From the NCBI RefSeq assembly GCF_024502345.1, contig NZ_JALDNN010000001.1: a DNA stretch of 64,000 nucleotides. One strand, given 5' to 3'. The stretch comes from Escherichia coli (lineage in GTDB: Bacteria > Pseudomonadota > Gammaproteobacteria > Enterobacterales > Enterobacteriaceae). The translations under genes were made by a program, and so were the position numbers. This document shows positions 1 through 64,000 of the stretch, in pieces; within the stretch, counting starts at the first letter, position 1; every line of letters starts with the position of its first letter. The notes under the pieces are model-generated. The model was not told where the DNA came from and ran no database searches. It saw only the letters and a program-made list of their open reading frames with translations.

Positions 1-1
1 C

Positions 2-352
2 TACGGTCTGGTAGGGGTTATCGTTAAGATTGATGACCTGGGGTATTGGCTGGCGGAAAAATCCAGCGCGCTGATGCAGGCATTAGGTAAAGGGTTATTG
101 ATCATTGCGCCCTGGCTGATGAAAGCGTTATCGATTGTCGGCACGCTGGCGATGTTCCTCGTCGGCGGCGGGATTGTGGTACATGGTATTGCGCCGCTGC
201 ATCACGCCATTGAACATTTCGCCGGGCAGCAAAGTGCAGTGGTGGCGATGATATTACCGACTGTTTTAAATCTGATTCTTGGATTTATCATCGGCGGCAT
301 CGTGGTGCTGGGAGTGAAAGCCGTAGCGAAAATACGCGGTCAGGCACATTAA
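2..352 (+). CDS. yedI: Inner membrane protein YedI (DUF808), C-terminal part; 5' end lies outside the window
   Basis: Open frame runs from position 2 with no stop; hydrophobic membrane-protein sequence; conserved position next to yodC/dgcQ. Confidence 0.7.
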
Positions 353-430
353 TACTCGCACAGGCTATTATGCAAAATTCGCCATCTTCAACTAAGGTGA
401 ACAAGTTTCACTCGAAAAAAGGAGGCGAGT

Positions 431-613
431 ATGAGCTTTATGGTTAGTGAGGAAGTTACGGTTAAAGAGGGCGGCCCGCGGATGATTGTCACCGGATACT
501 CCAGCGGTATGGTTGAGTGTCGTTGGTATGACGGTTACGGGGGCAAGCGGGAAGCTTTTCATGAAACCGAGCTTGTTCCGGGGGAGGGGAGTCGTTCTGC
601 GGAAGAAGTTTGA
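431..613 (+). CDS. yodC: Small protein YodC
   Basis: 60-aa ORF preceded by a GGAGG Shine-Dalgarno; conserved synteny. Confidence 0.65.
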   Translation: MSFMVSEEVTVKEGGPRMIVTGYSSGMVECRWYDGYGGKREAFHETELVPGEGSRSAEEV

Positions 614-768
614 AAGGGTATCATTAACACCAGGCCGGATCACTTCCGGCCTGGTGTGCCAATGCCTGCAATGAATGATAGTCGCGTCTTATCATGCCAC
701 CATTATAAAATTATCGCTGTTTTGCGGTACGCTATCGCCAGGTTATGCCAGAATCATAAAAAAGCAGG

Positions 769-3308
<2,540 letters not shown>

Positions 3309-3487
3309 TTACCAGGATGATTCTCAAAACAGCACAAATAATCAAAGATGATTTTTTCGGGAGCGATCCCGTTGACGCCAGAGCCACCAAGGGGTGACGC
3401 ACGTCACATTTCTATTCATAAGTAGCGTTAATCATTCATATCGCGAATATTTTCTTGTCAGCGAAAAAAATTGCGGATAAGGTGATG

Positions 3488-3574
3488 AACACATCAGATT
3501 TCCTGGTGTAACGAATTTTTTAAGTGCTTCTTGCTTAAGCAAGTTTCATCCCGACCCCCTCAGGGTCGGGATTT
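3488..3574 (+). ncRNA. dsrA: DsrA small regulatory RNA (Hfq-dependent regulator of rpoS and hns)
   Basis: Sequence AACACATCAGATTTCCTGGTGTAACGAATTTTTTAAGTGCTTCTTGCTTAAGCAAGTTTCATCCCGACCCCCTCAGGGTCGGGATTT matches DsrA as recalled, including the terminal intrinsic-terminator hairpin and T-run. Confidence 0.8.
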
Positions 3575-3587
3575 TTTTATTGTGCAT

Positions 3588-3815
3588 TCAACGATTCACT
3601 TCAGAGACGCTGAAGTCATGAATATCCAGTTCGAAGGCATCCGCCAATTCACGCCATGTATGATATTCACGTCCATCGACGCTAACGTGTTCAGAATCGT
3701 TCTGGCTGCGATGAACTTCGCTTTCGCTAATTTCATTGATCGCCGCCAGCAGGGCATCGACATCGACGCTGACCTCACGTTTTGCGGTATCGCTGTACTC
3801 TTTTGCGGTTTTCAT
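3588..3815 (-). CDS. yodD: Stress-induced small protein YodD
   Basis: ORF containing MKTAKEYSDTAKREV...; conserved location between dsrA and dsrB. Confidence 0.7.
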   Translation of the reverse strand: MKTAKEYSDTAKREVSVDVDALLAAINEISESEVHRSQNDSEHVSVDGREYHTWRELADAFELDIHDFSVSEVNR

Positions 3816-3887
3816 CATCTTTCCTCGCAACCGTTACTCTGTTGTTGCCGCCAGTCGTTAAGTCCGCCTGGCATCTCTTAAGTATAG

Positions 3888-4166
<279 letters not shown>

Positions 4167-4209
4167 TCTTATTCAGCCTGACTGGTGGGAAACCACCAGT
4201 CAGAATGTG

Positions 4210-4833
4210 TTAGCGCATGTTGACAAAAATACCATTAGTCACATTATCCGTCAGTCGGACGACATGGTAGATAACCTGTTTATTATGCGTTTTGATCTTA
4301 CGTTTAATATTACCTTTATGCGATGAAACGGTCTTGGCTTTGATATTCATTTGGTCAGAGATTTGAATGGTTCCCTGACCTGCCATCCACATTCGCAACA
4401 TACTCGATTCGGTTCGGCTCAATGATAACGTCGGCATATTTAAAAAAGAGGTTATCGTTGTCTCTTTTTTCAGAATATCGCCAAGGATATCGTCGAGAGA
4501 TTCCGGTTTAATCGATTTAGAACTTATCAATAAATTTTTTCTGACCAATAGATATTCATCAAAATGAACATTGGCAATTGCCATAAAAACGATAAATAAC
4601 GTATTGGGATGTTGATTAATGATGTGCTTGATGTGCTGACTGTTAGAAGCATCATGGATGAAACAGTCCTCATTAATAAACACCACTGAAGGGCGCTGTG
4701 AATCACAAGCTATGGCAAGGTCATCAACGGTTTCAATGTCGTTGATTTCTCTTTTTTTAACCCCTCTACTCAACAGATACCCGGTTAAACCTAGTCGGGT
4801 GTAACTACATAAATCCATAATAATCGTTGACAT
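4210..4833 (-). CDS. rcsA: Colanic acid capsule transcriptional activator RcsA (LuxR-type HTH)
   Basis: 207-aa [24 protein letters not shown]..., C-terminal LuxR-family HTH. Confidence 0.9.
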
Positions 4834-5117
4834 GGCATACCCTCACTCAATGCGTAACGATAATTCCCCTTACCTGAATATTTCATCATGACTAAACGGA
4901 ACAACATGGGTCACCTAATGCGCCACTCTCGCGATTTTTCAGGCGGACTTACTATCCCGTAAAGTGTTGTATAATTTGCCTGGAATTGTCTTAAAGTAAA
5001 TGTTGCGATATGTGAGTGAGCTTAAAACAAATATTTCGCCGCAGGAGTATCCTGGAAGATGTTCGTAGGTATTATTTTTCGGATAATCCTTAGGATAACA
5101 TGATAAACGTTACGGAA

Positions 5118-5903
5118 TTATATTAATGGCAATTCACTAATAATATCAGCCAGCAAATTAAACATCTCACTGAATAAATGTTCGCAAAAAGGTGCAATTA
5201 ACGGCATTAATGCCGCCATTAAAGAGATACCGACAGTCAGAGTTAATGGAAATCCAATAACAAAAATGGATAATTGCGGGGCCATACGATTCAGTAAACC
5301 TAATGCCAGATTCAGGGTCAGCAGCAGAGTAATGAGCGGTAACGCCAGCATCAGCCCGTTAAGGAAAATCAAACTCCCTGCTTTGGTGAGTGCCAGAAAC
5401 GCATTGCTGTTCAACGGTTCGCCACCAATTGGCAGGGTGTGAAAGGTATCGACCAGCAGTGAAATCAACCATAAATGACCATTAAATGTCAGGAACAGCA
5501 ATAACGCCAGCATATCCATGATACGGGCTAGAACGGGCATATTTAGATGGCTGGCCGGATCGACAAACGTCGCAAATGACAGCCCCATTTGCAGACCGAT
5601 AATTTCGCCAGCGGTTCGCACAGCGGCAAAGGCAAATTGCATGGTGAAACCAAGCGCAATGCCGATCAGGATCTGCTGCACGGCCAGCCACAGAGCAAAG
5701 AACGAAAAAACAGGAACATCGTTGGCAGGTAATGATGGGGCAATAGCGAACGTGATCATCATTGCCAGACCCAGTTTTACCCGTTTCGGCACGCTGCGTT
5801 CGCTCAGAATTGGCGCGGTAGAAATGAGCGCCAGCACGCGCAGTAACGGCCAGAAGTACAGACTTAGCCAGGAAAGCCATTGATCGCTTGTCACCTGCAT
5901 CAT
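5118..5903 (-). CDS. fliR: Flagellar export apparatus protein FliR
   Basis: 261-aa polytopic membrane protein; last gene of the fliL-R operon. Confidence 0.9.
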
Positions 5904-5911
5904 TGTACGGG

Positions 5912-6181
5912 CTACCCGATGATATACGGCAGGTTAGTGAACAAGGTGCGGACGTAATCCAGCAACAGATTGAGCATCCACGGTCCGGCAATAATAATGG
6001 CAATAAATACGGCGATGATTTTTGGAATAAACGACAGCGTCATTTCGTTGATCTGCGTGGCGGCCTGCAAAATACTGATGATAAGGCCCGTGACCAGCGC
6101 CACCAGCAACAGCGGGGCAGCCAGTGCCAGCGCGACTTTCATCGCTTCAGTCCCCATCATCATGACCGATTCAGGTGTCAT
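5912..6181 (-). CDS. fliQ: Flagellar export apparatus protein FliQ
   Basis: 89-aa membrane protein in conserved operon position. Confidence 0.9.
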
Positions 6182-6190
6182 TTTGCCTCT

Positions 6191-6928
6191 CTAGCTGTAA
6201 AAGCTCTGCGCCAGCGAACCGACCAGCAATTGCCAGCCATCCACCAGTACAAACAGCATCAGTTTAAAGGGCAGAGCAATGGTGGCGGGGGGAACCATCA
6301 TCATCCCTAATGCCATCAACACGCTGGCTATCACCAGGTCGATAATCAAAAAAGGGATGAAAATCGTGAAGCCTATCTGAAATGCGGTTTTCAACTCGCT
6401 GGTCACGTAGGCCGGGAGCAAAATGCGCATCGGCACGGCTTCAGGTCCCTGCAACGGGCCGGTATTCGCCAGTCTGGCAAACAACCCTAAATCTGCCTCA
6501 CGGGTCTGACGCAGCATAAACTCACGCAGCGGCTGCGCCCCTTTTTCCAGCGCCTCCTGCATTGATATTTTCTCTTCGCTGAATGGCTGGTACGCATCGA
6601 CATAAATTTTGTCGATCACCGGTGACATAATAAAAAAGGTCAAAAACAGTGCCAGCCCCAGCAATACCTGGTTAGGTGGCGCGGAGGGTGTTCCCAGCGC
6701 GTTACGCAATAAACCAAAAACAATGATGATGCGGGTGAAACTGGTCATCATCAGTAAAATTGCCGGAATAAACGTCAACGAGGTGATGAACACCAGCGTC
6801 TGCACCGGGAGCGACCAGCTTTGTCCACCGCCAGGCAGCGGCTGGCTGGTGATACCCGGCAGTTGCGCGAAGGCGAGGGGCGTAATCAGCCAGAGAAGGA
6901 CAGGTGCGACAGACAATAAACGACGCAT
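6191..6928 (-). CDS. fliP: Flagellar export apparatus protein FliP
   Basis: 245-aa ORF with signal peptide and conserved FliP core. Confidence 0.9.
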
Positions 6929-7293
6929 CAGGATCTCCCGCTACGCTTAAGCAAATTTTTCATGACCGACTGAAAATCGGTCTGCGGTATCTCTTCTGTT
7001 GGTGCAGAAGGGGGAAGTTTATGCAGCAGATTGATTTGCCCTGCGGTAACGCCGAGCACCAGCCGTGCATCATCCACATCGACCACCACAACCCGTTCAC
7101 GCGCGCCCAGCGAAGCACTGGCGCTAATTTTCAGACCGTTAACGCCAGTGCGTTTAGGGACAAATCCCAACCGTTTTACCAGCCAGGCAGCAGCGAGGAT
7201 CAGGGCAATAATGGCGATGAGTGCGCCGCTCACCTGCAGCAGTGGCGCAGCAGAAACCGGCGCGGAAGATTGCACAGTAGCGTGGTTATTCAT
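6928..7293 (-). CDS. fliO: Flagellar biosynthesis protein FliO
   Basis: About 121-aa single-pass membrane protein; operon position. Confidence 0.85.
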
Positions 7294-7295
7294 CA

Positions 7296-7709
7296 CTAAC
7301 GGCTCAGGCGGCGCATTCGCTCAGACGGAGTAATGATATCGGTGATCCGCACGCCATATTTATCGGCAACGACCACCACTTCGCCCTGGGCAATTAAATA
7401 ACCGTTGATCAGAATATCCAGTGGTTCGCCCGCCAGACCGTCCAGCGCCACGACGGACCCTTGCGTCAGACGCAACAGCTCTTTGATGGTCATCCGCGTA
7501 CGGCCCAGCTCGACGGTCAGCTTGACCGGAATATCCATAATCAGGTCGATATCCTGCAACGTTCCGCTGACATCACCACCGCCAAATTGCTGGAACACCG
7601 CGTCGGCAGCGCTTTTGCTGCTGGTTGATTTTTGTTCGCTCAAAGCTTCAGCCCACAGATCGTCCATTGCGCCGTTGTTGTCATCGGCCGGATTATTCAT
7701 GTCACTCAT
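7296..7709 (-). CDS. fliN: Flagellar motor switch protein FliN
   Basis: 137-aa ORF with SpoA-like C-terminal domain. Confidence 0.9.
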   Translation of the reverse strand: MSDMNNPADDNNGAMDDLWAEALSEQKSTSSKSAADAVFQQFGGGDVSGTLQDIDLIMDIPVKLTVELGRTRMTIKELLRLTQGSVVALDGLAGEPLDILINGYLIAQGEVVVVADKYGVRITDIITPSERMRRLSR

Positions 7710-8710
7710 TTGGGCTGTTCCTCGTTCAGAGAATTTAAAATCGGGTTAATCAAATGTTCTATCCGTAACGCATACTGACCGTTGAGGGTGCCGTACTGAC
7801 TGGTCAGTACCGGAACGCCGTCAACATGAGCGATGATGCGATCGGGTTTTTCTATCGGCAGGACGTCGCCGGGTTTCAGTTTTAAAATCTGCGACAGGCG
7901 TAGCGAGATATCGGCAAAGTTGGCGACCAACTCCAGCTGTGAATGCTGCACCTGGCGCACCAGGTTATCGCGCCAGTTCTGATCTTCATTACGCGAGTTT
8001 TCCAGCGGCGGGTTAACCAACAATTCCCGTAGCGGCTCGATCATGCTGAATGGCAGACAGATATTAAATTCGCCGGTCAGGTTGCCAATCTCCACATGGA
8101 ACGGCGTGTTAACCACAATGTCGTTCGGCGAGGTGGTGATATTGGTAAATTTCACCTGCATTTCCGAACGCACGTACTCAACTTCCAGCGGATTAATCGC
8201 CTTCCAGGCGTCGCTATAGCCTTCAAGCGCCAGCTTTAACATGCGGTTGATGACGCGCTGTTCGGTATGGGTAAACTCGCGACCTTCCACTTTGGTCGGG
8301 AAGCGTCCATCGCCGCCAAACAGGTTATCCACGGCGATAAACACCAGACTCGGTGAAAACACCACCAGCCCTGTGCCGCGCAGCGGTTTCAGATGGATAA
8401 GGTTCAGGTTGGTCGGCACCGGCAGGTTGCGGGCAAATTCATGGTACGGCTGAATGCGGATGGACCCGACGGTTATATCCGGGCTACGACGCAGCAGGTT
8501 GAACAGCCCCATACGAAAATGGCGGGCAAAGCGCTCATTAATGATTTCCAGCGCCTGCAAACGTTCGCGCACAACCCGTCGTTGGGTATTCGGATCGTAC
8601 GGACGAATGTCACTTTCGCCGCTAACACTGGCTGTCGGTTCGTCTTTGACTTCGCTGTCACCATTCAACAGCGCATCAATTTCAGCTTGAGAAAGAATAC
8701 TATCGCCCAT
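7706..8710 (-). CDS. fliM: Flagellar motor switch protein FliM; start taken at MGDSILSQAEIDALL, the longer ORF-track start is probably spurious
   Basis: Conserved FliM N-terminus and length (about 334 aa); overlaps the fliN start. Confidence 0.9.
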   Translation of the reverse strand: MGDSILSQAEIDALLNGDSEVKDEPTASVSGESDIRPYDPNTQRRVVRERLQALEIINERFARHFRMGLFNLLRRSPDITVGSIRIQPYHEFARNLPVPTNLNLIHLKPLRGTGLVVFSPSLVFIAVDNLFGGDGRFPTKVEGREFTHTEQRVINRMLKLALEGYSDAWKAINPLEVEYVRSEMQVKFTNITTSPNDIVVNTPFHVEIGNLTGEFNICLPFSMIEPLRELLVNPPLENSRNEDQNWRDNLVRQVQHSQLELVANFADISLRLSQILKLKPGDVLPIEKPDRIIAHVDGVPVLTSQYGTLNGQYALRIEHLINPILNSLNEEQPK

Positions 8711-8714
8711 GTCG

Positions 8715-9179
8715 TTATCGCAGAATAAAAGCGGTATACAGCACGTCGGTGACATCCTGTTTCGGTTGCCCGGCAACAAGCGGGGTGGAAAGCGTGGTTT
8801 TAATCTCGGCAATCAGGTTTTTCTTGCCTTCTTCTGTCGCCAGTACGGCAGCATCCTGACGCGAAAACAGTAACAGCAAACGGCTACGGACTTCCGGCAA
8901 ATACTCACTCAGCCGCGAGCGGGTAGCTTCATCTTTCAGGCGCAGGGTTATGCCGATATAAAGTACGCGATCTGCATCGCCCAGATTGACCGTAAAGGTA
9001 TCCAGCGCATAGAAGACCGGGGAGGGCACGACGCGTTGCTGCGCTTTGTCGTCAGCGGCAACCTGATGCGAATGCCAGTAGCTGTAACCTGCGCTGGCAC
9101 AGGCCGCGAGGGTAATGAATACCAGAATCGGGATCCAAAGCGATCGCTTGCTTTTCTTGCTTATCGCGTAATCAGTCAT
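8715..9179 (-). CDS. fliL: Flagellar basal-body-associated protein FliL
   Basis: 154-aa single-pass membrane protein; first gene of the fliL operon. Confidence 0.9.
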
Positions 9180-9283
9180 GTGTTGCGGTCTTCCTGTGTC
9201 GCTACTGCTTATCGGCTAATTATCCTGCGTCTTGAGCGCAACAAAGCGGGGAAAAGACGCGGATTACGGTGCTACCTCTGACG

Positions 9284-10411
9284 TTAGGCGAAAATATCAA
9301 CGCCGCTGTTGCCTGTTACACGTACTTGTAAAGAGACGGGAACCGGAAGCGTATCGTCGTCTTCCCCCGCCAGAGGTTCATGGTTTGCTGTGCGTTGGCT
9401 TTGCTGTTGCTGGGAAGCGGCCTGCTGCTGACCACTAAAGCTTTCGCCACTGATGTTGCTTTGCCCTAACTGAATGCCACTTTCGGCCAGCTGCGTTCGC
9501 AGTACCGGAAGCGCTGCTTCCAGGGCGGCGCGTACGTGTTGATGCGGTGAAACCATCTGGATTTGCGCCTGGTTATCATCCACTTTGAGGGAGATTTGCA
9601 CTTCACCTAAATCCTGCGGGTGCAGACGCAACTCTGCACTTTGTTGCCCCTGGCGGGTGAACAGCGAAATATGCTGGCTTAATGATTGTTGCCATTCGTG
9701 AGAACCCAGCGGTGCACTCAACACAGGCGCGGCGACGGTGGGCAGTGGCTGTGTCTGGTGTGGAGTGATTAGCGGGCTGGCGGCAGCGGTCACCGGTGAA
9801 GGTGTGCTGATGACTTCCGCTTTACCCTGGGCTTCTGCTACCAGCGGTGTTAATGGCTGAGCTGGCGTGCCGGGGGCATCATCAGGCTGTGCTGTTGTGA
9901 GTTGCGCAGAAGTCAGTTTTGTGAAGAGCGTTGGTTTCTCTGCCGGTAACACGGTTGACGGCACATCAGTCACTTTGGGCGTATTGTCAAAACCCGGCAA
10001 CATCGCAAAAAGGGCGCTCAGGCTTGCGGTGACGTCTTCATTCAGATCATCCGCTTTTTCGTCTTTTGCCGTATTGTTGCCAGCCACCGCAGCCAACGTC
10101 ATCGTTTGAGCGGTGGTTAATGGTGTTGATGTGGATTGTTCGTCGTTGATGACAGGCGGTGTTTCATCCACAGGGATCAGTAAATCCGCTTGTTGCGCAT
10201 CGGCAAGAATCTCGCTGACCAGCGGCTCGCCTTTTGTCGTGGGCTTATCTGTTGCCACCAGCAACTGGGGGGCCGCTTTGTCGGTAGTTGTCTCGCCTGC
10301 TAATGCTTCGCTCAACAACGCGAGAAAATCTTGTGCAGCATCGCTGGCTTTGCCGCCAGGCAATGTGGTGGTGTCAACGTCGGCGGTAATTAAGGGCGCT
10401 AAGCGAATCAT
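9284..10411 (-). CDS. fliK: Flagellar hook-length control protein FliK
   Basis: 375-aa Pro/Thr/Gln-rich protein with conserved C-terminal domain. Confidence 0.9.
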
Positions 10412-10851
10412 TCAGGTTTCCTCATGGCGGCGCGCTGGGCGAACTCATCCATCTTTTTCTGATCGAGGCGGTTTTCTGCAAGCAGTGCCGCCGTGGATTG
10501 CCGTTCCTGCAGTGTCTGCCAGGCCTGCAAACGTTGTTTCTTTTCTCGCCAGCTGTTCAGGGCAATGTCAACTTTCTGCGTCCACTGATTAAGTTGCTGG
10601 CGATGCTGAGTAATGGCTTTTTCCAGCGTCTGGATAAACTGCTGATAGTTGATCCAGCGGTTGCTGGTCATCCCGGCACTCATATCGCTGTTGAGGTTAT
10701 TGCGATATTCATTCTGATAATCGATCAGCATTTTGAGCTGTTCTTCCGCCTGCTGACACCCGCGACGCATTTCACCCAGCAGGCGCGCGGCATCCTCTAC
10801 CTCTTTTTCTGCCAGATCTTTCAGGGTCGCCAGCGCGCCATGTTCTGCCAT
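10408..10851 (-). CDS. fliJ: Flagellar export chaperone/stalk protein FliJ
   Basis: 147-aa coiled-coil protein. Confidence 0.9.
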
Positions 10852-10869
10852 CTGCCGTTATCTCCTGGG

Positions 10870-12242
10870 TTATGACACTGTCGGGAAAATACGCTTCAGC
10901 CCCTGGAGAGACGCTTCCCAGTCCGCGCGTTCAAAAATGCCTTGTTGCAAATAGCCCTCCAGCTGCGGCCACAGGGCGATGGCTTTGTCGAGCATCGGAT
11001 CGCTGCCTTTGGCATACGCGCCGACGCTAACCAGATCGCGGTTACGCTGAAAACTCGACAACAGCTGTTTGAAGGTGCGCACTCGCGCGTAATGTTGCTC
11101 ACTGATCAACGCCGTCATTGCGCGGCTGATCGACGCTTCAATATCGATAGCCGGATAGTGCCCGGCTTCCGCCAGTCGGCGAGACAGCACAATGTGACCG
11201 TCGAGGATTGCCCGCGCAGAGTCGGCAATGGGGTCCTGCTGGTCATCGCCTTCAGTGAGCACGGTATAAAACGCGGTAATCGATCCGCCGCCGCTAATGC
11301 CATTTCCGGCACGCTCGACCAGTGCCGGTAATTTGGCAAACACCGACGGGGGATAACCTTTAGTGGCGGGTGGTTCGCCAATCGCCAGCGCAATTTCACG
11401 CTGGGCCATCGCGTAGCGGGTGAGGGAGTCCATAATCAGCAACACATGCTGACCACGATCGCGAAAATCTTCGGCAATGCGCGTGGCATAGGCGGCACCC
11501 TGCATTCGCAGGAGAGGAGAAACATCCGCCGGAGCGGCAATCACCACGGAGCGTGCACGCCCTTCGGCACCGAGGATATTCTCAATAAAATCTTTTACTT
11601 CGCGTCCGCGTTCACCAATCAAACCCACGACAATGACATCGGCGCGGGTGTAACGTGCCATCATCCCCAGCAGCACACTTTTACCAACGCCGGACCCGGC
11701 AAACAGCCCCATACGCTGCCCACGCCCAACGGTAAGCAGGGCATTGATTGGGCGCACGCCGGTGTCCAGCACATGTTCAATCGGTGTACGTTGCAACGGG
11801 TTAAATGGCGGGGTAATCAGCGCACCGGTTTCCGTCGTATCGGGGGAGGGCAGGCCATCGAGTGGCTTACCGCTGCCGTCCAGAACGCGACCTAATAACG
11901 CCGGACCGAGCGGCAACTGCTTGCTGCTTTGCAGTCCTTCAGCCGAAATGTTTTTGGCATAAACCCGCGCGCCGGGCAGGACACCTTCCACTTCCTCCAG
12001 CGGCATTAAAAACAGCCGTTGACCGTTAAAGCCAACGACTTCGCTTTCTACTTCGTGCGTTTCGCTGCCGTTCTGGCGTTCAATGACACAGGTTGCGCCG
12101 AGCGGCAATTGTAATCCGGTGGCTTCCAGCACCAGCCCGGTAGCGCGGGTTAATCGCCCATAGCGACGTACCGCAGGCAACTGCGCCATTTTGGCTTCAA
12201 AGTTATCCAGCGTGGTTAGCCAGCGAGTCAGGCGCGTGGTCA

Positions 12243-12243
<1 letters not shown>
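10870..12243 (-). CDS. fliI: Flagellum-specific ATPase FliI
   Basis: 457-aa ORF with Walker A GSGVGKS and F1-ATPase-like core. Confidence 0.95.
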
Positions 12244-15568
<3,325 letters not shown>

Positions 15569-15782
15569 CGCGCACCTCGTGGCTGATTATGGACGGCGTT
15601 ATTGGCAAAGTGGAACAAGACTCACTCCCGGGTCAGCAAACTCGAAAAATTGACGCTGCCATTATTTGTGCTTTCGTTTTTTTCTATCCGCCAATAAACC
15701 CGTTTTTTTGTTGCTATTTAGCGCCTTTGTCTTATTGACTTACTGGTAGGCTTTGCTACCAGAAATTATCCAGGAGACGAAA
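15569..15782. promoter_or_regulatory. Divergent fliF / fliE promoter region (class 2, FlhDC-dependent, by established knowledge of the flagellar regulon)
   Basis: Intergenic region between divergently oriented fliF and fliE; individual sites not mapped here. Confidence 0.5.
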
Positions 15783-16097
15783 ATGTCAGCGATACAGGGG
15801 ATTGAAGGGGTTATCAGCCAGTTACAGGCTACGGCGATGAGTGCGCGTGCGCAGGATTCACTGCCGCAACCGACCATTAGTTTTGCCGGGCAGCTGCACG
15901 CCGCGCTCGATCGCATTAGCGATACACAAACAGCTGCCCGCACGCAGGCAGAAAAATTCACCCTCGGTGAACCCGGCGTGGCGTTAAACGATGTGATGAC
16001 CGATATGCAAAAAGCCTCAGTTTCTATGCAAATGGGGATTCAGGTGCGTAATAAGCTGGTGGCGGCGTATCAGGAAGTGATGTCCATGCAGGTGTAG
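15783..16097 (+). CDS. fliE: Flagellar hook-basal body protein FliE
   Basis: [16 protein letters not shown]... about 104 aa; ORF-track start is 10 codons upstream. Confidence 0.85.
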
Positions 16098-16299
16098 GTT
16101 TTGTAACCTGTTGTTAATTACTTCCAATCTCACCGCTTGGGGCATGGATGGGGCAAACTCACTCAATTTCTGGTTTAAAATGGATACCTGATCCTGAAAG
16201 TTTTCTGCCATCCACGATCCGTAAACGCGATAACATGTTTTGTCGGTGATGCTGCCAACTTACTGATTTAGTGTATGATGGTGTTTTTGAGGTGCTCCA

Positions 16300-16575
16300 G
16301 TGGCTTCTGTTTCTATCAGCTGTCCCTCCTGTTCAGCTACTGACGGGGTGGTGCGTAACGGCAAAAGCACCGCCGGACATCAGCGCTATCTCTGCTCTCA
16401 CTGCCGTAAAACATGGCAACTGCAGTTCACTTACACCGCTTCTCAACCCGGTACGCACCAGAAAATCATTGATATGGCCATGAATGGCGTTGGATGCCGG
16501 GCAACCGCCCGCATTATGGGCGTTGGCCTCAACACGATTTTCCGCCATTTAAAAAACTCAGGCCGCAGTCGGTAA
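16300..16575 (+). CDS. insA: IS1 InsA (transposition inhibitor / N-terminal part of transposase)
   Basis: 91-aa [46 protein letters not shown]... Confidence 0.9.
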
Positions 16576-16997
16576 CCTCGCGCATACAGCCGGGCAGTGA
16601 CGTCATCGTCTGCGCGGAAATGGACGAACAGTGGGGATACGTCGGGGCTAAATCGCGCCAGCGCTGGCTGTTTTACGCGTATGACAGGCTCCGGAAGACG
16701 GTTGTTGCGCACGTATTCGGTGAACGCACTATGGCGACGCTGGGGCGTCTTATGAGCCTGCTGTCACCCTTTGACGTGGTGATATGGATGACGGATGGCT
16801 GGCCGCTGTATGAATCCCGCCTGAAGGGAAAGCTGCACGTAATCAGCAAGCGATATACGCAGCGAATTGAGCGGCATAACCTGAATCTGAGGCAGCACCT
16901 GGCACGGCTGGGACGGAAGTCGCTGTCGTTCTCAAAATCGGTGGAGCTGCATGACAAAGTCATCGGGCATTATCTGAACATAAAACACTATCAATAA
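16494..16997 (+). CDS. insB: IS1 InsB frame (expressed as the InsAB' fusion)
   Basis: 167-aa ORF in the -1 frame relative to insA, inside IS1. Confidence 0.9.
16551..16557 (+). promoter_or_regulatory. IS1 programmed -1 ribosomal frameshift motif (AAAAAAC) generating the InsAB' transposase
   Basis: A6C heptamer at the insA/insB overlap. Confidence 0.75.
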
Positions 16998-17352
16998 GTT
17001 GGAGTCATTACCTTGCGTAAGATAGATGAGACAAACTGAGACGCATAATGGTTTGCAAGGCTCTAATACTTTGATGTTGAGGATGTGATGGGGCATGTAC
17101 GGGGCATAGTACAATGATGTCCATGCTGGTGTAGATAATCTCCAGGCTTATCCGGTGCGCCGTAAAACCCCGTCCTTCAGGGCAGGGATATAAGGCGTGG
17201 TTTTCCACCTAACCAGGTGTTTGCTGTTGTTCAATGTATTGGCGGATGACGGATATTGGCGCACCTCCGCAGCTACTGGCAAAATAGCCAGCACTCCACA
17301 AAACGCCTTTGTAGTAATACCTGACTGCAATATCTGGTCGATCTCGTCGCAG

Positions 17353-17640
17353 TCACCTACCCGATACGCCTTTGAGGCTGTTTACCAGACTGGATATCGC
17401 CAGTTTGGGAGGATAGTTAATTAACAAATGGACGTGATCTGGTTCGCCATCCATTTCAACCAGTTCAGCTTCAAAATCAGCACATACATTTGAAAAGTAA
17501 GTGCGTAGTTTTTCTGTCGCGTCATGGTCAAAAATCTGACGTCGGTATCTGGTGACAAAGACCAGGTGAACATGCATCAGGAAAACACAATGCCTTCCAC
17601 GCCGGATATCGGTTTCTTTTTTCACAGACCAAAGTATCAT
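17353..17640 (-). pseudogene. tnpA: IS200/IS605-family transposase TnpA, C-terminally truncated (HuH motif present, catalytic Tyr region missing)
   Basis: 95-aa ORF with the HuH motif HVHLL; IS200-type TnpA normally continues for about 50 more residues including the catalytic tyrosine. Confidence 0.6.
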
Positions 17641-17647
17641 TTGGCCT

Positions 17648-18856
17648 GTGAAACGACTACAAGCATTTAAATTCCAGTTAAGACCCGGTGGTCAACAGGA
17701 GCGTGAAATGAGGCGCTTCGCAGGCGCATGTCGTTTCGTTTTCAATCGTGCTCTGGCACGTCAGAATGAGAATCATGAGGCCGGTAATAAATACATCCCT
17801 TACGGGAAAATGGCTTCCTGGCTGGTTGAGTGGAAAAATGCCACTGAAACGCAATGGCTTAAAGATGCCCCGTCACAGCCATTGCAACAGTCACTGAAAG
17901 ACCTTGAGCGGGCTTACAAAAACTTCTTCCAGAATCGGGCTGCTTTTCCCCGATTCAAAAAGCGGGGACAGAATGATGTATTCCGCTACCCGCAGGGCGT
18001 TAAGCTCGATCAGGAAAACAGCCGTATTTTTCTGCCGAAACTGGGCTGGATGCGCTACCGGAACAGCCGTCAGGTCACGGGTGTTGTGAAAAATGTCACT
18101 GTCAGCCAGTCCTGCGGTAAGTGGTACATCAGTATTCAGACAGAAAGTGAAGTATCAACTCCGGTTCACCCTTCAGCATCAATGGTCGGGCTGGATGCTG
18201 GCGTGGCTAAACTCGCCACGCTGTCAGATGGCACAGTCTTTGAGCCTGTAAACAGTTTTCAGAAAAACCAGAAGAAGCTGGCGAGACTTCAGCGACAGTT
18301 AAGCCGCAAGGTCAAATTCAGCAACAACTGGCAGAAGCAGAAACGCAAAATACAGCGACTGCATTCCTGTATCGCAAATATCCGCAGGGACTACCTTCAC
18401 AAAGTCACAACGACCGTCAGCAAAAACCACGCAATGATAGTCATTGAGGATTTGAAGGTCAGCAACATGTCAAAGTCAGCAGCGGGTACGGTCAGCCAGC
18501 CGGGGCGCAATGTCCGGGCAAAATCAGGTTTAAACCGTTCGATACTGGATCAGGGCTGGTATGAAATGCGCCGCCAGCTTGAGTACAAGCAGCTCTGGCG
18601 TGGCGGTCAGGTGCTTGCTGTTCCGCCAGCGTACACAAGCCAGCGTTGCGCGTGCTGTGGTCATACAGCGAAAGAAAACCGCCTGTCACAAAGTAAATTC
18701 AGATGCCAGGTATGTGGATATACAGCGAACGCCGATGTAAATGGCGCTCGTAACATTTTAGCGGCGGGGCACGCCGTTCTTGCCTGTGGAGAGATGGTGC
18801 AGTCAGGCCGCCCGTTGAAGCAGGAACCCACCGAAATGATTCAGGCGACAGCCTGA
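17648..18856 (+). CDS. tnpB: IS200/IS605-family TnpB (OrfB): RuvC-like nuclease with C-terminal zinc finger, RNA-guided nuclease family
   Basis: 402-aa ORF; RuvC motifs (GLDAGV..., IVIEDLKV) and CxxC...CxxC zinc finger (CACCGH...CQVCGY); divergent from tnpA. Confidence 0.85.
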
Positions 18857-18895
18857 ACGTAGCAGGGATCCTCGTCCTTCAGGGCGTGGAGGATG

Positions 18896-19621
18896 TCAAC
18901 AAACAGGTTGAATTAACTCCGCGCCCTGGTTTTTGACATTACCTACCGCGCGCGATACCGGGTGCCAGGTGAACTGGTTTGCTGGCACACAGCCGTTGGT
19001 AGCAATTTCTGATGCTTCTTTACCGCCAATCTCTTGCCGCATCCATTCCTGTGCAGCTTCTGGCGACAGAACCAGCGGGCGGCGGTCATGAATGTCTACC
19101 AGACCCTGGTCTGCTGCAGCAGTGACAATTAAAAATCCTTCGGCTTCGTCACCACGCTCAAATGGTGTGCTACCTATCGCGGCCATAAAAATAGGTTGTC
19201 CATCAGCACGATAGATAAAAAAAGGCTGTTTTTTGTCGCCTTCTTTTTTCCACTCAAACCAGCCATCGGCAAAACAGATTGCCCGACCATGTTGCCAGAG
19301 CGGTTTAAACATGCGACTGGTTGCGGCAGTTTCTACGCGGGCGTTAATCAGCGGCGGTTTATCCCACCATCCGGGAGCATATCCCCAGAAAACCGGATCC
19401 AGATGAAGGTGTTCATCACGTTCACTGAGCAGAAGAACTTTGGTTCCCGGCGCGACGTTGTATCTGCCAATGGGTTCGGGATCGTAGGGAATATCGCGTT
19501 CAATATCTTCCGCGAGAAGCGCAAGGTAATCTTCACGCGAGGGAATATCGCGTTCAATATCTTCCGCGAGAAGCGCAAGGTAATCTTCACGCGTTTGGGA
19601 TTGGGCAAAGCGTCCACACAT
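18896..19621 (-). CDS. yedK: SOS-response-associated peptidase YedK (abasic-site crosslinking, SRAP family), carrying an in-frame 18-aa tandem duplication
   Basis: MCGRFAQS... with N-terminal catalytic Cys2; REDYLALLAEDIERDIP unit present twice. Confidence 0.85.
   Translation of the reverse strand: MCGRFAQSQTREDYLALLAEDIERDIPSREDYLALLAEDIERDIPYDPEPIGRYNVAPGTKVLLLSERDEHLHLDPVFWGYAPGWWDKPPLINARVETAATSRMFKPLWQHGRAICFADGWFEWKKEGDKKQPFFIYRADGQPIFMAAIGSTPFERGDEAEGFLIVTAAADQGLVDIHDRRPLVLSPEAAQEWMRQEIGGKEASEIATNGCVPANQFTWHPVSRAVGNVKNQGAELIQPVC
19497..19604. repeat. Perfect 54-bp tandem duplication (2 copies) inside yedK
   Basis: AGGGAATATCGCGTTCAATATCTTCCGCGAGAAGCGCAAGGTAATCTTCACGCG occurs twice head-to-tail (19497-19550 and 19551-19604). 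Confidence 0.9.
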
Positions 19622-19727
19622 AGAAACCTCCTGAGATCATACTGAAAAGAATAGGAGAGGGGGCGGGTAAAATCTATGTGTCAGAGGCAACGATGTTCCC
19701 GCTGTGGGTCACAGCGGGAATGAGGGA

Positions 19728-19961
19728 TTACTTCTGAATTAAATAACGAATGGTCGGCCCGTCTTGCTGAATATCCAGCACCGTATAGCCGTGATTACGC
19801 GCATCCAGTGGAATATTATTGATCGACTGCGGACAGTCGCTCACCACTTCCAGGATTTCCCCTTTTTTTAACTGCGGCATCGCCTCAAGGGTTGCGACTG
19901 CCGGATAAGGGCAGGGTTCACCCACCATATCAAGGCGGTAATCAGGAACGATATTTTTCAT
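19728..19961 (-). CDS. yedF: TusA-like sulfurtransferase YedF
   Basis: 77-aa ORF with the CPxP motif (GEPCPYP). Confidence 0.85.
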   Translation of the reverse strand: MKNIVPDYRLDMVGEPCPYPAVATLEAMPQLKKGEILEVVSDCPQSINNIPLDARNHGYTVLDIQQDGPTIRYLIQK

Positions 19962-21163
19962 GCGATCTCCTTAGCAGTCTGCGGTGCCGCACGGCGGAAG
20001 AAGCGTTTTTCCCAGCCGATAATCAACATCAGCGCAGCAAACAACAGCAAATATGTCACCAGCAGGCCACCCATCGGACCAAAGGTTTTCAGCAGGTTGA
20101 TTTTGTCCCAGTCGGTGGCCAGCGCCGGAGCGAAATCATCCCAGTAATACGCCAGAATCGTTGAGCCGATCACATTGCCCAGACCGACCCACCAGTAGTG
20201 CACCTGGCCTTCTACCGCGCGGTACATCCAGCCGGTTTCGCAGCCGCCAGCCAGCACGATGCCAAAACCAAACAGTAAACCACCAATTACCGCGTTTGGT
20301 CCCGCCCACATAATTTTGGGTTCAACGCCTAACTGTACGTAACTGAAGATCCCGATGGCACTCACCGCCATACCAATAATGATTGCTTTCGCCATATGGG
20401 TACGTCCGGTGATCCACATATCGCGGAACGCCGAAGTAAAGCAGATTTGCGCACGTTCAATCAGTAAACCAAAGCCGACGCCAAACAGCATTGCCAGCCC
20501 CAGTTTGGGTTGGTTCATCGCTGTGAGCAGCGCCCAGCCCAGCATGCCGAAAAAGACCAGCATCCCGAGACGAAAACGACGCCGCGCCTGATCCGGTTTT
20601 TGCGTCAGCGGTGAGGCGGCAGAAACTTTCTGCATTTTCACGGGAATACGGAAGATGGGCAGCAGGGTAAAGCGCGCGCCAAACCATGAACCAATGGCAG
20701 TGGCGATGGCAAAGAACCAGGCATGCAGCGAGAACTGAGGAATACCGGTAAAGAACGCCGCCAGGTTACAGCCCATTGCCAGACGCGCGCCAAAACCGGC
20801 GATAATGCCGCCAATGATGGCCTGCATAATGCGGATACGGCTGCGCGGCATTCGCAGTTTGACATTGTTGGCCCACAGCGCTGCGGCAAAGCAGCCGCCA
20901 AACATACCGAGGATCATCATCCCGTCGATGCGGGTTAATGGCGATCCTTCCAGATGGATAATTTTAAAGTAACCCCACTCTTCAGCATGGACGCCGAACA
21001 GTTGCAGGAGCTGGCCGCCCCAACGGGTAAATTCACCCGTGACAGCCCAAAAAGTGCCAGTAATGCCAAAATAGTAAGTGGAGAGAATACCCGCCGCGAT
21101 GACCGCGGGGATGGGCGCCCAGAATTTAATCAACCAGGAGTGTTTGAATTGCTGCCATGACAT
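19958..21163 (-). CDS. yedE: YedE family inner-membrane transporter (sulfur/selenium-related)
   Basis: 401-aa polytopic membrane protein; overlaps the yedF start. Confidence 0.85.
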   Translation of the reverse strand: MSWQQFKHSWLIKFWAPIPAVIAAGILSTYYFGITGTFWAVTGEFTRWGGQLLQLFGVHAEEWGYFKIIHLEGSPLTRIDGMMILGMFGGCFAAALWANNVKLRMPRSRIRIMQAIIGGIIAGFGARLAMGCNLAAFFTGIPQFSLHAWFFAIATAIGSWFGARFTLLPIFRIPVKMQKVSAASPLTQKPDQARRRFRLGMLVFFGMLGWALLTAMNQPKLGLAMLFGVGFGLLIERAQICFTSAFRDMWITGRTHMAKAIIIGMAVSAIGIFSYVQLGVEPKIMWAGPNAVIGGLLFGFGIVLAGGCETGWMYRAVEGQVHYWWVGLGNVIGSTILAYYWDDFAPALATDWDKINLLKTFGPMGGLLVTYLLLFAALMLIIGWEKRFFRRAAPQTAKEIA

Positions 21164-21346
21164 GAATGTAGCCTCTGAACTCAGAAGGTTTGAAACAAGA
21201 GTCGCGAATCATACACCATGCAAATTTATTTTCGGGGTAATAATTCACAAAAATAATAGTTAGATCAAATTTCTCTCTGAACCTGGAAAGGCTGGCGACA
21301 TCAGGGCTTTAATGCCACAATCCTCTTTTCTTCTCATGCAGGACGA

Positions 21347-21763
21347 ATGATGAAAAAACTCGCAATTGCAGGCGCGCTCATGTTGCTGGCGGGCTGTGCC
21401 GAAGTCGAAAACTATAACAATGTCGTGAAAACCCCCGCGCCGGACTGGCTGGCGGGCTACTGGCAGACCAAAGGGCCGCAACGTGCGCTGGTCAGCCCGG
21501 AAGCGATAGGCAGCCTGATTGTCACTAAAGAGGGCGATACCCTGGATTGCCGTCAGTGGCAGCGGGTGATTGCCGTGCCGGGTAAGTTGACATTGATGTC
21601 TGATGATCTCACTAACGTTACCGTAAAACGTGAGCTGTACGAGGTTGAGCGTGACGGTAACACCATTGAGTACGATGGTATGACGATGGAGCGTGTGGAT
21701 CGCCCGACAGCAGAGTGTGCCGCCGCGCTGGATAAAGCGCCGTTACCGACGCCACTGCCGTAA
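21347..21763 (+). CDS. yedD: Lipoprotein YedD
   Basis: 138-aa ORF with lipoprotein signal peptide (LLAGC lipobox). Confidence 0.8.
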   Translation: MMKKLAIAGALMLLAGCAEVENYNNVVKTPAPDWLAGYWQTKGPQRALVSPEAIGSLIVTKEGDTLDCRQWQRVIAVPGKLTLMSDDLTNVTVKRELYEVERDGNTIEYDGMTMERVDRPTAECAAALDKAPLPTPLP

Positions 21764-21796
21764 TGAAATCTCCCCGGCTTGCCGCCGGGGATGAAT

Positions 21797-23284
21797 TTAA
21801 ATCACCTCTTCGATAACCCACACGCTGACGCTGCCGCCGTTGCAAAAGAAGGTTGCTTCGCCGTTTTCGTCGGTCACTACGCTCTCTTGCCGGTTCCCCA
21901 GAAAATCACGCCAGGTTTTATTGCCGTAATTCTCTCCCAGATGAATGGTTTTTTCGCCATCATCCCCATTCGACATGACCACCACGCAGCCGGGATATTC
22001 GTCGGTGCCACTGCGGCTAAAGGCAATGCAGTTCGGATGGTCGAAAAATAACGTCTGTACACCGTGGGCGAAACGCTGACGGGCGAGAATTAACTCATCA
22101 AGCTGTTCGATTATTGGCATATCTATCGGATAGGTTTGCCCGTCACCACCGACATCTTCGTAATGCGCACCGTAGAGGTCCGGATAGAATACCGAAGGAA
22201 CGCCATTTTCCCGCAACAAAATTAAGGCATACGCCAGCGGTTTAAACCACGGTTCGACCGGCGCTTCGAGGGCTTGCAACGGTTGGGTGTCGTGATTGGC
22301 AACGAGCGTCACGGCGTGGAAAGGATCGGCTTCCACTAATGTACCCGTGAAAATCTGCGTCATGTCGTAGTCGCGCCCCATGCGCGATGCTTCATGGAAT
22401 TTCATCTGCAGCGGCGCATCGAACAGCATGGTTTTGCCTTCCACCTGATCAATATACGTTTGCAGTTTATCGACTTCATGCGACCAGTACTCCGCCACAA
22501 TAAACAGCGGCTTTGGCGCAACTTCCTGTACGTGTTCGATCCACTCTTTATAAAACCAGGCTGGAATATGTTTGACCGCATCAAGACGAAAACCGTCGCA
22601 TTGCGTTTGTTCCATCACCCAGCGCGCCCAGTATTTAATCTCTTCCGTCACGGCATGATTGCGAAAATCGATATTCTCGCCCATCAGATAATCGAAATTA
22701 CCTAATTCATCATCAACCTGATCGTTCCAGCCTTCGCCGGTGTAGTCGTTAACAATTTTAAATATGCCATCTTCATCAGGGTTTTCGATATGGTCGATAC
22801 CGCTAAAACATTTGAAATCCCAGATAAACTGTGAGTATTGCCCGGCACGGGCGGGGAAGGTGTAACGCGTCCAGCCTTCGCACTCAATGATTTCTTCATC
22901 AATTTGCGTACGGTCGTCAGCATTTACACGCTGCACGCGAATAGCTTCTTTTTCATCCGCGCCCATTTTGTGGTTGACTACCACGTCCAACAGCACCGCA
23001 ATGTCATTACGTTTCAGGGCGTCAATGGCGGCCAGCAGTTGTACTTTATCGCCATATTTAGTAGGGATGCTGCCTTTCTGATCAAACTCACCTAAATCAA
23101 ATAAATCATAGGAGTCGTAGCCGACCGAATACCCGCCCGATGCGCCTTTATAGGCGGGCGGCAACCAGACCATATTGATACCAATATCATTAAAACCGTC
23201 GGCGCGCTCGGCCAGTTCAGGCCAGAGCTTACCGCCTTCCGGGTAATACCAGTGAAAACATTGTAACAGCGTGGGATTACGCAT
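21797..23284 (-). CDS. amyA: Cytoplasmic alpha-amylase AmyA (GH13)
   Basis: 495-aa ORF, no signal peptide, GH13 motifs ([15 protein letters not shown]). Confidence 0.9.
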
Positions 23285-23361
23285 TCTTCGACTCCATTCA
23301 AGGGGAACATTAGAAGCGTAGCCGTAATCGGATTATTCGCGAGCCATCGACTCATTCAGAT

Positions 23362-23727
23362 TCAAAAGAGGTTATCCTGCGGAGCCAGCACAAAGCCGCC
23401 CTGATCGCCATAGGCACTTAACACCGATTTTTGCACCGATGACTGACCGACCAGTTTCGCCAGTTCATCCATCCGAATCTGTAATAACTGCTTTACCTTG
23501 CTTTCGTTGTCGAGAATCAGGCGCAGCATCGGGCGGAGCTGCTCCTGCATCGTGGTGGACGGGTCAATCTCTTCAGTCAGATGTGCAATCTCCTGCACCG
23601 CATTCACATACGCCATTTCGCTGGCGATGAGTTTGTCCCATTGTTCTTCCGTTGCCAGGCGTAACATGAGCTGGCTTTTTTCGACGAGTTGTTGCCAGGC
23701 GAAATACAAATGCGGTGCATGGTTCAT
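23362..23727 (-). CDS. fliT: Flagellar chaperone / anti-FlhDC factor FliT
   Basis: 121-aa ORF downstream of fliS. Confidence 0.85.
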
Positions 23728-24137
23728 CAGACTGGGTCCTGAATCAAAGAAGGGGAGAGTAACGACTCTTTCCAGGCATCGGCAATATTGCGCATTAATG
23801 TTTCCACTTCTTCGACTGCGGAGACATCGTTGCGTAAATTGGCTTGCAGCAAACGCCTGACCATATAGCTATAAAGAGCAATCAAGTTTTGGGTTAATTC
23901 GTCTTTGCTCTCTTCATCAAGACTCACCCGCAGTCCGTTCTCAATAATGTTGATCGCTTTTGACAAAGAGACGCCTTTGCCTTGCTGATTGTTGTCCTGC
24001 ATAAACAGGCGCGCTCTAACCAGTGCGCTCAGCACTCCATCAAATAGCATGGTGACCAGCTGCTGCTGGCTGGCGCTCATTACGGCGCTTTCGACGCCAA
24101 TTTGTGCATAGGCCTGGGTGCCTTTTGCCGCGTACAT
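23727..24137 (-). CDS. fliS: Flagellin-specific chaperone FliS
   Basis: 136-aa ORF; operon position. Confidence 0.9.
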
Positions 24138-24161
24138 GACCTGTCTCCCGATGAATATTGC

Positions 24162-25568
24162 TTACTTGGAATTACTGTTGTTTTCGAACTGCTGCGTTAA
24201 GTAGCTGCTTGTGCTGTTTAACGAGGTCATTAAAACGTCCAGTTGGGTAAATTGTTCTTTGTAGCGCGCGACCTGCGCATCAATGCGATCGCTGGCGGCG
24301 TTGTAGTCTTTAGTTAATTTATTCAGGGTCTTACTAACGCCATCGGTAGCGGCTTTAATAATGCCCGTTGTCGAAAGCCAACTGGTCAGGTTGCTGCCGA
24401 TGGTGGTCGTGATGCCGGTTTTTTTACCATCGCCAACAATCAATGCACCTACGCCGCTGGCATCTTTTTTCAGTGCAGCGGTGAGTTTGTCGGCATCCAG
24501 TTCCAGTTTGCCATCGCTGGGATCGGTCGTGATACCAATCTGCGCCAACGTTTTATAGCTGGAAGAACTGACGGTATTACTCAGCATCGACTTCAACTGC
24601 GTCTGAATCGTCCGCAGCGTGGAGTCGCCGAGCAGTGCGCCATTGCTAGAACTCTGGCTATCAGCTCCCGCATCTACGGCGGTGTATTTGGTCAGGCTGC
24701 TGAAGGTATCTATTAGCGAGTTATAGGCATTCACCCAGTCTTTAATCGCCGTTTGCGCTTTGGAGGTGTCCTGAGTGATGGTTAGCGTCTGGTTGCCCGT
24801 GATGACATCGTTCAGGTTCAGGGTGATGTTTTCCAGCGCGTCGCTGATGGTGTTGCTGCTGTTCTCAATGGCGACGTTGTTGACCGTCAGCTGCGCATTC
24901 TGGGCGGCGACCGAGACTTCCATACCGTTGCTGCTGGCACTGGCGTCATAGCCCATAAAACTTTGTAGCGCATCATCACCGCTGACCGAGAGTGTCATCG
25001 CATTATCAAGGCCGGTGTCATTTGATGTGACTGACAGACGATATTCACCGTTACCCACGTTAATGATGCTCGCACTTACTCCCGCTTTTGCGTTGTTGAT
25101 GGCATCACGGATCCCGCTTAACGACGAGTTAGCCGCGCTGATATCAATGGTAATCGGATCTTTGTCGCCGCCTTGTTGAATGGTGAGTTTACTGTCGCTG
25201 GTGGCGATCGCCGTTTTCGTATCATCTCTGGTGGTGCGCGTGGTCAGGGTTTGCGCCTGCGCCAGATGGGTGACGCTGATGGTGTATTTCCCGGCGATGG
25301 CGTTACCCGCGGTGGTGGCACTGAACGCGGTGGTGCTGCTGGTAGTGCTGGTGGCGGAAAAAAGATCGGCTTTAGACAATGCAGTATTGGCGGTCTGGAA
25401 AGTCGTCAACGCGCTTTTCAGCGTACCGTAGGCGCTAAGTTTAGCGGTAAACGACGATTGCTGATTTGAAATAGGGGTTAGCGTCGCTTTTTGCGCGGCG
25501 GTGAGGCTATCAAGGATTGAACTTAAATCCAGGCCTGACCCGACTCCCAGCGATGAAATACTTGCCAT
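24162..25568 (-). CDS. fliD: Flagellar filament cap protein FliD
   Basis: 468-aa ORF; first gene of fliDST. Confidence 0.9.
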   Translation of the reverse strand: MASISSLGVGSGLDLSSILDSLTAAQKATLTPISNQQSSFTAKLSAYGTLKSALTTFQTANTALSKADLFSATSTTSSTTAFSATTAGNAIAGKYTISVTHLAQAQTLTTRTTRDDTKTAIATSDSKLTIQQGGDKDPITIDISAANSSLSGIRDAINNAKAGVSASIINVGNGEYRLSVTSNDTGLDNAMTLSVSGDDALQSFMGYDASASSNGMEVSVAAQNAQLTVNNVAIENSSNTISDALENITLNLNDVITGNQTLTITQDTSKAQTAIKDWVNAYNSLIDTFSSLTKYTAVDAGADSQSSSNGALLGDSTLRTIQTQLKSMLSNTVSSSSYKTLAQIGITTDPSDGKLELDADKLTAALKKDASGVGALIVGDGKKTGITTTIGSNLTSWLSTTGIIKAATDGVSKTLNKLTKDYNAASDRIDAQVARYKEQFTQLDVLMTSLNSTSSYLTQQFENNSNSK

Positions 25569-25730
25569 GCGATTTCCTTTTATCTTTCGACACGTAAAAC
25601 GAATACCGGGGTTATCGGCCTGAATTGCGCAAAGTTTACGTTTAATTGTTTTTTTTAATAGCGGGAATAAGGGGCAGAGAAAAGAGTATTTCGGCGACTA
25701 ACAAAAAATGGCTGTTTGTGAAAAAAATTC

Positions 25731-25757
25731 TAAAGGTTGTTTTACGACAGACGATAA
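25731..25757 (+). promoter_or_regulatory. Sigma-28 (FliA) class 3 promoter of fliC
   Basis: TAAA-N15-GACGATAA matching the sigma-28 consensus TAAA-N15-GCCGATAA, about 80 bp upstream of the fliC start. Confidence 0.65.
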
Positions 25758-25833
25758 CAGGGTTGACGGCGATTGAGCCGACGGGTGGAAACCCAATACG
25801 TAATCAACGACTTGCAATATAGGATAACGAATC

Positions 25834-27846
25834 ATGGCACAAGTCATTAATACCAACAGCCTCTCGCTGATCACTCAAAATAATATCAACAAGAACCAGT
25901 CTGCGCTGTCGAGTTCTATCGAGCGTCTGTCTTCTGGCTTGCGTATTAACAGCGCGAAGGATGACGCCGCAGGTCAGGCGATTGCTAACCGTTTTACTTC
26001 TAACATTAAAGGCCTGACTCAGGCTGCACGTAACGCCAACGACGGTATTTCTGTTGCGCAGACCACCGAAGGCGCGCTGTCCGAAATCAACAACAACTTA
26101 CAGCGTATTCGTGAACTGACGGTTCAGGCGACGACCGGAACTAACTCCACCTCTGATCTGGACTCCATTCAGGACGAAATCAAATCCCGTCTTGATGAAA
26201 TTGACCGCGTATCCGGCCAAACCCAGTTCAACGGCGTGAACGTACTGTCAAAAGATGGCTCGATGAAAATTCAGGTCGGCGCGAACGATGGCGAAACGAT
26301 TACTATTGATCTGAAGAAAATTGACTCTGATACGCTGAATCTGGCTGGTTTTAACGTTAACGGTAAAGGTTCTGTAGCGAATACAGCTGCGACAAGCGAC
26401 GATTTAAAACTGGCTGGTTTCACTAAGGGCACCACAGATACCAATGGCGTGACCGCGTATACAAACACAATTAGTAATGACAAAGCCAAAGCTTCCGATC
26501 TGTTAGCTAATATCACCGATGGATCAGTGATCACTGGGGGAGGGGCAAACGCTTTTGGCGTGGCTGCAAAGAATGGTTACACCTATGATGCAGCAAGTAA
26601 ATCTTATAGTTTTGCTGCAGATGGTGCCGATTCAGCGAAGACGTTAAGCATCATTAATCCAAACACCGGTGATTCGTCGCAGGCGACAGTGACTATTGGT
26701 GGTAAAGAGCAGAAAGTTAATATTTCCCAGGATGGAAAAATTACTGCGGCAGATGATAATGCGACGCTGTATTTAGATAAACAGGGAAACTTGACAAAAA
26801 CGAATGCAGGTAACGATACCGCAGCGACTTGGGATGGTTTAATTTCCAACAGCGATTCTACCGGTGCGGTTCCAGTTGGGGTTGCAACTACAATTACAAT
26901 TACTTCTGGTACAGCTTCCGGAATGTCTGTTCAGTCCGCAGGAGCAGGAATTCAGACCTCAACAAATTCTCAGATTCTTGCAGGTGGTGCATTTGCGGCT
27001 AAGGTAAGTATTGAGGGAGGCGCTGCTACAGACATTTTGGTAGCAAGTAATGGAAACATAACAGCGGCTAATGGTAATGCACTTTATCTTGATGCGACTA
27101 CTGGTGGATTCACTACAACGGCTGGAGGAAATACAGCTGCTTCGTTAGATAATTTAATTGCTAACAGTAAGGATGCTACCTTAACCGTAACTTCAGGTAC
27201 CGGCCAGAACACTGTTTATAGCACAACAGGAAGTGGCGCTCAGTTCACCAGTTTAGCAAAAGTAGACACTGTCAATGTTACCAACGCACATGTCAGTGCC
27301 GAAGGTATGGCAAATCTGACAAAAAGCAATTTTACCATTGATATGGGCGGTACAGGTACAGTAACTTACACAGTTTCCAATGGGGAGGTGAAAGCTGCTG
27401 CAAATGCTGATGTTTATGTCGAAGATGGTGCACTTTCAGCCAATGCTACAAAAGATGTAACCTACTTTGAACAAAAAAATGGGGCTATTACCAACAGCAC
27501 CGGTGGTACCATCTATGAAACAGCTGATGGTAAGTTAACAACAGAAGCTACTACTGCATCCAGTTCCACCGCCGATCCCCTGAAAGCTCTGGACGAAGCG
27601 ATCAGCTCCATCGACAAATTCCGTTCTTCCCTGGGTGCGGTGCAGAACCGTCTGGATTCCGCAGTCACCAACCTGAATAACACCACTACCAACCTGTCCG
27701 AAGCGCAGTCCCGTATTCAGGACGCCGACTATGCGACCGAAGTGTCCAACATGTCGAAAGCGCAGATCATTCAGCAGGCCGGTAACTCCGTGCTGGCAAA
27801 AGCCAACCAGGTACCGCAGCAGGTTCTGTCTCTGCTGCAGGGTTAA
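25834..27846 (+). CDS. fliC: Flagellin FliC, long-variant (670 aa) with extended central variable domain
   Basis: Conserved N-terminus MAQVINTNSLSLITQNN... and C-terminus ...NQVPQQVLSLLQG; long Thr/Gly/Ala-rich central region. Confidence 0.95.
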   Translation: MAQVINTNSLSLITQNNINKNQSALSSSIERLSSGLRINSAKDDAAGQAIANRFTSNIKGLTQAARNANDGISVAQTTEGALSEINNNLQRIRELTVQATTGTNSTSDLDSIQDEIKSRLDEIDRVSGQTQFNGVNVLSKDGSMKIQVGANDGETITIDLKKIDSDTLNLAGFNVNGKGSVANTAATSDDLKLAGFTKGTTDTNGVTAYTNTISNDKAKASDLLANITDGSVITGGGANAFGVAAKNGYTYDAASKSYSFAADGADSAKTLSIINPNTGDSSQATVTIGGKEQKVNISQDGKITAADDNATLYLDKQGNLTKTNAGNDTAATWDGLISNSDSTGAVPVGVATTITITSGTASGMSVQSAGAGIQTSTNSQILAGGAFAAKVSIEGGAATDILVASNGNITAANGNALYLDATTGGFTTTAGGNTAASLDNLIANSKDATLTVTSGTGQNTVYSTTGSGAQFTSLAKVDTVNVTNAHVSAEGMANLTKSNFTIDMGGTGTVTYTVSNGEVKAAANADVYVEDGALSANATKDVTYFEQKNGAITNSTGGTIYETADGKLTTEATTASSSTADPLKALDEAISSIDKFRSSLGAVQNRLDSAVTNLNNTTTNLSEAQSRIQDADYATEVSNMSKAQIIQQAGNSVLAKANQVPQQVLSLLQG

Positions 27847-27882
27847 TCGTCCTAACCTGATTAACTGAGACTGACGGCAACG

Positions 27883-27988
<106 letters not shown>

Positions 27989-28021
27989 AACATAAAGCGC
28001 AATTTGTCAGCAACGTGCTTC

Positions 28022-28046
28022 CCCGCCACCGGCGGGGTTTTTTCTG
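28022..28046 (+). terminator. Rho-independent terminator downstream of fliC
   Basis: GC hairpin CCCCGCCACCGGCGGGG followed by a T-run. Confidence 0.7.
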
Positions 28047-28165
28047 CATGGAATTTACCGGTAACCCCCAAATAACCCCTCATTTCACCCACTAATCGTC
28101 CGATTAAAAACCCTGCAGAAACGGATAATCATGCCGATAACTCATATAACGCAGGGCTGTTTATC

Positions 28166-28885
28166 GTGAATTCACTCTATACCGCTGAAGGTGTAATGGA
28201 TAAACACTCGCTGTGGCAGCGTTATGTCCCGCTGGTGCGTCACGAAGCATTGCGCCTGCAGGTTCGACTGCCCGCGAGCGTGGAACTTGACGATCTGCTA
28301 CAGGCGGGCGGCATTGGGTTACTTAATGCCGTCGAACGCTATGACGCCCTACAAGGAACGGCATTTACAACTTACGCAGTGCAGCGTATCCGTGGCGCTA
28401 TGCTGGATGAACTTCGCAGCCGTGACTGGGTGCCGCGCAGCGTGCGTCGCAACGCGCGTGAAGTGGCACAGGCAATAGGGCAACTGGAGCAGGAACTTGG
28501 CCGCAACGCCACGGAAACTGAGGTAGCGGAACGTTTAGGGATCGATATTGCCGATTATCGCCAAATGTTGCTCGACACCAATAACAGCCAGCTCTTCTCC
28601 TACGATGAGTGGCGCGAAGAGCACGGCGATAGCATCGAACTGGTTACTGATGATCATCAGCGAGAAAACCCGCTACAACAACTGCTGGACAGTAATCTGC
28701 GCCAGCGGGTGATGGAAGCCATCGAAACGTTGCCGGAGCGCGAAAAACTGGTATTAACCCTCTATTACCAGGAAGAGCTGAATCTCAAAGAGATTGGTGC
28801 AGTGCTGGAGGTCGGGGAATCGCGGGTCAGTCAGTTACACAGCCAGGCCATTAAACGGTTACGCACTAAACTGGGTAAGTTATAA
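28166..28885 (+). CDS. fliA: Flagellar sigma factor sigma-28 FliA
   Basis: 239-aa sigma-70-family protein, MNSLYTAEGVMDKHSLWQRY... Confidence 0.95.
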   Translation: MNSLYTAEGVMDKHSLWQRYVPLVRHEALRLQVRLPASVELDDLLQAGGIGLLNAVERYDALQGTAFTTYAVQRIRGAMLDELRSRDWVPRSVRRNAREVAQAIGQLEQELGRNATETEVAERLGIDIADYRQMLLDTNNSQLFSYDEWREEHGDSIELVTDDHQRENPLQQLLDSNLRQRVMEAIETLPEREKLVLTLYYQEELNLKEIGAVLEVGESRVSQLHSQAIKRLRTKLGKL

Positions 28886-28930
28886 CGTCAGTAAATGCCG
28901 CACTTTAACTTTGACTACCAGGAGTTCTTA

Positions 28931-29482
28931 ATGATGGTGCAGCACCTGAAAAGACGGCCATTAAGCCGCTATCTTAAAGACTTTAAACACAGCCAGACCC
29001 ATTGCGCGCATTGCCGTAAATTACTCGACCGCATTACCCTCGTTCGCGACGGCAAAATAGTGAATAAAATCGAGATTTCCCGCCTGGACACGCTGCTTGA
29101 TGAAAATGGCTGGCAAGTGGAACAACAATCATGGGCGGCATTGTGCCGATTTTGCGGTGATTTACACTGCAAAACGCAGAGTGATTTTTTCGATATTATC
29201 GGCTTTAAGCAATTTCTTTTTGAGCAAACTGAAATGAGCCCAGGTACGGTGCGTGAATATGTCGTTCGTCTGCGCCGTTTGGGGAATCATCTACACGAGC
29301 AAAATATTTCCCTCGATCAGCTGCAGGACGGTTTCCTTGATGAAATCCTCGCCCCGTGGCTGCCCACCACCAGCACCAACAATTACCGCATCGCATTACG
29401 GAAGTATCAACACTATCAGCGTCAAACGTGTACCGGACTTGTGCAGAAATCCTCCAGCCTGCCTGCTTCTGATATATATTAA
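28931..29482 (+). CDS. fliZ: Regulator FliZ; start taken at MMVQHLKRRPL
   Basis: Immediately downstream of fliA; ORF track begins 12 codons earlier. Confidence 0.85.
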   Translation: MMVQHLKRRPLSRYLKDFKHSQTHCAHCRKLLDRITLVRDGKIVNKIEISRLDTLLDENGWQVEQQSWAALCRFCGDLHCKTQSDFFDIIGFKQFLFEQTEMSPGTVREYVVRLRRLGNHLHEQNISLDQLQDGFLDEILAPWLPTTSTNNYRIALRKYQHYQRQTCTGLVQKSSSLPASDIY

Positions 29483-29569
29483 ATAAGAATAAGATGTAGC
29501 GGAGTTGTTTTTGTGTTTACAAACAATGGCTCTACACTGCAAACAGACATAACAACATTCGGGGTGAAT

Positions 29570-31461
<1,892 letters not shown>

Positions 31462-31475
31462 CTCCGGGAACGCTC

Positions 31476-32144
31476 ATGCAAGAAAGTATACAACTGGTTA
31501 TTGATTCCTTGCCGTTCCTGCTGAAAGGGGCTGGGTATACGCTGCAACTCAGTATCGGCGGCATGTTTTTTGGCTTACTGCTCGGGTTTATTCTCGCGCT
31601 GATGCGCCTGTCGCCAATCTGGCCCGTGCGCTGGCTGGCGCGTTTTTATATCTCTATTTTTCGTGGTACGCCGCTCATCGCACAACTGTTTATGATCTAT
31701 TACGGCCTGCCGCAGTTTGGTATCGAATTAGATCCCATTCCGTCAGCAATGATTGGTCTGTCGCTCAACACTGCCGCCTATGCTGCCGAAACGCTGCGCG
31801 CCGCCATTTCTTCTATTGATAAAGGTCAGTGGGAAGCAGCTGCCAGTATTGGTATGACGCCATGGCAGACTATGCGTCGCGCGATTTTGCCACAGGCGGC
31901 GCGGGTGGCGTTGCCGCCGCTGTCGAACAGCTTTATCAGCCTGGTAAAGGATACGTCGCTGGCCGCGACAATCCAGGTGCCGGAGCTGTTCCGTCAAGCG
32001 CAGTTGATTACCTCGCGCACGCTGGAGGTGTTCACCATGTACCTGGCGGCTTCGCTCATCTACTGGATCATGGCGACAGTATTATCGACGTTGCAGAACC
32101 ATTTTGAGAATCAACTTAATCGCCAGGAGAGAGAACCAAAATGA
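31476..32144 (+). CDS. tcyL: Cystine ABC transporter permease TcyL (YecS)
   Basis: 222-aa polar-amino-acid ABC permease. Confidence 0.85.
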   Translation: MQESIQLVIDSLPFLLKGAGYTLQLSIGGMFFGLLLGFILALMRLSPIWPVRWLARFYISIFRGTPLIAQLFMIYYGLPQFGIELDPIPSAMIGLSLNTAAYAAETLRAAISSIDKGQWEAAASIGMTPWQTMRRAILPQAARVALPPLSNSFISLVKDTSLAATIQVPELFRQAQLITSRTLEVFTMYLAASLIYWIMATVLSTLQNHFENQLNRQEREPK

Positions 32145-32893
32145 GTGCCATTGAAGTTAAGAACCTGGTGAAAAAATTTCACGGTCAGACGGTGCTGCAC
32201 GGTATCGACCTTGAGGTAAAGCCTGGCGAAGTGGTGGCAATTATCGGTCCGAGTGGTTCCGGCAAAACCACGTTGCTACGTAGCATAAATCTGCTGGAAC
32301 AACCGGAAGCGGGAACGATCACCGTTGGCGATATCACTATTGATACTGCACGTTCATTAAGTCAGCAAAAATCGCTGATTCGCCAGTTGCGTCAGCACGT
32401 CGGGTTTGTCTTCCAGAACTTTAATTTGTTTCCGCATCGTACGGTGCTGGAAAACATTATTGAAGGGCCGGTGATCGTCAAAGGCGAACCGAAAGAAGAG
32501 GCCACGGCGCGCGCTCGCGAGCTGCTGGCGAAAGTTGGGCTGGCCGGTAAAGAAACCAGCTATCCACGTCGTTTGTCTGGCGGTCAACAGCAGCGTGTTG
32601 CGATTGCGCGTGCGCTGGCAATGCGTCCTGAGGTGATTTTGTTTGACGAGCCAACGTCAGCGCTGGATCCAGAGCTGGTGGGCGAAGTCCTGAACACAAT
32701 CCGCCAGCTGGCGCAGGAAAAGCGCACGATGGTGATTGTGACGCACGAAATGAGCTTTGCCCGGGATGTTGCGGACCGGGCGATTTTTATGGACCAGGGG
32801 CGGATAGTCGAGCAGGGGGCAGCAAAAGCGTTATTTGCCGATCCCCAGCAGCCTCGCACCCGACAGTTCCTCGAGAAGTTTCTGCTGCAATAA
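32141..32893 (+). CDS. tcyN: Cystine ABC transporter ATP-binding protein TcyN (YecC)
   Basis: Walker A GPSGSGKTT, ABC signature LSGGQQQRVAIARAL, Walker B ILFDEPTSALD. Confidence 0.9.
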   Translation: MSAIEVKNLVKKFHGQTVLHGIDLEVKPGEVVAIIGPSGSGKTTLLRSINLLEQPEAGTITVGDITIDTARSLSQQKSLIRQLRQHVGFVFQNFNLFPHRTVLENIIEGPVIVKGEPKEEATARARELLAKVGLAGKETSYPRRLSGGQQQRVAIARALAMRPEVILFDEPTSALDPELVGEVLNTIRQLAQEKRTMVIVTHEMSFARDVADRAIFMDQGRIVEQGAAKALFADPQQPRTRQFLEKFLLQ

Positions 32894-33088
32894 TAAGAAA
32901 AAATCAGCCCCGACGATTCACCTGTCGGGGCGGGACGCCATTTCAAGCGTGATAAAACTGCTTAACAAATCAGCATAACTCATTAATAACATAAGAGAAT
33001 GCGATGGCTTGCAAAAGTAATTCATTGCCTGAATAATATAAATTATATATAAATCTTATTTATGTGATAGTTTGAATTATCATTATAA

Positions 33089-33844
33089 ATGATACTCACT
33101 CTCAGGGGCGTTGCGGTTTACTATGCAGATACGGATTTTTTCAGCTGGCGTCGCACGATGCTGTTGCGTTTTCAGAGGATGGAGGCCGCAGAAGAGGTCT
33201 ACCATGAAATAGAGCTTCAGGCTCAGCAGCTGGAGTACGATTACTATTCGTTATGTGTTCGCCACCCGGTACCATTCACGCGACCTAAAGTGGCTTTCTA
33301 CACCAATTACCCTGAGTCGTGGGTTAGTTATTATCAGGCAAAAAATTTTCTCGCAATTGATCCTGTGCTGAACCCTGAAAACTTTAGTCAGGGCCATTTA
33401 ATGTGGAATGATGACTTATTCAGCGAAGCACAGCCATTATGGGAAGCCGCGCACGCACATGGTTTACGCCGCGGTGTCACTCAGTATTTAATGCTGCCAA
33501 ATCGGGCGCTGGGCTTTTTGTCCTTTTCCTGTTGCAGCACGCGCAAAATACCCATTCTTAGTGATGAACTGCAATTAAAAATGCAGTTACTGGTGCGCGA
33601 AAGTCTGATGGCTCTGATGCGCTTAAATGATGAAATAGTGATGACGCCAGAGATGAATTTCAGCAAGCGCGAAAAAGAAATTCTGAAATGGACGGCGGAA
33701 GGGAAGACATCAGCAGAGATAGCGATGATTTTGTCAATCTCTGAGAATACGGTCAATTTCCATCAGAAAAACATGCAGAAAAAAATCAATGCACCAAATA
33801 AGACCCAGGTGGCCTGTTACGCGGCCGCTACTGGCTTAATTTGA
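33089..33844 (+). CDS. sdiA: LuxR-type quorum-sensing regulator SdiA, with atypical N-terminus in this sequence
   Basis: Body matches SdiA as recalled (FFSWRRTMLLRFQRME...ACYAAATGLI); the canonical MQDKDFF start is not in frame here. Confidence 0.8.
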   Translation: MILTLRGVAVYYADTDFFSWRRTMLLRFQRMEAAEEVYHEIELQAQQLEYDYYSLCVRHPVPFTRPKVAFYTNYPESWVSYYQAKNFLAIDPVLNPENFSQGHLMWNDDLFSEAQPLWEAAHAHGLRRGVTQYLMLPNRALGFLSFSCCSTRKIPILSDELQLKMQLLVRESLMALMRLNDEIVMTPEMNFSKREKEILKWTAEGKTSAEIAMILSISENTVNFHQKNMQKKINAPNKTQVACYAAATGLI

Positions 33845-33870
33845 TCGCTTTTCTTTCTGCGTGCCAGATG

Positions 33871-33908
33871 CAAAAACCGGCTGAAAGGCACGCTCTCAGC
33901 CGGTTTTA
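33871..33908. terminator. Bidirectional intrinsic terminator between convergent sdiA and yecF
   Basis: Hairpin AAAACCGGCTGAAAGGCACGCTCTCAGCCGGTTTT with A/T runs on both sides. Confidence 0.65.
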
Positions 33909-33910
33909 TA

Positions 33911-34135
33911 TTACTGACGGTAGGCTTGTTTAATTTGCTTAACCGTTTTGGAAAATACTGCAGCCTGGGTTTCGTCTTCGATCAGCGCAAGCTGTTTTTC
34001 CATCTTTAACATCACGCGGCCCGCGTCAGCTTGTCCCATCGCCTGCAGCATCAGCGTCAGCATCGCTTTCAGGCAGGAGACTTCATTTGCCAGTTCTTGA
34101 TTATTCTCGGCAGTAGAAAAATCAGGCGTACTCAT
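33911..34135 (-). CDS. yecF: Small protein YecF (DUF2594)
   Basis: 74-aa ORF; conserved neighbour of sdiA. Confidence 0.75.
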
Positions 34136-34471
34136 TTATTTTCCTCGTCATGTTGCAATGAAAATTTGCGGTGAAAAATGTTAAGGCGGCGGAGTATACC
34201 ATAAGCTTTGCTAAAAATAGCAGTGGTTGTTTTTTGAGCGTGATATCGGCAGTGCTATAAAATACGTTAATATAATGACCAATAAATATTTTTATCATGA
34301 ATGTTTTTTGCCCGTATTGTTCGGGTTAATTAATGTTACATATTCAGCGGGCTGATTTTCATTTTTGCTGAATAAAGTCAATTTTTGTCACATTTCATCG
34401 CCGGGCTTACTGTGAAACGATCCCGGAAGCCGTTGGTGACGGGCGTGACCATAACTGTGGACAATCGAATT

Positions 34472-35528
34472 GGCTTTGTTGAATAAATCAGATTTCGGGT
34501 AAGTCTCCCCCGTAGCGGGTTGTGTTTTCAGGCAATACGCACGCTTTCAGGCATACCTGCTTTCGTCATTTTGTTCAGCGCTCGTACCAGGGCCATAGCC
34601 TCTGCAACCTGACCATCGTAGTCACGCAGTGTCAGTGAACCCCCGAACAGCTGTTTTACCCGGTACATCGCCGTTTCCGCTATCGAGCGACGGTTGTAAT
34701 CTGTTGTCCATTTCCACCGCGCATTACTCCCGGTCATTCGCTGATTAGCCACTGCACGGTTACGGTCTGCATATTCACCGGGCCAGTAACCCGCACCTTT
34801 TCGGGGAGGGATAAGCGCGCTGATTTTCTTACGCCGCAGTTCATCGTGACATAGCCGGGTATCGTAAGCGCCATCGGCGGCGGCTGACCTGATTTTCCGG
34901 TGGGTTTGCCGGATTAACCCGGGGAAGGCCTCTGAGTCCGTAACGTTGTTCAGCGACAGGTCAGCGCAGATGATTTCATGTGTTTTACTGTCAACGGCGA
35001 GATGCAGCTTACGCCAGATACGGCGGCGTTCCTGGCCATGCTTTTTGACTTTCCACTCGCCTTCACCGAAGACCTTCAGCCCGGTGGAATCAATTACCAG
35101 GTGTGCGATTTCACCCCGGGTGGGCGTTTTGAAACTGACATTAACCGACTTTGCCCGCCTGCTGACACAGCTGTAATCCGGGCAGCGTAGCGGAACGTTC
35201 ATCAGAGAAAAAATGGAATCAATAAAGCCCTGCGCAGCGCGCAGGGTCAGCCTGAATACGCGTTTAATGACCAGCACAGTCGTGATGGCAAGGTCAGAAT
35301 AGCGCTGAGGTCTGCCTCGTGAAGAAGGTGTTGCTGACTCATACCAGGCCTGAATAGCTTCATCATCCAGCCAGAAAGTTATGGAGCCACGGTTGATGAG
35401 GGCTTTATTGTAGGTGGGCCAGTTGGTGATTTTGAACTTTTGCTTTGCCACGGAACGGTCTGCGTTGTCGGGAAGATACGTGATCTGATCCTTCAACTCA
35501 GCAAAAGTTCGATTTATTCAACAAAGCC
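34472..35528 (-). mobile_element. IS903-type (IS5 family) insertion sequence, complete 1057 bp, flanked by 9-bp target-site duplication AATCGAATT
   Basis: Terminal inverted repeats GGCTTTGTTGAATAAATC at both ends; identical 9-mers at 34463-34471 and 35529-35537. Confidence 0.9.
34528..35496 (-). CDS. IS903-type DDE transposase
   Basis: ORF MKDQITYLPDNADRSVAKQKFKITNWPTYNKALINRGS... inside the IS. Confidence 0.9.
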   Translation of the reverse strand: MKDQITYLPDNADRSVAKQKFKITNWPTYNKALINRGSITFWLDDEAIQAWYESATPSSRGRPQRYSDLAITTVLVIKRVFRLTLRAAQGFIDSIFSLMNVPLRCPDYSCVSRRAKSVNVSFKTPTRGEIAHLVIDSTGLKVFGEGEWKVKKHGQERRRIWRKLHLAVDSKTHEIICADLSLNNVTDSEAFPGLIRQTHRKIRSAAADGAYDTRLCHDELRRKKISALIPPRKGAGYWPGEYADRNRAVANQRMTGSNARWKWTTDYNRRSIAETAMYRVKQLFGGSLTLRDYDGQVAEAMALVRALNKMTKAGMPESVRIA

Positions 35529-35659
35529 AATCGAATTTACAAAAACGAGAGAAAAATCGAATACCCACCATTTTTAACGTTTCAAAGTTGCAATAAAAAC
35601 CGCTAATATACGAATGACTAACTATCAGTAGCGTTATCCCTATTTCTGGAGATATTCCT

Positions 35660-36316
35660 TTGATCAACGTTCTACTTGTTGATGACCACGAACTGGTGCG
35701 CGCAGGGATACGACGCATTCTGGAAGATATAAAGGGTATAAAAGTCGTCGGTGAGGCATCGTGCGGTGAAGACGCCGTTAAGTGGTGCCGGACAAATGCC
35801 GTTGACGTGGTGCTAATGGACATGAGTATGCCGGGCATTGGCGGTCTTGAGGCGACGCGTAAAATCGCGCGTTCCACAGCTGATGTCAAAATCATCATGC
35901 TTACCGTCCATACAGAAAACCCTTTACCAGCGAAAGTCATGCAGGCCGGTGCTGCGGGCTACCTCAGCAAAGGCGCGGCTCCGCAGGAAGTCGTGAGTGC
36001 GATTCGTTCTGTCTATTCAGGGCAGCGTTACATTGCTTCTGACATCGCTCAACAAATGGCGTTAAGCCAGATCGAACCAGAAAAAACAGAAAGCCCATTT
36101 GCCAGTTTGTCTGAACGTGAATTGCAGATTATGCTGATGATCACCAAGGGCCAGAAGGTCAATGAGATCTCAGAACAGCTCAATCTCAGTCCGAAAACGG
36201 TGAACAGCTACCGCTATCGTATGTTCAGTAAACTAAACATTCATGGCGATGTTGAGCTGACTCACCTGGCAATTCGCCATGGTCTGTGTAATGCGGAGAC
36301 ATTATCAAGTCAGTGA
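35660..36316 (+). CDS. uvrY: Response regulator UvrY (BarA/UvrY two-component system, NarL/FixJ family)
   Basis: 218-aa [22 protein letters not shown]..., receiver domain plus LuxR HTH. Confidence 0.9.
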
Positions 36317-38145
36317 GTGATCAGTTTGACGCAAAAGCGTTTTTAAAAACCGTAACCAGCCAGCCAGGCGTTTATCGCATGTACGATGCTGGTGGTACGG
36401 TTATCTATGTCGGCAAAGCGAAAGACCTGAAAAAACGGCTTTCCAGCTATTTCCGTAGCAACCTCGCTTCGCGCAAAACCGAAGCGCTGGTCGCCCAGAT
36501 CCAGCAAATTGATGTAACGGTTACTCACACAGAAACCGAAGCGCTGTTGCTGGAACACAACTACATCAAACTCTATCAGCCGCGTTACAACGTTTTGCTA
36601 CGCGATGATAAATCATATCCTTTTATCTTCCTGAGTGGTGATACCCACCCGCGTCTGGCGATGCATCGTGGTGCGAAGCATGCCAAAGGTGAATATTTCG
36701 GCCCGTTCCCGAATGGCTATGCCGTACGTGAAACACTGGCGCTACTGCAAAAGATATTCCCCATTCGCCAGTGCGAAAATAGTGTTTATCGCAATCGCTC
36801 GCGTCCGTGTCTGCAATATCAGATAGGGCGCTGTCTGGGACCGTGCGTTGAAGGACTGGTGAGTGAAGAAGAATACGCTCAGCAGGTCGAGTATGTGCGC
36901 CTGTTTTTGTCTGGCAAAGATGATCAGGTGCTTACGCAACTCATTAGCCGTATGGAAACTGCCAGCCAGAATCTGGAGTTTGAAGAAGCTGCACGTATTC
37001 GCGACCAAATTCAGGCGGTGCGACGCGTCACCGAAAAACAATTCGTTTCCAATACCGGCGACGACCTCGACGTTATTGGTGTGGCGTTCGATGCGGGCAT
37101 GGCTTGTGTCCACGTATTGTTCATTCGTCAGGGCAAAGTGCTCGGCAGCCGCAGCTATTTCCCGAAAGTGCCTGGCGGTACGGAACTGAGCGAGGTGGTA
37201 GAAACCTTCGTAGGCCAGTTCTATTTACAAGGCAGCCAGATGCGCACCTTACCGGGTGAGATCCTGCTCGATTTTAATCTTAGCGATAAAACGCTGCTCG
37301 CCGATTCCCTTTCAGAACTGGCGGGACGCAAGATTAATGTTCAAACCAAACCTCGCGGCGATAGGGCGCGTTATCTGAAACTCGCGCGCACCAATGCGGC
37401 GACGGCCTTAACCAGCAAACTTTCGCAGCAATCTACCGTTCACCAGCGACTGACCGCGCTTGCCAGCGTGTTGAAATTGCCGGAAGTGAAGCGGATGGAG
37501 TGCTTTGACATCAGCCATACCATGGGCGAACAAACCGTCGCTTCCTGTGTGGTGTTTGATGCTAACGGCCCGCTGCGTGCGGAGTATCGGCGCTATAACA
37601 TTACAGGCATCACGCCGGGCGATGATTATGCGGCGATGAATCAGGTGCTGCGTCGGCGTTATGGTAAAGCCATTGACGACAGTAAGATCCCGGATGTGAT
37701 CCTTATCGACGGCGGCAAAGGCCAGCTTGCGCAGGCGAAAAATGTCTTCGCCGAACTGGATGTCTCATGGGATAAAAATCATCCACTGCTACTTGGCGTT
37801 GCCAAAGGAGCAGATCGTAAGGCTGGGCTGGAAACACTGTTCTTTGAGCCGGAAGGTGAGGGATTCAGTTTGCCGCCAGATTCTCCCGCGCTGCATGTTA
37901 TCCAGCATATTCGCGATGAATCACACGATCACGCGATTGGCGGGCACCGTAAAAAACGGGCGAAGGTCAAAAATACCAGCTCCCTGGAAACCATTGAAGG
38001 CGTCGGGCCAAAACGTCGGCAAATGTTGTTGAAATATATGGGCGGTTTGCAAGGTTTACGTAACGCCAGCGTCGAGGAAATTGCAAAAGTGCCGGGTATT
38101 TCGCAAGGTCTGGCAGAAAAGATCTTCTGGTCGTTGAAACATTGA
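36313..38145 (+). CDS. uvrC: Excinuclease ABC subunit C UvrC
   Basis: 610-aa ORF with GIY-YIG N-terminus ([23 protein letters not shown]) and C-terminal HhH. Confidence 0.9.
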
Positions 38146-38201
38146 TGTCTCTGTAGCAACATAGGGGTAATCTTACTGACAACAGATAGTTACCCGTCAT
38201 T

Positions 38202-38750
38202 ATGCAATTTAATATCCCTACGTTGCTTACACTGTTCCGTGTCATCCTTATCCCATTCTTTGTATTGGTCTTTTATCTGCCTGTCACCTGGTCGCCGTTT
38301 GCCGCCGCGCTCATTTTCTGCGTCGCGGCGGTGACTGACTGGTTCGATGGTTTTCTGGCACGCCGCTGGAACCAGAGTACCCGGTTTGGTGCTTTCCTTG
38401 ACCCTGTCGCAGATAAAGTTCTCGTGGCTATCGCCATGGTGCTGGTAACCGAGCATTATCACAGCTGGTGGGTGACCTTACCGGCAGCAACGATGATCGC
38501 CCGTGAAATTATTATTTCTGCGCTACGCGAATGGATGGCGGAGTTGGGTAAACGCAGTAGCGTGGCTGTCTCCTGGATTGGGAAAGTGAAAACCACTGCC
38601 CAGATGGTGGCGTTGGCATGGCTGCTGTGGCGTCCGAACATTTGGGTTGAGTACGCCGGTATTGCACTTTTCTTTGTGGCTGCGGTACTGACTCTGTGGT
38701 CAATGTTGCAATATTTGAGCGCTGCGCGTGCAGATTTGCTTGATCAGTGA
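38202..38750 (+). CDS. pgsA: CDP-diacylglycerol--glycerol-3-phosphate 3-phosphatidyltransferase PgsA
   Basis: 182-aa membrane protein with CDP-alcohol phosphatidyltransferase motif (DGFLAR...G...DPVADK). Confidence 0.9.
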
Positions 38751-38901
38751 TCGTTTCGGCGCAATTTTCAGCAAACGATCAAAAGTGGTGAAAAATATCG
38801 TTGACTCATCGCGCCAGGTAAGTAGAATGCAACGCATCGAACGGCGGCACTGATTGCCAGACGATAATAAAATCAAGTGATTAACTGATTGCTTGATGAA
38901 T

Positions 38902-38977
<76 letters not shown>

Positions 38978-39031
38978 GTTTAAAAGACATCGGCCTCAAG
39001 CGGATGTCTGGCTGAAAGGCCTGAAGAATTT

Positions 39032-39105
39032 GGCGCGTTAACAAAGCGGTTATGTAGCGGATTGCAAATCCGTCTAGTCCGGTTCGACTCCGGAACGCGC
39101 CTCCA
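39032..39105 (+). tRNA. cysT: tRNA-Cys (GCA anticodon)
   Basis: GGCGCGTTAACAAAGCGGTTATGTAGCGGATTGCAAATCCGTCTAGTCCGGTTCGACTCCGGAACGCGCCTCCA. Confidence 0.9.
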
Positions 39106-39117
39106 CTTTCTTCCCGA

Positions 39118-39204
39118 GCCCGGATGGTGGAATCGGTAGACACAAGGGATTTAAAATCCCTCGGCGTTCGCGCTGTGTGGGTTCAAGTCCCACTCCGGGT
39201 ACCA
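39118..39204 (+). tRNA. leuZ: tRNA-Leu (UAA anticodon), class II tRNA with long variable arm; integration site of the downstream island
   Basis: GCCCGGATGGTGGAATCGGTAGACACAAGGGATTTAAAATCCCTCGGCGTTCGCGCTGTGTGGGTTCAAGTCCCACTCCGGGTACCA. Confidence 0.9.
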
Positions 39205-39245
39205 TGGGAAACATCAGAATAATCAAAGCAATAAGCAGTGTCGTT

Positions 39246-39269
39246 AAACCACCTCCGGGTGGTTTTTTT
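39246..39269 (+). terminator. Rho-independent terminator of the glyW-cysT-leuZ operon
   Basis: AAACCACCTCCGGGTGGTTTTTTT hairpin plus T-run. Confidence 0.8.
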
Positions 39270-39445
39270 GTGCCTGAAATTCATGTCCTGTGCATATCCT
39301 GTGCTCACGGGGTGCGATGAGCTGCAATCTCCAGCCTGGCAATGACGAATCGAACGTGTCGCCTCCAGCATAGAGAACCAGGCCGCTTTGCCTGTTTTCC
39401 GGTACGCTTCCGGGAAGGGGGGCCTGCTGAGCAAGCTGTAATGCT

Positions 39446-40186
39446 CTAGCCACCCTGAGTACAAAGTTGCTTAATTCGTGCAATCACCTCATCTCTGTAC
39501 TTCTGGTGTCCGCGCATAGCCCGTGGATGGGCAATTCTGAAACAGATTGCATTACCTGTTTTGAACTCCCATAGCTTCCCCGGAATGACTGAAGAAGTCT
39601 CATAGCCGCCCAGCTCAGTAAGCACCTGTTTTATGATGTAGTCTGTTCTCCGGGCTCCAGATGCAAAGATGATGAAATCAGGCTCAAGGTGTTTAATTTG
39701 TACCGCCAGCAGCTTCAGCGAGGCTAATATGACTTCCTGCACTTCATTTTGAGGGCGATTGAGAGGGGTCAGTCCGTCGTAATCCCACGCCAGTAGATTG
39801 GCATACACGATTGCCTGGGGAAGAATATTAAGCTCCCGGGCCAGCCTGAAATGATATTGCGTGAAGCGGCTACGTGATTTGAGGTTGGTGGTGCCATCAT
39901 TTTGTACCGGAAGATGATTCCTGTAACGATCTACAGCTTCTTCAACCACCTGCCCGATGGTGACGTCAGGTATAAGTCCCAACACCCGTGATATCGTATT
40001 CTTACCATTCAGCGTATTCCAGCCTGCGGTTTCACGTCCAACCAGCATGATTTTTATCGGTGAATGCCAGTATTCTTCAAACGGCACGGGTAAAAAGACG
40101 CCTGAGTATTTATCTTCATTCAGGTTAAATGACTGGGCGTCAACTTCCTGTAATATCCGTTTGTACGCGTCTAATAGCTTTTCCAT
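39446..40186 (-). CDS. Island-encoded hypothetical protein, possibly a divergent uracil-DNA-glycosylase-superfamily protein
   Basis: 246-aa ORF between leuZ and the integrase; weak resemblance to UDG motifs (IMLVGRETAG; C-terminal IAHPRAMRG); assignment tentative. Confidence 0.45.
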   Translation of the reverse strand: MEKLLDAYKRILQEVDAQSFNLNEDKYSGVFLPVPFEEYWHSPIKIMLVGRETAGWNTLNGKNTISRVLGLIPDVTIGQVVEEAVDRYRNHLPVQNDGTTNLKSRSRFTQYHFRLARELNILPQAIVYANLLAWDYDGLTPLNRPQNEVQEVILASLKLLAVQIKHLEPDFIIFASGARRTDYIIKQVLTELGGYETSSVIPGKLWEFKTGNAICFRIAHPRAMRGHQKYRDEVIARIKQLCTQGG

Positions 40187-40236
40187 TCTTCAATCCTGCC
40201 CCGTAATAAAAACACCTTCAGATATATATTATCTCC

Positions 40237-41484
40237 ATGATATCAATCAGATACATGAGGATAAATATGCAAAAATCCTTCCGATTCACCAATTCATCCA
40301 TCAAAGCCCTTCCGGCAAACACAGATACCCGATCTACAGAGCTTGAGGTATCAGATACCGAGGTCATAGGCCTCAAATGTCTCTCAGGTCGAACGGGTAA
40401 CAAACGTTTCCTCCTGCGCTACACATTCCACGGTACCAAAAAAAGTATCAGTATTGGCAGATTCCCTGAAATCGATGTGGGGACAGCCCGTCAGATAGCT
40501 CGCCGTCATAAGGAGGCGATTGCACTTGGAAATGACCCCAAGGCAGAGCGCGATAATTATCGTGCGATGCCAACGCTTAGTGAGTTTTTTCACCTGACCT
40601 ATGTTCCGTTCATCAAGCGCCATAAAAAGTCCTGGGATAAGGATGTTCAGCGTTTCACGCAATACATTGAACCTCGTCTGGGGAAGATACGTTACTGCGA
40701 TCTCAGGGCCAGAGAGATACAACAGGTGCTGTTTGACATGCTGGAGGGGCGTATTCACGGGCAGCAATATGCGCCGTCTACCTGTAACAGAGCCCTTGCT
40801 ATTCTGAAAACGATGGGGCGTTATGCGTTGCGACAGGATGTGCTGGAAAAGAATGAAGCCGATAAGATCCCTTTACTGAAAGAGAATAATCAGCGGACGC
40901 GCTTTTTTGATGCTGATGAGATCAGGCGCATTCTTGACGCTGCTACCCAATATCCCAACAAAGCTGCCGGGGGATTGATAGCCATGTTGTTGTTAACCGG
41001 TACACGCAAATCAGAAATGCTTAATGTCAGGCATGAACATATCGACCGGGCCAATCGTACTCTGTTCATTCCTTATACAAAAAATGGTCGCAGTCGGACG
41101 GTATATCTAAGCGATGCAGCATTATCGATTATTGATGCTATCCCACGAGTTGGCAGTAATCCGTATCTGTTCGCCATTAAGGATAATGGAAAACCGATAT
41201 CGGAACCCCGATGGGCATATGAAAAAATACTGGCACAGTGCGGTATAGACAAGAATGAAGTCTGTTTTCACACCACACGTCATTCTGTTGCCTCTTTACT
41301 GGTTTCGAGTGGTCAATTCAGCCTGTATGACGTTAAAGCACAACTGGCGCATGCCAGTATTCAAAGTACGGAGCGCTACGCGAAATTGACACCAGAGCGT
41401 ATGCGTCAGACCGGGCAGGGCGTAACTGACCTTCTTTTGAACACCGTTACTGCCGGTAACAATGATGATTTTAGCACCCCTTGA
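40237..41484 (+). CDS. int: P4-type tyrosine recombinase / integrase (probable start MQKSFRFTNSSIKALP at about 40267)
   Basis: C-terminal catalytic region with HTTRHSVASLL and LAHASIQSTERYAKL; immediately next to a tRNA gene. Confidence 0.85.
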   Translation: MISIRYMRINMQKSFRFTNSSIKALPANTDTRSTELEVSDTEVIGLKCLSGRTGNKRFLLRYTFHGTKKSISIGRFPEIDVGTARQIARRHKEAIALGNDPKAERDNYRAMPTLSEFFHLTYVPFIKRHKKSWDKDVQRFTQYIEPRLGKIRYCDLRAREIQQVLFDMLEGRIHGQQYAPSTCNRALAILKTMGRYALRQDVLEKNEADKIPLLKENNQRTRFFDADEIRRILDAATQYPNKAAGGLIAMLLLTGTRKSEMLNVRHEHIDRANRTLFIPYTKNGRSRTVYLSDAALSIIDAIPRVGSNPYLFAIKDNGKPISEPRWAYEKILAQCGIDKNEVCFHTTRHSVASLLVSSGQFSLYDVKAQLAHASIQSTERYAKLTPERMRQTGQGVTDLLLNTVTAGNNDDFSTP

Positions 41485-41493
41485 ACGTGGAGT

Positions 41494-41751
41494 ATGAGTA
41501 TGCCGTTAAAATGTCCTAAGTGTGGTAGCCGAAATACAGTGACAGAAACTGCCGGAAAGATAGCAGAAGTGACTCGCGATGACCGGTTCCTGACATCGAC
41601 ATCCGGTTATATTAGCCCGGAGCAATTACCAGAATTGCTTAAAGAAATCATCAGGGCGATACAACGTCTCTTTAGATTCCTTGAACAGCGTGAAAGGAAT
41701 AATGCGCCAGTGCTGATCTGCAAGGATTGTGGATATTATGAAAGAATATAG
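41494..41751 (+). CDS. Small zinc-ribbon protein (two CxxC pairs)
   Basis: 85-aa ORF, CPKCGS...CKDCGY. Confidence 0.5.
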   Translation: MSMPLKCPKCGSRNTVTETAGKIAEVTRDDRFLTSTSGYISPEQLPELLKEIIRAIQRLFRFLEQRERNNAPVLICKDCGYYERI

Positions 41752-41796
41752 ATGACCACTGAAGGCAATTCCAGATTCTTTAGCCTGTCTATGTAA

Positions 41797-41830
41797 CCCC
41801 GATACTTAAAACGTATCGGGTTTTTTGTTT
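41797..41830 (+). terminator. Rho-independent terminator
   Basis: Hairpin CCCGATAC-TTAAAACG-TATCGGG followed by TTTTTTGTTT. Confidence 0.65.
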
Positions 41831-41844
41831 ATGAGGATTATTCA

Positions 41845-42216
41845 ATGAAATTTGTCTCGAACTGGCAAGACCTGCCGTCGCTCCTTCTTCCGGAGTCAGT
41901 AATGAGTCTGTTGAAAACAGAGCTGGTACTCCCATTTGAAGATGAATACTCTGCAATGAGTTTCTGGGATGAAGTCGGGGTGACATTAATATATGTCGAG
42001 CCCGATGATGTACCTGAAGATATTAAAGCGCAGGTATTAAATGTGATTCATCAGTTAATTGCAAATCCAGAATTTGTAGTCCGTCTGACAGATGACTATT
42101 ACCTGATGCTTTCTGTTACGGAAGATAACGGGAACGGTATTTATCTGTTATTTCACCCCGATTGCCCTCTGAAGGGTATTGATTTATTAATTTCTATGGC
42201 CGAATCACGCTATTAA
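41845..42216 (+). CDS. Hypothetical acidic protein
   Basis: 123-aa ORF with plausible SD; first of three co-oriented island genes. Confidence 0.45.
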   Translation: MKFVSNWQDLPSLLLPESVMSLLKTELVLPFEDEYSAMSFWDEVGVTLIYVEPDDVPEDIKAQVLNVIHQLIANPEFVVRLTDDYYLMLSVTEDNGNGIYLLFHPDCPLKGIDLLISMAESRY

Positions 42217-42241
42217 ACACAAGCAAAACCTGGAACGCAAA

Positions 42242-42775
42242 ATGAGTAAATCAAAATTAGTTAAAAATAATGTTGAGTCAGTTTCGAAGGAGATTAAAAA
42301 TGAGGCAGAGGTTATTCATGAAAATCTCAGTGCAGATGAACAAACATTATCTGATATAAAAGACTATCAGTTGCTCATTGAAACAGGCCAGGCAGAAAAA
42401 ATCAGTCCTAAGGCAAGTGGTATTCTGACATGGCAACTGGCGATATCAGAGGTGGACAATGAACTTTATCTTCGTCTGGTGGCAAATGGCTGTGGAGGGT
42501 TGTTCTCTAAGGACTGGATCTCACTTTCTAAGATTGCAACTGTTCTGGAAACACAACCTGCTACCGGCTTCTCATCCGGAGTATTCAGGCCGCTATTCAA
42601 AGGGGCAAGCGCCAACAATGCAGGTTTTCTGGCTGCTGTTTTACGCTCCCCGGATATATGTCTGCTGGAGGCACATCCAGAGAAGTTATTTACTCATGTA
42701 TTATACCCGGACTGGAGGGAGCGGTTGAATAAACTTAATACGATCAGTAGCCAGGGAAAGATTACAGAGGATTAA
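42242..42775 (+). CDS. Hypothetical protein
   Basis: 177-aa ORF, 25 bp after the preceding gene. Confidence 0.45.
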   Translation: MSKSKLVKNNVESVSKEIKNEAEVIHENLSADEQTLSDIKDYQLLIETGQAEKISPKASGILTWQLAISEVDNELYLRLVANGCGGLFSKDWISLSKIATVLETQPATGFSSGVFRPLFKGASANNAGFLAAVLRSPDICLLEAHPEKLFTHVLYPDWRERLNKLNTISSQGKITED

Positions 42776-42847
42776 TTTATTTCCTGCACTGTTATACAAC
42801 CAGAAATCACCACACACCACTATTTACTTTCTAAAGGAAAATTTATT

Positions 42848-43282
42848 ATGCAAACCCAATATGCCTTAAAACAGGCAGGATTAACTCTGCCTGTTACTAA
42901 AGAATTTCAGCAGCATATTACTACTCTTCTGGCAAATCAGGTTTTACAAAAAATAACTGAGGCAGTGGTTATTAATTTCCGCGATCCGGACTACAGTGCA
43001 GAATCCGGGGGCTTTCATCCCGTTGAAATACGGTTTATCCGTAAGAATAATGAATGGTATTTTGATTATGTCACAGATTTTAGTTATATGGGGCGTGTCT
43101 ACCCTGAGCTGGAAAAAGAAATTGATTTTTGCTGGTCGGGGAATTATGTCTTCCATTATCTGATTGGGGATATTTCACTGGCAGCAGAGAGGAATGAACT
43201 CTGGTCTCTGTGGGAGCGTAATTTTATGGAGTATCTCTCTATGGGGATTTACCGGGTAACGGTAACTGTGGAAAGTTGTTGA
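42848..43282 (+). CDS. Hypothetical protein
   Basis: 144-aa ORF, co-oriented. Confidence 0.45.
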   Translation: MQTQYALKQAGLTLPVTKEFQQHITTLLANQVLQKITEAVVINFRDPDYSAESGGFHPVEIRFIRKNNEWYFDYVTDFSYMGRVYPELEKEIDFCWSGNYVFHYLIGDISLAAERNELWSLWERNFMEYLSMGIYRVTVTVESC

Positions 43283-43583
43283 CCCGTTATGAACAGGAAG
43301 AAAGCGGGCGGCTTTGTAATCTACAGCATGTGGTGTGCATCACAGCATGGAGATGATGTCTCTTTTTCCTGGCTGTTCGCATAAACAAGTGCAGACACGG
43401 GGGATCTCAGATCCCTCGTGATTTTTGCCCCCTATGGTGCATTCTTCTGTAGCAGGGTGATAACGGTTAATCCATTACCCCAACGACAGTATTACACCGG
43501 TAATAAATGTTCATGAATACAGTTAGTTATGTGGGTTTTGAGGTGGGCTATGTCATCGTTGACGATAACTGAAGGTTTTACAG

Positions 43584-43811
43584 ATGTATAAAACTCGCGG
43601 TGAAAGGATCGCAGAAAGGCTGTGCTGGATATTACTTCAACTGTATACCGGTAATACGGTATCGGTTAATGATATATGTCAGCGTTTCGCGGTCAGTCGC
43701 CGAACCGGACAGCGTGATTTGTTGAGAGTTGAAACTGTAACGGAAACTATTTCACCTGGAAGGGTAAGGCTGGCAAATTTGATAAGGGAACGAGTTAGAC
43801 GAAATTTTTAA
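43584..43811 (+). pseudogene. Remnant of a WYL/BrxR-type regulator gene (N-terminal HTH only)
   Basis: 75-aa ORF resembling the N-terminal HTH of the 300-aa regulator at 44773-45675; no WYL domain follows. Confidence 0.4.
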
Positions 43812-43892
43812 TCGAATCCATATCAATTCTATAAAATATGAAACTTAACGGGAGTAAATATACACTCCCGTTATAATGCAACCTTTTTTTAA

Positions 43893-44711
43893 CTACTCAA
43901 ATGATATTAATTTAGGTGCGACAGTGTTTTTATGACATGTTAAATTCGCAAGATCAATAATATCATGAAACAATTTTATGTCGTCGTCAGTGAGCTCTAC
44001 GTCTGGATCAGCTAAATCGGCACAGGTAACATTTAACCAGTGTGTTAATGAATCAATCCTGTTTGAAGTAATATATTCAGTGTGACCAATATCCCACTTC
44101 CAGTTGATCACCCGAGCAGGTCTGAATCTCACCTCCCGAACCCCAATTGGCGTTACTGACTCTACGAGAGGGTATATCGTGTTAAGTACTTTATCATGTT
44201 CACTGTAGATATTTAAATGCCCCATTTTTGAACCGTAAGCCATTTTCATTATGTTCTCTGTATAACTTGTTATTGGGGTGGCTCCGGCCATAGAGATTGT
44301 TAAGAGAATATTATCATTTTTAATATAGGGTAATGTATTGTTTATTAATCGAGTCCCTAAAGAATGACCCATTATGATCACATTACGCTTTTCTTTAACG
44401 TATATCTCGTTTATTACGTGTGCTAATTTTTCTCTGTTATTAACTGCTGCTTTCGTTGCATTATACCAGGCCTGACGCGCTTTAAATGGAATGGAGATTG
44501 ATGACAATAAAGGAGATGTTCTCAGGGGGAAGAGAGTATATAACCCCCACTTGTTCGCTATGTCAGAACTTAATATGGATAGTAGATTTGCCGATTCCCA
44601 TTTATAGTATCTGACATCAAGGCCACACCCTGCTTTAATTCGGTTAAACCATGATATATCATTTTCGGTCAGAAACCCTGATACAACAAGAAGAACCGGG
44701 CATTTTTTCAT
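43893..44711 (-). CDS. Alpha/beta-hydrolase-fold protein with GHSLG nucleophile elbow (esterase/lipase-like), function unknown
   Basis: 272-aa ORF; GxSxG motif GHSLG; candidate Asp/His downstream; immediately downstream of the WYL regulator gene. Confidence 0.6.
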   Translation of the reverse strand: MKKCPVLLVVSGFLTENDISWFNRIKAGCGLDVRYYKWESANLLSILSSDIANKWGLYTLFPLRTSPLLSSISIPFKARQAWYNATKAAVNNREKLAHVINEIYVKEKRNVIIMGHSLGTRLINNTLPYIKNDNILLTISMAGATPITSYTENIMKMAYGSKMGHLNIYSEHDKVLNTIYPLVESVTPIGVREVRFRPARVINWKWDIGHTEYITSNRIDSLTHWLNVTCADLADPDVELTDDDIKLFHDIIDLANLTCHKNTVAPKLISFE

Positions 44712-44772
44712 GGTAACTCCATTTTTTAGCTTACAAAAATAGCACTCAATGAAAATTATATTATCCGTGTCA

Positions 44773-45675
44773 TTACGGGGCGTTACTTGGCTGGGTGTAA
44801 CGTTTCAGTGCGGATTGTATATCTTCAGCAAGTTGTTGACGGATTGAGGCCGGTTGTATTACTTCGACATCCGGTATCCAGTATTTCATTAAAGGCATTA
44901 TCTGATCTGTGTGTGTTACACGTGATATCACCAGTAAATCGCCAGACCGGGAAGTATGAATTATTTCCTGTCCTGGCAATAGATGACGGTGGGTAAACCA
45001 CGGAGCAACATGTGCGGAAACTGAAATAAGAACTTCGATAAGGTCTTCGCTATACCAGATACCATCTGTCTTTTCTATTTTTTCATTAATTTCGGGGATT
45101 ATCCTGAAAGAGATATTACTCATGCAAACGTCTTTGACAGATGAGATAACAAAGCTTTTTAATGTACTGTCATGGGCGGCAGCGAGATACCACAATCCGT
45201 TGTCATTAACCAGCCTGTATGGCTCAACAGCCCGAAACTCTTTATCTTTGTAATTAAAATTTACTTTCTTCTGTGACAGGATGGCATCGGATAATACATT
45301 CAGAATTGACATGAATGATCCGCAGTTTTCGTATGGACGTTGTTTTATCAGAAACGGGTTGTTTTTCGTGTTACCTAACAAAATACTCAGTAGTCTGTCA
45401 TCCCAGCGAGGGAACAGCCCTTCAATACCCAGGATGCGCGTGAAATGACGTAAATCAGCATTGCTGCGTTGACCGAGAACACCGTCAGACAGGCGATAGC
45501 GACCATTTTGTCGAATCAGATTAAGATAGGACAGGCGCTGAGTAAGATCACGACGGATAGTTTTTTCGCAAACGTTAAATTCCTCAGATAACTCCCGGAC
45601 GGCTAGTGACTCACCATTGTTCAGGCGAGTTAATATCAATCCGAGTCGATATCCAAGTTTATCGTGCTTACCCAT
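44773..45675 (-). CDS. HTH + WYL-domain transcriptional regulator (BrxR/CapW-like, defence-island regulator family)
   Basis: 300-aa ORF; N-terminal DeoR-like HTH ([22 protein letters not shown]), central WYL-type segment ([10 protein letters not shown]). Confidence 0.65.
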
Positions 45676-45723
45676 TCGTTTATCCGGTTAATGCCAGCGA
45701 AGAGGATATTTTCAGCAAAGTAA

Positions 45724-45836
45724 CGGACAGGATGAGTCCACTTTTACTGTGACGGAGAAAAAAATTAACTCATTAATTATCAATATATTAAAACATTGCT
45801 GGAATCATCGAATAACATGTGGACTCATCCTGTCCA
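45724..45836. promoter_or_regulatory. Perfect 17-bp inverted repeat pair upstream of the WYL regulator gene (candidate operator)
   Basis: GGACAGGATGAGTCCAC at 45724-45740 and its exact reverse complement at 45820-45836. Confidence 0.45.
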
Positions 45837-46054
45837 TGTGTATTTTTACGTTCAGGGTGATAATTATTATCCTGACCTGTACATGACATGTTTTTGCTGC
45901 ATATTTGACCATGCACTTTTGCCATCAAGTCGGAGAGGCAGGGGGGAACGTAAGATCCGAAGGTTAGAGAGGTTATCAGCAATTACAATGATGATTAATA
46001 TTTTCATAATATCGGAGAACATCATATTAGTTGAAATAACATAAAGGTGGTTCT

Positions 46055-46381
46055 ATGTATTTACATATCAGAAAGTATCAACTCGTAAATGCGAGATGGC
46101 GTGATGTCATTGATCTGACAGATTATGAAGAAACAATCAGGCAGGTTGTCGGTACATTATTTGGAAATGATTTTATTGAGGTCAGCGTTGAAACAAATTG
46201 TTTTACTCTGACAGTAAACAGTACAAGCAGTAAAATACCACACGGCATACTGGTGAATATGGGGAAAAGGCTGGCGGCTAATCTCCAGAGTATCACCTGT
46301 CATGCCATGCGGATCTATCATGTAAATGGCCATCCTGACGCGCGGCAGTTATTTCACTGTTTTGATGCCGATTGCCTGTGA
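46055..46381 (+). CDS. Hypothetical protein
   Basis: 108-aa ORF convergent with the piPolB gene; weak support. Confidence 0.3.
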   Translation: MYLHIRKYQLVNARWRDVIDLTDYEETIRQVVGTLFGNDFIEVSVETNCFTLTVNSTSSKIPHGILVNMGKRLAANLQSITCHAMRIYHVNGHPDARQLFHCFDADCL

Positions 46382-46429
46382 TTAAGCCCCCAACTTCTGT
46401 TAAAGGAGTTGGGGGAGATTTAACGGTTA

Positions 46430-49093
46430 TCAGACTGGAAGACAGAATGTCGGATATTTACGGGCTATGATATCCATCAGTGACTTCATTCGCGGTGTTA
46501 CAGAACTAAATTTCATTTGGGGTATTTTTGCTCTTACCGCATTTTTTACATCAGTCACCGTTACTGAATAGCCTTCTGACGTCAGCCATTCAGCAACCTC
46601 TTTACAGGAATAACTTTTTTTATCTTTCAGCATCAGCCCCCATTGGCACTGAGTCAGCGCCCGGAGAAATAGTCTGACTAAAATATCATCACTACGTTTG
46701 CTTCCGACTTTTAGTTTCATATCAGAAAACACCGTCCGGCAATAGAGAAAATCACACCAGTCATCCCAGTCAGCCAGGGTCTTCAGTGTATGCGTTTGCC
46801 GCCAGTCGTCGAAAAGGGAGCGCTGCTGCAGAGCCTCTTCCATATTATCCCATGGGCGGGAAAACATCAGTAAATGCCCTTCATTCATGGCGGGCTGTAC
46901 GGGCTGGCGTTTGAAATCGAATTCCAGATTAAGACGGATATCCTGTTCCCGGGATACCAGATCGCTTTCCGACAGCCACATCTCACGCGTTGATATCAAC
47001 GTACTTCGGGATAAAGTCTGACCGGGTAAACGATTAAGGTAAAGATCTACCATATAGTCGTTATAGTCACTGCGTGGAATATCGGCAGGAGGTTTGACGC
47101 CAGCCCTGGCATGAACAACAGGTTTTCCCTGAATAGCTCTATAGGTTAACTGCCCCCGGGTTTTCATGGCGATAAGCTGGCTGACTTCATGCTTACATGT
47201 CAACATTGATGAACCCGGATCAACAATATCGCACAGCGACTGGAAGCGGGAAGACAGTGGACCGCTCATGTTTATCTTGTTAAGTGGGCAATTTGTCAAA
47301 AAGCCATCGGTTGTGACGCTGACAACCGATGAATCAGAAGGCAAAGCATTCATGAGTTCCCCGGCAACGGCGCGGATAAATCCCGTTACATGCGCAGCAA
47401 AGAATGGCTGAGTAACCGATGATGGTGGGAGGGATCTGTTTAATCCACGGGCAGTATCAAAGGCGGTTTTGGCGCGAAGGCCCTGAGCAAGTTTGCCATA
47501 AAGCGAGTTGCCAATTTCTTTCCAGAATTTCTCCTCCAGAGAACCTTTAATATGGCGATTACGGTTCTCACGGACCTGTTGAACAAAGGGAAGAAACACC
47601 GATGTTGATTCGCTGTTATGTGGGGAGGTGTCACAGATCCAGGGGACGATGATCCCATTATGGATCGTCATCTCTGCCCCGAGCGACAGAGCAAGTTCGA
47701 TTTCAGGTGCCGTTGCCCATGATTCGCCACTTAATGGAAAGAATAACCCATATTGATCGGTCCGAACCGGCAGGCTGGGATAGGGAACTGATTCCGGGAA
47801 CCGAAATGTGACAAGCGCAAATCCCATTACATGCCCACAGTAATCGTCCGGATTTTTACTGAGGCGGATGTTCCCGTAATCGGGTGTGAGGATATCTAAT
47901 AGCCCGGTGGTATACGCTCCAGCCAGATCGTAGTCATACCAGTGATCAGACGGTGTAACCCCCATCATAAAACACTCATTGCGTCCGCCGTGGTAACAGT
48001 TGATCGGGAACGTTTCAAACAACTCTCTTGAAGGAACACTGGCGGGGTTTTTAATCGTCCGGAATGCCTGTTTCTCCGTGAGCCAGAGTTCACGGGTTTT
48101 AATGTGTGTCCCAAGGCAGACTTCAGGAGACATATTGTTTTCTTTAAGTGTTTTGGTGAACCGTGAAACTGCCATCGCCCCGATGGTGGCGGGGACACGA
48201 TCAATCATCAGCTCCCGGGCGCAAAAATTGCGAACCTGTAAAGCATAACGAACCGCAATCTCGGCATCCCGCAGAGCATAGGCTTCAAACCCTGCTCTGT
48301 CGCCCAGAAGATATTCACGCATATTGGTTATGGAATAAGGTGCAGGAATGGTGAGTTTGGGAAGACCCAGTAATTCACCACATTCAGCCAGACCCATACC
48401 CCCGGGAGTGATAAGCAGTGTATCGATGAAAGCTACGTTACTGCAACGCGGAGGGGAAGTTCGTTTGTCAAACATTATCTGTTCAGTCTTTACGCGACGT
48501 TCCTGCTGTTCATCAAAATCGATACCGTAACGATTTTTGAAGCTGCTGACAGTACCGCGTATTCCTTTCAGAAGAATTTTGTAGTCTGACCAGAAATTGG
48601 CAAAGGAGGCGATATCCGCACGAATGAAATGCGCATATATATTAATAATACCGGGCCATTTTGTAATCACACCCGTTTCAAGAAGCGGTGTAATCGTTTG
48701 ACAGAGAAATTCCTTAAAAGACAGCCGGGATTTTTTCTGTGAGTCAGGTGGATAGATAATGTTCGATATACCTGTATTATCGGGTAAGATAACATAACTC
48801 TGATATGACAGAATATCATTCTGTCGTGTTTCAGGGTTGAAAACATATTCGGTATCAAAACCGATATGGAGTGTCAGGTCACTTGAAATAACAGATACTT
48901 TTTTTGATGCAGGTGGTATCACAGGATAATCATCAAGCGTTTTAGGTCTTTTACGATTGAGCGCTGGCTCTGAAGTCACGGACTGATACCCCGAGGCGGC
49001 AGCGAGGATGTCCTGCAAATTATTGCTCATAGTTAACTCCGAAAAAATGCCGGGAGCTGTGTCCCGGCATAAAGAATCAGGATTTAATAACAT
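46430..49093 (-). CDS. Family B DNA polymerase of the primer-independent (piPolB) type, pipolin hallmark gene
   Basis: 887-aa ORF; Exo I FDTE; motif B KEIGNSLYGK; motif C-like VTTDGF; KTRG in place of the canonical KxY motif (IAMKTRGQLTY). Confidence 0.8.
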   Translation of the reverse strand: MLLNPDSLCRDTAPGIFSELTMSNNLQDILAAASGYQSVTSEPALNRKRPKTLDDYPVIPPASKKVSVISSDLTLHIGFDTEYVFNPETRQNDILSYQSYVILPDNTGISNIIYPPDSQKKSRLSFKEFLCQTITPLLETGVITKWPGIINIYAHFIRADIASFANFWSDYKILLKGIRGTVSSFKNRYGIDFDEQQERRVKTEQIMFDKRTSPPRCSNVAFIDTLLITPGGMGLAECGELLGLPKLTIPAPYSITNMREYLLGDRAGFEAYALRDAEIAVRYALQVRNFCARELMIDRVPATIGAMAVSRFTKTLKENNMSPEVCLGTHIKTRELWLTEKQAFRTIKNPASVPSRELFETFPINCYHGGRNECFMMGVTPSDHWYDYDLAGAYTTGLLDILTPDYGNIRLSKNPDDYCGHVMGFALVTFRFPESVPYPSLPVRTDQYGLFFPLSGESWATAPEIELALSLGAEMTIHNGIIVPWICDTSPHNSESTSVFLPFVQQVRENRNRHIKGSLEEKFWKEIGNSLYGKLAQGLRAKTAFDTARGLNRSLPPSSVTQPFFAAHVTGFIRAVAGELMNALPSDSSVVSVTTDGFLTNCPLNKINMSGPLSSRFQSLCDIVDPGSSMLTCKHEVSQLIAMKTRGQLTYRAIQGKPVVHARAGVKPPADIPRSDYNDYMVDLYLNRLPGQTLSRSTLISTREMWLSESDLVSREQDIRLNLEFDFKRQPVQPAMNEGHLLMFSRPWDNMEEALQQRSLFDDWRQTHTLKTLADWDDWCDFLYCRTVFSDMKLKVGSKRSDDILVRLFLRALTQCQWGLMLKDKKSYSCKEVAEWLTSEGYSVTVTDVKNAVRAKIPQMKFSSVTPRMKSLMDIIARKYPTFCLPV

Positions 49094-49715
49094 TTACTAC
49101 AGATTTGAAAATATCGGTTTTGTGTGATTCATCATCTACATGGATAAAGGAAACGAGTTTCCTGCCTGCTTTAATCAGGATACCGCGTTGCGTCTTTTCC
49201 ACAGACGGGGTAACGTGTGCAGATAACAGACAATGTTCATGTAAATGAAGAAACTTTTTTGAGGCGTAGCCGCCATGTAATCGGGCTTGAATGTCAAGAT
49301 ACATATCATCAAGAGAACCGGGTTCTCCTGATTCACTCAATACCGGATAACCCTTCTTATCAAAGAGGTTAAGGATAGATTTACTATCATGTTCGAACAG
49401 GGTAACACCGTAAATGTATTTCATTCGAAAGGTGAGGGAATCGGTGGTGTAGACCTCCTCCTGACGATTGAAATTTTTGAGACGCCTGGCTAATTCATTA
49501 AAAACAGCACGAGCAGTAGCCGTGTCCTGCAGGGTGTAGGTATAAAGTACGAAGCCATCTGTGCCGATGAGCTTTACTAAGTTGTCCATAATCGTGATAG
49601 CGAGAACTAATGCAAAGGACAGATATTTTTCATCGTTGTCTACAGCTGTGTTTGCTGCTTCAGGAAGAATGTTCAGTGCATTATTAGCATTATTTGCTGT
49701 GTTCTTAGTAACCAT
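49077..49715 (-). CDS. Hypothetical protein, overlapping and probably translationally coupled to piPolB
   Basis: 212-aa ORF; stop overlaps the piPolB start; start overlaps the alpA-like stop. Confidence 0.5.
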   Translation of the reverse strand: MVTKNTANNANNALNILPEAANTAVDNDEKYLSFALVLAITIMDNLVKLIGTDGFVLYTYTLQDTATARAVFNELARRLKNFNRQEEVYTTDSLTFRMKYIYGVTLFEHDSKSILNLFDKKGYPVLSESGEPGSLDDMYLDIQARLHGGYASKKFLHLHEHCLLSAHVTPSVEKTQRGILIKAGRKLVSFIHVDDESHKTDIFKSVVNVIKS

Positions 49716-49905
49716 TTATATCACCTTTAAGTTTGTTTTGACGATGTGCATTTTCCCACTCAACAATATCATCAAGAGAGAATCGTATAGCCCGCCCAAT
49801 TCTGATGAAGGGCGGGAGTTTTCCTGGGTTGCGCGATATATCTGACGCAACCGTGGATGCGGAAAGATTAAATCTTTCTGCAAACTGCTTAATGGTTAAA
49901 TACAT
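49705..49905 (-). CDS. AlpA-family HTH protein (excisionase / transcriptional regulator)
   Basis: 66-aa ORF, MYLTIKQFAERFNLSASTV...; typical partner of integrases in islands. Confidence 0.65.
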   Translation of the reverse strand: MYLTIKQFAERFNLSASTVASDISRNPGKLPPFIRIGRAIRFSLDDIVEWENAHRQNKLKGDINGY

Positions 49906-50055
49906 AAACCTCCGGTTTTAGAGAAGAAGAAACCACGCGGATTTAATATCAATCCACATTCTTTGATGACTTAATGCAGGGCCCTGCAGAAGCATGCAAT
50001 GACAATACCGTCCTTAAACGAGTGTTGCATCAATCACGAATCACAGATCATAGGT

Positions 50056-51186
50056 TCATTTTTTCGTGTCATAACTTTCTATGACCTGAGAAACCACTGC
50101 GTGCGATGTCGCTGCATTGTGAAAAGCGTAGCGACGGGTCGCCGTGAGTGAATGGTGATTTAGCAGATGGGAAGCGATTGCAATATCCCCGGTCGCCTGT
50201 AGTACCCGGGTGGCAAAGGTACGGCGCAGGTCATGCATCCGCAGGTTATCAATGTTGGCATCCCGACAAATACGGGCAAAGGTTGCACGCGGATATGCCA
50301 GAGGGCGGGCATTGTCGGTTAGTTGTGGAAAAATGTAAGTTTTGCTGAGCATCAGGTCTTGCTGGCACTGGACAACTGCAATGGCTGGAGGTGCAAGTGG
50401 GCAGGTGAAAGGGTGTCCGGACTTTGTATCAGGCAGTATGAGTTGATGCATATCCGGGTGCCAGTACTCCCATTTCAGGGTACATACCTCACCAATACGC
50501 ATCCCCGTATAAAGAGCAAGCAATATAGAATCAGCTGCCGGTGTTTGCAGCGCTGTTGCCGCGTCAATAAAGCGCGGGATTTCTGTCGCTGATAGTGTGC
50601 GATAGCGAATGTTATTTTCTTTCAGATAGCGGACATGTGACATCGGGGAATGTGTGATCCATCCAGCACGTACTGCCAGAGAGCATATTTTGGACAATAT
50701 TGCGAGGATACGGTTTACTGTTGACGGACGTAATTTTTCCCGTAAGCCAGCAGCATATTGTTCTAGTTCCCCTGCCGTGATGTCGCGAAGTTGCCGCTTG
50801 CCCCAGAACGGGCGAACGTAGAGGTTGAGTTTTGACAACTCTGACTGAGGACTCTTTTTATACAACTGCAAATCCGGTAGCCACAGGTCATTGATGGCCT
50901 GTTCCACAGTGAATCGACGGGACTGAACCGCAAGACGATTTTTATCAGCAAGCAGTTTCATCACATGCTGACGGGCATCCTCAACGCAGAGCTGAGGGAA
51001 CTGACCCAGGGTTTCATATATACGCTGATTGTTTATAGTGGCACGAAAGGCCAGCGTGATCCGATTGGGATACACCAGAGCACGCAGGTTTTGGCAGTGA
51101 ATATCACGGTATTCCTGACAACCCGTGAGGGGATGTGGAAGTTGGTGAAGTGATTTGTTGCTGAAACGCAGATCCAGAATAGGCAT
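50056..51186 (-). CDS. Second tyrosine recombinase (XerC/D-like integrase)
   Basis: C-terminal catalytic motifs HDLRRTFATR, LLNHH, TATRRYAF. Confidence 0.8.
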   Translation of the reverse strand: MPILDLRFSNKSLHQLPHPLTGCQEYRDIHCQNLRALVYPNRITLAFRATINNQRIYETLGQFPQLCVEDARQHVMKLLADKNRLAVQSRRFTVEQAINDLWLPDLQLYKKSPQSELSKLNLYVRPFWGKRQLRDITAGELEQYAAGLREKLRPSTVNRILAILSKICSLAVRAGWITHSPMSHVRYLKENNIRYRTLSATEIPRFIDAATALQTPAADSILLALYTGMRIGEVCTLKWEYWHPDMHQLILPDTKSGHPFTCPLAPPAIAVVQCQQDLMLSKTYIFPQLTDNARPLAYPRATFARICRDANIDNLRMHDLRRTFATRVLQATGDIAIASHLLNHHSLTATRRYAFHNAATSHAVVSQVIESYDTKK

Positions 51187-51329
51187 CGTATTTCTCCTGT
51201 AAATGACACTGGAAAAATACGATGTGAGGTTATAGTCTGCCAGTTACAGCTTTCACAGTTCATCAGGTGAAAAAACGCAGATTCGGATATAATGGCAACA
51301 CAATTCCATGTCGCCATTATATTAAGAAA

Positions 51330-52460
51330 CTACAGTTTCATGATCTTGTTCGCTATTTTTTCGAAGTAAACCTCATTCTTAAGAAGAGTGATATTGTTTG
51401 TTTGAACACCCAGACCACTGGAGGTTGACTGGAAGTTGAGTGAACCACTTATCACTGTGGACTTTCCTGATAAAAATGAAATCAACTCCTTGGAAGATGG
51501 TGCCCACTCAGGGTTTAAGAGTAATGCAATATAGATATATGTCTTACGAAGCAATTGTTCTATATCTTTTTTATGCCCTGTAGTGTTTTGCTTACCTTTA
51601 ATGCAAATAGATTTGATTATGAACTCATCAGGGCTGGTTAAAGGCGTTTTAAACTCACTCAGTGATCCATCGTTATGAATGACTTCATAAGGCAGCATAG
51701 ATAAAATGATCAATGCAATCATTTTAGGATGATAAAGGTAGTTATCACGAATGATTTTTCCTGCCTTCATTGTATTGAGCGTTGTTTGAATAAATACAAA
51801 AAGATATTCAGAGCAAAAGTAACAAAACACAAGCCAGGATAGGTCAATGGATGGAATGTTAATATCCTTAGGTAGTTTGTTTAGCCAGTATTCAGACTTC
51901 AAAAAGGTCCTGATTTCAACAGTATATTCATGCATTTTTGCGCTGAAATCAAGCATTGCTACTTGACCTGATTGTTCCGTAACTGTGTGGTCTATAAATG
52001 TTAGTGTATTGCACATTTTATCCAGCGTGTTTTGAAAACAAGAAAGGAGTTCGGCATTATTATTACCATTAACCGCAGATGAAAGTTCAGTTTTAATAAA
52101 TGCATCCAGTAGCATACAGATTTCTTTCGGAATGACATTTTTACGGGATTGCTGTGAATAGAAATGTACTGCCAGTAAATTAAAGGCAGTGCACTCCTTT
52201 TTTAACCATTGTTCGAGCACTGGGACGTGCTGAAAAAAATTGATATGCTTAGCAGTAGATGCTGATGGAGATAGTACATGAAGAATATCTACAGCAGGCT
52301 TCATTTGCAATATTTGATCGGATTCGGTAGTCGTCATTAGTTCCAGTAATTGCTGTTCAGAAAATAGTTTAGACAGGTGATCAATGTCTTTTTGGTATTG
52401 ATTAAGTTTTGTTAAATTCCCCGGTATACGGGTTACATTGTTTTTCATTTTCTCGAACAT
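51330..52460 (-). CDS. Hypothetical protein (AT-rich gene, no recognisable motifs)
   Basis: 376-aa ORF, Lys/Asn/Ile-rich; long uninterrupted frame in a strongly AT-rich stretch. Confidence 0.5.
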   Translation of the reverse strand: MFEKMKNNVTRIPGNLTKLNQYQKDIDHLSKLFSEQQLLELMTTTESDQILQMKPAVDILHVLSPSASTAKHINFFQHVPVLEQWLKKECTAFNLLAVHFYSQQSRKNVIPKEICMLLDAFIKTELSSAVNGNNNAELLSCFQNTLDKMCNTLTFIDHTVTEQSGQVAMLDFSAKMHEYTVEIRTFLKSEYWLNKLPKDINIPSIDLSWLVFCYFCSEYLFVFIQTTLNTMKAGKIIRDNYLYHPKMIALIILSMLPYEVIHNDGSLSEFKTPLTSPDEFIIKSICIKGKQNTTGHKKDIEQLLRKTYIYIALLLNPEWAPSSKELISFLSGKSTVISGSLNFQSTSSGLGVQTNNITLLKNEVYFEKIANKIMKL

Positions 52461-52966
52461 AATTTTATCCTCGTTTGAATTATTACACTGATTTAAAAAG
52501 TAGCATGTCGTGTTAGCGAGGTAATCCTAAAACGTGAATGGCAGCAGGGGCAAGCTTGAATCTGCGTAAGGATATGGCTTGAATTTAATGGTGTAATCAG
52601 TGAGTTAGAGGCTTATAGCCATTTAAATACAATAAGTTATGATAATATATGGCGGGTGTAAATCGGTTAGTTTTTATGGTTAAAATATGAGCATTGTGAG
52701 ATTTGAGATATGATGGTTTTTAAATTACATACAAGTTACCCCTGATGATCAGTATTAATACCAGAATGATACATGCGAGCAGCACCCAATCCTGTACTAT
52801 TTATGATGGCTATACAAGGCTGAAACTTTGAGTCGTATGTTGCCAGGAGGATTAATGTCCACAAGGCCCAGATAGAATGATTTCTCAGATATTAAAGTTG
52901 AAACTTATTAACTATGTGAGAGGCTGATATTTATTCAGTCTCTCATTTGTTTTTATCGTTTTAAAG

Positions 52967-54202
52967 TTAAAAGGAAATAAATAATGCCTTCCGCCGATGA
53001 ATCAGTGTACTGATTTCTCGAAAATCAGCCTCAATACTACCAACATCACCAAAGACTTCACCACTAATCTCTCTTCGATTTTTCATGAAATTGGTGCTTA
53101 ATAAGCTTTCTTTTTTTAGTGTCACTAATTTTGGTTTTATATCGTTATAGAAATGCTTACGGCTTACCCTGATGCTATGAATCGAGTAGTAAACTGTTTT
53201 ATACATCAAAAATATAAGTAACTGGCCGAGAAGATATTCTTTTTCAATGTATTTATATTGAGAGGATTTTTCGCGTTTCGCCAGGTAGAAAACATGAGGT
53301 GCGATGATGGTGGGGATGAAATCCAGTGCTGGAGAGGTTTTGGTTTTTTCTGTTTCTCTTCCGGATTGAAGATGTTGAAGTACAGAGTATACAATGCTTA
53401 AAATTATGGCGTTACTTATATTATTAATTGCAGTTGGGTAAATATGCAGATTGCTTATCAATTCTGAAAGGCAAAGTAAAACACCAGTGATGTTGGGTTT
53501 TCTGCCGGAGATTGTGGTGCTGTTGAAAATGTGACGATTCTTACGACTTATATTGACAAGTTTATGAGTGCAGAACTCTATATGTTCGACGATTTTATCT
53601 TGACTATTTTTAATGTATTTTGAAATGTTAGTGATCCGGCCATTCAACGTTAGTTCATCAAGCAATATATCATTTTTAATATTGCGAATTTCATCGCAAT
53701 GTTCACATTGAGAAACTATCTCATGTAATACATAACTCGACGTATTGCGGGGTGACGCTGATATGTAATCTAAAATAGAAGGCTCGATTTTGATTTTTTG
53801 TTTGTATTTTTTAATGCACTGTTTGATTGTTTTTTGTAGAGTATTTGAGATGTGTTTTTTATATTCTTTTAGAAAATCTTGCTCTAAAAAGAGTGAGGAG
53901 AAGATCAACTGCTGGCGAGATAATTTAATCTCAGGCTTGATCAATTTAATCCGAAAAACTCTTCCCTCCAACTCATAGCTGAACATGGAAGATAAGTCAT
54001 AGTGGGGTGATAAATGTTCGAGTAACGACATTCGTGTATTCATTAGCCGCTTGAATTTATGGTCAGCATACATAAGTGTTTTTTTTATTTGCTCATCATA
54101 AAGTGGGCCGATAGCGCAGTTGGCAATACTCATTCTATCCGGAGACCTCCAGTCAGCAGGGGAATCACATTGACGGTCATCATTACTATCAAAGGGCATC
54201 AA
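52967..54202 (-). CDS. Hypothetical protein (AT-rich gene, no recognisable motifs)
   Basis: 411-aa ORF, similar composition to the preceding gene; divergent from hsdM. Confidence 0.5.
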   Translation of the reverse strand: MMPFDSNDDRQCDSPADWRSPDRMSIANCAIGPLYDEQIKKTLMYADHKFKRLMNTRMSLLEHLSPHYDLSSMFSYELEGRVFRIKLIKPEIKLSRQQLIFSSLFLEQDFLKEYKKHISNTLQKTIKQCIKKYKQKIKIEPSILDYISASPRNTSSYVLHEIVSQCEHCDEIRNIKNDILLDELTLNGRITNISKYIKNSQDKIVEHIEFCTHKLVNISRKNRHIFNSTTISGRKPNITGVLLCLSELISNLHIYPTAINNISNAIILSIVYSVLQHLQSGRETEKTKTSPALDFIPTIIAPHVFYLAKREKSSQYKYIEKEYLLGQLLIFLMYKTVYYSIHSIRVSRKHFYNDIKPKLVTLKKESLLSTNFMKNRREISGEVFGDVGSIEADFREISTLIHRRKALFISF

Positions 54203-54505
54203 CGTTGCCGATTATGGATCATGTCAGCTCCACACACCAGAACGGGTGATATATGGATCATCATTACCCCAACGGCAGTTTTACACCATGGCTAATATGG
54301 ATGCTATCTTACTAAGATAATTGGTTTTTAGCGAGTGACGAGCCCGGTTGTGTCAGTCTGTCTCATGTCGATATTACGGGGATGATGCAAACCTGAATGC
54401 TGCGATATTGGCGTGTCAGGGGAGGCATCTTACGGTATCATTTACCGCAATTTTTAAGATGCAAAGCCCTGCATCGCTAGCTTTTTCTTCAGACCAGGAT
54501 GATTC

Positions 54506-56029
54506 ATGAACGACAAAATCAGTCAGGACACGATCAACAAAGCCCTGTGGGCCGCGTGTGATACGTTCCGTGGCACCATCAGTGCTGATACCTATAAAGA
54601 CTTTATCCTTACCATGCTATTCCTTAAGTACATTTCGGATGTCTGGCAGGATCACTACGACGAATATAAAGTGCAATATGGTGATGAGCCGGAACTGATT
54701 GAAGCGATGATGGCGAACGAGCGCTTCGTGTTGCCGAAAAGCGCCAGTTTCTATGCGTTGTACGAGCGACGTCATGAGCCGGGCAACGGTGAGCGTATCG
54801 ATCAGGCGCTGCATGCGATTGAAGAAGCCAACGGCACCAAACTGAAAGATGCCGGGAAAAGTGTCTTCCAGGATATTTCGTTTAACACTGACCGTCTGGG
54901 CGAAGAAAAACAGAAGAACACCATCCTGCGTCAGTTGCTGGAAGACTTTGCCGGTGAAGATCTTAACCTGAAGCCAAGCCGTGTCGGTACGCTGGACGTT
55001 ATCGGTAATGCTTACGAATATCTGATCAAAAACTTTGCTGCCAGCGGTGGGCAGAAAGCCGGGGAATTCTATACCCCACCGGAAGTTTCGGATCTCATCG
55101 CTGAACTGCTTGATCCTCAACCCGGTGATACAATCTGCGACCCGGCCTGTGGTTCCGGTTCGTTGCTAATGAAGTGCGGGCGTAAAATTGTCTCAGGACA
55201 TGATAGCCGCAACTATGCGTTGTTCGGTCAGGAAGCGATTGGCTCCACGTGGTCGCTGGCGAAAATGAACATGTTCCTGCACGGCGAAGATAACCACAAA
55301 ATCGAGTGGGGCGATACCATTCGTAACCCGAAGTTGTTGGATAAAAACGGCGACCTGATGCTGTTTGATATCGTGACCGCAAACCCACCGTTCAGCCTGG
55401 ATAAGTGGGGCCATGACGAGGCCGAGAATGATAAGTTTGGGCGTTTCCGTCGCGGTGTACCGCCGAAGACTAAAGGGGATTACGCCTTTATCTCGCATAT
55501 GATCGAAACCCTGAAACCGGGAACGGGTCGTATGGGCGTAGTGGTGCCGCACGGTGTGCTGTTCCGTGGCTCCAGCGAAGGCAAAATTCGTCAGAAGCTG
55601 ATTGATGAAAACCTACTCGATGCGGTGATTGGCCTGCCTGAAAAACTGTTCTACGGTACGGGTATTCCTGCTGCAATTCTGATTTTTAAAAAGCAGAAAG
55701 TGGATGACAAGGTGCTGTTTATCGACGCCAGCCGTGAATTTAAGGCAGGTAAAAACCAGAACCAGCTCAGCGCAGAAAACATCGAGAAAATCGTCAAGAC
55801 CTACCGTGATGGCGATAGCGTCGAGAAATATGCCTACCTTGCCAGCCTGAAGGAGATTCAGGACAACGATTACAACCTCAATATTCCGCGCTATGTCGAT
55901 ACCTTTGAAGAAGAAGAAGATATCGATTTACTTGCCGTTCGTGCTGAGCGGGAGGAATTGAAAGCGGAACTGGCGAAATTGGAAACGCAGATGGCGGGTT
56001 ATCTGGAGGAGCTGGGTTATGGTGCCTAA
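54506..56029 (+). CDS. hsdM: Type I restriction-modification system methyltransferase subunit HsdM
   Basis: 507-aa ORF; SAM-binding motif DPACGSGSLL and catalytic NPPF (TANPPFSLDKW). Confidence 0.9.
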   Translation: MNDKISQDTINKALWAACDTFRGTISADTYKDFILTMLFLKYISDVWQDHYDEYKVQYGDEPELIEAMMANERFVLPKSASFYALYERRHEPGNGERIDQALHAIEEANGTKLKDAGKSVFQDISFNTDRLGEEKQKNTILRQLLEDFAGEDLNLKPSRVGTLDVIGNAYEYLIKNFAASGGQKAGEFYTPPEVSDLIAELLDPQPGDTICDPACGSGSLLMKCGRKIVSGHDSRNYALFGQEAIGSTWSLAKMNMFLHGEDNHKIEWGDTIRNPKLLDKNGDLMLFDIVTANPPFSLDKWGHDEAENDKFGRFRRGVPPKTKGDYAFISHMIETLKPGTGRMGVVVPHGVLFRGSSEGKIRQKLIDENLLDAVIGLPEKLFYGTGIPAAILIFKKQKVDDKVLFIDASREFKAGKNQNQLSAENIEKIVKTYRDGDSVEKYAYLASLKEIQDNDYNLNIPRYVDTFEEEEDIDLLAVRAEREELKAELAKLETQMAGYLEELGYGA

Positions 56030-57266
56030 GGGGTGGAAACGAGTACCGATTAAGGATGTGTGCGAGTCTATAATCGATTGCGTAAATAAAACAGCTCCAG
56101 TTGTTGATTATGAAACTCCCTTTAAGATGATTCGTACCACGAATGTACGTAATGGAAGGGTTAATACTGAAGACGTCAGATATGTGACTGAAGACACTTA
56201 CCTGCAATGGGTTCGACGCGGAAAACCGCAAGTAGGTGATATCATCTTTACACGTGAAGCACCTGTAGGAGAAGCAGGTGTCCTGCAAGATGCTGAAGGT
56301 ATTTTCCTCGGGCAAAGAACGATGATGTATCGAGCTGATACCTGCCTTTCAGATAACTATTTCTTGTTCTACTCGTTATCAAGTCCCTTCTGCCAGAAAC
56401 AAATTGAAGATTTTAGCAATGGCGGTACTGTAGCTCATATGAGAGTTCCAGATTGCGGTGAGATATTGATCAATCTACCGCCTTTCCTCGAACAAAAGAA
56501 AATCGCCCAAATCCTGTCAACCTGGGATAAGGCGATTTCGGTGACGGAAAAGCTTCTCACCAACAGCCAGCAGCAGAAAAAAGCCCTGATGCAGCAATTG
56601 CTTACTGGGAAGAAACGCTTGCTGGATGAGAATGGGACAAGGTTTTCTGAAACTTGGAAATTATATGCCTTATCGAAATTATTTCAGAGAGTTACGACTA
56701 AAAACAATGGAAAAAGCAACAATGTTGTAACCATTTCTGGACAACATGGTTTGATTAAACAGGAAGACTTTTTCAAGAAAACAGTCGCATCAGATACCCT
56801 TGATGGTTATTTCTTATTAAAAAAAGGGCAGTTTGCTTACAATAAAAGTTACTCTAATGGTTATCCGATGGGTGCAATAAAAAGATTAAATCGATATCCA
56901 GAGGGAGTAGTAACAACTCTGTATATATGTTTTGAACTTACTACACCCAAAAAATCATGTGGTGACTATTGGGAGCATTATTTTGAGTCAGGGCTTTTGA
57001 ATAACAGTTTGTCTCAAATTGCTCATGAAGGTGGACGGGCTCATGGCTTGCTAAATGTAAAACCTTCGGACTTCTTTTCATTAAAAGTTGCGGTTCCTGG
57101 CTTTGAAGAGCAACAAAAAATCGCATTAGTTCTGTCCGCTGCCGACACCGAAATCTCCACACTGGAGAAAAAACTCGCCTGCCTGAAAGACGAGAAGAAA
57201 GCCTTGATGCAGCAACTGCTGACCGGGAAACGTCGGGTGAAAGTGGATGAGGCGGTTGCCGTATGA
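56019..57266 (+). CDS. hsdS: Type I restriction-modification system specificity subunit HsdS
   Basis: 415-aa ORF with two target-recognition domains separated by conserved repeats (KKALMQQLLTGKKRLL and KKALMQQLLTGKRRVK); overlaps the hsdM end. Confidence 0.85.
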   Translation: MVPKGWKRVPIKDVCESIIDCVNKTAPVVDYETPFKMIRTTNVRNGRVNTEDVRYVTEDTYLQWVRRGKPQVGDIIFTREAPVGEAGVLQDAEGIFLGQRTMMYRADTCLSDNYFLFYSLSSPFCQKQIEDFSNGGTVAHMRVPDCGEILINLPPFLEQKKIAQILSTWDKAISVTEKLLTNSQQQKKALMQQLLTGKKRLLDENGTRFSETWKLYALSKLFQRVTTKNNGKSNNVVTISGQHGLIKQEDFFKKTVASDTLDGYFLLKKGQFAYNKSYSNGYPMGAIKRLNRYPEGVVTTLYICFELTTPKKSCGDYWEHYFESGLLNNSLSQIAHEGGRAHGLLNVKPSDFFSLKVAVPGFEEQQKIALVLSAADTEISTLEKKLACLKDEKKALMQQLLTGKRRVKVDEAVAV

Positions 57267-57946
57267 AACTGACGAAAAGCGGTCCACTGACTGACCGGGA
57301 AATCGACTGGCTGGAAGAAATATTAATGAAGTATGGAATGGATGATTCTGTACTCTGTTTCTCTGAGCTGGATGGATTGCTGACGGCGATTTTATCAGGT
57401 CCAAATATGGTTTCACCCAATATCTGGCTGAGTGCTATTTGGGGAGGAGGCGATTATCATCCGAAATGGTCATCTGAGAGAGAGATGGAGCGTTTTGTCA
57501 GTCTGTGTTTTCAGCATATGAACGATATCGCTGGTTGCCTTTATGACGCCCCTGAACTGTTTGAGCCGATTTTCAATGAGCGTGAGGTAAAGGGGGAAAA
57601 ATATACCATTGTGGAAGAGTGGTGTTTTGGTTATATGAAAGGAAAGTCACTGGATGACTGGTCTGGTCTTCCCGGTGAGTTACGGCCTTCTCTGGAAGTG
57701 ATCGCTCTTCATGGCGTGGAGAAGAATTTTCCTGTACTTGAGAAAATGACCGGAGAGCAGTTTGAGAAAAGTATTTCCCTTATTCAGCCTGCTGCACTGG
57801 CACTTTATCAGTACTGGTTGTCAGTGAGAATGTCAGAGGCATCATCCCGGCCTGTTCCAGTGAAGGGGGCAGAAAACATGCCCGGGCGAAATGACCCGTG
57901 TCCGTGTGGCAGCGGTAAAAAATTTAAGAAGTGCTGTCTGCATTGA
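57263..57946 (+). CDS. YecA-like (UPF0149) protein with C-terminal SEC-C zinc motif, embedded in the Type I R-M operon
   Basis: 227-aa ORF; C-terminal GRNDPCPCGSGKKFKKCCLH; start overlaps the hsdS stop (ATGA). Confidence 0.8.
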   Translation: MKLTKSGPLTDREIDWLEEILMKYGMDDSVLCFSELDGLLTAILSGPNMVSPNIWLSAIWGGGDYHPKWSSEREMERFVSLCFQHMNDIAGCLYDAPELFEPIFNEREVKGEKYTIVEEWCFGYMKGKSLDDWSGLPGELRPSLEVIALHGVEKNFPVLEKMTGEQFEKSISLIQPAALALYQYWLSVRMSEASSRPVPVKGAENMPGRNDPCPCGSGKKFKKCCLH

Positions 57947-57995
57947 TGAATCTTCATGTGACCAGTAGCGAGTAGCGCCAGAAAGAAAAGGATTA

Positions 57996-60900
57996 ATGAT
58001 GAACCAGACGTACACGCCAAAATTCCAGGAAGAATACAGCGCCAAAATTCCGGCACTGACGTTACTGACCAGCCTCGGCTGGACGTTTTTATCTCCGAAA
58101 CAGATTATGGATTACCGGGGCTATAAACAGGATGAGGTGGTGCTGCGTCCGGTTCTGCGTGAAGAGCTGTCGAAGCGTTCCTTTATGGCGGGTGGCAAAA
58201 CCTGCCAGTTATCGGAAAAAGCACTGGATAACCTGATATCACAGGTCTGTTCTCCGGCGCTGAATGAAGGGCTGCTCAAAGCCAATGAACGGATGTATAA
58301 CCATCTGCTCTACGGTATCGCCGTCACGGAGTTTGTCGATGGCAAGAAGGTCAACCCCACCATTGCGCTGATCGACTGGGAACATCCGGAAAATAACCAG
58401 TTCCACTTTACTGAAGAATTTACGGTATTGCGGTCAGGTGGTGTTGAAACCCGGAGGCCAGATATTGTCTGCTTTGTTAATGGTATCCCGCTGGCTGTTA
58501 TTGAAGCGAAAAGCCCGGCTGGTCATGGCAAGAAAGGGCCAACCATTGACGAGGGGATATCCCAGAGTATCCGCAACCAGTTCAACGATGAAATCCCGCA
58601 GCTGTTTGTCTACAGCCAGTTATTACTTTCGATTAACGGTCATGACGGGCGCTACGGTACATGCCATACGCCAATGAAATTCTGGGCGGCATGGCGCGAA
58701 GAAGATATTACCGATGCGCAGATGTATGCTCTGCGCAACCATCCTTTATCGACTGAACAAATTCATGCGTTGTTTGATCATCGTCCATCAGCCGATCTCA
58801 ACTGGTACCAACAGTTAATCGCCGCCGGTGAACTGGCTGTCAGTGGACAGGACAAACTGCTCATCAGCCTGCTTTCGCCGGAACGTCTGCTGGAGATGAC
58901 CCGCTTCTTCACTCTGTTTGATAAAAAGACCGGGAAAATTGTCGCCCGCTATCAGCAGGTGTTCGGTATTAAAAGACTGCTGGAGCGCATCAGTACCCGC
59001 AGACCCGATGGGGGCAGGGAAGGTGGTGTTATCTGGCATACCACCGGCTCTGGCAAATCGTACACCATGGTGTTCCTCAGCAAGGCGCTGATTCTTCATG
59101 ACAGCCTGAAGCGGTGTCGTATCGTGGTGGTGACGGACCGTATCGATCTTGAAGAACAGCTCAGCAGTACCTTTGCATCCGGCGGCGAGTTGGCCGGGAA
59201 AAAAGACAAAGCCAATGCAATGGCGACATCCGGGCAGATGCTGGCGAAACAGATTGGCTCCGGTAAAGAACGCATCATTTTCACCCTAATCCAGAAATTT
59301 AATTCAGCGACAAAACTTCCTGAATGCGTCAATACCAGCCCCGATATCATCGTTCTGGTTGATGAAGGACACCGTAGCCAGGGTGGTGAGAACCATGTGC
59401 GAATGAAACTGGCACTGCCGAACGCCGCCTTTGTGGCATTTACTGGTACGCCATTGCTAAAAGAAGATAAGACCACCAATAAATTCGGACCGATTGTCCA
59501 CGCTTATACCATGCAGCGAGCGGTAGAAGATAAAGCCGTTACACCTTTGCTGTATGAAGAACGTATTCCCGACCTTGAGGTTAACGATCGGGCAATAGAT
59601 GCCTGGTTTGATCGTATTACCGATGGGTTAAGCGAAGCGCAAAAAGCCGACCTGAAGCGTAAATATGCCCGTAAAGGTGAGGTTTATAGTGCAGATGATC
59701 GCATCCGTCTGATCGCACTCGATATCGCCACGCACTTCTCGAAGAATATTGATGAGGGACTGAAAGGCCAGCTTGCCTGCGACAGCAAGATTTCCGCCAT
59801 CAAATATAAAAAGTATCTTGATGAAGCCGGGTTGTTTGAGTCAGCTGTAGTTATCAGCCCGCCGGATACCCGGGAAGGGAATACCGAAGTGGATGAAAGC
59901 AAACTGCCGGAAGTGACGAAATGGTGGAAGGATAATGTCGGCACGCAGGATGAGTCTGTGTATACCCGTAATGTCATCAGTCGTTTCGATACCGATGAGA
60001 AGCTCAAATTGCTGATAGTCGTTGATAAACTGCTCACCGGGTTTGATGAGCCGAAGAATACCGTGCTGTATATCGACAAGCCGCTTAAGTCCCACAACCT
60101 TATCCAGGCGATTGCGCGGGTGAACCGACTGCATCCACTAAAAAAGTTCGGTCTGCTGATTGATTATCGCGGTATTCTGGCTGAGCTGGACACGACTATC
60201 GGCAAATATCAGGACCTCGCCTCCCGAACTCAGGGCGGATACGATATCAAAGATATTGACGGGCTGTACAGCGCCATGAGCTCTGAATACAAGCGCCTGC
60301 CGCATCTGTATAACCAGCTGTGGGCCATATTTGCCGGTGTTAAAAACAAAAATGATACTGAGCAGTTACGTGCGGTACTGGTGCCTAAAATGGAAGAACG
60401 TGACGGAGAGATGGTCGATATCCATCAGAAAACCCGTGATGATTTCTTCGAGGCGTTAACGGCCTTTGCCGGATGCCTGAAAGTGGCACTGCAGTCCGCT
60501 ACCTTCTTCACCGACAAGAGCTTTACGGAACAAGACCGAAATCTCTATAAAGAAACCGTAAAACAGATGTCCAGCCTGCGCCAGTGGGCGATGCAGGTAA
60601 GTGGAGAGCAGGTCAATTATGACGACTACGCTGAGCAGGTGAAAAAACTGCTGGATAAGCATGTCACCGGCGTTGAAGTTCGTGAACCGGATGGCGTGTA
60701 TGAAGTCGGTAAAATGGGCAAGAGCGAAAAGCCCGAAGAGTGGGACAACAATAAAACCCGCAATGAAACCGACATCATTAAAACCCGTGTGACAAAGATG
60801 ATTGAGCAGGAATTGCGTGATGACCCGTATGCTCAGGAGGCATTTTCAAAACTCCTGCGTATGGCTATCGAAGAGGCTGAAAAACTGTTTGACCATCCGC

Positions 60901-61283
60901 TGAAACAGTACCTTTTGTTCCGTGAATTTGAAGAACAGGTTGAAGCCCGTAAGCTCAGCGATATCCCGGATGCACTGGCGGTAAACAAGCATGCTCAGGC
61001 GTATTACGGTGTATTTAAAAAAGAGCTACCTGAGGTTTTTGCGGTAAACGACGTTCAGGTGCAGGATAAGTGGACGAAGCTGGCTTTTGAAGTGGACAAC
61101 ATTATCGTCAAAGCGGTGGCAGAAAACTCCCTGAACCCCCAGGACATTGAGAAAGTCGTTAAGACAAGTCTGCTACCACTGCTGTTTACGGCCTGCCGGG
61201 AAATTGGTGCCGGAATGAATCAGGTTAACCGTATTGTTGAAACCATCATCCAGATACTGCGCGTTGGTTTGATGAAATCATGA
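57996..61283 (+). CDS. hsdR: Type I restriction-modification system endonuclease/helicase subunit HsdR
   Basis: 1095-aa ORF; Walker A TGSGKS, DEAH-type motif VLVDEGHRSQ, helicase C region. Confidence 0.9.
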   Translation: MMNQTYTPKFQEEYSAKIPALTLLTSLGWTFLSPKQIMDYRGYKQDEVVLRPVLREELSKRSFMAGGKTCQLSEKALDNLISQVCSPALNEGLLKANERMYNHLLYGIAVTEFVDGKKVNPTIALIDWEHPENNQFHFTEEFTVLRSGGVETRRPDIVCFVNGIPLAVIEAKSPAGHGKKGPTIDEGISQSIRNQFNDEIPQLFVYSQLLLSINGHDGRYGTCHTPMKFWAAWREEDITDAQMYALRNHPLSTEQIHALFDHRPSADLNWYQQLIAAGELAVSGQDKLLISLLSPERLLEMTRFFTLFDKKTGKIVARYQQVFGIKRLLERISTRRPDGGREGGVIWHTTGSGKSYTMVFLSKALILHDSLKRCRIVVVTDRIDLEEQLSSTFASGGELAGKKDKANAMATSGQMLAKQIGSGKERIIFTLIQKFNSATKLPECVNTSPDIIVLVDEGHRSQGGENHVRMKLALPNAAFVAFTGTPLLKEDKTTNKFGPIVHAYTMQRAVEDKAVTPLLYEERIPDLEVNDRAIDAWFDRITDGLSEAQKADLKRKYARKGEVYSADDRIRLIALDIATHFSKNIDEGLKGQLACDSKISAIKYKKYLDEAGLFESAVVISPPDTREGNTEVDESKLPEVTKWWKDNVGTQDESVYTRNVISRFDTDEKLKLLIVVDKLLTGFDEPKNTVLYIDKPLKSHNLIQAIARVNRLHPLKKFGLLIDYRGILAELDTTIGKYQDLASRTQGGYDIKDIDGLYSAMSSEYKRLPHLYNQLWAIFAGVKNKNDTEQLRAVLVPKMEERDGEMVDIHQKTRDDFFEALTAFAGCLKVALQSATFFTDKSFTEQDRNLYKETVKQMSSLRQWAMQVSGEQVNYDDYAEQVKKLLDKHVTGVEVREPDGVYEVGKMGKSEKPEEWDNNKTRNETDIIKTRVTKMIEQELRDDPYAQEAFSKLLRMAIEEAEKLFDHPLKQYLLFREFEEQVEARKLSDIPDALAVNKHAQAYYGVFKKELPEVFAVNDVQVQDKWTKLAFEVDNIIVKAVAENSLNPQDIEKVVKTSLLPLLFTACREIGAGMNQVNRIVETIIQILRVGLMKS

Positions 61284-62035
61284 GTGAAAAAGAATCGCCA
61301 TCAATGAAAGCGTTACGCATTGTCTATGGTGATGAGGTCATCGTCGTACAGTGTGTTCCGCGTCAGGTCGTAAAGGGCAGGGTGCTCATTAAGGTTTATC
61401 CGGACTGCCGGGTTGTGGCCTCTGTACCGCCTGAAACACCGGAGCACGAGGTATTGTCTGCGCTGAAAAAACGTGGGCGCTGGATATACCAGCAACTGCG
61501 TGATTTCAGGGAGCAACAGATACACATTGTTCCGCGTCAGTATGTCAGCGGAGAAAGCCATTATTATCTCGGTAAGCAATATCAGTTGAAAGTGACAGAA
61601 GACGCTACTGTGCCGCAACGAGTGAAAATGTTGCGTGGACGTCTGGAAGTGACTGTCAGACACAAATCGGCAGAAAAGATTAAAGCCTTGCTGGCTGAAT
61701 GGTATCGGGAACGTGCCAGAGATGTTTTTCAGCGCAGGCTTGATTTACTGATTCCGCAGACCCTTTGGGTCAGTGAGCGTCCTCCGATACGTCTGCGGGC
61801 GATGCAAACGCAATGGGGCAACTGTTCAGCAAAAGGCTGTCTGACCCTGAATCCATGGCTGGTTAAGGCATCTTCAGAATGTATCGATTATGTTTTGCTA
61901 CATGAGTTATGCCATGTGGCTGAGCACAACCACAGCGAGGAGTTTTACCGTCTGATGGGACAGGTTATGCCGGGCTGGGAAAAGGTTAAGAAGCGACTGG
62001 ATGGTATGGCTGGGATGTTGTTGGCAGATATGTAA
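61280..62035 (+). CDS. YgjP-like (DUF45 / M48 family) zinc metallopeptidase, coupled to hsdR
   Basis: 251-aa ORF with HExxH motif (LLHELCHVAEHNH); start overlaps the hsdR stop (ATGA). Confidence 0.75.
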   Translation: MSEKESPSMKALRIVYGDEVIVVQCVPRQVVKGRVLIKVYPDCRVVASVPPETPEHEVLSALKKRGRWIYQQLRDFREQQIHIVPRQYVSGESHYYLGKQYQLKVTEDATVPQRVKMLRGRLEVTVRHKSAEKIKALLAEWYRERARDVFQRRLDLLIPQTLWVSERPPIRLRAMQTQWGNCSAKGCLTLNPWLVKASSECIDYVLLHELCHVAEHNHSEEFYRLMGQVMPGWEKVKKRLDGMAGMLLADM

Positions 62036-62060
62036 CTTATCAATATGAGTTCTTAAGAGT

Positions 62061-63932
62061 TTGGTCAGTCTCGTTAATGCAGGGAGTATAATAATGAGTA
62101 AGTTAGATAATAAAATTGAAGCACGCCATCGTAATTTGTTTGATGTTCTAAATGCGCAAAAATATACCGTTGATTACTTTCAGCGCGAGTATAGCTGGGG
62201 TGAGAAACATATTGAAGAGTTGGTTACAGACTTAACATCTGCGTTTCTCAATGAATACACAGTCGGTGATTCTCGGGAGCAGGGTGAAAACTACAATAAT
62301 TATTACTTAGGACCATTTGTTGTGAGTAGTAAAGATGGAAAGCGGAGTATTATTGATGGTCAGCAACGACTGACTTCATTAACTTTATTTCTAATTTACC
62401 TCCATAATCTTCAGAAAGAACTTAAATATGAAGAGAAAATAGAATCAATGATTTTCTCCGAGCTACGTGGCAGCAAATCATTCAATATAGTAGTTGAAGA
62501 CAGAATTCCTTGCATGGAAGCATTGTTTAATTTTGGTAGCTATAGTTTAGTTGATGGGGATGATGAGTCAACCCATAACATGGTGGAGAGATATCAGAAT
62601 ATCACAGATGCTTTTCCTGATGAGTTAAAAGGTCAGGCTTTTCCTTTTTTTATCGACTGGCTTAAGTATAACGTTATTATGGTTGAGATAGTCGCCTATT
62701 CAGATGAAAACGCATATACCATCTTTGAGACTATGAATGACCGAGGATTGAATCTTACTCCGTCCGAAATGCTTAAAGGTTTTTTACTTTCACGTTTTCA
62801 TCAGGGAGATAAACGCCAAAAGGCAAATGAACTCTGGAAAAAAGCGATGATGGATTTAAAAAGCTATGACAAAGATGAAGACCAACGTTTTTTCCAGTCA
62901 TGGTTGCGTGCTCAATATGCTGATACAATACGCCCGGGTAAAGCTGGTTCAAAAAATGAAGACTTTGAAAAAATAGGTACGCGTTTTCATAGCTGGGTTA
63001 GAGATAATCTTCAGGCGGTGGGATTGGACCCAGATAATGGTGAGACATTCGAACGATTTATACAAAAAAACTTTTTGTTTTATTTGAATGCCTATACACA
63101 AATACTGAATGCTGAGAGAGTATTAACGCACCAACTGGAATATGTATTTTATATCCACCATTGGGGTATTGCACCTACTTTAAGTTTTCCTTTGATGTTG
63201 GCTCCATTAAATGTAGGTGACAGTCCTGAGGCTGTGATAGCCAAAATAAACCTAGTGGCTCGCTATATTGAAACGTTTGTTGTTCGTCGTTCTGTTAATT
63301 TCCGAAAATTCTCTGCCAGTTCTATTCGTTACACAATGTACAGTCTTGTTAAAGAGATTCGTGGTAAAAGTTTTGAAGAATTAAAAGATTTATTATCTAA
63401 GAAGTTATCCGAAATGCCAGATACTTTTGCAGGAATGGAAGAGTTTCGTCTCCATGGTCAAAACTATCGTTTTGTGAAGTTTTTGCTTTCTCGTATAACT
63501 GCGTGGGTTGAGCAACAAGCCGGAATGAGTACAACCTTCATTACATATTATCAGCCAGAACACGGTAAGCCATTTGAAGTCGAGCATATTTGGGCCGATA
63601 AATATGAACGTTACTCTGATGAGTTTGAACAAGAGCACGAATTTAACAATTACAGAAATCGCTTAGGTGATTTGGTTTTATTACCTAGAGGCTCAAACCA
63701 GTCATATGGTGATTTGTGTTACGATCAAAAGCAACCTCATTACATCAAAGAGAATCTCCTGGCTAAATCGTTATGCCCATTGGCATATATGAATAACCCT
63801 AATTTCAATCAGTTGAGAAATGTATTCGGATTGCCTTTCAAACCACATGATTCATTTAAAAAACAAGATGTCGATGAACGACAGTCTTTGTATAAAATAA
63901 TTTGTGAGAATATTTGGGGCCATAATTTATAG
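62061..63932 (+). CDS. GmrSD-family Type IV restriction endonuclease (N-terminal DUF262 ParB-like domain, C-terminal DUF1524 HNH-like nuclease)
   Basis: 623-aa ORF; DUF262 signature IIDGQQRLTSL; C-terminal segment EVEHIWADKYERYSDEFEQEHEFNNYRNRLGDLVLLP. Confidence 0.75.
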   Translation: MVSLVNAGSIIMSKLDNKIEARHRNLFDVLNAQKYTVDYFQREYSWGEKHIEELVTDLTSAFLNEYTVGDSREQGENYNNYYLGPFVVSSKDGKRSIIDGQQRLTSLTLFLIYLHNLQKELKYEEKIESMIFSELRGSKSFNIVVEDRIPCMEALFNFGSYSLVDGDDESTHNMVERYQNITDAFPDELKGQAFPFFIDWLKYNVIMVEIVAYSDENAYTIFETMNDRGLNLTPSEMLKGFLLSRFHQGDKRQKANELWKKAMMDLKSYDKDEDQRFFQSWLRAQYADTIRPGKAGSKNEDFEKIGTRFHSWVRDNLQAVGLDPDNGETFERFIQKNFLFYLNAYTQILNAERVLTHQLEYVFYIHHWGIAPTLSFPLMLAPLNVGDSPEAVIAKINLVARYIETFVVRRSVNFRKFSASSIRYTMYSLVKEIRGKSFEELKDLLSKKLSEMPDTFAGMEEFRLHGQNYRFVKFLLSRITAWVEQQAGMSTTFITYYQPEHGKPFEVEHIWADKYERYSDEFEQEHEFNNYRNRLGDLVLLPRGSNQSYGDLCYDQKQPHYIKENLLAKSLCPLAYMNNPNFNQLRNVFGLPFKPHDSFKKQDVDERQSLYKIICENIWGHNL

Positions 63933-64000
63933 CAAAGTTGGGGTGTTAATTAATGTGTAATGGCATCATGATTTTTAAAAGGAGGTTGAATTGCGTTCTG

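What the first reader, a model, noticed from the sequence alone, without database searches (positions are those of the whole stretch)
39118..64000. Pipolin-type integrative element inserted at tRNA-Leu (leuZ), extending past the window end
Immediately after the glyW-cysT-leuZ operon and its terminator, the conserved chromosomal context is replaced by at least 24.8 kb of foreign DNA: a P4-like integrase beside the tRNA, a piPolB-type family-B polymerase, an AlpA-like excisionase, a second tyrosine recombinase, and stacked defence genes. Base composition shifts visibly, with strongly AT-rich stretches around 51.2-54.5 kb. tRNA-adjacent integrase plus piPolB is the defining architecture of pipolins. 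No attR copy of the tRNA 3' end was seen inside the window, so the distal boundary is beyond position 64000.
Basis: partly seen in the sequence, partly recalled or inferred. Interest (0 to 1): 0.8.

Follow-up and report, generated by a model that had tools for sequence, protein, structure and literature searches.

The report
Known E. coli pipolin at leuZ

Summary
glyW-cysT-leuZ lie at 38902-39204, and everything from the leuZ anticodon loop (39149) to the window end is island DNA with lower G+C. K-12 has yecA 128 bp after leuZ.

The 866-aa gene at 46430-49030(-) is an orthologue of the characterised E. coli piPolB. D59, E61, D368, K613, H614, K623 and R625 and the KH-X8-KTRG motif sit at the published positions.

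The gene order matches published enterobacterial pipolins: UDG-like gene, IntSXT-type integrase, DUF2787, WYL regulator, piPolB, excisionase, IntP2-type integrase, then a type I R-M operon with a YecA-like gene, and GmrSD.

piPolB occurs in 295 of 5426 complete E. coli genomes. Relatives show a ~131-bp attL/attR repeat (leuZ 3' half, 3'ETS-leuZ, terminator). attR is predicted 2.7-4.3 kb beyond the window end.

Corrections:
- The left boundary lies inside leuZ.
- A UDG-like gene lies between the tRNA and the integrase.
- The integrase is IntSXT-type rather than P4-type.

Verdict: already known, low interest.

Side observations I did not find in the pipolin papers I read:
- The element supplies the expressed leuZ 3' half and a variant 3'ETS-leuZ sRNA sponge.
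- A conserved 25-nt direct repeat brackets the piPolB-IntP2 module in several genera.
- An unannotated 75-aa HTH gene lies beside one repeat copy.

The parts
39118..39204 (+). leuZ (tRNA-Leu UAA), the integration target. The gene is now chimeric: host 5' part, element-supplied 3' part from the anticodon loop onward.
   Evidence: ARAGORN and Rfam. The T-stem reads GTGTGGG..CCCACTCC here, against GTGCGGG..CCCGCTCC in K-12 and in the attR copy of a relative, which is a compensatory pair.
39149..39279 (+). attL: the left copy of the ~131-bp att direct repeat. It spans the leuZ 3' half, 3'ETS-leuZ and the terminator.
   Evidence: In CFSAN061762 the same segment is repeated 29,204 bp downstream, next to yecA. 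In the four-way alignment with the empty K-12 site, the attR copy and its downstream flank match the K-12 sequence almost base for base (one difference in the distal flank), and attL is the element version.
39205..39269 (+). Element-borne variant of the 3'ETS-leuZ sRNA sponge, now the copy transcribed with the tRNA operon.
   Evidence: K-12 annotation b4759. Differences from K-12 are G>C, A>C and a deleted AA in the ARN-rich stretch, plus a terminator-loop T>C. The window alone has G>T at 39248.
39446..40186 (-). Divergent uracil-DNA-glycosylase-superfamily protein (246 aa).
   Evidence: No Pfam or NCBIfam hit on the single sequence. A family profile hits family-4 UDG 4zbx at E=2e-5. The Pfam UDG model hits 18 of 46 family members at E<=0.1. 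The AF2 model has pLDDT 93.5, and all 50 listed Foldseek PDB hits are UDG-superfamily enzymes (family-4 UDG, UdgX, SMUG1, TDG).
40237..41484 (+). Tyrosine recombinase, IntSXT-type in the literature's classification. It is the presumed integrase for the leuZ site.
   Evidence: Arm-DNA-bind_3 (E=3e-13) and Phage_integrase (E=9e-23) domains. The R..HxxR..H..Y catalytic motifs are readable in the sequence. The literature places IntSXT beside the integration site.
41494..42775 (+). Three small orphan genes: an 85-aa Cys-pair protein and proteins of 123 aa and 177 aa. They are conserved pipolin core orphans.
   Evidence: PHROGs 32727, 32947 and 28971, all of unknown function. They are syntenic in Edwardsiella, Serratia, Citrobacter, Buttiauxella and Enterobacter pipolins.
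42848..43282 (+). DUF2787 protein, a pipolin core marker.
   Evidence: Pfam DUF2787 at E=4e-38. Named as a core gene in PMC11551731.
43473..43498 (+). Copy A of a conserved 25-26-nt direct repeat (CATTACCCCAACGACAGTATTACACC).
   Evidence: 2 matches in the window against 0 expected. The same pair lies at the same positions in three genera and in further Enterobacterales.
43584..43811 (+). Unannotated 75-aa HTH-only protein, a paralogue of the N-terminus of the WYL regulator.
   Evidence: Full-length tblastn matches at 76-99% aa identity in 9 loci from other genera. phrog_13105 at E=5e-8, the same family as the WYL protein. BLASTP against the WYL protein gives E=6e-5. No CDS is annotated there in the RefSeq relatives.
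43893..44711 (-). DUF726-family alpha/beta hydrolase-like protein.
   Evidence: Pfam DUF726 at E=1.6e-5 and LCAT at E=2e-4. Replaced by a GTPase in Edwardsiella and Serratia.
44773..45675 (-). HTH-WYL-WCX transcriptional regulator, a pipolin core marker.
   Evidence: Pfam HTH_DeoR, WYL and WCX. PADLOC WYL models.
46430..49030 (-). piPolB, primer-independent family-B DNA polymerase (866 aa from the MSNNLQ start). The longest ORF extends to 49093.
   Evidence: D59, E61, D368, K613, H614, K623 and R625 and the KH-X8-KTRG motif lie at the published positions. There are weak PolB hits in Pfam and PHROGs. Relatives are annotated as DNA polymerase type-B.
49077..49715 (-). 212-aa orphan immediately upstream of piPolB in the same operon.
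   Evidence: No family hit. Syntenic in other genera.
49705..49905 (-). Excisionase-like HTH protein (66 aa).
   Evidence: Pfam HTH_17 at E=1.6e-6. phrog_66, 'excisionase and transcriptional regulator', at E=4e-7.
50056..51186 (-). Second tyrosine recombinase, IntP2-type in the literature.
   Evidence: Phage_integrase at E=3e-20 and Phage_int_M. phrog_1 integrase at E=5e-52. Catalytic motifs are readable.
51330..52460 (-). 376-aa orphan, AT-rich, always next to IntP2. Function unknown.
52967..54202 (-). 411-aa orphan, AT-rich and accessory. Present in E. coli, Edwardsiella, Citrobacter and Franconibacter; absent in Serratia and Buttiauxella-type elements.
   Evidence: No hit in Pfam, NCBIfam, PADLOC or PHROGs.
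54262..54287 (+). Copy B of the conserved direct repeat (CATTACCCCAACGGCAGTTTTACACC). It lies in the divergent region between orf411 and hsdM.
54506..61283 (+). Type I restriction-modification operon: hsdM (54506-56029), hsdS (56019-57266), a YecA-like gene (57263-57946, PADLOC PDC-S12) and hsdR (57996-61283).
   Evidence: hsdM TIGR00497 at 283 bits (cut-off 242.75) and hsdR TIGR00348 at 461 bits (cut-off 284.55). PDC-S12 at E=4e-99. The YecA-like protein is 57% identical to K-12 YecA. The hsdS N-terminal recognition domain diverges from relatives.
61280..62035 (+). YgjP-like/M48 metallopeptidase, translationally coupled to hsdR.
   Evidence: Pfam YgjP-like at E=2e-56.
62094..63932 (+). GmrSD-family type IV restriction enzyme (DUF262 plus DUF1524). 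It is the last complete gene in the window.
   Evidence: GmrSD_N at E=1e-32 and GmrSD_C at E=4e-7. PADLOC HEC-06. The identical protein is followed elsewhere by PDDEXK_4, an Mrr-like gene, attR and yecA.

Best explanation
This is an integrated pipolin, a piPolB-encoding mobile genetic element of the type already described in E. coli, sitting in its standard site in leuZ between pgsA and yecA.

Shown here:
- The element begins inside leuZ at the anticodon loop. It carries its own copy of the leuZ 3' half, the 3'ETS-leuZ spacer and the terminator, so the tRNA gene is rebuilt at attL. In relatives the displaced host copy lies at attR next to yecA.
- It encodes an intact piPolB with every residue known to be needed for exonuclease, polymerase and priming activity.
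- It encodes two apparently intact tyrosine recombinases, an excisionase-like protein, a UDG-fold protein and a WYL regulator.
- It carries a cargo of restriction systems: a type I R-M operon with an embedded YecA-like gene and a YgjP peptidase, then GmrSD.
- The cargo is mosaic and has been exchanged recently between genera.

Inferred from the families and the literature:
- The IntSXT-type integrase recombines a circular attP with leuZ.
- Excision uses an integrase plus the excisionase.
- piPolB replicates the excised circle without a primase.
- The cargo defends the host against phages.

Excision and in vivo replication have not been observed for E. coli pipolins.
For: - tRNA operon and boundary.
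- Empty site in K-12.
- attL/attR repeat of ~131 bp, 29.2 kb apart, in CFSAN061762, with the host-type sequence at attR and the element-type sequence at attL (including a compensatory T-stem pair).
- piPolB residues and KH-X8-KTRG motif at the published positions.
- Domain assignments.
- UDG fold.
- Patchy distribution: piPolB in 295 of 5426 complete genomes, always chromosomal; 188 genomes hold at least 80% of this stretch.
- Literature match for site, core genes and defence cargo, including type I R-M and PDC-S12.
- Cargo exchange: the type I R-M genes are 92-97% identical in DNA to those of an Edwardsiella tarda pipolin, whereas core genes are 69-84% identical.
- Right end in relatives that carry the identical GmrSD protein: PDDEXK_4, Mrr-like gene, attR, yecA.
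Against: - attR of this particular element is outside the window, so its completeness is inferred from relatives.
- No experiment has shown excision or a circular form of E. coli pipolins. Flament-Simon et al. found the element single-copy and chromosomal.
- Which of the two recombinases acts at leuZ is unknown.
- piPolB matches generic PolB profiles only weakly (Pfam E=0.015). Its identification rests on motif positions and on the literature, not on a curated HMM.
Confidence: 0.93

Rival explanations
1. The island is pipolin-derived but is now an immobile, vertically inherited defence island. On this reading piPolB serves host DNA-damage tolerance or defence rather than element replication, and the integrases are idle.
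For: - No excision was detected in sequenced carriers.
- piPolB expression improved survival after mitomycin C and UV treatment.
- Many relatives show decay: truncated IntSXT, a frameshifted orf376, IS insertions, and loss of the whole piPolB module in strain I4.
Against: - In this window all core genes are intact: piPolB, both integrases with their catalytic motifs, and the excisionase.
- The distribution is patchy across E. coli.
- Near-identical modules occur in other genera.
- The literature reports a lack of cophylogeny with hosts.
- All of this implies horizontal movement.
Confidence: 0.2
2. The island is a P4-like phage satellite or a degraded prophage integrated at leuZ.
For: It has a tRNA-adjacent integrase with an Arm-DNA-bind_3 domain. 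Prophages are the commonest occupants of this site according to PMC11551731.
Against: - No capsid, tail, lysis, primase-helicase or cos-related genes are present.
- The only functional PHROG categories hit are integration/excision and DNA metabolism.
- The integrase scores 28 bits against a cut-off of 434 for the P4-like model.
- The integrase is at most 28% identical to any phage-encoded protein.
Confidence: 0.02
3. The island is an integrative conjugative or mobilisable element of the SXT type.
For: The tRNA-proximal integrase is classed in the IntSXT family in the literature.
Against: No relaxase, coupling protein or type IV secretion genes appear in the window or in complete relatives. The literature finds such genes practically absent from enterobacterial pipolins.
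Confidence: 0.02

Closest known systems
E. coli pipolins (Redrejo-Rodriguez et al. 2017, PMC5695915; Flament-Simon et al. 2020, PMC7385651; Mateo-Caceres and Redrejo-Rodriguez 2024, PMC11551731), for example those of 3-373-03_S1_C2 and ETEC H10407
   Same: - Same insertion site (leuZ between pgsA and yecA) and the same att repeat.
- piPolB has identical functional residues.
- Same core genes: IntSXT, DUF2787, WYL, excisionase, IntP2 and the orphans.
- Same kinds of cargo: type I R-M with PDC-S12, and DUF262/GmrSD.
- ETEC H10407 matches 98% of 39150-64000 at 97.7% identity.
   Different: No complete genome in the collection holds this exact combination. The best overall match is 97.8%. The piPolB DNA is 100% identical to strain C1, which has different cargo. 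The hsdS recognition domain is distinct. These are allele-level and mosaic differences only.
Pipolins of other Enterobacterales (Edwardsiella tarda, Serratia marcescens, Citrobacter, Buttiauxella, Enterobacter)
   Same: Same core gene order, and the same 25-nt direct repeat pair bracketing the piPolB-IntP2 module. The Edwardsiella element carries nearly the same type I R-M cassette.
   Different: - Core genes are only 69-84% identical in DNA.
- DUF726 is replaced by a GTPase.
- orf411 is absent in some.
- Serratia carries a different cargo: a UvrD/PD-(D/E)XK protein, a methylase and a ResIII protein.
Other tRNA-integrating genomic islands and satellites (P4-type satellites, PICI-like islands, SXT-type ICEs)
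   Same: A tyrosine recombinase, integration into the 3' part of a tRNA gene with the tRNA rebuilt from an element-borne copy, and defence cargo.
   Different: None of these encodes a family-B DNA polymerase. This element has no phage-interference, packaging or conjugation genes.
Casposons and polintons (the other self-synthesising elements with a PolB)
   Same: They carry their own family-B DNA polymerase.
   Different: Those elements integrate with a Cas1 or an rve-type integrase, have terminal inverted repeats and use protein-primed or primer-dependent PolBs. This element uses tyrosine recombinases, direct att repeats and a primer-independent PolB.

Membership tests
Pipolin (piPolB-encoding mobile element) | Encodes a piPolB. 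| tested here: met
   866-aa protein with D59/E61 (exonuclease), D368 (polymerase), NSLYGK, TTDG and KH-X8-KTRG at the published residue numbers.
Pipolin (piPolB-encoding mobile element) | Flanked by att-like direct repeats, one of which overlaps a tRNA gene. | tested here: inconclusive
   attL is present at 39149-39279. attR is not in the window. Relatives with the same content have attR 2.7 kb (L028-L033) or 4.3 kb (CFSAN061762) past the equivalent of the window end.
Pipolin (piPolB-encoding mobile element) | E. coli type: integrated at tRNA-Leu between pgsA and yecA. | tested here: met
   pgsA, glyW, cysT and leuZ lie directly upstream. The K-12 empty site has yecA directly downstream. The site is stated in PMC11551731.
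Pipolin (piPolB-encoding mobile element) | Gammaproteobacterial core: IntSXT-type recombinase near the att site, DUF2787, WYL protein, and IntP2-type recombinase with excisionase near piPolB. | tested here: met
   Domains and order were confirmed. The assignment of the two recombinases to IntSXT and IntP2 subfamilies is taken from the literature description of position and synteny. It was not established by phylogeny here.
Pipolin (piPolB-encoding mobile element) | Excises as a circle and self-replicates with piPolB. | not testable with these tools
   This needs PCR or sequencing of junctions and replication assays. The literature reports no detectable excision.
piPolB (primer-independent PolB) | De novo DNA synthesis without a primer. 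| not testable with these tools
   This is a biochemical property. It was shown for an orthologue in which the residues tested by mutation (D59, E61, D368, K613, H614, K623, R625) fall at the same positions as here.
piPolB (primer-independent PolB) | TPR1 and TPR2 insertions shared with protein-primed PolBs. | not tested
   No structure or alignment against phi29 or Bam35 polymerases was made here.
P4-like integrase | Scores as a member of the P4-type integrase family. | tested here: not met
   NCBIfam PRK09692 gives 28.1 bits against a cut-off of 434. The best phage tblastn hit is 28% identical, and P4 is not among the 15 best of 342 matching phage records, all of which are below 60% identity. 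Only the Arm-DNA-bind_3 plus catalytic-domain architecture is shared.
AlpA-like excisionase | Small HTH protein of the excisionase/AlpA superfamily encoded beside an integrase. | tested here: met
   A 66-aa protein with HTH_17 (E=1.6e-6) and phrog_66 excisionase (E=4e-7), 150 bp from the IntP2-type gene. Pfam did not report the specific Phage_AlpA model.
Type I restriction-modification system | hsdM, hsdS and hsdR in one operon. | tested here: met
   hsdM and hsdR score above curated cut-offs. hsdS has a partial match to PRK09737 (E=7e-18), is annotated as the S subunit in relatives, and has a Methylase_S hit in the Edwardsiella homologue.
GmrSD type IV restriction enzyme | N-terminal DUF262 (GmrSD_N) plus C-terminal DUF1524 (GmrSD_C) nuclease domain. 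| tested here: met
   Both Pfam domains are found.
Uracil-DNA glycosylase superfamily | UDG fold and sequence-profile relationship. | tested here: met
   Catalytic competence and substrate were not assessed. TM-scores are only 0.4-0.6, so it is a divergent member.

The most novel reading that the evidence does not exclude
The enterobacterial pipolin may be a composite element. On this reading, the piPolB, orf212, excisionase, IntP2 and orf376 block, together with the WYL regulator and the HTH-only orf75, forms a separately controlled or separately excisable inner unit. The two conserved 25-nt direct repeats (43473-43498 and 54262-54287) would be its att-like sites. This unit would be nested in an IntSXT island that holds the leuZ att site and the defence cargo.

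A milder version is that the repeats are the shared operator through which the WYL and HTH proteins switch on excision and replication and the neighbouring cargo operon.
Probability: 0.12. Interest if true: 0.6.

Novelty: already known. Interest (0 to 1): 0.2.

Why it matters
As a finding it mainly confirms a correct annotation. The window holds one more copy of a published element family that occurs in about 5% of complete E. coli genomes.

Pipolins matter in general for two reasons. They carry the only known primer-independent family-B polymerase, and they act as exchangeable stores of anti-phage systems. This copy, with all core genes intact, would be a reasonable substrate for the experiment that is still missing: showing excision, circularisation and piPolB-dependent replication.

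Three side observations give concrete handles for that work:
- The element replaces the expressed 3'ETS-leuZ sRNA sponge.
- A conserved repeat pair brackets the polymerase-integrase module.
- An unannotated HTH gene lies next to one repeat copy.

Tried and rejected
1. Curated profiles for piPolB. NCBIfam gave nothing, Pfam DNA_pol_B_2 gave only E=0.015, and a PDB sequence search gave nothing. Identification had to rest on motif positions from the 2017 paper.

3. The 25-nt repeat as an att site of a nested element.
- A synthetic empty-site junction was searched in 5426 E. coli genomes. Only strain I4 lacks the module.
- Strain I4 keeps both repeat copies. Its deletion ends 117 and 125 nt away from them, at a short microhomology.
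- An Atlantibacter deletion ends about 30 nt from copy B, again at a microhomology.
- Exact circle-junction and empty-site patterns were absent from the metagenome collection. That scan had no positive control.
- So there is no evidence of site-specific recombination at the repeat. The nested-element reading is kept only as a low-probability case.

4. The repeat as a known RNA or a promoter. Rfam gave no credible match, and no sigma-70 consensus lies beside either copy.

5. Reaching IntP2-less Vibrio or Aeromonas pipolins to test whether the repeat depends on IntP2. The last protein search returned only near-identical E. coli sequences. This test could not be done.

6. Finding the source genome. 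No complete genome matches the whole stretch above 97.8%. One genome shares the exact attL variant but has different cargo.

Full report
**Observation**

The window carries tRNA-Gly (38902-38977), tRNA-Cys (39032-39105) and tRNA-Leu with anticodon UAA (39118-39204). A hairpin with a T-run follows at about 39250-39275. Upstream lie uvrY, uvrC and pgsA, as in E. coli.

In K-12 the next features after leuZ are the 67-nt 3'ETS-leuZ RNA and then yecA, 128 bp from the tRNA. In the window neither yecA nor tyrP follows. Instead, about 24.8 kb of DNA with lower G+C (0.34-0.47 over most of it, 0.34-0.38 at 51-54 kb) runs to the window end.

**What the genes are**

From the tRNA outward the genes are:
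- A 246-aa gene on the minus strand. It has no Pfam or NCBIfam hit on its own. Its family profile matches family-4 uracil-DNA glycosylase (E=2e-5). Eighteen of 46 family members touch the Pfam UDG model at E<=0.1. Its confident AF2 model (pLDDT 93.5) retrieves only UDG-superfamily structures among the 50 listed hits.
- A 415-aa tyrosine recombinase with Arm-DNA-bind_3 and Phage_integrase domains.
- Three small orphans and a DUF2787 protein.
- A DUF726 hydrolase-like protein and an HTH-WYL-WCX regulator.
- A 108-aa orphan.
- The polymerase, then a 212-aa orphan.
- A 66-aa HTH_17 excisionase-like protein.
- A second tyrosine recombinase.
- Two AT-rich orphans of 376 and 411 aa.
- hsdM, hsdS, a YecA-like gene, hsdR and a YgjP/M48 peptidase.
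- A GmrSD-type enzyme.

**The polymerase**

Generic profiles barely see it (Pfam DNA_pol_B_2 at E=0.015; nothing in NCBIfam or PDB sequences). The start used in RefSeq relatives is MSNNLQ, preceded by GGAG.

Counted from that start, the protein is 866 aa. It has D59 and E61 in FDTEY, D368 in DYDLAGAY, NSLYGK, TTDG, and K613-H614-X8-K623-T-R625-G. These are exactly the residue numbers mutated in the characterised piPolB of E. coli 3-373-03_S1_C2, and the KH-X8-KTRG signature is what sets piPolBs apart from other PolBs.

**Insertion and boundaries**

The stretch 39100-64000 is at least 80% covered in 188 of 5426 complete E. coli genomes, with a best match of 97.8% identity. The piPolB gene is in 295 genomes, always on the chromosome.

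In the best relative (CFSAN061762) the island lies between leuZ and yecA. It is bounded by a direct repeat of about 131 bp, with copies 29,204 bp apart.

A four-way alignment with the empty K-12 site shows three things:
- The repeat starts in the anticodon loop (window 39149) and runs through the 3' half of the tRNA, the 3'ETS and the terminator, to about 39279.
- The copy next to yecA matches K-12 over the whole repeat, and its downstream flank differs from K-12 at a single base.
- The copy that completes leuZ is a distinct version. It has a compensatory change in the T-stem (C:G to T:A), three changes in the spacer and one in the terminator loop.

This is the signature of site-specific integration with crossover 5' of the T-arm. 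The element's attP supplies the new 3' end of the gene.

The window carries the element-type version, and no second copy of the tRNA 3' end exists inside it. Six loci that encode the identical GmrSD protein all continue with a PDDEXK_4 gene, an Mrr-like gene, a leuZ 3'-end copy 2.68-2.71 kb after the GmrSD stop, then yecA and tyrP.

So attR of this element is expected at roughly 66.6 kb on the window's scale, giving an element of about 27.4 kb. If the right end is like CFSAN061762, attR lies at about 68.3 kb.

The first refutation condition (the same genes in all relatives, with no repeats) is not met.

**Comparison with what is known**

This is the published E. coli pipolin.
- Flament-Simon et al. 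report that essentially all E. coli pipolins sit in the same Leu-tRNA gene with att repeats, a piPolB, XerC-like and phage-type recombinases, an excisionase next to one of them, a family-4 UDG and R-M genes.
- Mateo-Caceres and Redrejo-Rodriguez name the site (tRNA-Leu between pgsA and yecA). They define the gammaproteobacterial core: IntSXT near the att site, DUF2787, WYL and orphans, and IntP2 plus excisionase near piPolB. They show that the cargo is dominated by defence systems, with type I R-M and PDC-S12 among the commonest in Enterobacterales.
- ETEC H10407, a strain discussed in those papers, matches 98% of the stretch at 97.7% identity.

The labels 'P4-like' and 'AlpA-like' hold only at the level of domain architecture.

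**Mosaic structure**

- piPolB, orf212 and the excisionase are 100% identical in DNA to strain C1. That strain's integrase, hsdM and YecA-like gene differ by 5-18%, and its distal cargo is different.
- The type I R-M genes are 92-97% identical to those of an Edwardsiella tarda pipolin, whose core genes are only 69-84% identical.
- This agrees with the published picture of a stable core and an exchangeable cargo.

**Mechanism: shown and inferred**

Shown by sequence:
- integration in leuZ with rebuilding of the tRNA;
- intact catalytic motifs in both recombinases and in piPolB;
- defence gene content.

Inferred:
- which recombinase acts at leuZ (the literature favours IntSXT);
- excision with the excisionase;
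- replication of the circle by piPolB;
- sensing by the WYL regulator.

No excised form has been detected in sequenced carriers. A reading in which the island is now largely immobile therefore stays open, at about 0.2.

**Side observation 1: the att repeat contains a host regulatory RNA**

The repeat covers the whole 3'ETS-leuZ, a spacer-derived RNA that sponges the sRNAs RyhB and RybB. In carriers, the copy transcribed with the tRNA operon is therefore the element's version.

That version differs from K-12 in the ARN-rich stretch that binds Hfq (G>C, A>C and a two-base deletion). The blocks that pair with RybB and RyhB are kept.

The window has one further change, G>T at 39248. This is the last base of the 12-bp RyhB pairing block. 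It lowers the predicted duplex energy from about -46 to -43 kcal/mol. Among 525 complete genomes sharing this left end, only one has this change.

The words leuZ and ETS do not occur in the 2024 pipolin paper. No paper in the library combines ETSleuZ with integrase.

**Side observation 2: a conserved internal repeat pair**

A 25-26-nt direct repeat occurs at 43473-43498 and 54262-54287 (0 expected by chance). The same pair, in the same orientation and the same places, is present in other E. coli, in Edwardsiella and in Serratia. The flanks of the two copies are unrelated to each other, and in Serratia the flanks of copy B also differ from those in E. coli. The invariant part is TTACCCCAACG-N4-T-N-TTACAC.

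A scan of one genome per species found the motif in 16 stretches. All lie in Enterobacterales pipolin contexts, apart from one short contig labelled Nanosynbacter that carries the same hsdM.
- Copy A always lies between DUF2787 and a 75-aa ORF.
- Copy B always lies between the orf376/orf411 end of the long leftward operon (orf411, orf376, IntP2, excisionase, orf212, piPolB) and the first cargo gene.

The pair thus brackets the polymerase-integrase module (9.8-10.8 kb).

I tested whether the copies are recombination sites. I found no clean product:
- No empty-site junction occurs in 5426 E. coli genomes.
- Neither recombinant junction occurs in the metagenome collection (no positive control).
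- Two natural deletions, in strain I4 and in Atlantibacter, end 30-125 nt away from the motif at microhomologies.

A protein-binding (operator) role is the more likely reading, but it is untested. No sigma-70 consensus or Rfam family explains the motif. I did not find this repeat mentioned in the sections of the pipolin papers that I read.

**Side observation 3: an unannotated gene**

The 75-aa ORF at 43584-43811 is not annotated in the RefSeq relatives. It is conserved at full length, at 76-99% aa identity, in nine loci from other genera. It belongs to the same PHROG family as the N-terminal HTH of the WYL regulator (E=5e-8). It starts about 85 nt after repeat copy A.

**Verdict**

The finding is real and was correctly interpreted, but it is a member of an element family already described at this exact site. 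Interest is low. The side observations are small, testable additions and do not change the classification.

Noticed in passing
window 39149-39279 (3'ETS-leuZ copy at 39205-39269; SNP at 39248): The att repeat includes the whole 3'ETS-leuZ sRNA sponge, so the expressed leuZ 3' half and the sponge are supplied by the element. The changes sit in the Hfq-binding ARN stretch. The window has an extra G>T at the edge of the RyhB pairing block, which only 1 of 525 genomes with this left end shares.
   Followed up: partly
window 43473-43498 and 54262-54287; also L004 8344-8366 and 19095-19117, L005 9911-9936 and 19707-19732, L012-L027: A conserved 25-26-nt direct repeat (TTACCCCAACG-N4-T-N-TTACAC) brackets the piPolB-IntP2 module in pipolins of at least nine enterobacterial genera. 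No evidence of recombination at it was found. It could be an operator or an att-like site.
   Followed up: partly
window 43584-43811 (+): An unannotated 75-aa HTH-only gene, a paralogue of the WYL regulator's N-terminus. It is conserved across genera and starts about 85 nt downstream of repeat copy A.
   Followed up: partly
window 57263-57946 (+): A YecA paralogue (57% identical to chromosomal YecA; UPF0149 plus SEC-C motif; PADLOC PDC-S12) is embedded between hsdS and hsdR. The chromosomal yecA is the gene that flanks the element's far end in relatives.
   Followed up: partly
window 54506-62035 compared with L004 628-8124: The type I R-M cassette is 92-97% identical in DNA to that of an Edwardsiella tarda pipolin, whose core genes are only 69-84% identical. 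This indicates recent cargo exchange between genera.
   Followed up: yes
window 34472-35528: An IS5-family (IS903-like) insertion sequence: a 322-aa transposase at 34528-35496(-), terminal inverted repeats GGCTTTGTTGAATAAATC, and a 9-10-bp target duplication CAATCGAAT(T). It sits about 130 bp upstream of uvrY and is absent from the two relatives compared.
   Followed up: partly
[not shown]
   Followed up: yes
L010 9084-9776 (E. coli strain I4): A natural derivative keeps the leuZ-side genes and the cargo but has lost the whole 10.5-kb piPolB-IntP2 module. The deletion joins short microhomologies, and both 25-nt repeat copies are retained.
   Followed up: yes
L020 and L021 (Intestinirhabdus alba scaffolds 46 and 51): One genome carries three copies of the 25-nt motif, with two different orf376 types (one E. 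coli-like, one Buttiauxella-like). This suggests two pipolin modules in one strain, although the 2024 paper reports no double occupancy in Enterobacterales.
   Followed up: no
window 25831-27847: The flagellin (fliC) region is only 72-78% identical to the relatives compared, while its flanks are about 99% identical. This is the usual H-antigen variability.
   Followed up: no
window 43396-43420: A strongly conserved hairpin (CACGGGGGATCTCAGATCCCTCGTG plus a T-run) after DUF2787, about 50 nt before repeat copy A. It is kept nearly unchanged in Edwardsiella and Serratia and is probably a terminator.
   Followed up: no

What the first reader, a model, noticed from the sequence alone, without database searches (positions are those of the whole stretch)
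39118..39204. tRNA-Leu T-stem carries a compensatory base-pair change relative to the K-12 leuZ sequence as I recall it
The T-arm here reads GTGGG-TTCAAGT-CCCAC, whereas K-12 leuZ as I recall it has GCGGG-TTCAAGT-CCCGC. A paired C-to-T and G-to-A change preserves the stem. Integrative elements targeting tRNA genes rebuild the 3' part of the tRNA from their own att sequence, so this may be the footprint of attL.
Basis: partly seen in the sequence, partly recalled or inferred. Interest (0 to 1): 0.4.

Follow-up and report, generated by a model that had tools for sequence, protein, structure and literature searches.

The report
Mobile element rebuilt leuZ tRNA end
The paired base change in this E. 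coli leucine tRNA gene is real, and it is there because an integrated mobile island (a pipolin) replaced the gene's 3' half with its own copy, which is a well-known consequence of integration into tRNA genes.

Summary
leuZ (39118-39204) has the T-arm GTGGG-TTCAAGT-CCCAC, while K-12 MG1655 has GCGGG-TTCAAGT-CCCGC. This is a C50:G64 to U50:A64 compensatory change at window positions 39178 and 39192.

[quoted passage not shown] It differs from K-12 at 9 positions, against 16 in the 3130 nt upstream.
- Directly downstream lies an integrase-bearing island that runs off the window. It is homologous to the published E. coli pipolins, including the one in ETEC H10407.
- In related genomes the far end of the island carries the displaced K-12-type leuZ 3' half next to yecA.
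- 121 of 5424 complete E. coli genomes carry the variant, and none has it joined to the native yecA flank.
- In tandem arrays the variant stays with the element's left arm even when detached from leuZ.
- The free phage mEp390 carries the same variant in its annotated attP.
- GTGGG/CCCAC is the native leuZ allele in Pseudocitrobacter and Citrobacter koseri and occurs in leuZ of other enterobacterial genera, which suggests the copy came from such hosts.

Only about a quarter to a third of E. coli pipolin left junctions carry the variant. This is a textbook tRNA-gene integration, so interest is low.

The parts
38902..39105 (+). glyW (38902-38977) and cysT (39032-39105), the host tRNA genes upstream of leuZ in the same operon.
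   Evidence: ARAGORN and Rfam tRNA. There is a single difference from K-12 here, at 38995.
39118..39204 (+). leuZ, tRNA-Leu(UAA). It is a chimera: the 5' half is from the host, and everything from the anticodon loop onward is from the element.
39150..39156 (+). Anticodon loop TTTAAAA. This is the 5' edge of the repeated block and the inferred crossover (core) region, flanked by the anticodon-stem inverted repeat AGGGA/TCCCT.
   Evidence: In all elements examined the far-end or internal copies begin here: pipolins, a P2-like prophage, mEp390-like phages and another island. The first attL/attR difference is at 39178, so the exchange lies between 39149 and 39177.
39177..39193 (+). T-arm GTGGG-TTCAAGT-CCCAC. 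The variant pair is U50:A64 (39178 T, 39192 A), where K-12 has C50:G64.
   Evidence: The exact 87-nt variant occurs in 121 of 5424 E. coli genomes.
39149..39279 (+). Tyrosine-recombinase attachment-site repeat at the tRNA end (attL in the classical sense; the pipolin papers call it attR). It comprises the element-borne copy of the leuZ 3' half, the 3'ETS and the terminator.
   Evidence: It aligns at 93% over 133 columns with the far-end repeat of AR_0085. Homology to K-12 ends at about 39279-39284.
39205..39269 (+). Element-borne allele of the 3'ETS-leuZ small RNA, including the terminator hairpin ACCACC-TCCG-GGTGGT (39248-39263) and the T run.
   Evidence: K-12 annotates 3'ETS-leuZ at the homologous place. 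The differences from K-12 are at 39212, 39215, a 2-nt deletion after 39222, 39245 and 39255. The RyhB-pairing core is unchanged.
39446..40186 (-). Conserved 246-aa hypothetical gene of the pipolin left arm.
   Evidence: It is 95-98% identical at protein level in Buttiauxella, C. koseri and a divergent Escherichia (91-93% nt identity to the window). It has no Pfam or NCBIfam hit.
40237..41484 (+). Tyrosine integrase with an N-terminal arm-binding domain, in the position of the 'IntSXT' type of the pipolin literature.
   Evidence: Pfam PF00589 (8.9e-24) and PF13356 (2.9e-14). RefSeq annotates it as 'site-specific integrase' in syntenic genomes.
46430..49093 (-). piPolB, the family-B DNA polymerase that is the hallmark of pipolins.
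   Evidence: It is 99.1% identical at protein level to the H10407 orthologue and contains KEIGNSLYG and TTD motifs, which I take from recollection to be PolB motifs B and C. It has weak PHROG DNA-polymerase hits. RefSeq names syntenic orthologues 'DNA polymerase type-B family protein'. H10407 is named as a pipolin carrier in PMC7385651.
50056..51186 (-). Second tyrosine recombinase, in the position of the 'IntP2' type of the pipolin literature, near a small helix-turn-helix (excisionase-like) gene.
   Evidence: Pfam PF00589 (2.4e-21) and PF22022. Syntenic annotation appears.
54506..64000 (+). Cargo (defence) module of the island: type I restriction-modification hsdM, hsdS, a YecA paralogue and hsdR, then an M48 peptidase and a DUF262 gene. 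The island continues past the window end.
   Evidence: ORFs are, and annotation of homologous islands. Identity to AR_0085 is 97-98% up to 64000.

Best explanation
A pipolin is integrated into the single tRNA-Leu(UAA) gene leuZ. A pipolin is an integrative island that encodes a family-B DNA polymerase, two tyrosine recombinases and a cargo of defence genes.

The recombinase exchanged strands at or next to the anticodon loop (TTTAAAA, 39150-39156). The element's attP carries its own ~130-nt copy of everything downstream of that point: the 3' half of the tRNA, the 3'ETS and the terminator. Integration therefore left an intact leuZ whose 5' half is host DNA and whose 3' half is element DNA. The host's original 3' half was pushed to the far end of the island, about 37 kb away in relatives, next to yecA.

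The element's copy has U50:A64 where E. coli has C50:G64. Both sides are changed because the whole T-arm comes from the element, and the pair is intact because the copy has to make a working tRNA. U50:A64 is the native leuZ allele in Pseudocitrobacter and C. koseri and is found in leuZ of Citrobacter, Kluyvera and related genera, so this arm probably derives from such hosts.

Shown:
- the alleles at both junctions in relatives;
- the repeat boundaries;
- the association with elements across 5424 genomes;
- linkage of the variant to the element's left arm.

Inferred:
- the exact exchange point;
- which of the two recombinases acts;
- that this window's own far junction looks like those of its relatives.
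For: - K-12 has GCGGG/CCCGC and the window has GTGGG/CCCAC.
- Differences from K-12 are concentrated in 39149-39279: 9 positions in 131 nt against 16 in 3130 nt, p = 2e-6.
- The island downstream is 97-98% identical to islands in AR_0085 and H10407. H10407 is a published pipolin carrier, and E. coli pipolins are reported to integrate at the Leu-tRNA gene, flanked by att-like direct repeats (PMC7385651; PMC11551731).
- The far-end repeat in AR_0085 starts at the anticodon loop, carries the K-12 T-stem and spacer, and is followed by yecA. The same holds in 203740 (H121).
- The variant is in 121 of 5424 genomes, of which 113 also have the pipolin-type spacer. By my estimate from the sampled rows, the other 8 are about 7 with a different island (e.g. 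Ec73552) and 1 with a siphovirus prophage (23GD11002).
- No genome has the variant T-stem joined to the native flank.
- In the tandem arrays in JX21CE8 and 2017.02.04CC, the internal junction (element right end | core | variant T-stem | element left arm) carries the variant, while the terminal copy is K-12-type.
- Phage mEp390's annotated attP carries the leuZ 3' half with GTGGG/CCCAC.
- The variant is native in island-free Pseudocitrobacter loci (leuZ directly followed by yecA) and at the yecA-side junction in C. koseri. It is also present in leuZ of other Citrobacter, Kluyvera, Buttiauxella and Yokenella genomes, some of which carry elements there.
Against: - The window stops at 64000, before the island's far end, so the displaced K-12-type half has not been seen for this genome itself.
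- Most E. coli pipolin left junctions have the K-12-type T-stem. Of those with a non-K-12 spacer, 228 plus 58 do, against 113 with the variant. The variant is therefore a polymorphism among element copies rather than a fixed signature.
- Mosaic haplotypes exist: K-12 T-stem with a foreign spacer (L004, L051), and island-free MB53 with a partly island-type spacer.
- The only attP-like junction found in metagenomes has a fully K-12-type repeat and may be an assembly join through the repeat.
- No excision or integration has been demonstrated experimentally here.
Confidence: 0.9

Rival explanations
1. This is ordinary vertical polymorphism. A lineage of E. coli fixed a compensatory C:G to U:A change in its own leuZ, unrelated to the neighbouring island.
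For: Compensatory changes in tRNA stems do occur. The U:G intermediate is nearly as stable as the final pair (-6.1 vs -6.5 kcal/mol for the T-arm hairpin). The variant is native in sister genera.
Against: No E. coli genome has the variant next to the native flank. All 121 variant copies are accounted for by element-type spacers. The far-end copies in variant-carrying genomes are K-12-type. The variant is found detached from the leuZ 5' half at internal junctions.
Confidence: 0.03
2. The island and the variant arrived together by homologous recombination of a chromosomal segment from a Citrobacter-like donor. The conserved tRNA operon served as left homology, rather than site-specific integration in E. 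coli.
For: The glyW-cysT-leuZ 5' sequences are nearly identical across genera, so a left crossover there would be invisible. The same pipolin right end is present at leuZ in C. braakii, C. koseri and K. intermedia. Mosaic haplotypes show that homologous exchange does occur in this repeat.
Against: In E. coli relatives the element's right end abuts a K-12-type 3' half and E. coli yecA, exactly at the anticodon loop. A donor-derived segment would carry the donor's variant there. There is no homology at that junction to support RecA-mediated exchange. The upstream flank is 99.2-99.8% E. coli right up to leuZ.
Confidence: 0.05
3. The two changes arose in place after integration, by mutation of the element-borne copy inside E. 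coli.
For: Only about a quarter to a third of pipolin left junctions carry the variant, so the allele changed at some point within the family.
Against: The same allele is the native one in several genera and is present in unrelated leuZ-targeting elements, including a free phage's attP. Shared descent or exchange is much more likely than repeated identical double mutation.
Confidence: 0.02

Closest known systems
E. coli pipolins (piPolB-encoding integrative elements; Redrejo-Rodriguez et al. 2017, from my recollection; Flament-Simon et al. 2020, PMC7385651; PMC11551731, 2024)
   Same: The integration site is the same (Leu-tRNA gene). The gene order matches the core genes reported for enterobacterial pipolins: integrase next to the tRNA, DUF2787, a WYL-type regulator, piPolB, a small HTH (excisionase-like) gene, a second tyrosine recombinase, then a defence cargo. 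The flanking att-like direct repeats are the same. The island is 97.7% identical to that of the named pipolin carrier H10407.
   Different: This copy is at most 97.8% identical to any island in 5426 complete E. coli genomes. In the parts of these papers I read, I found no discussion of allelic differences inside the repeat (the T-stem pair, the spacer types). Their naming convention calls the tRNA-overlapping repeat attR.
Integration into tRNA genes with an attP-encoded 3' gene segment (Reiter et al. 1989; Williams 2002, NAR 30:866, cited as ref. 72 of PMC11551731; anticodon-loop sublocation class, as for phage HP1 in a tRNA-Leu gene). Cited from my own knowledge; the papers were not available to read.
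   Same: [quoted passage not shown] The integrase gene lies next to the junction, and the host's 3' half is displaced to the other end.
   Different: Nothing differs in principle. Here the block also includes a functional small-RNA spacer and the operon terminator.
Lambdoid phage mEp390 (NC_019721) and relatives, which target leuZ
   Same: The annotated attP is the leuZ 3' half from the anticodon loop onward, with the same GTGGG/CCCAC T-stem, next to int and xis.
   Different: The integrase is essentially unrelated: no reported match to the pipolin's IntSXT-type or IntP2-type recombinases at E <= 1e-3. The spacer sequence is different, and it is a phage rather than a pipolin.

Membership tests
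Pipolin | Encodes a piPolB (primer-independent family-B DNA polymerase), the sole hallmark gene. | tested here: met
   The ORF at 46430-49093 (-) is 99.1% identical at protein level to the orthologue in H10407, a published pipolin carrier. It has KEIGNSLYG and TTD motifs, which I take from recollection to be PolB motifs B and C (PMC7385651). It gives weak PHROG DNA-polymerase hits, and RefSeq names orthologues 'DNA polymerase type-B family protein'. There is no Pfam, NCBIfam or PDB sequence hit. Primer-independent activity was not tested.
Pipolin | Flanked by att-like direct repeats, one of which overlaps a tRNA gene (Leu-tRNA in E. coli). | tested here: inconclusive
   The tRNA-side repeat is present at 39149-39279. 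The far repeat lies beyond the window. It is present and K-12-type in the homologous islands of AR_0085, 203740, JX21CE8 and 2017.02.04CC.
Pipolin | Carries one or more tyrosine recombinases. | tested here: met
   The ORFs at 40237-41484 and 50056-51186 both match PF00589.
tRNA-gene integrative element, anticodon-loop class | The identity block between the att sites begins at the anticodon loop and extends to or past the 3' end of the tRNA gene. | tested here: met
   Far-end and internal copies begin at (A)TTTAAAATCCC in all elements examined and run through the terminator.
tRNA-gene integrative element, anticodon-loop class | An intact, functional tRNA gene is regenerated at the junction. | tested here: met
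   ARAGORN and Rfam call a complete tRNA-Leu(UAA) with all stems paired, and the MFE fold is a cloverleaf. Expression and aminoacylation were not tested.
tRNA-gene integrative element, anticodon-loop class | Strand exchange occurs within the anticodon loop (a 6-8 bp overlap). | not testable with these tools
   The exchange can only be bounded to 39149-39177: the start of the repeat on one side, the first attL/attR difference on the other. It needs in vitro or in vivo recombination mapping.
Compensatory base-pair substitution | Both partners of one helix pair are changed and Watson-Crick pairing is retained. | tested here: met
   39178 C>T and 39192 G>A are the partners of pair 50:64 in the T-stem.

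The most novel reading that the evidence does not exclude
Integration at leuZ replaces more than a neutral segment. It swaps an allele of the only tRNA-Leu(UAA) gene (T-stem pair 50:64, one of the pairs said to tune EF-Tu affinity) and the whole 3'ETS-leuZ small RNA, a sponge for RyhB and RybB, for element-encoded versions derived from other genera.

The spectrum of left-junction haplotypes could be read as a record of inter-genus transfer and of continuing exchange between host and element copies. That spectrum comprises the variant or K-12 T-stem, at least three spacer types, mosaics, and a possible deletion scar in the island-free strain MB53. The replacement could also measurably alter iron- or envelope-stress small-RNA buffering in carriers.
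Probability: 0.1. Interest if true: 0.4.

Novelty: already known. Interest (0 to 1): 0.15.

Why it matters
The practical value is as a marker. In E. coli, a GTGGG/CCCAC T-stem in leuZ reliably indicates that something is integrated there, since none of the 121 variant copies adjoins the native flank. The allele also hints at the element's previous hosts. The case is a clean worked example of an element rebuilding an essential single-copy tRNA gene, and with it a regulatory small RNA and the operon terminator, from its own DNA. It does not change our understanding of tRNA-gene integration or of pipolins.

Tried and rejected
- I searched the window for a second copy of the leuZ 3' half and found none. 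The island runs off the end of the window.
- I searched for an excised (attP) form. There was no match in viral contigs. One metagenome contig (OGQR01000830.1) has the right-end | core | left-arm junction, but with a fully K-12-type repeat. It could be a circle, a tandem array or an assembly join through identical repeats, so it is uninformative for the variant.
- No complete E. coli assembly has a circular pipolin replicon. All 14 full-length matches to the synthetic attP query are chromosomal tandem arrays.
- I tried to decide which recombinase uses the site by comparing integrases of all the elements that share the anticodon-loop boundary. They fall into at least three distant lineages with 20-28% identity between them, so nothing could be inferred.
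- piPolB gave no hit in Pfam, NCBIfam or PDB sequences. Identification rests on orthology, motifs and weak PHROG hits.
- Williams 2002 could not be read because the paper is not held.
- I predicted duplexes between RyhB or RybB and the spacer alleles. The full-length duplex energies are nearly equal and ignore intramolecular structure, so they give no evidence of altered function.
- I rejected a sequencing-error explanation, because the variant is paired, identical in 121 genomes and present in other genera.
- Gene conversion from another tRNA-Leu gene is unlikely, because (from recollection, not checked here) no other E. coli tRNA-Leu gene has this T-arm.

Full report
**Observation.** The window carries the uvrY-uvrC-pgsA genes followed by the glyW-cysT-leuZ tRNA operon. 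ARAGORN places tRNA-Leu(UAA) at 39118-39204, and Rfam's tRNA model aligns it with all stems paired. The T-arm reads GTGGG-TTCAAGT-CCCAC (39177-39193). The two tRNAs differ only at 39178 (C>T) and 39192 (G>A), the two partners of T-stem pair 50:64. Both alleles fold into the same cloverleaf.

**Context.** The T-stem changes are the first of a cluster.
- Against K-12, the 3130 nt upstream of the anticodon loop have 16 differences.
- The 131 nt from the loop to the end of the terminator have 9 differing positions: the two in the T-stem, 39212, 39215, a 2-nt deletion after 39222, 39245, 39255 and 39277 (Fisher p = 2e-6).
- Homology to K-12 stops at about 39279-39284, and K-12's yecA flank is replaced by foreign DNA.

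That foreign DNA encodes:
- a conserved 246-aa protein;
- a tyrosine integrase with an arm-binding domain (40237-41484);
- DUF2787 and DUF726 genes and an HTH regulator;
- an 887-aa polymerase-like protein (46430-49093);
- a second tyrosine recombinase (50056-51186);
- a type I restriction-modification system and further defence-type genes, running off the window.

**What the island is.**
- The island is 97-98% identical to islands at the same place in many E. coli genomes, including ETEC H10407.
- Flament-Simon et al. (PMC7385651) report that all but one of the E. coli pipolins they analysed sit in the same Leu-tRNA gene between att-like direct repeats. They name H10407 as a carrier with a myovirus prophage sharing the site.
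- The 2024 NAR study (PMC11551731) lists the same core genes for enterobacterial pipolins: IntSXT, DUF2787, WYL, piPolB, excisionase and IntP2.
- The window's 887-aa protein is 99.1% identical to the H10407 orthologue. It has KEIGNSLYG and TTD motifs, which I take from recollection to be PolB motifs, and weak phage DNA-polymerase profile hits.

The island is therefore a pipolin, which is a known kind of element.

**Test of the attL reading.** The window lacks the island's far end, so I used relatives.
- In AR_0085, whose left junction is 99.8% identical to the window and carries the variant, the island ends about 37 kb away. There a second copy begins exactly at the anticodon loop (…gcgtagaaTTTAAAATCCC…), carries GCGGG/CCCGC and the K-12-type spacer, and is followed by yecA.
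- Strain 203740 has the same arrangement.

This is the pattern expected if strand exchange occurred at or near the anticodon loop. In that case everything 3' of the loop at the tRNA-side junction comes from the element, and the host's original 3' half is displaced to the far side. An exchange in the T-loop is excluded, because both partners of pair 50:64 switch together.

**Population test.**
- Of 5424 complete E. coli genomes with leuZ, 121 carry the exact variant tRNA and the rest are K-12-type.
- I built two synthetic queries joining the variant T-stem to the native flank, one with the K-12 spacer and one with the window's spacer. Neither found a match. No record reached 99% in the first. 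The best full-length match in the second, MB53, has the K-12 T-stem.
- A 75-nt T-arm-plus-spacer query splits junctions with a non-K-12 spacer into 113 variant, 228 K-12 T-stem with the same spacer, and 58 K-12 T-stem with a third spacer type.
- By my estimate from the sampled rows, the remaining eight variant genomes carry other elements at leuZ: about seven a different integrase island (e.g. Ec73552) and one a siphovirus prophage (23GD11002).

Within E. coli the variant is therefore always element-associated. It is also only one of several alleles carried by these elements.

**Linkage to the element.** A synthetic attP query (element right end, repeat, element left arm) found 14 complete genomes with such an internal junction, meaning tandem elements at leuZ. 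In the two I examined, the internal junction carries GTGGG/CCCAC and the island-type spacer fused to the element's left arm, while the terminal copy next to yecA is K-12-type. So the variant travels with the element's left arm even when separated from the leuZ 5' half. Independently, the virion-derived genome of lambdoid phage mEp390 has an annotated attP that is the leuZ 3' half from the anticodon loop, with GTGGG/CCCAC, beside int and xis.

**Where the allele comes from.** A scan of one genome per species found GTGGGTTCAAGTCCCACTCCGGGTACCA in leuZ of many Citrobacter species, Kluyvera, Pseudocitrobacter, Buttiauxella, Yokenella and some Enterobacter and Raoultella.
- In Pseudocitrobacter the variant leuZ is directly followed by yecA, so the locus is island-free.
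- In C. koseri the yecA-side copy is variant.
- On that basis the allele is native in those two taxa.
- Pipolin ends identical to the E. coli ones occur at leuZ in C. braakii, C. koseri, K. intermedia and Buttiauxella.

The element-borne U50:A64 copy thus matches the leuZ of other enterobacterial genera, consistent with horizontal movement of these elements between genera. That consistency is an inference.

**Loose ends.**
- Mosaic left junctions (K-12 T-stem with foreign spacer) and the island-free MB53 with a partly island-type spacer suggest homologous exchange between the two repeat copies. This is unproven.
- The one metagenomic attP-like junction has a fully K-12-type repeat and may be an assembly artefact.
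- Which of the two recombinases acts cannot be told. At least three distant integrase lineages use the same boundary.
- The replaced segment includes 3'ETS-leuZ, a known sponge for RyhB (PMC6191717). Its pairing core is invariant in every copy seen, and the window has a private G>T at its edge.

**Verdict.** It is a standard consequence of integration into a tRNA gene by a known element family, so novelty and interest are low.

Noticed in passing
window 39205-39269: The element-borne segment also replaces the whole 3'ETS-leuZ small RNA (a RyhB/RybB sponge) and the operon terminator. The differences from K-12 lie outside the RyhB-pairing core AAGCAATAAGCAGTGTCGT, which is invariant in most enterobacterial copies and in the pipolin-borne copies seen; two non-pipolin elements (mEp390-type) have a diverged spacer with changes in that stretch. 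The exception in the window is a G>T at 39245, seen in no other copy examined, which removes the terminal pair. The terminator tetraloop changes from UUCG to UCCG (39255).
   Followed up: partly
window 57263-57946 (+): The pipolin cargo contains a full-length YecA paralogue between hsdS and hsdR of the type I restriction-modification system. It is 57% identical at protein level to chromosomal YecA, the gene that natively flanks the leuZ attachment site.
   Followed up: partly
window 51330-52460 (-) and 52967-54202 (-): Next to the IntP2-type recombinase lie a 376-aa ORF of the same length as the recombinase and a 411-aa ORF. Neither has a Pfam hit; the 376-aa ORF also has no NCBIfam or PHROG hit, and the 411-aa ORF was not scanned against those. 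They are conserved as 'hypothetical protein' in H10407 and 203740.
   Followed up: no
L056 (NZ_CP178438.1) 20001-20411; L057 (NZ_AP027754.1) 20001-20431; 12 further genomes: Fourteen complete E. coli genomes have two pipolin-type elements in tandem at leuZ, with an internal attP-like junction. In 2017.02.04CC the distal element has the conserved left-arm gene and an integrase, IS debris, two DUF262 genes and Hhe, but no piPolB. The 2024 pipolin survey states that no pipolin 'reinfection' was detected in Enterobacterales.
   Followed up: partly
L006 (NZ_CP073939.1, strain MB53) 2955-3160: This island-free leuZ-yecA locus has a spacer with the island-type changes (C, C, 2-nt deletion) but a K-12 T-stem, distal spacer and flank. 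It may be a scar of island loss by homologous recombination between the two repeats, or a natural spacer polymorphism.
   Followed up: partly
L060 (phage Fostie PP925832.1) ~1500-1632: Fostie's attP-like copy of the leuZ 3' half reads TCCGGCTACCA instead of TCCGGGTACCA. If real, lysogens would have a C:C mismatch at acceptor pair 2:71 of their only tRNA-Leu(UAA). It may be a sequencing error.
   Followed up: no
L055 (metagenome contig OGQR01000830.1) 4290-4466 (-): This is a pipolin right-end | repeat | left-arm junction with a repeat that is K-12-type at all variable positions. It could be an excised circle, a tandem array or an assembly join through identical repeats. It also shows that some pipolins carry a fully E. 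coli-like copy.
   Followed up: partly
L051/L052 (CV839-06, FORC_031), leuZ-side junctions: A third pipolin spacer haplotype (AAAGACAAGAATAATC … CACCTACGGG) resembles the spacers of several Citrobacter leuZ loci but is combined with the E. coli-type T-stem. It occurs in about 58 genomes. The origin of this mosaic is unexplained.
   Followed up: partly
(whole E. coli collection): The leuZ queries find about 7100 places in 5424 genomes. A sizeable minority of E. coli strains therefore carry at least one extra partial leuZ copy, so leuZ is a busy integration hotspot used by several unrelated elements.
   Followed up: no

What the first reader, a model, noticed from the sequence alone, without database searches (positions are those of the whole stretch)
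39446..40186. Unassigned 246-aa ORF between the tRNA attachment site and the integrase
This is the first gene inside the element boundary, on the opposite strand to the tRNA. It has faint resemblance to uracil-DNA-glycosylase-superfamily motifs. Pipolins are reported to carry a UDG, so it may be that gene, but the match seen by eye is weak.
Basis: inference. Interest (0 to 1): 0.4.

Follow-up and report, generated by a model that had tools for sequence, protein, structure and literature searches.

The report
Divergent uracil-DNA-glycosylase-like gene of a pipolin
The 246-aa gene next to the tRNA-Leu attachment site is a real, conserved gene with a uracil-DNA-glycosylase fold; it is the gene pipolin papers already call "UDG", but it fits none of the described UDG families and its substrate and role are untested.

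Summary
The ORF is exactly as described: 39446-40186, minus strand, 246 aa. It is the first gene inside the ~131-bp att repeat (39149-39279) that overlaps tRNA-Leu, and it is divergent from the integrase. It is under purifying selection (dN/dS 0.13-0.21).

The uracil-recognising Asn (N130) and the leaving-group His (H220-P221) are conserved. Motif A is G-R-E-T-A-G-W. The four Fe-S cysteines of family 4 are absent. There is no relation to Brig1.

It matches the "UDG" reported in 95% of E. coli pipolins, which was labelled type 4 by HHpred only. That label is too specific.

The gene occurs in 531 of 5426 E. coli genomes, including decayed pipolins without the polymerase. Relatives elsewhere lie by restriction systems, WYL regulators and a prophage moron slot, and none is found in sequenced phages.

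Best reading: an active, cluster-free glycosylase for uracil-type bases, plausibly antiviral. This is a modest novelty: a new sub-family of a known superfamily.

The parts
39446..40186 (-). Protein-coding gene, 246 aa, 28 kDa, pI 8.8: a divergent UDG-superfamily (glycosylase-like) protein
   Evidence: ORF. Same CDS in RefSeq. Homologues. dN/dS 0.13-0.21. AF2 pLDDT 90.5. UDG fold. Profile links to UDG. pI and mass.
40019..40039 (-). Codons for G50-R-E-T-A-G-W56, the presumed motif A (water-activating loop) directly after strand beta1 (residues 46-50)
   Evidence: G50 60/60, E52 59/60 and W56 58/60 conserved. The loop follows beta1 in the model. In distant member P0200 (GQEPKAW), Pfam UDG aligns from profile position 3. 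Coordinates verified. The equivalence to motif A is inferred from position and pattern, not from a superposition.
39779..39805 (-). Codons for Y128-A-N130-L-L-A-W-D-Y136: end of strand beta2 with the conserved Asn
   Evidence: N130 59/60. It aligns with N82 of S. tokodaii UDG and with the 'TN' Asn of a family-4 alignment. That Asn H-bonds uracil N3/O4 in T. thermophilus UDGa N80 and E. coli Ung N123 (PMC5387724).
39521..39544 (-). Codons for C215-F-R-I-A-H220-P-R222: strand beta4 and motif B (HP-)
   Evidence: R217 60/60, H220 59/60, P221 59/60. It aligns with the HPAA of family-4 UDGs. The His is the leaving-group stabiliser in UDGa H155 and Ung H187.
40194..40197 (-). Shine-Dalgarno AGGA, 7 nt before the ATG
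   Evidence: Read directly from the sequence.
39379..39394 (-). Tentative terminator-like hairpin ~50 nt after the stop codon (weak T tract)
   Evidence: Consensus scan only. Not evidence of function.
39149..39279 (+). att direct-repeat copy (3' half of tRNA-Leu plus the tRNA-operon terminator): the element boundary on the tRNA side
   Evidence: Two ~133-bp copies flank the remnant island in L020. They map to the window at 94% identity. No second copy exists in the window, so the element runs past base 64000.
39118..39204 (+). tRNA-Leu (anticodon taa), the integration target
   Evidence: ARAGORN.
40267..41484 (+). Tyrosine integrase, divergently transcribed, separated from the ORF by ~80 bp (ORF-finder start 40237, RefSeq start 40267)
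   Evidence: ORF. RefSeq 'site-specific integrase'. It is truncated in remnant islands where the glycosylase-like ORF stays intact.

Best explanation
The ORF encodes a stand-alone DNA glycosylase of the uracil-DNA-glycosylase (UDG) superfamily with no metal cluster. It is the gene called 'UDG' in E. coli pipolins. Shown here: it has the UDG alpha/beta fold, and its C-terminal half is homologous to family-4 UDGs. It keeps the Asn that reads the N3/O4 edge of uracil (N130) and the motif-B His that stabilises the leaving base through O2 (H220). It is under purifying selection. Inferred: the enzyme flips a uracil-type pyrimidine (uracil or a 5-substituted uracil/thymine analogue) out of DNA into a pocket lined by N130, H220 and conserved aromatics (F31, W56, F108, W206, F208). 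The invariant Glu52 in G-[R/Q]-E-[T/P]-x-G-W sits where Asp64 of family-1 GQDPY sits and activates the water that cuts the N-glycosidic bond, leaving an abasic site. Most likely role (about 0.4, inferred from context only): surveillance of foreign DNA, as for the antiviral UDG-fold glycosylases Brig1, Brig2 and Brig3, rather than housekeeping uracil repair. Supporting points are that E. coli already has Ung and Mug, the gene is accessory (about 10% of genomes), it rides on a defence island, and its relatives sit beside restriction systems, WYL regulators and in a prophage moron slot.
Confidence: 0.55

Rival explanations
1. It is an ordinary uracil-repair enzyme, a 'type-4 UDG' as the pipolin literature labels it. 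It removes uracil from pipolin or host DNA, perhaps feeding abasic sites to the abasic-site-tolerant piPolB during element replication.
For: HHpred assignment to S. tokodaii family-4 UDG in PMC7385651. Our profile hits the same protein. The uracil-reading Asn and His are retained. piPolB bypasses abasic sites (PMC5695915). The gene lies in the conserved integrase-proximal end of E. coli pipolins and is present in 95% of them.
Against: The defining family-4 features are missing. There are no four Fe-S cysteines: nine members have a single Cys, and W134 and S156 occupy two of the Cys positions. Motif A is GRETAGW, not GE[AG]PG. There is a ~45-residue insertion between motif A and beta2. The gene persists intact, under purifying selection, in islands that have lost piPolB: 531 versus 295 genomes, for example TUM1886. 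In eleven non-E. coli neighbourhoods no Pfam-recognisable DNA polymerase was called and the genes differ from those of the window, although piPolB itself has no Pfam hit, so it was not specifically excluded there. E. coli already has Ung and Mug (established knowledge).
Confidence: 0.25
2. It is a catalytically inert UDG-fold protein that binds DNA or a partner, for example a polymerase accessory factor like poxvirus D4 or a lesion-marking protein like UdgX.
Against: Near-invariance of exactly the catalytic-type residues (E52, N130, H220) over 467 clusters argues for chemistry rather than scaffolding. It is widespread without any evident polymerase. It lacks UdgX's KRRIH loop and Fe-S cysteines.
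Confidence: 0.1
3. It is an accessory factor of site-specific recombination (directionality or att-site factor), given its fixed place between att and the integrase.
For: Invariant adjacency to att and the integrase in E. coli. Divergent transcription from an ~80-bp shared intergenic region.
Against: The fold and conserved residues are those of a glycosylase. The ORF stays intact where the integrase is truncated. Most relatives in other genera have no integrase nearby.
Confidence: 0.05
4. The UDG resemblance is spurious: a generic three-layer alpha/beta protein of another family, such as MoaB/MogA/CinA-like.
Against: Two sequence-only tests point to UDG and nothing else. The sole PDB hit is a UDG, and PF03167 is the only Pfam family hit by more than one member, 31 of 60. 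Both align the functional Asn and His-Pro. hhalign against family 4 gives E=2.6e-5.
Confidence: 0.03

Closest known systems
Family-4 uracil-DNA glycosylases (UDGa; S. tokodaii 4ZBX/4ZBY, T. maritima 1L9G, T. thermophilus 1UI0)
   Different: There is no [4Fe-4S] cluster: all four Cys ligand positions are lost, with W134 and S156 at two of them. Motif A is G-R-E-T-A-G-W instead of GE[AG]PG. There is no PF[VI]G block. About 45 extra residues lie between motif A and beta2. The motif-3 Asn (NNR) is not conserved. The N-terminal half cannot be aligned.
Family-1 UDG (Ung), motif A GQDPY
   Same: An acidic residue at the third position of motif A after a polar residue: the family has G-[R/Q/K]-E-[T/P], and some members read GQEP. 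Asn and His play the same roles as Ung N123 and H187. There is no Fe-S cluster.
Brig1, Brig2 and Brig3 antiviral DNA glycosylases (PMC11078745; bioRxiv 10.1101/2025.10.29.685425; 10.64898/2026.02.25.707755)
   Different: There is no sequence relation to Brig1: hhalign 0.1%, BLASTP not significant. Brig1 has GLNPG and a Glu (E147) where this family keeps Asn, which suggests a uracil/thymine-type target rather than a cytosine-type one. No antiviral phenotype is known for this family.
The pipolin 'UDG' (Roary group_1 of Flament-Simon et al. 2020; also cited in Redrejo-Rodriguez 2017 and Mateo-Caceres 2024)
   Same: Same element type (piPolB present at 46430-49093). Same position at the tRNA-Leu att end beside the integrase. 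Same best remote hit. This is that gene.
   Different: The published label 'type-4 UDG' is not borne out by the family-4 membership tests done here. The gene also outlives the polymerase in decayed islands.

Membership tests
UDG superfamily (Pfam PF03167 clan; families 1-6, UdgX) | Alpha/beta/alpha fold with a central parallel sheet, order beta1 - motif A - helices - beta2 - helix - beta3 - beta4 - motif B | tested here: met
   [not shown]
UDG superfamily (Pfam PF03167 clan; families 1-6, UdgX) | Motif B with His-Pro after the last core strand | tested here: met
   H220-P221 are 59/60 conserved and align to HPAA.
UDG superfamily (Pfam PF03167 clan; families 1-6, UdgX) | Motif A loop after beta1 (G-x-[D/N/E/G]-P-[G/Y]) | tested here: inconclusive
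   G50-R-E52-T-A-G-W56 lies in the right place and is conserved. Some members read GQEP. In P0200 the Pfam model aligns from profile position 3. No direct sequence or structural alignment of this loop to a known UDG was obtained.
UDG superfamily (Pfam PF03167 clan; families 1-6, UdgX) | Score above Pfam's curated threshold for PF03167 | tested here: not met
   The window protein has no hit at E<=10. The best relative scores 23.9 bits against a 24.3 cut-off. 31 of 60 members match only below threshold.
UDG superfamily (Pfam PF03167 clan; families 1-6, UdgX) | Base-excision (N-glycosidic bond hydrolysis) activity | not testable with these tools
   No biochemical data in the held literature.
Family-4 UDG (UDGa) | [4Fe-4S] cluster bound by four conserved cysteines | tested here: not met
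   The only widely conserved Cys is C215 (49/60). Nine members have one Cys in total. W134 and S156 align to two ligand positions. The cluster as a family-4, family-5 and UdgX feature is from PMC4787834.
Family-4 UDG (UDGa) | Motif A GE[AG]PG and the downstream PF[VI]G aromatic | tested here: not met
   GRETAGW here, against invariant G-E-x-P-G...P-F-x-G in 23 bona fide members.
Family-4 UDG (UDGa) | Uracil-reading Asn at the end of beta2 and catalytic His in motif B | tested here: met
   N130 and H220 align to these positions. Roles from PMC5387724.
Family-4 UDG (UDGa) | Full-length profile similarity | tested here: inconclusive
   hhalign 74.9%, E=2.6e-5, but only over the C-terminal 118 columns.
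Brig1 family | Sequence homology to Brig1 (GLNPG, Y121, N145-x-E147) | tested here: not met
   hhalign probability 0.1% and no significant BLASTP alignment, using the Brig1 sequence from the paper's supplement.
Brig2 and Brig3 families | Sequence or structural homology to Brig2 or Brig3 | not testable with these tools
   Brig2 tables are truncated in the stored supplement. No Brig3 supplement is held. No Brig entry appears among the listed PDB hits.
Pipolin 'UDG' gene (group_1, PMC7385651) | Located at the tRNA-Leu att end next to the XerC-like/IntSXT integrase of a piPolB element, with remote best hit S. tokodaii UDG | tested here: met
   Position. piPolB in the window. Same best hit.
Known anti-phage defence systems (PADLOC-DB v2) | Match to a curated defence-protein model | tested here: not met
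   0 families at E<=10.

The most novel reading that the evidence does not exclude
This family is a fourth, unrecognised lineage of antiviral UDG-fold glycosylases (Brig-like), carried by about 10% of E. coli at the tRNA-Leu hotspot. It would excise uracil-type non-canonical pyrimidines (dU, 5hmU or hypermodified thymidines) from invading phage or plasmid DNA. In other lineages it would be controlled by an acidic ~110-aa partner, which is sometimes fused, or by WYL regulators.
Probability: 0.35. Interest if true: 0.6.

Novelty: new variant of a known kind. Interest (0 to 1): 0.4.

Why it matters
Three pipolin papers label this gene a type-4 UDG on the strength of one HHpred hit. That label implies an Fe-S uracil-repair enzyme, and the sequence does not support it. 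The protein belongs to a large family (467 clusters at 50% identity) that is cluster-free and unnamed, sits just under Pfam's threshold, and so goes out as 'hypothetical protein' in hundreds of E. coli genomes. Three other divergent UDG-fold families have recently turned out to be antiviral enzymes that attack modified phage bases. This family lives in the same kind of neighbourhood, so it is a cheap and well-defined candidate to test. A positive result would add a glycosylase defence that is common in E. coli itself. A negative result with robust uracil activity would establish a new cluster-free UDG family linked to a self-replicating element.

Tried and rejected
1. Single-sequence searches of the window protein against Pfam, NCBIfam, PADLOC and PDB sequences at E<=10 found nothing. 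The close-homologue profile A1 against the PDB also found nothing.

2. An N-terminal-half profile (A3), built to align motif A to known UDGs, gave only chance hits.

3. Brig1 homology was tested with the published sequence and rejected.

4. Brig2 and Brig3 could not be compared: the stored tables are truncated or absent.

5. I considered whether the Stutzerimonas integrative element is a relative of the window's element with a shifted att. Only the glycosylase-like gene is shared, so this was rejected.

6. I looked in the window for the 109-aa partner, the small tubulin-like proteins and the WYL regulators found near distant homologues. There was no tblastn match.

8. A promoter scan of the 80-bp divergent intergenic region found no consensus sigma-70 promoter for either gene.

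9. A search for a second att copy in the window found none, so the far end of the element lies beyond base 64000.

10. tblastn against 50,697 phage records found no match.

Full report
OBSERVATION. The window carries uvrY-uvrC-pgsA, then tRNA-Gly, tRNA-Cys and tRNA-Leu on the + strand (tRNA-Leu at 39118-39204), then a 246-aa ATG-initiated ORF on the minus strand at 39446-40186, then a tyrosine integrase on the + strand. RefSeq annotates exactly this 741-nt CDS as 'hypothetical protein' and its neighbour as 'site-specific integrase'. An AGGA Shine-Dalgarno lies 7 nt before the ATG.

The element boundary was defined in a decayed island that holds both ends (E. coli TUM1886, L020). There a ~133-bp direct repeat, made of the 3' half of tRNA-Leu plus the tRNA-operon terminator, flanks the insert. 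It maps to window 39149-39279, and there is no second copy in the window, so the element runs past base 64000.

It is a real gene. It has 186 close homologues at 50-100% identity in Enterobacterales, Marinobacter, Pseudoalteromonas, Stutzerimonas, Proteus and others, and 467 representative clusters in an exhaustive profile search. dN/dS is 0.13-0.21 in every informative comparison.

Because that margin is small, I looked for evidence from sequence alone:
- A 60-member alignment reaching ~23% identity (A2) has one PDB sequence hit, the S. tokodaii family-4 UDG (4ZBX, E=3.2e-5). The alignment places the family's Asn on N82 and its HPR on HPAA.
- PF03167 (UDG) is the only Pfam family hit by more than one member, 31 of 60, with a best E-value of 6.7e-6.
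- One member reaches 23.9 bits against the 24.3-bit cut-off over profile positions 3-128 of 141.
- I fetched 23 bona fide family-4 UDGs and ran a profile-profile comparison. It gave 74.9% probability, E=2.6e-5, over 118 columns of the C-terminal half.

ANATOMY AND LIKELY CHEMISTRY. Across the 60 sequences the conserved residues are G50 (60/60), E52 (59), W56 (58), F31 (56), F108 (57), N130 (59), S156 (60), Q163 (52), P169 (60), F174 (59), G177 (56), W206 (58), F208 (60), R217 (60), H220 (59) and P221 (59).

By the alignments, N130 is the Asn at the end of beta2. In T. thermophilus UDGa (N80) and E. coli Ung (N123) that Asn makes two hydrogen bonds to uracil N3 and O4. H220 is the motif-B His (UDGa H155, Ung H187) that stabilises the leaving base through O2 (PMC5387724).

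The block G50-[R/Q/K]-E52-[T/P]-x-G-W56 follows strand beta1, which is where motif A lies. Some members read GQEP, close to family-1 GQDPY, whose Asp is the water-activating base. That E52 plays this role is an inference: the N-terminal half could not be aligned to any known UDG.

The family differs from family 4 in several ways:
- There is no four-cysteine pattern. Nine members have a single Cys, and W134 and S156 sit at two ligand positions. No Fe-S cluster is therefore expected.
- It lacks GE[AG]PG and PF[VI]G.
- About 45 extra residues lie between motif A and beta2.

Retention of Asn, rather than the Glu used by the cytosine-directed Brig1, suggests a uracil- or thymine-type base as substrate. 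This too is an inference.

RELATION TO THE LITERATURE. The 887-aa ORF at 46430-49093 is annotated in two RefSeq genomes as a B-family or DNA-directed DNA polymerase. The window's gene order matches published E. coli pipolins: integrase, orphan genes, DUF2787, DUF726, a WYL/YafY regulator, piPolB, a second integrase and a type I R-M system.

Flament-Simon et al. 2020 list a 'Uracil-DNA glycosylase' in 95% of E. coli pipolins. It was assigned by its best HHpred hit, Q96YD0, described as 'type-4', and placed at the right end beside a XerC-like integrase and the att that overlaps tRNA-Leu. That is this ORF. Redrejo-Rodriguez et al. 2017 and Mateo-Caceres et al. 2024 mention it in passing, the latter noting that glycosylases might serve in defence. 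No paper in the held library tests it.

DISTRIBUTION AND CONTEXT. The ORF is present in 531 of 5426 complete E. coli genomes, always chromosomal. The piPolB DNA is present in only 295. The sampled carriers without a polymerase are decayed pipolins. TUM1886 keeps tRNA-Leu, the intact ORF, a truncated integrase and an AAA-ATPase/HNH pair between two att copies, followed by yecA. Other genomes show IS-mediated deletions or a truncated integrase. The allele in the remnant is still under purifying selection (dN/dS 0.135).

Outside E. coli the neighbourhoods vary:
- Mrr plus a type I R-M system in Proteus.
- Mrr_cat plus a PDDEXK nuclease in Pectobacterium.
- DUF6361, a helicase and NOV_C in Marinobacter.
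- An integrase-bearing element in Stutzerimonas.
- A WYL/WCX regulator directly upstream, in an island with an integrase and a type III R-M system, and a second WYL/WCX pairing.
- The slot between baseplate-V and tail-completion S/R genes of a P2-like prophage, on the opposite strand.
- Nmad2, Nmad3, DUF2779 and RadC genes.
- An IS- and toxin-rich region of a conjugative plasmid.
- A core-like cytochrome-oxidase neighbourhood, and a spot beside a plasmid replication gene.

No homologue exists in 50,697 phage records, and 15 plasmids carry one. None of these neighbourhoods has a Pfam-recognisable DNA polymerase. PiPolB itself has no Pfam hit, however, so it was not specifically excluded there.

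HOW IT MOST LIKELY WORKS. Shown: the UDG fold, homology of the C-terminal half to family 4, conservation of the base-reading Asn and leaving-group His, absence of Fe-S ligands, purifying selection, accessory distribution, and independence from piPolB within E. coli.

Inferred: the protein is an active monofunctional glycosylase that flips a uracil-type base into a pocket formed by N130, H220 and conserved aromatics, with E52 activating water, and leaves an abasic site.

For the biological role I favour surveillance of foreign DNA (about 0.4). E. coli already has Ung and Mug, the gene rides on a defence island, and most sampled neighbourhoods are defence- or mobile-element-type. In addition, Brig1, Brig2 and Brig3 show that divergent UDG folds have been recruited repeatedly to attack modified phage bases while keeping residual uracil activity.

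The main rival (about 0.25) is uracil repair for the element, possibly coupled to the abasic-site bypass ability of piPolB. Its fixed place at the conserved, integrase-proximal end of pipolins fits that better. An inert UDG-fold DNA-binding or polymerase-accessory protein, a recombination accessory factor, and a spurious fold assignment are each less likely, for the reasons given under the rivals.

MEMBERSHIP. Superfamily: the fold and motif B are met, motif A is plausible but not aligned, and the Pfam threshold is not met. Family 4: the Asn and His are met; the Fe-S cysteines and GE[AG]PG are not met. Brig1: not met. Brig2 and Brig3: not testable here. Pipolin 'UDG': met.

NOVELTY AND VERDICT. 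That pipolins carry a UDG-like gene here is already published. What this analysis adds is that the gene is not a family-4 enzyme but a member of a large, unnamed, cluster-free branch of the superfamily. It has a family-1-like acidic motif A on a family-4-like C-terminal scaffold, it outlives the polymerase in decayed islands, and its relatives keep defence-type company. A specialist would find this sensible rather than surprising. It becomes interesting only if the antiviral reading holds. Interest is 0.4.

Noticed in passing
[not shown]
   Followed up: partly
L022 5109-5666 (-); L025 6448-7047 (+): Small (185 and 199 aa) FtsZ/tubulin-like GTPase-domain proteins with a GGxGTG-type signature lie next to two distant, unrelated copies of the glycosylase-like gene. 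They are homologous to each other (E=1e-16). Their function is unknown.
   Followed up: partly
L022 5838-6881; L023 1093-2076: Homologous WYL/WCX regulators (E=3e-31) sit directly beside two distant copies of the gene. This arrangement is typical of damage-sensing control of defence genes. The window's own YafY/WYL-type regulator (44773-45675) is 4.6 kb away and is not detectably similar to them.
   Followed up: partly
L024 7001-7729: A 34%-identical homologue occupies the opposite-strand slot between the baseplate gpV-like gene and the gpS/gpR tail-completion genes of a P2-like prophage (a moron position). Yet tblastn finds no homologue in 50,697 deposited phage genomes. PHROGs holds a matching family of unknown function (phrog_29550, E=1.6e-177).
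   Followed up: partly
L020 13671-18100 (E. coli TUM1886): A ~4-kb pipolin remnant lies between two att copies. It holds the intact glycosylase-like ORF, a truncated integrase and an AAA-ATPase plus HNH-endonuclease pair (possibly a Septu-like defence system), followed directly by yecA. It shows how the tRNA-Leu hotspot decays while keeping these genes.
   Followed up: partly
window 43473-43498 and 54262-54287: A 26-nt direct repeat (CATTACCCCAACGACAGTATTACACC, 92% identical) lies in two intergenic regions, one after the DUF2787 gene and one before hsdM. Together they bracket the DUF726/WYL, piPolB and second-integrase block. Their significance is unknown.
   Followed up: no
window 54506-62035: The type I R-M operon (hsdM 54506-56029, hsdS 56019-57266, hsdR 57996-61283) has a YecA-like UPF0149/SEC-C gene inserted between hsdS and hsdR (57263-57946). 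An overlapping YgjP/M48-like metallopeptidase gene (61280-62035) follows it. The same arrangement recurs in other pipolins.
   Followed up: no
window 46430-49093 (-): The 887-aa ORF taken to be the primer-independent PolB has no Pfam hit at E<=0.001. Most RefSeq genomes call it 'hypothetical protein', and only two of those seen call it a DNA polymerase. RefSeq usually starts it 21 codons later (866 aa).
   Followed up: partly
window 39246-39265: The tRNA-operon terminator hairpin lies inside the att repeat. The element therefore carries its own copy, which restores both the tRNA 3' end and its terminator on integration.
   Followed up: yes
window 43893-45675 (-): A DUF726 alpha/beta-hydrolase-like gene (43893-44711) is paired with the YafY/WYL-type HTH regulator (44773-45675). 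The pair is conserved in all pipolin copies inspected. It may be a regulated effector pair of unknown function.
   Followed up: no

What the first reader, a model, noticed from the sequence alone, without database searches (positions are those of the whole stretch)
41494..43282. Integrase-proximal cluster of four small uncharacterised genes
A zinc-ribbon protein (85 aa), followed by a terminator, then three tightly spaced co-oriented ORFs (123, 177, 144 aa) with no recognisable motifs lie directly downstream of the integrase. Integrase-proximal small genes in mobile elements often encode excision control, anti-restriction, or anti-defence functions.
Basis: inference. Interest (0 to 1): 0.45.

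Follow-up and report, generated by a model that had tools for sequence, protein, structure and literature searches.

The report
Conserved core genes of a pipolin
The four small genes are real and sit in the already-described, conserved "core" of an E. coli pipolin (a self-replicating genomic island inserted at a leucine tRNA gene); three of them form an ancient integrase-linked set whose function nobody has tested, so the locus is known but its biochemistry is still open.

Summary
"No recognisable motifs" is wrong for the 144-aa protein, which is a DUF2787 protein related to the solved V. cholerae structures VC0508 and VC1805. The region is the att-proximal core of a pipolin inserted at tRNA-Leu. 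The 2024 pipolin paper already names IntSXT, DUF2787, WYL and "orphan proteins" as this core, with no function assigned.

New here:
- The cluster is two units. int plus the zinc-ribbon ORF1 end at a hairpin; ORF1 is lineage-specific and also occurs alone in temperate phages. ORF2-ORF3-DUF2787 is an ancient trio.
- The 177-aa ORF3 belongs to a family of about 1,250 clusters with no Pfam model. It is predicted as a beta-sheet plus winged helix with an invariant SxNNAGFLAAVLR helix.
- ORF2 and DUF2787 are consistently very acidic.
- The trio also occurs in relatives with no piPolB found in the 10-kb flanks. It was not found in phage genome records and is nearly absent from plasmids.

Best reading: an island backbone module, with a DNA binder and two acidic partners, acting in the element's own DNA cycle. 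Anti-restriction remains an untested rival. Known feature, moderate interest.

The parts
39118..39204 (+). tRNA-Leu(UAA) (leuZ), the insertion site; left boundary of the island
   Evidence: ARAGORN and Rfam. Same uvrC-pgsA-glyW-cysT-leuZ context in RefSeq genomes. GC falls from about 0.50 to 0.40-0.46 after it. The right-hand repeat is not in the window.
39446..40186 (-). 246-aa conserved pipolin gene; by position and frequency, most likely the type-4 uracil-DNA glycosylase that the literature reports in E. coli pipolins (my inference)
   Evidence: No Pfam hit; phrog_29550. PMC7385651 reports a type-4 UDG as very frequent in E. coli pipolins. Present in 11 loci.
40237..41484 (+). Tyrosine integrase, the att-proximal type that PMC11551731 calls IntSXT
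   Evidence: PF00589 8.9e-24 and PF13356 2.9e-14. RefSeq 'site-specific integrase'. dN/dS 0.04-0.06.
41494..41751 (+). ORF1, 85-aa basic zinc-ribbon protein (probable start 41500), likely co-transcribed with int; lineage-specific
   Evidence: Two CxxC pairs are invariant. All zinc-ribbon Pfam hits are below cut-off. phrog_32727 6e-34. dN/dS 0.09-0.17. Found in only 7 of 74 loci. 40%-identical homologues occur alone in a phage-plasmid and in phage contigs.
41798..41826 (+). Intrinsic terminator-like hairpin plus U-tract ending the int-ORF1 unit
   Evidence: -12.4 kcal/mol, 0 of 200 shuffles as stable. Its sequence recurs exactly in 8 loci.
41845..42216 (+). ORF2, 123-aa very acidic protein (pI 4.05); first gene of the conserved trio
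42242..42775 (+). ORF3, 177-aa protein: disordered acidic N-tail, 3-stranded sheet, then a winged-helix-like domain with an invariant SxNNAGFLAAVLR helix; anchor of the module
42848..43282 (+). ORF4, 144-aa DUF2787 protein (acidic, Mam33/p32-like fold family); third gene of the trio
   Evidence: PF10980 3.8e-40. PDB 2W56 (VC0508) and 2V1L at E 4e-26 and 3e-24. VC1805 is described as a monomeric Mam33-like fold in PMC2881812. Directly downstream of ORF3 in 41 of 74 loci.
43396..43425 (+). Strong intrinsic terminator-like hairpin ending the ORF2-ORF4 unit
   Evidence: -21.9 kcal/mol, z -4.8.
43584..43811 (+). ORF5, 75-aa stand-alone HTH protein related to the N-terminus of the WYL regulator; conserved fifth small gene
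   Evidence: HTH_11 and HTH_DeoR hits below cut-off, and the PADLOC WYL model at positions 3-43. Kept as a 74-88-aa ORF after DUF2787 across the Enterobacterales loci in which the HTH/WYL profile found a copy.
43893..45675 (-). DUF726 alpha/beta-hydrolase (43893-44711) and HTH-WYL-WCX regulator (44773-45675), convergent with the small-gene cluster
   Evidence: Pfam, PADLOC WYL, RefSeq annotation.
46430..49093 (-). 887-aa primer-independent family-B DNA polymerase (piPolB), the pipolin hallmark
   Evidence: The near-identical RefSeq copy is annotated 'DNA polymerase type-B family protein'. Homologues hit PF03175. The window protein itself has no Pfam hit at E <= 1e-3.

Best explanation
Shown:
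- The region is the conserved, att-proximal backbone of an E. coli pipolin inserted at tRNA-Leu (leuZ).
- It holds two transcription-unit-like blocks.
- Block 1 is int plus ORF1, a small basic zinc-ribbon protein acquired only in the Escherichia-like lineage. It ends at a hairpin terminator.
- Block 2 is ORF2-ORF3-DUF2787. This gene trio keeps its order next to a tyrosine integrase across Gammaproteobacteria; ORF3 alone extends into Betaproteobacteria.

Inferred mechanism:
- ORF3 is the DNA-binding component. It has a beta-sheet plus winged helix whose third helix is invariant.
- The two strongly acidic proteins, ORF2 and DUF2787, are made with it and act as its partners or modulators.
- Together they serve the island's own DNA cycle: control or assistance of excision and integration, or handling of the excised or incoming copy.
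- They are not interchangeable anti-defence cargo.
- ORF1 is an accessory of the int unit, or a moron, with no assignable activity.
For: Identity of the element:
- tRNA-Leu boundary, integrase, piPolB, WYL regulator and a type I RM system.
- The literature defines exactly this core for gammaproteobacterial pipolins: IntSXT, DUF2787, WYL and orphan proteins (PMC11551731).

Real genes:
- dN/dS 0.09-0.22 for all four ORFs.

Module structure across 74 species-level loci found with the ORF3 profile:
- Integrase within 3 kb in 61 loci.
- ORF2 directly upstream in 44, DUF2787 directly downstream in 41, both in 34.
- Usual order is Int > ORF2 > ORF3 > DUF2787, with short gaps. ORF2 and ORF3 overlap by 8 nt in 8 loci.
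- ORF1 is present in only 7 loci.

Independence from the replicase:
- The trio also occurs in relatives where no piPolB was found: with a DUF927 primase-helicase in L021-L031, and ORF2-ORF3 in V. vulnificus L003.

Island specificity:
- No hits in 50,697 phage records.
- Among 72,556 plasmids: ORF2 0, ORF3 1, DUF2787 14. The two plasmid copies I inspected both lie next to an integrase.

ORF3 as a DNA binder:
- Confident AF2 model with a canonical winged-helix element order.
- The C-terminal half is basic (pI 9.0) and the SxNNAGFLAAVLR helix is invariant.

Acidic partners:
- Family medians are pI 4.3 with net charge -13 for ORF2, and pI 4.55 with net charge -11 for DUF2787.
Against: - No experiment or homology assigns any activity.
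- The invariant helix is largely hydrophobic, so it could be a protein-protein surface.
- No conserved DNA motif was found in the intergenic DNA of the loci.
- Pairwise-identity correlation between the trio and the neighbouring integrase is low (Spearman 0.22-0.37). E. coli shows two int/ORF1 alleles combined with the same ORF2-4 allele. Both argue against an integrase-specific partner such as a directionality factor.
- No sigma-70-like promoter was found between the ORF1 terminator and ORF2, so how the trio is expressed is unknown.
- Pipolins with this core deleted persist in genomes (PMC11551731).
Confidence: 0.45

Rival explanations
1. Anti-restriction or anti-defence 'establishment' genes. 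The acidic ORF2 and/or DUF2787 would act as DNA mimics or inhibitors. They would protect the incoming island from the new host's restriction or other defence systems while the integrase acts.
For: - ORF2 and DUF2787 are small and strongly acidic throughout their families, as known DNA-mimic anti-restriction proteins are (my knowledge of Ocr and ArdA).
- They are integrase-proximal.
- In another island DUF2787 sits two genes from RadC and next to int (L090). From my own knowledge, not tested here, CP4-type islands place an anti-restriction gene in a comparable position.
- ORF1 gives a sub-threshold Lar_restr_allev hit (18.3 bits against a 28.6 cut-off).
Against: - No significant match to any anti-restriction family in Pfam, NCBIfam or PHROGs.
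- No structural match for ORF2.
- The ORF1-Lar hit covers only the cysteine motifs.
- The genes are fixed backbone, classed as non-exchanged core genes in PMC11551731, not variable cargo.
- They are essentially absent from plasmids and were not found in phage records, unlike generic anti-restriction genes.
- This idea does not explain the winged-helix ORF3 in the middle of the trio.
Confidence: 0.25
2. A host-beneficial defence or stress module. The trio, with neighbouring effectors such as the DUF726 hydrolase (LRAT-like or small membrane proteins in relatives) and the WYL regulators, would be an uncharacterised phage-defence or abortive-infection system kept in the core of a defence island.
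For: - Pipolins are defence islands (PMC11551731).
- WYL regulators commonly flank defence systems (cited there).
- Hydrolase, LRAT-like, DUF1232 and glycine-zipper membrane proteins recur beside the trio.
- DUF2787, LRAT, RNase HI and an integrase co-occur as one gene cluster in a Vibrio pangenome (PMC12409351).
Against: - No PADLOC model, candidate systems included, matches any of the four proteins.
- None has a recognisable effector or NTPase domain.
- The neighbouring effectors vary while the trio stays constant.
- The Vibrio study reports no association between phage absence and defence systems.
Confidence: 0.1
3. Some or all of the ORFs are chance reading frames or decaying remnants without function.
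For: - ORF1 is not annotated in the seven RefSeq copies inspected.
- No promoter was predicted for ORF2-4.
Against: - dN/dS is 0.09-0.22 for all four ORFs.
- The frame is preserved across an indel variant of ORF1.
- Homologues at 30-40% identity keep the same gene order in many genera.
- The AF2 models are confident.
Confidence: 0.02

Closest known systems
Gammaproteobacterial pipolin core (Mateo-Caceres & Redrejo-Rodriguez, NAR 2024, PMC11551731; E. coli pipolins, Sci Rep 2020, PMC7385651)
   Same: - Same element type, same tRNA-Leu site and same gene set next to the att-proximal integrase: DUF2787, WYL and 'orphan proteins'.
- The papers already report that this core is syntenic at 30-35% identity and is not exchanged with other mobile elements.
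   Different: The papers assign no function and do not dissect the orphans. Added here:
- ORF1 is a separate lineage-specific zinc-ribbon gene in the int unit.
- ORF3 belongs to a family of about 1,250 clusters with a predicted winged helix.
- ORF2 and DUF2787 are uniformly acidic.
- The trio also occurs in DUF927-type islands where no piPolB was found.
DUF2787 proteins VC0508 (VSP-II, PDB 2W56) and VC1805 (VPI-2; I take PDB 2V1L to be this protein from memory, the hit table names it only 'hypothetical protein')
   Same: - Clear sequence homology (E 4e-26 and 3e-24) and the Pfam family.
- Also encoded in integrase-bearing genomic islands.
- VC1805 is described as a monomeric Mam33/p32-like fold (PMC2881812).
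   Different: - The Vibrio islands have no piPolB, from my knowledge of VSP-II and VPI-2; this was not checked here.
- No function is known for any member, so homology transfers a fold, not an activity.
DNA-mimic anti-restriction proteins (Ocr, ArdA) and the KlcA/ArdB-RadC clusters of P4-integrase islands
   Same: - Small, strongly acidic, encoded near the integrase or entry end of mobile elements.
- DUF2787 can neighbour RadC.
   Different: - No sequence or structural similarity detected.
- Restricted to chromosomal islands rather than spread over plasmids and phages.
- Activity untested.
Winged-helix DNA-binding proteins (TubR, Fur DNA-binding domain, ArsR, AspA)
   Different: - ORF3 adds an N-terminal 3-stranded sheet and a disordered acidic tail.
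- Its third helix is invariant across very distant elements, which is unusual for an element-specific operator binder.
Small zinc-ribbon proteins of phages and prophages (for example Lar, the YnfU and ECs_2282 families)
   Same: ORF1 has two CxxC pairs, is about 80-90 aa, and has homologues in temperate phages in accessory-gene positions.
   Different: - All family matches are below the curated cut-offs and cover only the cysteine motifs.
- The two half-ribbons are split by a helical insert of about 65 residues.

Membership tests
Pipolin (piPolB-encoding integrative element) | Encodes a primer-independent family-B DNA polymerase | tested here: met
   The 887-aa ORF at 46430-49093 corresponds to a RefSeq 'DNA polymerase type-B family protein' in a locus 97.8% identical at the DNA level. 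Homologues in related loci hit PF03175. The window protein itself gave no Pfam hit at E <= 1e-3. Primer-independent activity is not testable here.
Pipolin (piPolB-encoding integrative element) | Integrated at a tRNA gene with a tyrosine recombinase next to the site | tested here: met
   tRNA-Leu at 39118-39204. Integrase at 40237-41484. The same junction is present in the E. coli genomes inspected.
Pipolin (piPolB-encoding integrative element) | Flanking att-like direct repeats | tested here: inconclusive
   No second copy of the tRNA 3' end or of the adjacent sequence is in the window. By comparison with L002, the island should end about 4.6 kb beyond the window.
Gammaproteobacterial pipolin core module | DUF2787, WYL-domain and orphan genes grouped around the att-proximal integrase | tested here: met
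   and the definition in PMC11551731.
DUF2787 (PF10980) | Score above the Pfam gathering threshold over the full domain | tested here: met
   137.5 bits against 27; residues 19-140 match profile positions 2-126 of 126.
Anti-restriction proteins (ArdA, KlcA/ArdB, Ocr, Lar) | Sequence or fold membership in one of these families | tested here: not met
   [not shown]
Anti-restriction proteins (ArdA, KlcA/ArdB, Ocr, Lar) | Relief of restriction in vivo or binding to a restriction enzyme | not testable with these tools
   Needs plating or transformation assays.
Winged-helix DNA-binding domain (ORF3) | a1-b1-a2-a3-b2-b3 topology | tested here: met
   AF2/DSSP elements: H95-103, short strand about 110-111, H112-118, H124-135, E142-144, E151-154, at pLDDT about 90. 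This is a prediction, not a solved structure.
Winged-helix DNA-binding domain (ORF3) | Significant structural similarity to solved winged-helix proteins, and DNA binding | tested here: inconclusive
   [not shown]
Excisionase / recombination directionality factor (Xis, AlpA, HTH_17) | Membership of a known RDF family, or co-evolution with the cognate integrase | tested here: not met
   No HTH_17 or Xis hit for ORF1-4. Identity correlation with the neighbouring integrase is only 0.22-0.37. The island's HTH-type excisionase-like gene lies elsewhere, next to the second recombinase.
Zinc-ribbon proteins (ORF1) | Two conserved CxxC knuckles | tested here: met
   C7, C10, C76 and C79 are invariant in homologues down to 40% identity. 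The Pfam zinc-ribbon models all score below their cut-offs; the best is 23.8 against 29.
Known or candidate phage-defence systems (PADLOC-DB v2) | Match to a system component model | tested here: not met
   No hit for ORF1-4 at E <= 0.1.

The most novel reading that the evidence does not exclude
ORF2-ORF3-DUF2787 could be an unrecognised three-protein machine that defines a wider superfamily of integrase-linked islands: pipolins plus DUF927-type relatives lacking piPolB. It would carry out a step with no described equivalent. One example is capturing or protecting the excised or incoming island DNA and handing it to the integrase or replicase. Another is exploiting a helper for transfer, which would explain how elements without conjugation or virion genes move. 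ORF3 would recognise a DNA structure rather than a sequence, which would account for its invariant helix.
Probability: 0.15. Interest if true: 0.65.

Novelty: already known. Interest (0 to 1): 0.3.

Why it matters
Pipolins are widespread defence-gene carriers. Their mode of mobilisation, and the role of their few conserved genes, are unknown. This cluster is most of that conserved core.

If the trio proves to control excision, establishment or transfer, it would explain how these elements spread without conjugation or virion genes. It would also give a function to DUF2787, which is present in the V. cholerae pandemic islands, and to a family of about 1,250 clusters that has no Pfam model.

As it stands, the locus is a known feature with untested biochemistry. 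It is not a new system.

Tried and rejected
- **Family libraries.** Pfam, NCBIfam, PHROGs and PADLOC scans of all four proteins gave only DUF2787 and function-less PHROGs.
- **PDB sequence and profile searches** for ORF1-3 found nothing significant.
- **IS disruption of ORF1.** I first thought ORF1 was disrupted by an IS in most E. coli copies, because many hits start at query position about 200. This is rejected: those copies carry an intact 80-aa allele whose N-terminal half has diverged, and the IS21 element in L011 lies in int.
- **Shared DNA motif or operator** across 78 loci by k-mer counting: only tRNA sequences and the lineage-specific terminator came up.
- **Repeat search around the cluster**: no iterons.
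- **Rfam**: only the three tRNAs.
- **Co-evolution test, trio against integrase or polymerase**: weak correlations, not decisive.
- **Link between the 135-aa acidic protein of distant pipolins and ORF2** by hhalign: probability 35%, suggestive only.
- **Search for the right-hand att repeat**: it lies outside the window.
Full report
**What is there.**
- The window is E. coli chromosome: uvrC, pgsA, then tRNA-Gly, tRNA-Cys and tRNA-Leu.
- Directly after tRNA-Leu (39118-39204) the G+C content drops from about 0.50 to 0.40-0.46, and an island begins.
- The island carries, in order: a 246-aa gene on the minus strand; a tyrosine integrase (40237-41484; Phage_integrase and Arm-DNA-bind_3); the four ORFs of the finding; a 75-aa HTH gene; a DUF726 hydrolase and an HTH-WYL-WCX regulator on the minus strand; and an 887-aa family-B DNA polymerase.
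- Further on come a second recombinase with an HTH (excisionase-like) gene, a type I restriction-modification system and a GmrSD-like nuclease.
- This is the gene set and insertion site of E. coli pipolins (PMC7385651, PMC11551731).

**Check of the observation.**
- All four ORFs and the hairpin after the first one are at the stated coordinates.
- The hairpin at 41798-41820 plus U6 folds at -12.4 kcal/mol, with 0 of 200 shuffles as stable. A stronger terminator-like hairpin (43396-43420, -21.9 kcal/mol) follows the fourth ORF.
- Against diverged E. coli copies, dN/dS is 0.09-0.17 for ORF1, 0.11-0.14 for ORF2, 0.19-0.22 for ORF3 and 0.11-0.13 for ORF4. The integrase is at 0.04-0.06.
- An 80-aa allele of ORF1 differs by an in-frame 5-codon deletion and keeps both CxxC pairs.
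- All four are therefore real genes, including ORF1, which is not annotated in the seven RefSeq copies I inspected.
- The statement 'no recognisable motifs' fails for the 144-aa protein. It is a full-length DUF2787 (137.5 bits against a cut-off of 27) and is homologous to the solved V. cholerae island proteins VC0508 (2W56) and 2V1L.
- The 2-kb block is present in 338 of 5,426 complete E. coli genomes, always on the chromosome.

**Two units, not one cluster.**
- ORF1 starts 9 nt after the int stop (15 nt if the better-spaced ATG at 41500 is used, which is where the PHROG profile begins). It is followed by the terminator.
- In E. coli, a second int allele travels with a diverged N-terminal half of ORF1, while the C-terminal half of ORF1 and ORF2-4 stay about 96-100% identical. 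A recombination joint therefore lies inside ORF1.
- ORF1 occurs in only 7 of 74 species-level loci, all of them Escherichia-like enterobacterial pipolins.
- Homologues of ORF1 at 40% identity occur on their own in an Enterobacter phage-plasmid, after the lysis genes, and in several temperate-phage contigs.
- ORF1 is thus a lineage-specific small basic zinc-ribbon protein attached to the int unit.
- Every named zinc-ribbon or Lar-type match is below threshold and covers only the cysteines, so no activity can be assigned.

**The trio.**
- An ORF3 profile retrieved 74 loci from one genome per species. They cover Enterobacterales, Vibrionales, Aeromonadales, Alteromonadales, Oceanospirillales, Methylococcales, Chromatiales and several Betaproteobacteria.
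- Iterated HMMs built from the window proteins gave these counts across the 74 loci:

| Feature | Loci (of 74) |
|---|---|
| Integrase within 3 kb of ORF3 | 61 |
| ORF2 homologue directly upstream, same strand | 44 |
| DUF2787 directly downstream | 41 |
| Both ORF2 and DUF2787 | 34 |

- The usual order is Int > ORF2 > ORF3 > DUF2787 with short gaps. ORF2 and ORF3 overlap by 8 nt in 8 loci.
- Aeromonas has the order ORF3 > DUF2787 > Int, followed by piPolB in three of the five such loci.
- A piPolB gene was seen within the 10-kb flanks in only 20 loci, or 13 of the 40 loci with full flanks.
- In one enterobacterial group (L021-L031), most loci carry ORF2-ORF3-DUF2787 with an LRAT-like gene, the small HTH, a WYL regulator and, in some, the orf108 homologue. 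They also carry a DUF927 primase-helicase and have no polymerase where E. coli has it.
- A V. vulnificus island has Int, a ParB-like protein, a D12 methylase, ORF2 (33% identity), a DUF1232 membrane protein, ORF3 and WYL, with no piPolB.
- The published work mentions possible piPolB-less pipolin-like islands. These loci are concrete examples.
- The three proteins were not found in 50,697 phage records. Among 72,556 plasmids, ORF2 has 0 hits, ORF3 has 1 and DUF2787 has 14. The two plasmid copies I inspected both lie next to an integrase.

**What the proteins look like.**
- *ORF3 family.* An exhaustive HMM search gave 1,257 representative clusters at E <= 1e-3 and 773 at E <= 1e-10. The twenty family members I scanned hit no Pfam or NCBIfam model.
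- *ORF3 model.* The AlphaFold model is confident for residues 40-171, at pLDDT about 90. It shows a disordered acidic N-tail, a three-stranded sheet, then helix-strand-helix-helix-hairpin in the order of a winged helix, and a final helix.
- *ORF3 conservation.* The third helix is the invariant SxNNAGFLAAVLR segment, and the C-terminal half is basic at pI 9.0.
- *DUF2787.* This family is equally acidic (median pI 4.55). Through VC1805 it belongs to the Mam33/p32-like fold, in monomeric form (PMC2881812). No member has a known function.

**How it most likely works.**
- Shown: a fixed, purifying-selected gene order next to an integrase; independence from the type of replicase; restriction to chromosomal islands; one predicted nucleic-acid-binding protein flanked by two acidic proteins; tight or overlapping gene junctions.
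- Inferred: the three proteins act together. ORF3 binds DNA and the acidic proteins act as partners or modulators. They serve the island's own DNA cycle (timing or assistance of excision and integration, or handling of the excised or incoming copy) rather than acting as exchangeable cargo.
- I put this at about 0.45.
- A strict recombination-directionality role is weakened by two results. The pairwise-identity correlation with the neighbouring integrase is low (0.22-0.37), and int alleles are swapped against the same trio in E. coli.
- The invariance of the ORF3 helix across very distant elements, with no shared intergenic DNA motif, suggests a structural DNA target or a protein partner rather than an element-specific operator.

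**Rivals.**
It has no homology support, does not explain ORF3, and fits poorly with the genes' near absence from plasmids and the lack of hits in phage records.
- *A defence or abortive module under WYL control (about 0.1).* It fits the island type and the variable hydrolase and membrane-protein neighbours. No PADLOC model matches, and the trio has no effector-like domain.
- *Chance ORFs.* Excluded by the conservation data.

**Comparison with what is known, and novelty.**
- The existence, synteny and 'core' status of these genes are published: IntSXT surrounded by DUF2787, WYL and orphan proteins, classed as non-exchanged core genes (PMC11551731).
- No paper in the held library assigns them a function, and no later pipolin study was found.
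- The finding is therefore an already known feature.
- What this analysis adds is the split into two units, the size and predicted fold of the ORF3 family, the family-wide acidity of the two partners, the relatives where no piPolB was found, and the island-restricted distribution.

**Verdict.** Interest is moderate to low (0.3) as a known element with an open functional question. A minority reading (about 0.15) is that the trio is a new kind of island-establishment or transfer machine.

Noticed in passing
window 43584-43811 (+): A 75-aa stand-alone HTH protein related to the N-terminal HTH of the neighbouring WYL regulator. It is kept as a 74-88-aa ORF just after DUF2787 across the Enterobacterales loci where a copy was found. 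It is probably a fifth conserved small gene that the finding did not include.
   Followed up: partly
window 45725-45741 and 45819-45835: A perfect 17-nt inverted repeat (GGACAGGATGAGTCCAC) with a 77-nt spacer, in the divergent region between the WYL regulator gene and the 108-aa ORF at 46055-46381. It could be an operator or a transcript structure.
   Followed up: no
window 42242-42775 and P0161-P0303: The ORF3 family has about 1,257 clusters at 50% identity in the exhaustive search, and the twenty members scanned hit no Pfam or NCBIfam model. Distant members carry long acidic C-terminal tails with a recurring DDAEMxLLQ-like motif.
   Followed up: partly
L021-L031 (Enterobacter, Kluyvera, Buttiauxella, Cedecea, Limnobaculum and others): Pipolin-like islands carrying ORF2-ORF3-DUF2787, usually with LRAT, the small HTH, WYL and sometimes orf108. 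They also hold a DUF927 primase-helicase and up to three recombinases, with no piPolB where E. coli has one.
   Followed up: partly
L005 8827-9549, L062, L066, L074, L084, L087: In distant pipolins (methanotrophs, Allochromatium, Zoogloea) ORF3 is overlapped by 4 nt by a 135-aa acidic protein that is weakly ORF2-like (hhalign probability 35%). That protein is sometimes fused or adjacent to a conserved 'GDWG...ITEADRSxTTxLLPxEY' domain with no Pfam family.
   Followed up: partly
L090 (E. coli plasmid CP088398.1) 6179-9425: A DUF2787 - hypothetical - RadC - integrase arrangement without ORF2 or ORF3. From memory it resembles V. cholerae VSP-II, where VC0508 is the DUF2787 protein and VC0510 is annotated as a DNA repair protein. 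DUF2787 is therefore integrase-linked in more than one island type.
   Followed up: partly
L003 6777-9212 (V. vulnificus): A 516-aa ParB-like protein and a D12-class adenine methyltransferase sit between the integrase and the ORF2/ORF3 pair. A second integrase-DUF927 element is integrated in tandem downstream.
   Followed up: no
L091 (IMG/VR contig 2681813421_000004): A contig filed as viral is in fact a pipolin core (ORF1-4, HTH, WYL). This may explain why all four proteins have PHROG families although no phage genome record carries them.
   Followed up: partly
window 57263-57946 (+): A YecA-like UPF0149 plus SEC-C protein gene lies between the S and R subunit genes of the island's type I restriction-modification operon. 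The chromosomal yecA lies just outside the island in related genomes.
   Followed up: no
window 51330-52460 (-) and 52967-54202 (-): Two long ORFs (376 and 411 aa) in the lowest-GC part of the island (0.34-0.38) have no Pfam hit. The first is annotated as two separate hypothetical genes in a related genome (L002).
   Followed up: no
L011 674-2640; L098 5343-6040; L001 24589-25557: IS elements (IS21-like in int, IS1 in the DUF726/WYL operon, IS5 next to the WYL gene) hit the genes around the trio in different E. coli strains. ORF2-4 stay intact in every copy inspected.
   Followed up: partly

What the first reader, a model, noticed from the sequence alone, without database searches (positions are those of the whole stretch)
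43456..43500. Imperfect repeat, about 45 bp, shared by two module junctions (copy A)
The segment GGTGATAACGGTTAATCCATTACCCCAACGACAGTATTACACC (43456-43500) has a near-copy at 54242-54288 (GGTGATATATGGATCATCATTACCCCAACGGCAGTTTTACACC), with a 26-bp core differing at two positions. Copy A lies just upstream of the truncated regulator remnant. Such shared junction sequences could be recombination sites for cargo exchange between elements, or a common promoter/operator.
Basis: seen in the sequence. Interest (0 to 1): 0.55.

Follow-up and report, generated by a model that had tools for sequence, protein, structure and literature searches.

The report
Conserved regulatory box in a pipolin
A 24-26 bp DNA box occurs twice in this E. 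coli pipolin, a mobile defence island that encodes its own DNA polymerase, and it is most likely a shared promoter/operator element rather than a recombination site for swapping cargo.

Summary
The repeat is real. Units 43455-43505 and 54243-54297 align with score 53 against 19±2.3 for shuffles. The 26-nt cores (43473-43498, 54262-54287) match at 24 of 26 positions.

The window holds an E. coli pipolin inserted at tRNA-Leu. Copy A lies after the DUF2787 terminator, 86 nt upstream of a 75-aa HTH gene. That gene is conserved under purifying selection (dN/dS 0.05), so it is not a remnant. Copy B lies between a leftward gene string (orf411, orf376, IntP2, Xis, piPolB) and the rightward hsdM operon.

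The core TTACCCCAACGRCNGTWTTACACC recurs at both positions in pipolins of several enterobacterial genera. It is the only invariant block in otherwise diverged hsdM upstream regions. Its 3' end reads TTTACA, a 5/6 match to the sigma-70 -35 hexamer, facing the downstream genes.

The evidence is against an att site:
- No A×B recombination product occurs in 5,426 E. coli genomes.
- The two copies differ in the central positions.
- A distant pipolin that has IntP2 lacks copy B.
- Cargo transfer to plasmids is bounded by IS1.

Best reading: a shared promoter/operator box (confidence 0.55). The protein that binds it is unknown.

The parts
43455..43505 (+). Copy A of the repeat unit: left sub-box GGGTGATAA, the core, and a short right extension
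   Evidence: Local alignment; sequence
43473..43498 (+). Core of copy A: CATTACCCCAACGACAGTATTACACC
   Evidence: It is conserved in all A-type loci, including ones retrieved independently of the motif
54243..54297 (+). Copy B of the repeat unit
54262..54287 (+). Core of copy B: CATTACCCCAACGGCAGTTTTACACC. Its 3' part, TTTACA (54280-54285), is a -35-like hexamer
43396..43420 (+). Intrinsic-terminator hairpin of the DUF2787 gene, just upstream of copy A; invariant across lineages
43584..43811 (+). 75-aa stand-alone DeoR-type HTH gene ('HTH75'), 86 nt downstream of core A. It is a paralogue of the N-terminal HTH of the neighbouring WYL regulator
44773..45675 (-). HTH-WYL-WCX regulator, a pipolin core gene. 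Its own upstream region carries a different inverted repeat
45853..45873 (+). Partial third copy of the left sub-box only (CAGGGTGATAATTATTATCCT), lying inside a palindrome at 45852-45875
46430..49093 (-). Primer-independent family-B DNA polymerase (piPolB), the hallmark gene of pipolins
   Evidence: PMC11551731
49705..51186 (-). Xis/AlpA-type HTH_17 gene (49705-49905) and the IntP2-type tyrosine recombinase gene (50056-51186)
51330..54199 (-). Orphan genes orf376 (51330-52460; not a recombinase) and orf411 (52967-54199). They head the leftward gene string, and the ATG of orf411 lies 63 nt from core B
54506..56029 (+). hsdM, the first gene of the type I R-M cargo operon, 218 nt downstream of core B
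39118..39204 (+). tRNA-Leu(UAA), the integration site of the pipolin

Best explanation
The repeat is a conserved cis-regulatory box of Enterobacterales pipolins. It is a protein-binding promoter/operator element used at two control points of the element.

Copy A sits just after the DUF2787 terminator and heads the transcription unit that begins with the small HTH gene. Copy B sits in the divergent intergenic region between two units. One is the leftward gene string, orf380 or orf411 followed by IntP2, Xis and piPolB. The other is the rightward hsdM-hsdS-yecA-like-hsdR defence operon.

The right end of the core supplies a near-consensus -35 hexamer (TTTACA) for rightward transcription. In several variants the left end supplies the TG of an extended -10 (TGnTATACT) for leftward transcription. 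The invariant 17 bp in between, made of direct half-sites TTACCCC and TTACACC around a variable centre, is the likely binding site of one regulator. That regulator would then couple expression of the element's regulator gene, its mobility and replication genes, and its first defence operon.

Shown here: the repeat, its conservation, its positions and orientation, and the lack of recombination at it. Inferred: promoter activity, protein binding, and the identity of the binding protein. HTH75 is the leading candidate but is not required for the box to be kept.
For: 1. Conservation. The core is the only long invariant block (24 nt) in an alignment of five classes of hsdM upstream region, where both flanks have diverged beyond easy alignment. 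Three of those loci were retrieved through the HTH protein, not through the motif. A pipolin whose piPolB is only 50% identical keeps copy A at 23/24.
2. Pairing. Both copies are present, 9.8-10.8 kb apart and in direct orientation, in E. coli, Citrobacter, Enterobacter and Intestinirhabdus. They are also present in all 3 complete elements found independently of the motif.
3. Variable positions. Only core positions 14, 16 and 19 vary (R, N, W), which looks like an uncontacted centre between two contacted halves.
4. Orientation. The box is always on the same strand as the gene downstream: HTH75 at 86-100 nt and hsdM at about 220 nt.
5. Promoter features. A PWM scan puts a -35-like TTTACA at the same core position in seven of the eight classes tested; E. 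coli copy A has the weaker variant ATTACA and did not score. Candidate -10 hexamers follow after 16-19 bp.
6. Breakpoints. Rearrangements near copy B leave the core attached to hsdM: IS3 at -100, IS1 at -35 in more than 340 plasmids, the Atlantibacter deletion at -34, and an IS-internal fusion at -1. The one insertion that separates them, ISKpn26 at +25, accompanies a truncated hsdM.
7. Leftward gene spacing. The ATG of the leftward gene lies 60-64 nt from the core in classes B, D, E and G, although the intervening sequences are unrelated.
8. A candidate regulator. The HTH75 gene next to copy A is under strong purifying selection, with dN/dS 0.05.
Against: There are no transcription start data.

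The -10 candidates are weak and their spacing differs: 16-17 bp in A types and 19 bp in B-E types. Class G (L072) has no convincing rightward -10. The tool's stricter promoter scan reports nothing at either copy. It does find a separate promoter-like site proximal to hsdM at 54413-54441.

The binding protein is unidentified. One pipolin (L069) keeps both copies but lacks HTH75 and WYL. The WYL gene has a different conserved inverted repeat in its own upstream region.

A distant pipolin (L027) has copy A but no copy B upstream of its diverged hsdM, so dual control is not universal.

Much of the sequence set was retrieved with the core as the search pattern. Only the independently retrieved loci count as evidence for conservation.
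Confidence: 0.55

Rival explanations
1. The two copies are attL/attR-type sites of a nested integrative element of about 10.8 kb (HTH75 through orf411). The IntP2 recombinase and Xis would excise or exchange this element.
For: The repeats are direct and flank exactly the segment that carries IntP2, Xis and piPolB. The pair recurs 9.8-10.8 kb apart in several genera. Homology between variants breaks near the left edge of the core.
Against: No genome among 5,426 complete E. coli genomes joins the left flank of A to the right flank of B. The single close hit, strain I4, is an ordinary deletion (43615 to 54143) that keeps both copies. A 10,796-bp metagenome contig is linear and is not a circle junction. 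Copies A and B differ at core positions 14 and 19, in the central part where a crossover overlap would have to be identical. The core has direct half-sites, not the inverted ones expected of recombinase core sites. L027 has IntP2 and Xis but no copy B. Published work finds piPolB, WYL and DUF2787 associated with IntSXT even where IntP2 is absent (PMC11551731).
Confidence: 0.07
2. The box has no biochemical function of its own. It is a passively shared patch, such as a relic of a duplication, that matters only as an anchor for homologous recombination between diverged pipolins and so creates the module junctions.
For: Mosaics exist. L009 and L058 carry an E. coli-type patch between the terminator and the core inside an otherwise A'-type sequence. 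Near-identical hsdM upstream regions are combined with unrelated left flanks in classes B, D, F and in classes C, E.
Against: A neutral relic would decay along with its flanks. Instead the core stays 24/24 where the flanks are barely alignable, and it stays 23/24 in a lineage whose piPolB is 50% identical. Twenty-four base pairs is short for efficient RecA-dependent exchange, a point that rests on established knowledge. Crossovers at the only conserved patch are an expected by-product of conservation, not its cause.
Confidence: 0.1
3. The box is a DNA-processing site other than an att site. Examples are a replication origin or initiation site used with piPolB, or an oriT-like site that lets helper plasmids mobilise the element.
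For: The box is restricted to pipolins. It has an iteron-like pair of direct 7-bp repeats, TTACCCC and TTACACC, 17 bp apart. No conjugation genes are annotated in the part of the island examined, and no replication origin has been identified for pipolins in the papers read here.
Against: The single-strand folding propensity is not significant, with z-scores of -1.2 to +0.7. No relaxase or initiator gene was identified in the core. Copy B travels with hsdM onto plasmids and stays intact in remnants that lack piPolB altogether. The constant orientation towards downstream genes is not explained by this reading.
Confidence: 0.1
4. The box acts at the RNA level, as a conserved leader, sRNA or riboswitch-like element transcribed in both contexts.
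For: Both copies lie upstream of genes on the same strand and could be part of 5' leaders.
Against: No Rfam family matches the region 43000-55000 below E = 0.4. No stable or conserved fold was found. The sequences between the core and the start codons are not homologous between the two contexts.
Confidence: 0.04

Closest known systems
Shared operator/promoter boxes of mobile-element master regulators, such as repressor operators repeated at several promoters of prophages and integrative islands
   Same: A short conserved box is repeated in direct orientation at two intergenic control regions of one element. It lies next to a small HTH gene and in a divergent promoter region upstream of the integrase, excisionase and replication genes.
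   Different: No binding protein or transcription start is known. The box is asymmetric, with direct half-sites plus an optional inverted left sub-box, rather than being a simple palindrome. One copy also heads a cargo defence operon.
BrxR/CapW-type WYL regulators that control defence islands (Picton et al. 2022, as cited in PMC11551731)
   Same: An HTH-WYL-WCX regulator is encoded in the same element next to defence genes, and a conserved site lies upstream of a defence operon.
   Different: The WYL gene's own upstream region carries a different conserved inverted repeat (GGACAGGATGAGTCCAC), not this box. The gene next to copy A is a WYL-less 75-aa HTH paralogue. One pipolin keeps the box without either protein.
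Pipolin terminal att-like direct repeats (Flament-Simon et al. 2020; ExplorePipolin)
   Same: They are direct repeats inside or around an E. coli pipolin that carries tyrosine recombinases.
   Different: The terminal repeats overlap the 3' end of tRNA-Leu and delimit the whole element. This box is internal, is unrelated in sequence to the tRNA region, and shows no sign of recombination.
Phage P2-type att core (about 27 bp of identity between attP and attB; from my own knowledge)
   Same: The length is similar (24-26 bp), and the element encodes an IntP2-family integrase with an excisionase.
   Different: The two copies differ in the central positions, there are no inverted core-type sites, no empty site or junction was found, and the second copy is absent from a related element that has the integrase.

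Membership tests
Sigma-70 promoter with adjacent or overlapping operator | -35 and -10 hexamers at 16-19 bp spacing on the strand of the downstream gene | tested here: inconclusive
   TTTACA (5/6 of the -35 consensus) lies at a fixed core position in seven of eight classes tested; E. coli copy A has ATTACA and did not score. The -10 candidates are weak and variable, and none is convincing in class G. The stricter consensus scan finds nothing at either copy.
Sigma-70 promoter with adjacent or overlapping operator | Intergenic location upstream of genes, with constant orientation | tested here: met
   Copy A lies 86-100 nt upstream of HTH75. Copy B lies about 220 nt upstream of hsdM and 60-90 nt upstream of the divergent leftward gene in every locus examined.
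Sigma-70 promoter with adjacent or overlapping operator | Sequence constraint greater than in the flanks (phylogenetic footprint) | tested here: met
   There are 24 invariant columns in an otherwise poorly conserved five-class alignment that includes loci retrieved independently of the motif. Copy A is 23/24 in L027.
Sigma-70 promoter with adjacent or overlapping operator | Mapped transcription start and demonstrated regulator binding | not testable with these tools
   This needs 5'-RACE or dRNA-seq, EMSA or footprinting.
Tyrosine-recombinase attL/attR pair | Direct repeats flanking a segment that encodes the recombinase | tested here: met
   Copies A and B flank the segment 43499-54261, which contains IntP2 and Xis.
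Tyrosine-recombinase attL/attR pair | Identical crossover (overlap) sequence in the two copies, flanked by inverted core-type sites | tested here: not met
   The copies differ at central positions 14 and 19. The half-sites TTACCCC and TTACACC are direct, not inverted.
Tyrosine-recombinase attL/attR pair | Empty sites or excision junctions present in the population | tested here: not met
   A chimeric empty-site query found 0 contiguous matches in 5,426 E. coli genomes and 72,556 plasmids. The only near hit is a non-specific deletion.
Tyrosine-recombinase attL/attR pair | Both sites present wherever the recombinase module is present | tested here: not met
   L027 has IntP2 and Xis with copy A but no copy B.
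Pipolin terminal att direct repeats | Repeat overlaps the 3' end of the target tRNA-Leu and bounds the element | tested here: not met
   The box lies 4.2 kb and 15 kb inside the element. The box half-sites do not occur in the stretch just downstream of tRNA-Leu (39205-39445).
BrxR/CapW-type WYL regulator operator | Site lies in the regulator's own promoter region, and the regulator has HTH-WYL-WCX architecture | tested here: not met
   The architecture criterion is met for the 300-aa protein. Its upstream region, however, carries a different conserved inverted repeat and no core. The box persists in L069, which has no WYL gene.
Known structured RNA families (Rfam 15) | Match to a covariance model | tested here: not met
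   There is no relevant match in 43000-55000 at E ≤ 1.
Integron attC-like cassette junction | Imperfect palindrome that folds as a single-strand hairpin, with an integron integrase nearby | tested here: not met
   Folding z-scores are -1.2 to +0.7. No integron integrase is present.

The most novel reading that the evidence does not exclude
The box is the operator of a pipolin-specific master switch. One element-encoded factor, most plausibly the WYL-less 75-aa HTH protein, binds both copies. It thereby couples its own expression, the divergent orf380-IntP2-Xis-piPolB mobility and replication operon, and the first defence (type I R-M) operon. Defence cargo placed next to the box would then come under the element's control, and would lose that control once moved to plasmids.
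Probability: 0.25. Interest if true: 0.55.

Novelty: new member of a known kind. Interest (0 to 1): 0.36.

Why it matters
Pipolins are a recently recognised class of defence islands, and nothing has been published in the searched library about how their genes are controlled. This box is sharply conserved and specific to pipolins. It sits at the small HTH gene and at the boundary between the core and the cargo. That gives a concrete handle for experiments: a 26-bp probe to fish for the regulator, two candidate promoters to map, and a test of whether expression of mobility, replication and defence genes is coupled. The box also offers a simple sequence marker for the core/cargo boundary in Enterobacterales pipolins. 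Finally, the analysis corrects a likely mis-annotation, because the 75-aa HTH ORF is a real gene and not a remnant.

Tried and rejected
- **Nested IntP2 element (attL/attR).** Rejected on five grounds: no empty site was found, there is no evidence of a circle, the two copies differ in the centre, the half-sites are direct, and L027 lacks copy B.
- **A second recombinase next to copy B.** Rejected. orf376 has no integrase signature and no similarity to IntP2.
- **A vestigial third copy upstream of orf376 (52461-52980).** Not significant, with z between 1 and 2.9.
- **WYL regulator as the binder.** Unlikely, because its own upstream region carries a different conserved inverted repeat and L069 lacks WYL.
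- **P. aeruginosa AlpA/ABE antitermination analogy.** Pae AlpA is a larger, unrelated protein whose binding element is GGGACG, so this was kept only as a lead.
- **Coding potential of the core.** Copy A has a stop codon two codons upstream and no start codon, so this was rejected from the sequence itself.
- **RNA family or structure.** No Rfam match and no significant fold.
- **Searches that yielded little.**
  - The piPolB word-index search returned only near-identical proteins.
  - The distant pipolins L028-L032 lack the DUF2787/HTH architecture and the box.
  - L063 is a chance hit in an unrelated contig.
  - Class F (L068) is a fusion to the interior of an IS.
  - A look-up with a 146-aa ORF found nothing on record.

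Full report
**Observation**

Both copies exist within 1-3 nt of the stated coordinates. The repeat finder lists the 26-nt cores at 43473-43498 and 54262-54287, with 24 of 26 positions identical.

A gapped local alignment extends the similarity to 43455-43505 against 54243-54297. Its score is 53, against 19.1 ± 2.3 (maximum 27) for 300 shuffles. The degenerate core pattern has only these two matches in the window, even allowing 3 mismatches, with 0.00 expected by chance.

**Context**

The window is E. coli chromosome. Downstream of glyW-cysT-leuZ (tRNA-Leu at 39118-39204) lies an island whose annotation in near-identical genomes reads as follows:
- an integrase, two orphan genes and a DUF2787 gene
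- a small HTH gene, a DUF726 gene and an HTH-WYL regulator
- a family-B DNA polymerase
- an excisionase-like HTH_17 gene and a second tyrosine recombinase
- further orphan genes
- a type I R-M operon (hsdM, hsdS, a YecA/YgfB-like gene, hsdR, an M48 peptidase)

This is the published architecture of Enterobacterales pipolins: a small genetic core (IntSXT, DUF2787, WYL, piPolB, IntP2 with an excisionase) plus a defence cargo module (PMC11551731). Neither that paper nor PMC7385651 mentions an internal repeat in the passages I searched.

Copy A lies just after the intrinsic terminator of the DUF2787 gene (43396-43420) and 86 nt upstream of the ORF at 43584-43811. Copy B lies between orf411, a leftward gene whose ATG is at 54199, and hsdM, a rightward gene whose ATG is at 54506.

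**The 'remnant' is a gene**

- The 75-aa ORF recurs as a 75-78-aa ORF in Citrobacter, Enterobacter, Buttiauxella and Intestinirhabdus. It also recurs in a pipolin whose piPolB is only 50% identical.
- It is on record in 228 blocks of the gene collection, with weak HTH_DeoR Pfam hits.
- It aligns to the N-terminal HTH of the neighbouring WYL regulator (27% identity, pairwise E = 7e-5).
- dN/dS is 0.05 where dS is measurable.

It is therefore a conserved stand-alone HTH protein.

**Distribution of the box**

In 5,426 complete E. coli genomes, 317 carry copy A, mostly together with copy B. A further 149 carry only a B-type copy.

A scan of 100,044 species-representative genomes with a 20-base core pattern found 14 stretches. 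All were in enterobacterial pipolin contexts, apart from one apparent plasmid contaminant. The hits usually came as pairs 9.8-10.8 kb apart on one contig. A metagenome scan added 36 more stretches.

These sets were retrieved with the core itself, so they cannot prove that the core is conserved. Independent retrievals do:
- Three complete pipolins fetched through the HTH protein all carry both copies, with 0-2 mismatches in 26.
- A pipolin fetched through a 50%-identical piPolB carries copy A at 23/24.

I aligned five classes of the region between the leftward gene and hsdM. The core is the only long invariant block (24 columns) apart from the ribosome-binding-site and start region of hsdM. In class G both flanks are barely alignable.

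Across all copies only positions 14, 16 and 19 vary, giving the consensus CATTACCCCAACG-R-C-N-GT-W-TTACACC. The core contains two direct 7-bp half-sites, TTACCCC and TTACACC, 17 bp apart. In copies A, B and D a left sub-box (GGGTGAT) forms an inverted repeat with ATTACCC.

**Is it a recombination site?**

I tested this reading in six ways.

1. A chimeric empty-site query, made of the left flank of A, the core and the right flank of B, found no contiguous match in the E. coli genomes or in 72,556 plasmids. The one apparent hit, strain I4, is a deletion from inside the HTH gene (43615) to 54143 that retains both copies.
2. A 10,796-bp metagenome contig of suggestive length is linear, ending in the flanks rather than at a circle junction.
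3. Breakpoints near copy B lie beside the core, not in it:
   - IS3 at -100
   - IS1 at -35 in the E. coli plasmid and more than 340 Klebsiella plasmids, where IS1 copies bound the hsd module on both sides
   - a deletion in Atlantibacter from inside the 246-aa ORF to -34
   - ISKpn26 at +25
   - a fusion to the interior of an IS at -1
4. The two copies differ at central positions, and the half-sites are direct rather than inverted. That does not fit a tyrosine-recombinase core.
5. L027 has IntP2 and Xis but no copy B.
6. The ORF next to IntP2 that I first took for a second recombinase is an orphan with no integrase signature.

Mosaic sequences do exist. L009 and L058 carry an E. coli-type patch bounded by the terminator and the core. 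Near-identical hsdM upstream regions are also combined with unrelated left flanks. This is what homologous exchange at the only conserved patch would produce. It does not require a dedicated site.

**Evidence for a promoter/operator**

The box always faces the downstream genes. A simple PWM scan places a -35-like TTTACA (5/6 of consensus) at the same core position in seven of the eight classes tested; E. coli copy A reads ATTACA there. Candidate -10 hexamers follow: GATATT, GACATT or TTTAAT after 16-17 bp in A types, and TATCTT, TATCAT or TATCCT after 19 bp in classes B to E.

On the other strand, the left edge of the core provides the TG of TGnTATACT in classes E and G. That is an extended -10 pointing at the leftward gene. 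The ATG of that gene lies 60-64 nt from the core in four classes, even though the intervening sequences are unrelated (read directly from the sequences).

Rearrangements that removed the pipolin core genes nevertheless left the box attached to hsdM. The one insertion that separates them accompanies a truncated hsdM. This fits selection to keep the box with the operon.

The weaknesses are real:
- There are no transcription start data.
- The -10 candidates are poor.
- Class G lacks a rightward -10.
- The stricter consensus scan reports nothing at the box. It does find a separate promoter-like site proximal to hsdM at 54413-54441.

**Who binds it?**

This is unknown.
- **WYL regulator.** It is an unlikely binder. 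Its own upstream region carries a different conserved element, perfect 17-bp inverted arms at 45725-45741 and 45819-45835 that recur in other lineages.
- **HTH75.** It is the nearest candidate. However, L069 keeps both copies while lacking HTH75 and WYL.
- **Other candidates.** Xis (HTH_17), an orphan core protein or a host factor all remain possible.

No RNA family matches the region, and neither strand folds better than shuffled controls.

**Verdict**

The repeat is a genuine, pipolin-specific, strongly constrained cis element that has not been described in the literature I could search. The most probable function is a shared promoter/operator box at two control points of the element (confidence about 0.55). 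The recombination-site reading is not supported.

In kind it is ordinary, a regulatory box in a mobile element. Its value lies in opening pipolin regulation to experiment.

Noticed in passing
window 45725-45741 and 45819-45835: Perfect 17-bp inverted repeat arms (GGACAGGATGAGTCCAC / GTGGACTCATCCTGTCC), 77 nt apart, in the upstream region of the HTH-WYL gene. They are conserved with few changes in three other pipolin lineages. They are probably the WYL regulator's own operator pair, and they are distinct from the box.
   Followed up: partly
window 45852-45875: Palindrome TCAGGGTGATAATTATTATCCTGA upstream of orf108. It shares the 11-mer CAGGGTGATAA with the left sub-box of copy A. It is not conserved in the A'-type lineages examined.
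   Followed up: partly
window 54458-54485: Hairpin GATGCAAAGCCCTGCATC followed by a T-run, immediately upstream of the hsdM ribosome-binding site. In a divergent variant (L072) the stem is kept while the loop changes. It could be an attenuator or a stabilising 5' structure.
   Followed up: no
window 43396-43420: The DUF2787 terminator hairpin, which contains the palindrome GGGATCTCAGATCCC, is invariant at the sequence level across all lineages, including the distant L027. That is more conservation than a terminator needs.
   Followed up: no
window 57263-57946: A YecA/YgfB (UPF0149)-family gene sits inside the hsd operon between hsdS and hsdR. The chromosomal yecA gene flanks the pipolin integration site. 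In P. aeruginosa, YgfB counteracts the antiterminator AlpA (PMC9998450). This is a lead only.
   Followed up: no
window 19486-19593: A perfect tandem duplication of a 54-bp unit (two copies), outside the island.
   Followed up: no
window 34469-34504 and 35496-35531: 36-nt inverted repeats (81% complementary), 991 nt apart. The geometry resembles the ends of a small IS element.
   Followed up: no
L019 (E. coli ET450, NZ_CP100958.1 2009000-2058000): Two pipolins sit in tandem at the same tRNA-Leu, each with its own IntSXT, DUF2787 and box copies. PMC11551731 reports no such reinfection in Enterobacterales.
   Followed up: partly
L020 (E. coli I4) 7235-7290; window equivalents 43615 and 54143: A natural 10.5-kb deletion removes the stretch from HTH75 to orf411, including piPolB and IntP2. 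It leaves the two box copies 260 bp apart, upstream of hsdM.
   Followed up: yes
window 51330-52460: orf376 is intact here but split into two ORFs in the closest complete genome (CFSAN061762). The family is extremely divergent between pipolin lineages (36-43% amino-acid identity), while the adjacent IntP2 is 72-79% identical and HsdM is 91-99% identical.
   Followed up: partly
L004 (plasmid pEC28-AU-EG1) and more than 340 Klebsiella plasmids: The hsdM-S-yecA-like-R-M48 module, together with 290 bp of upstream sequence that includes the box, sits next to traI-traX-finO on F-type plasmids. In the plasmid examined (pEC28-AU-EG1) IS1 copies bound it on both sides.
   Followed up: partly
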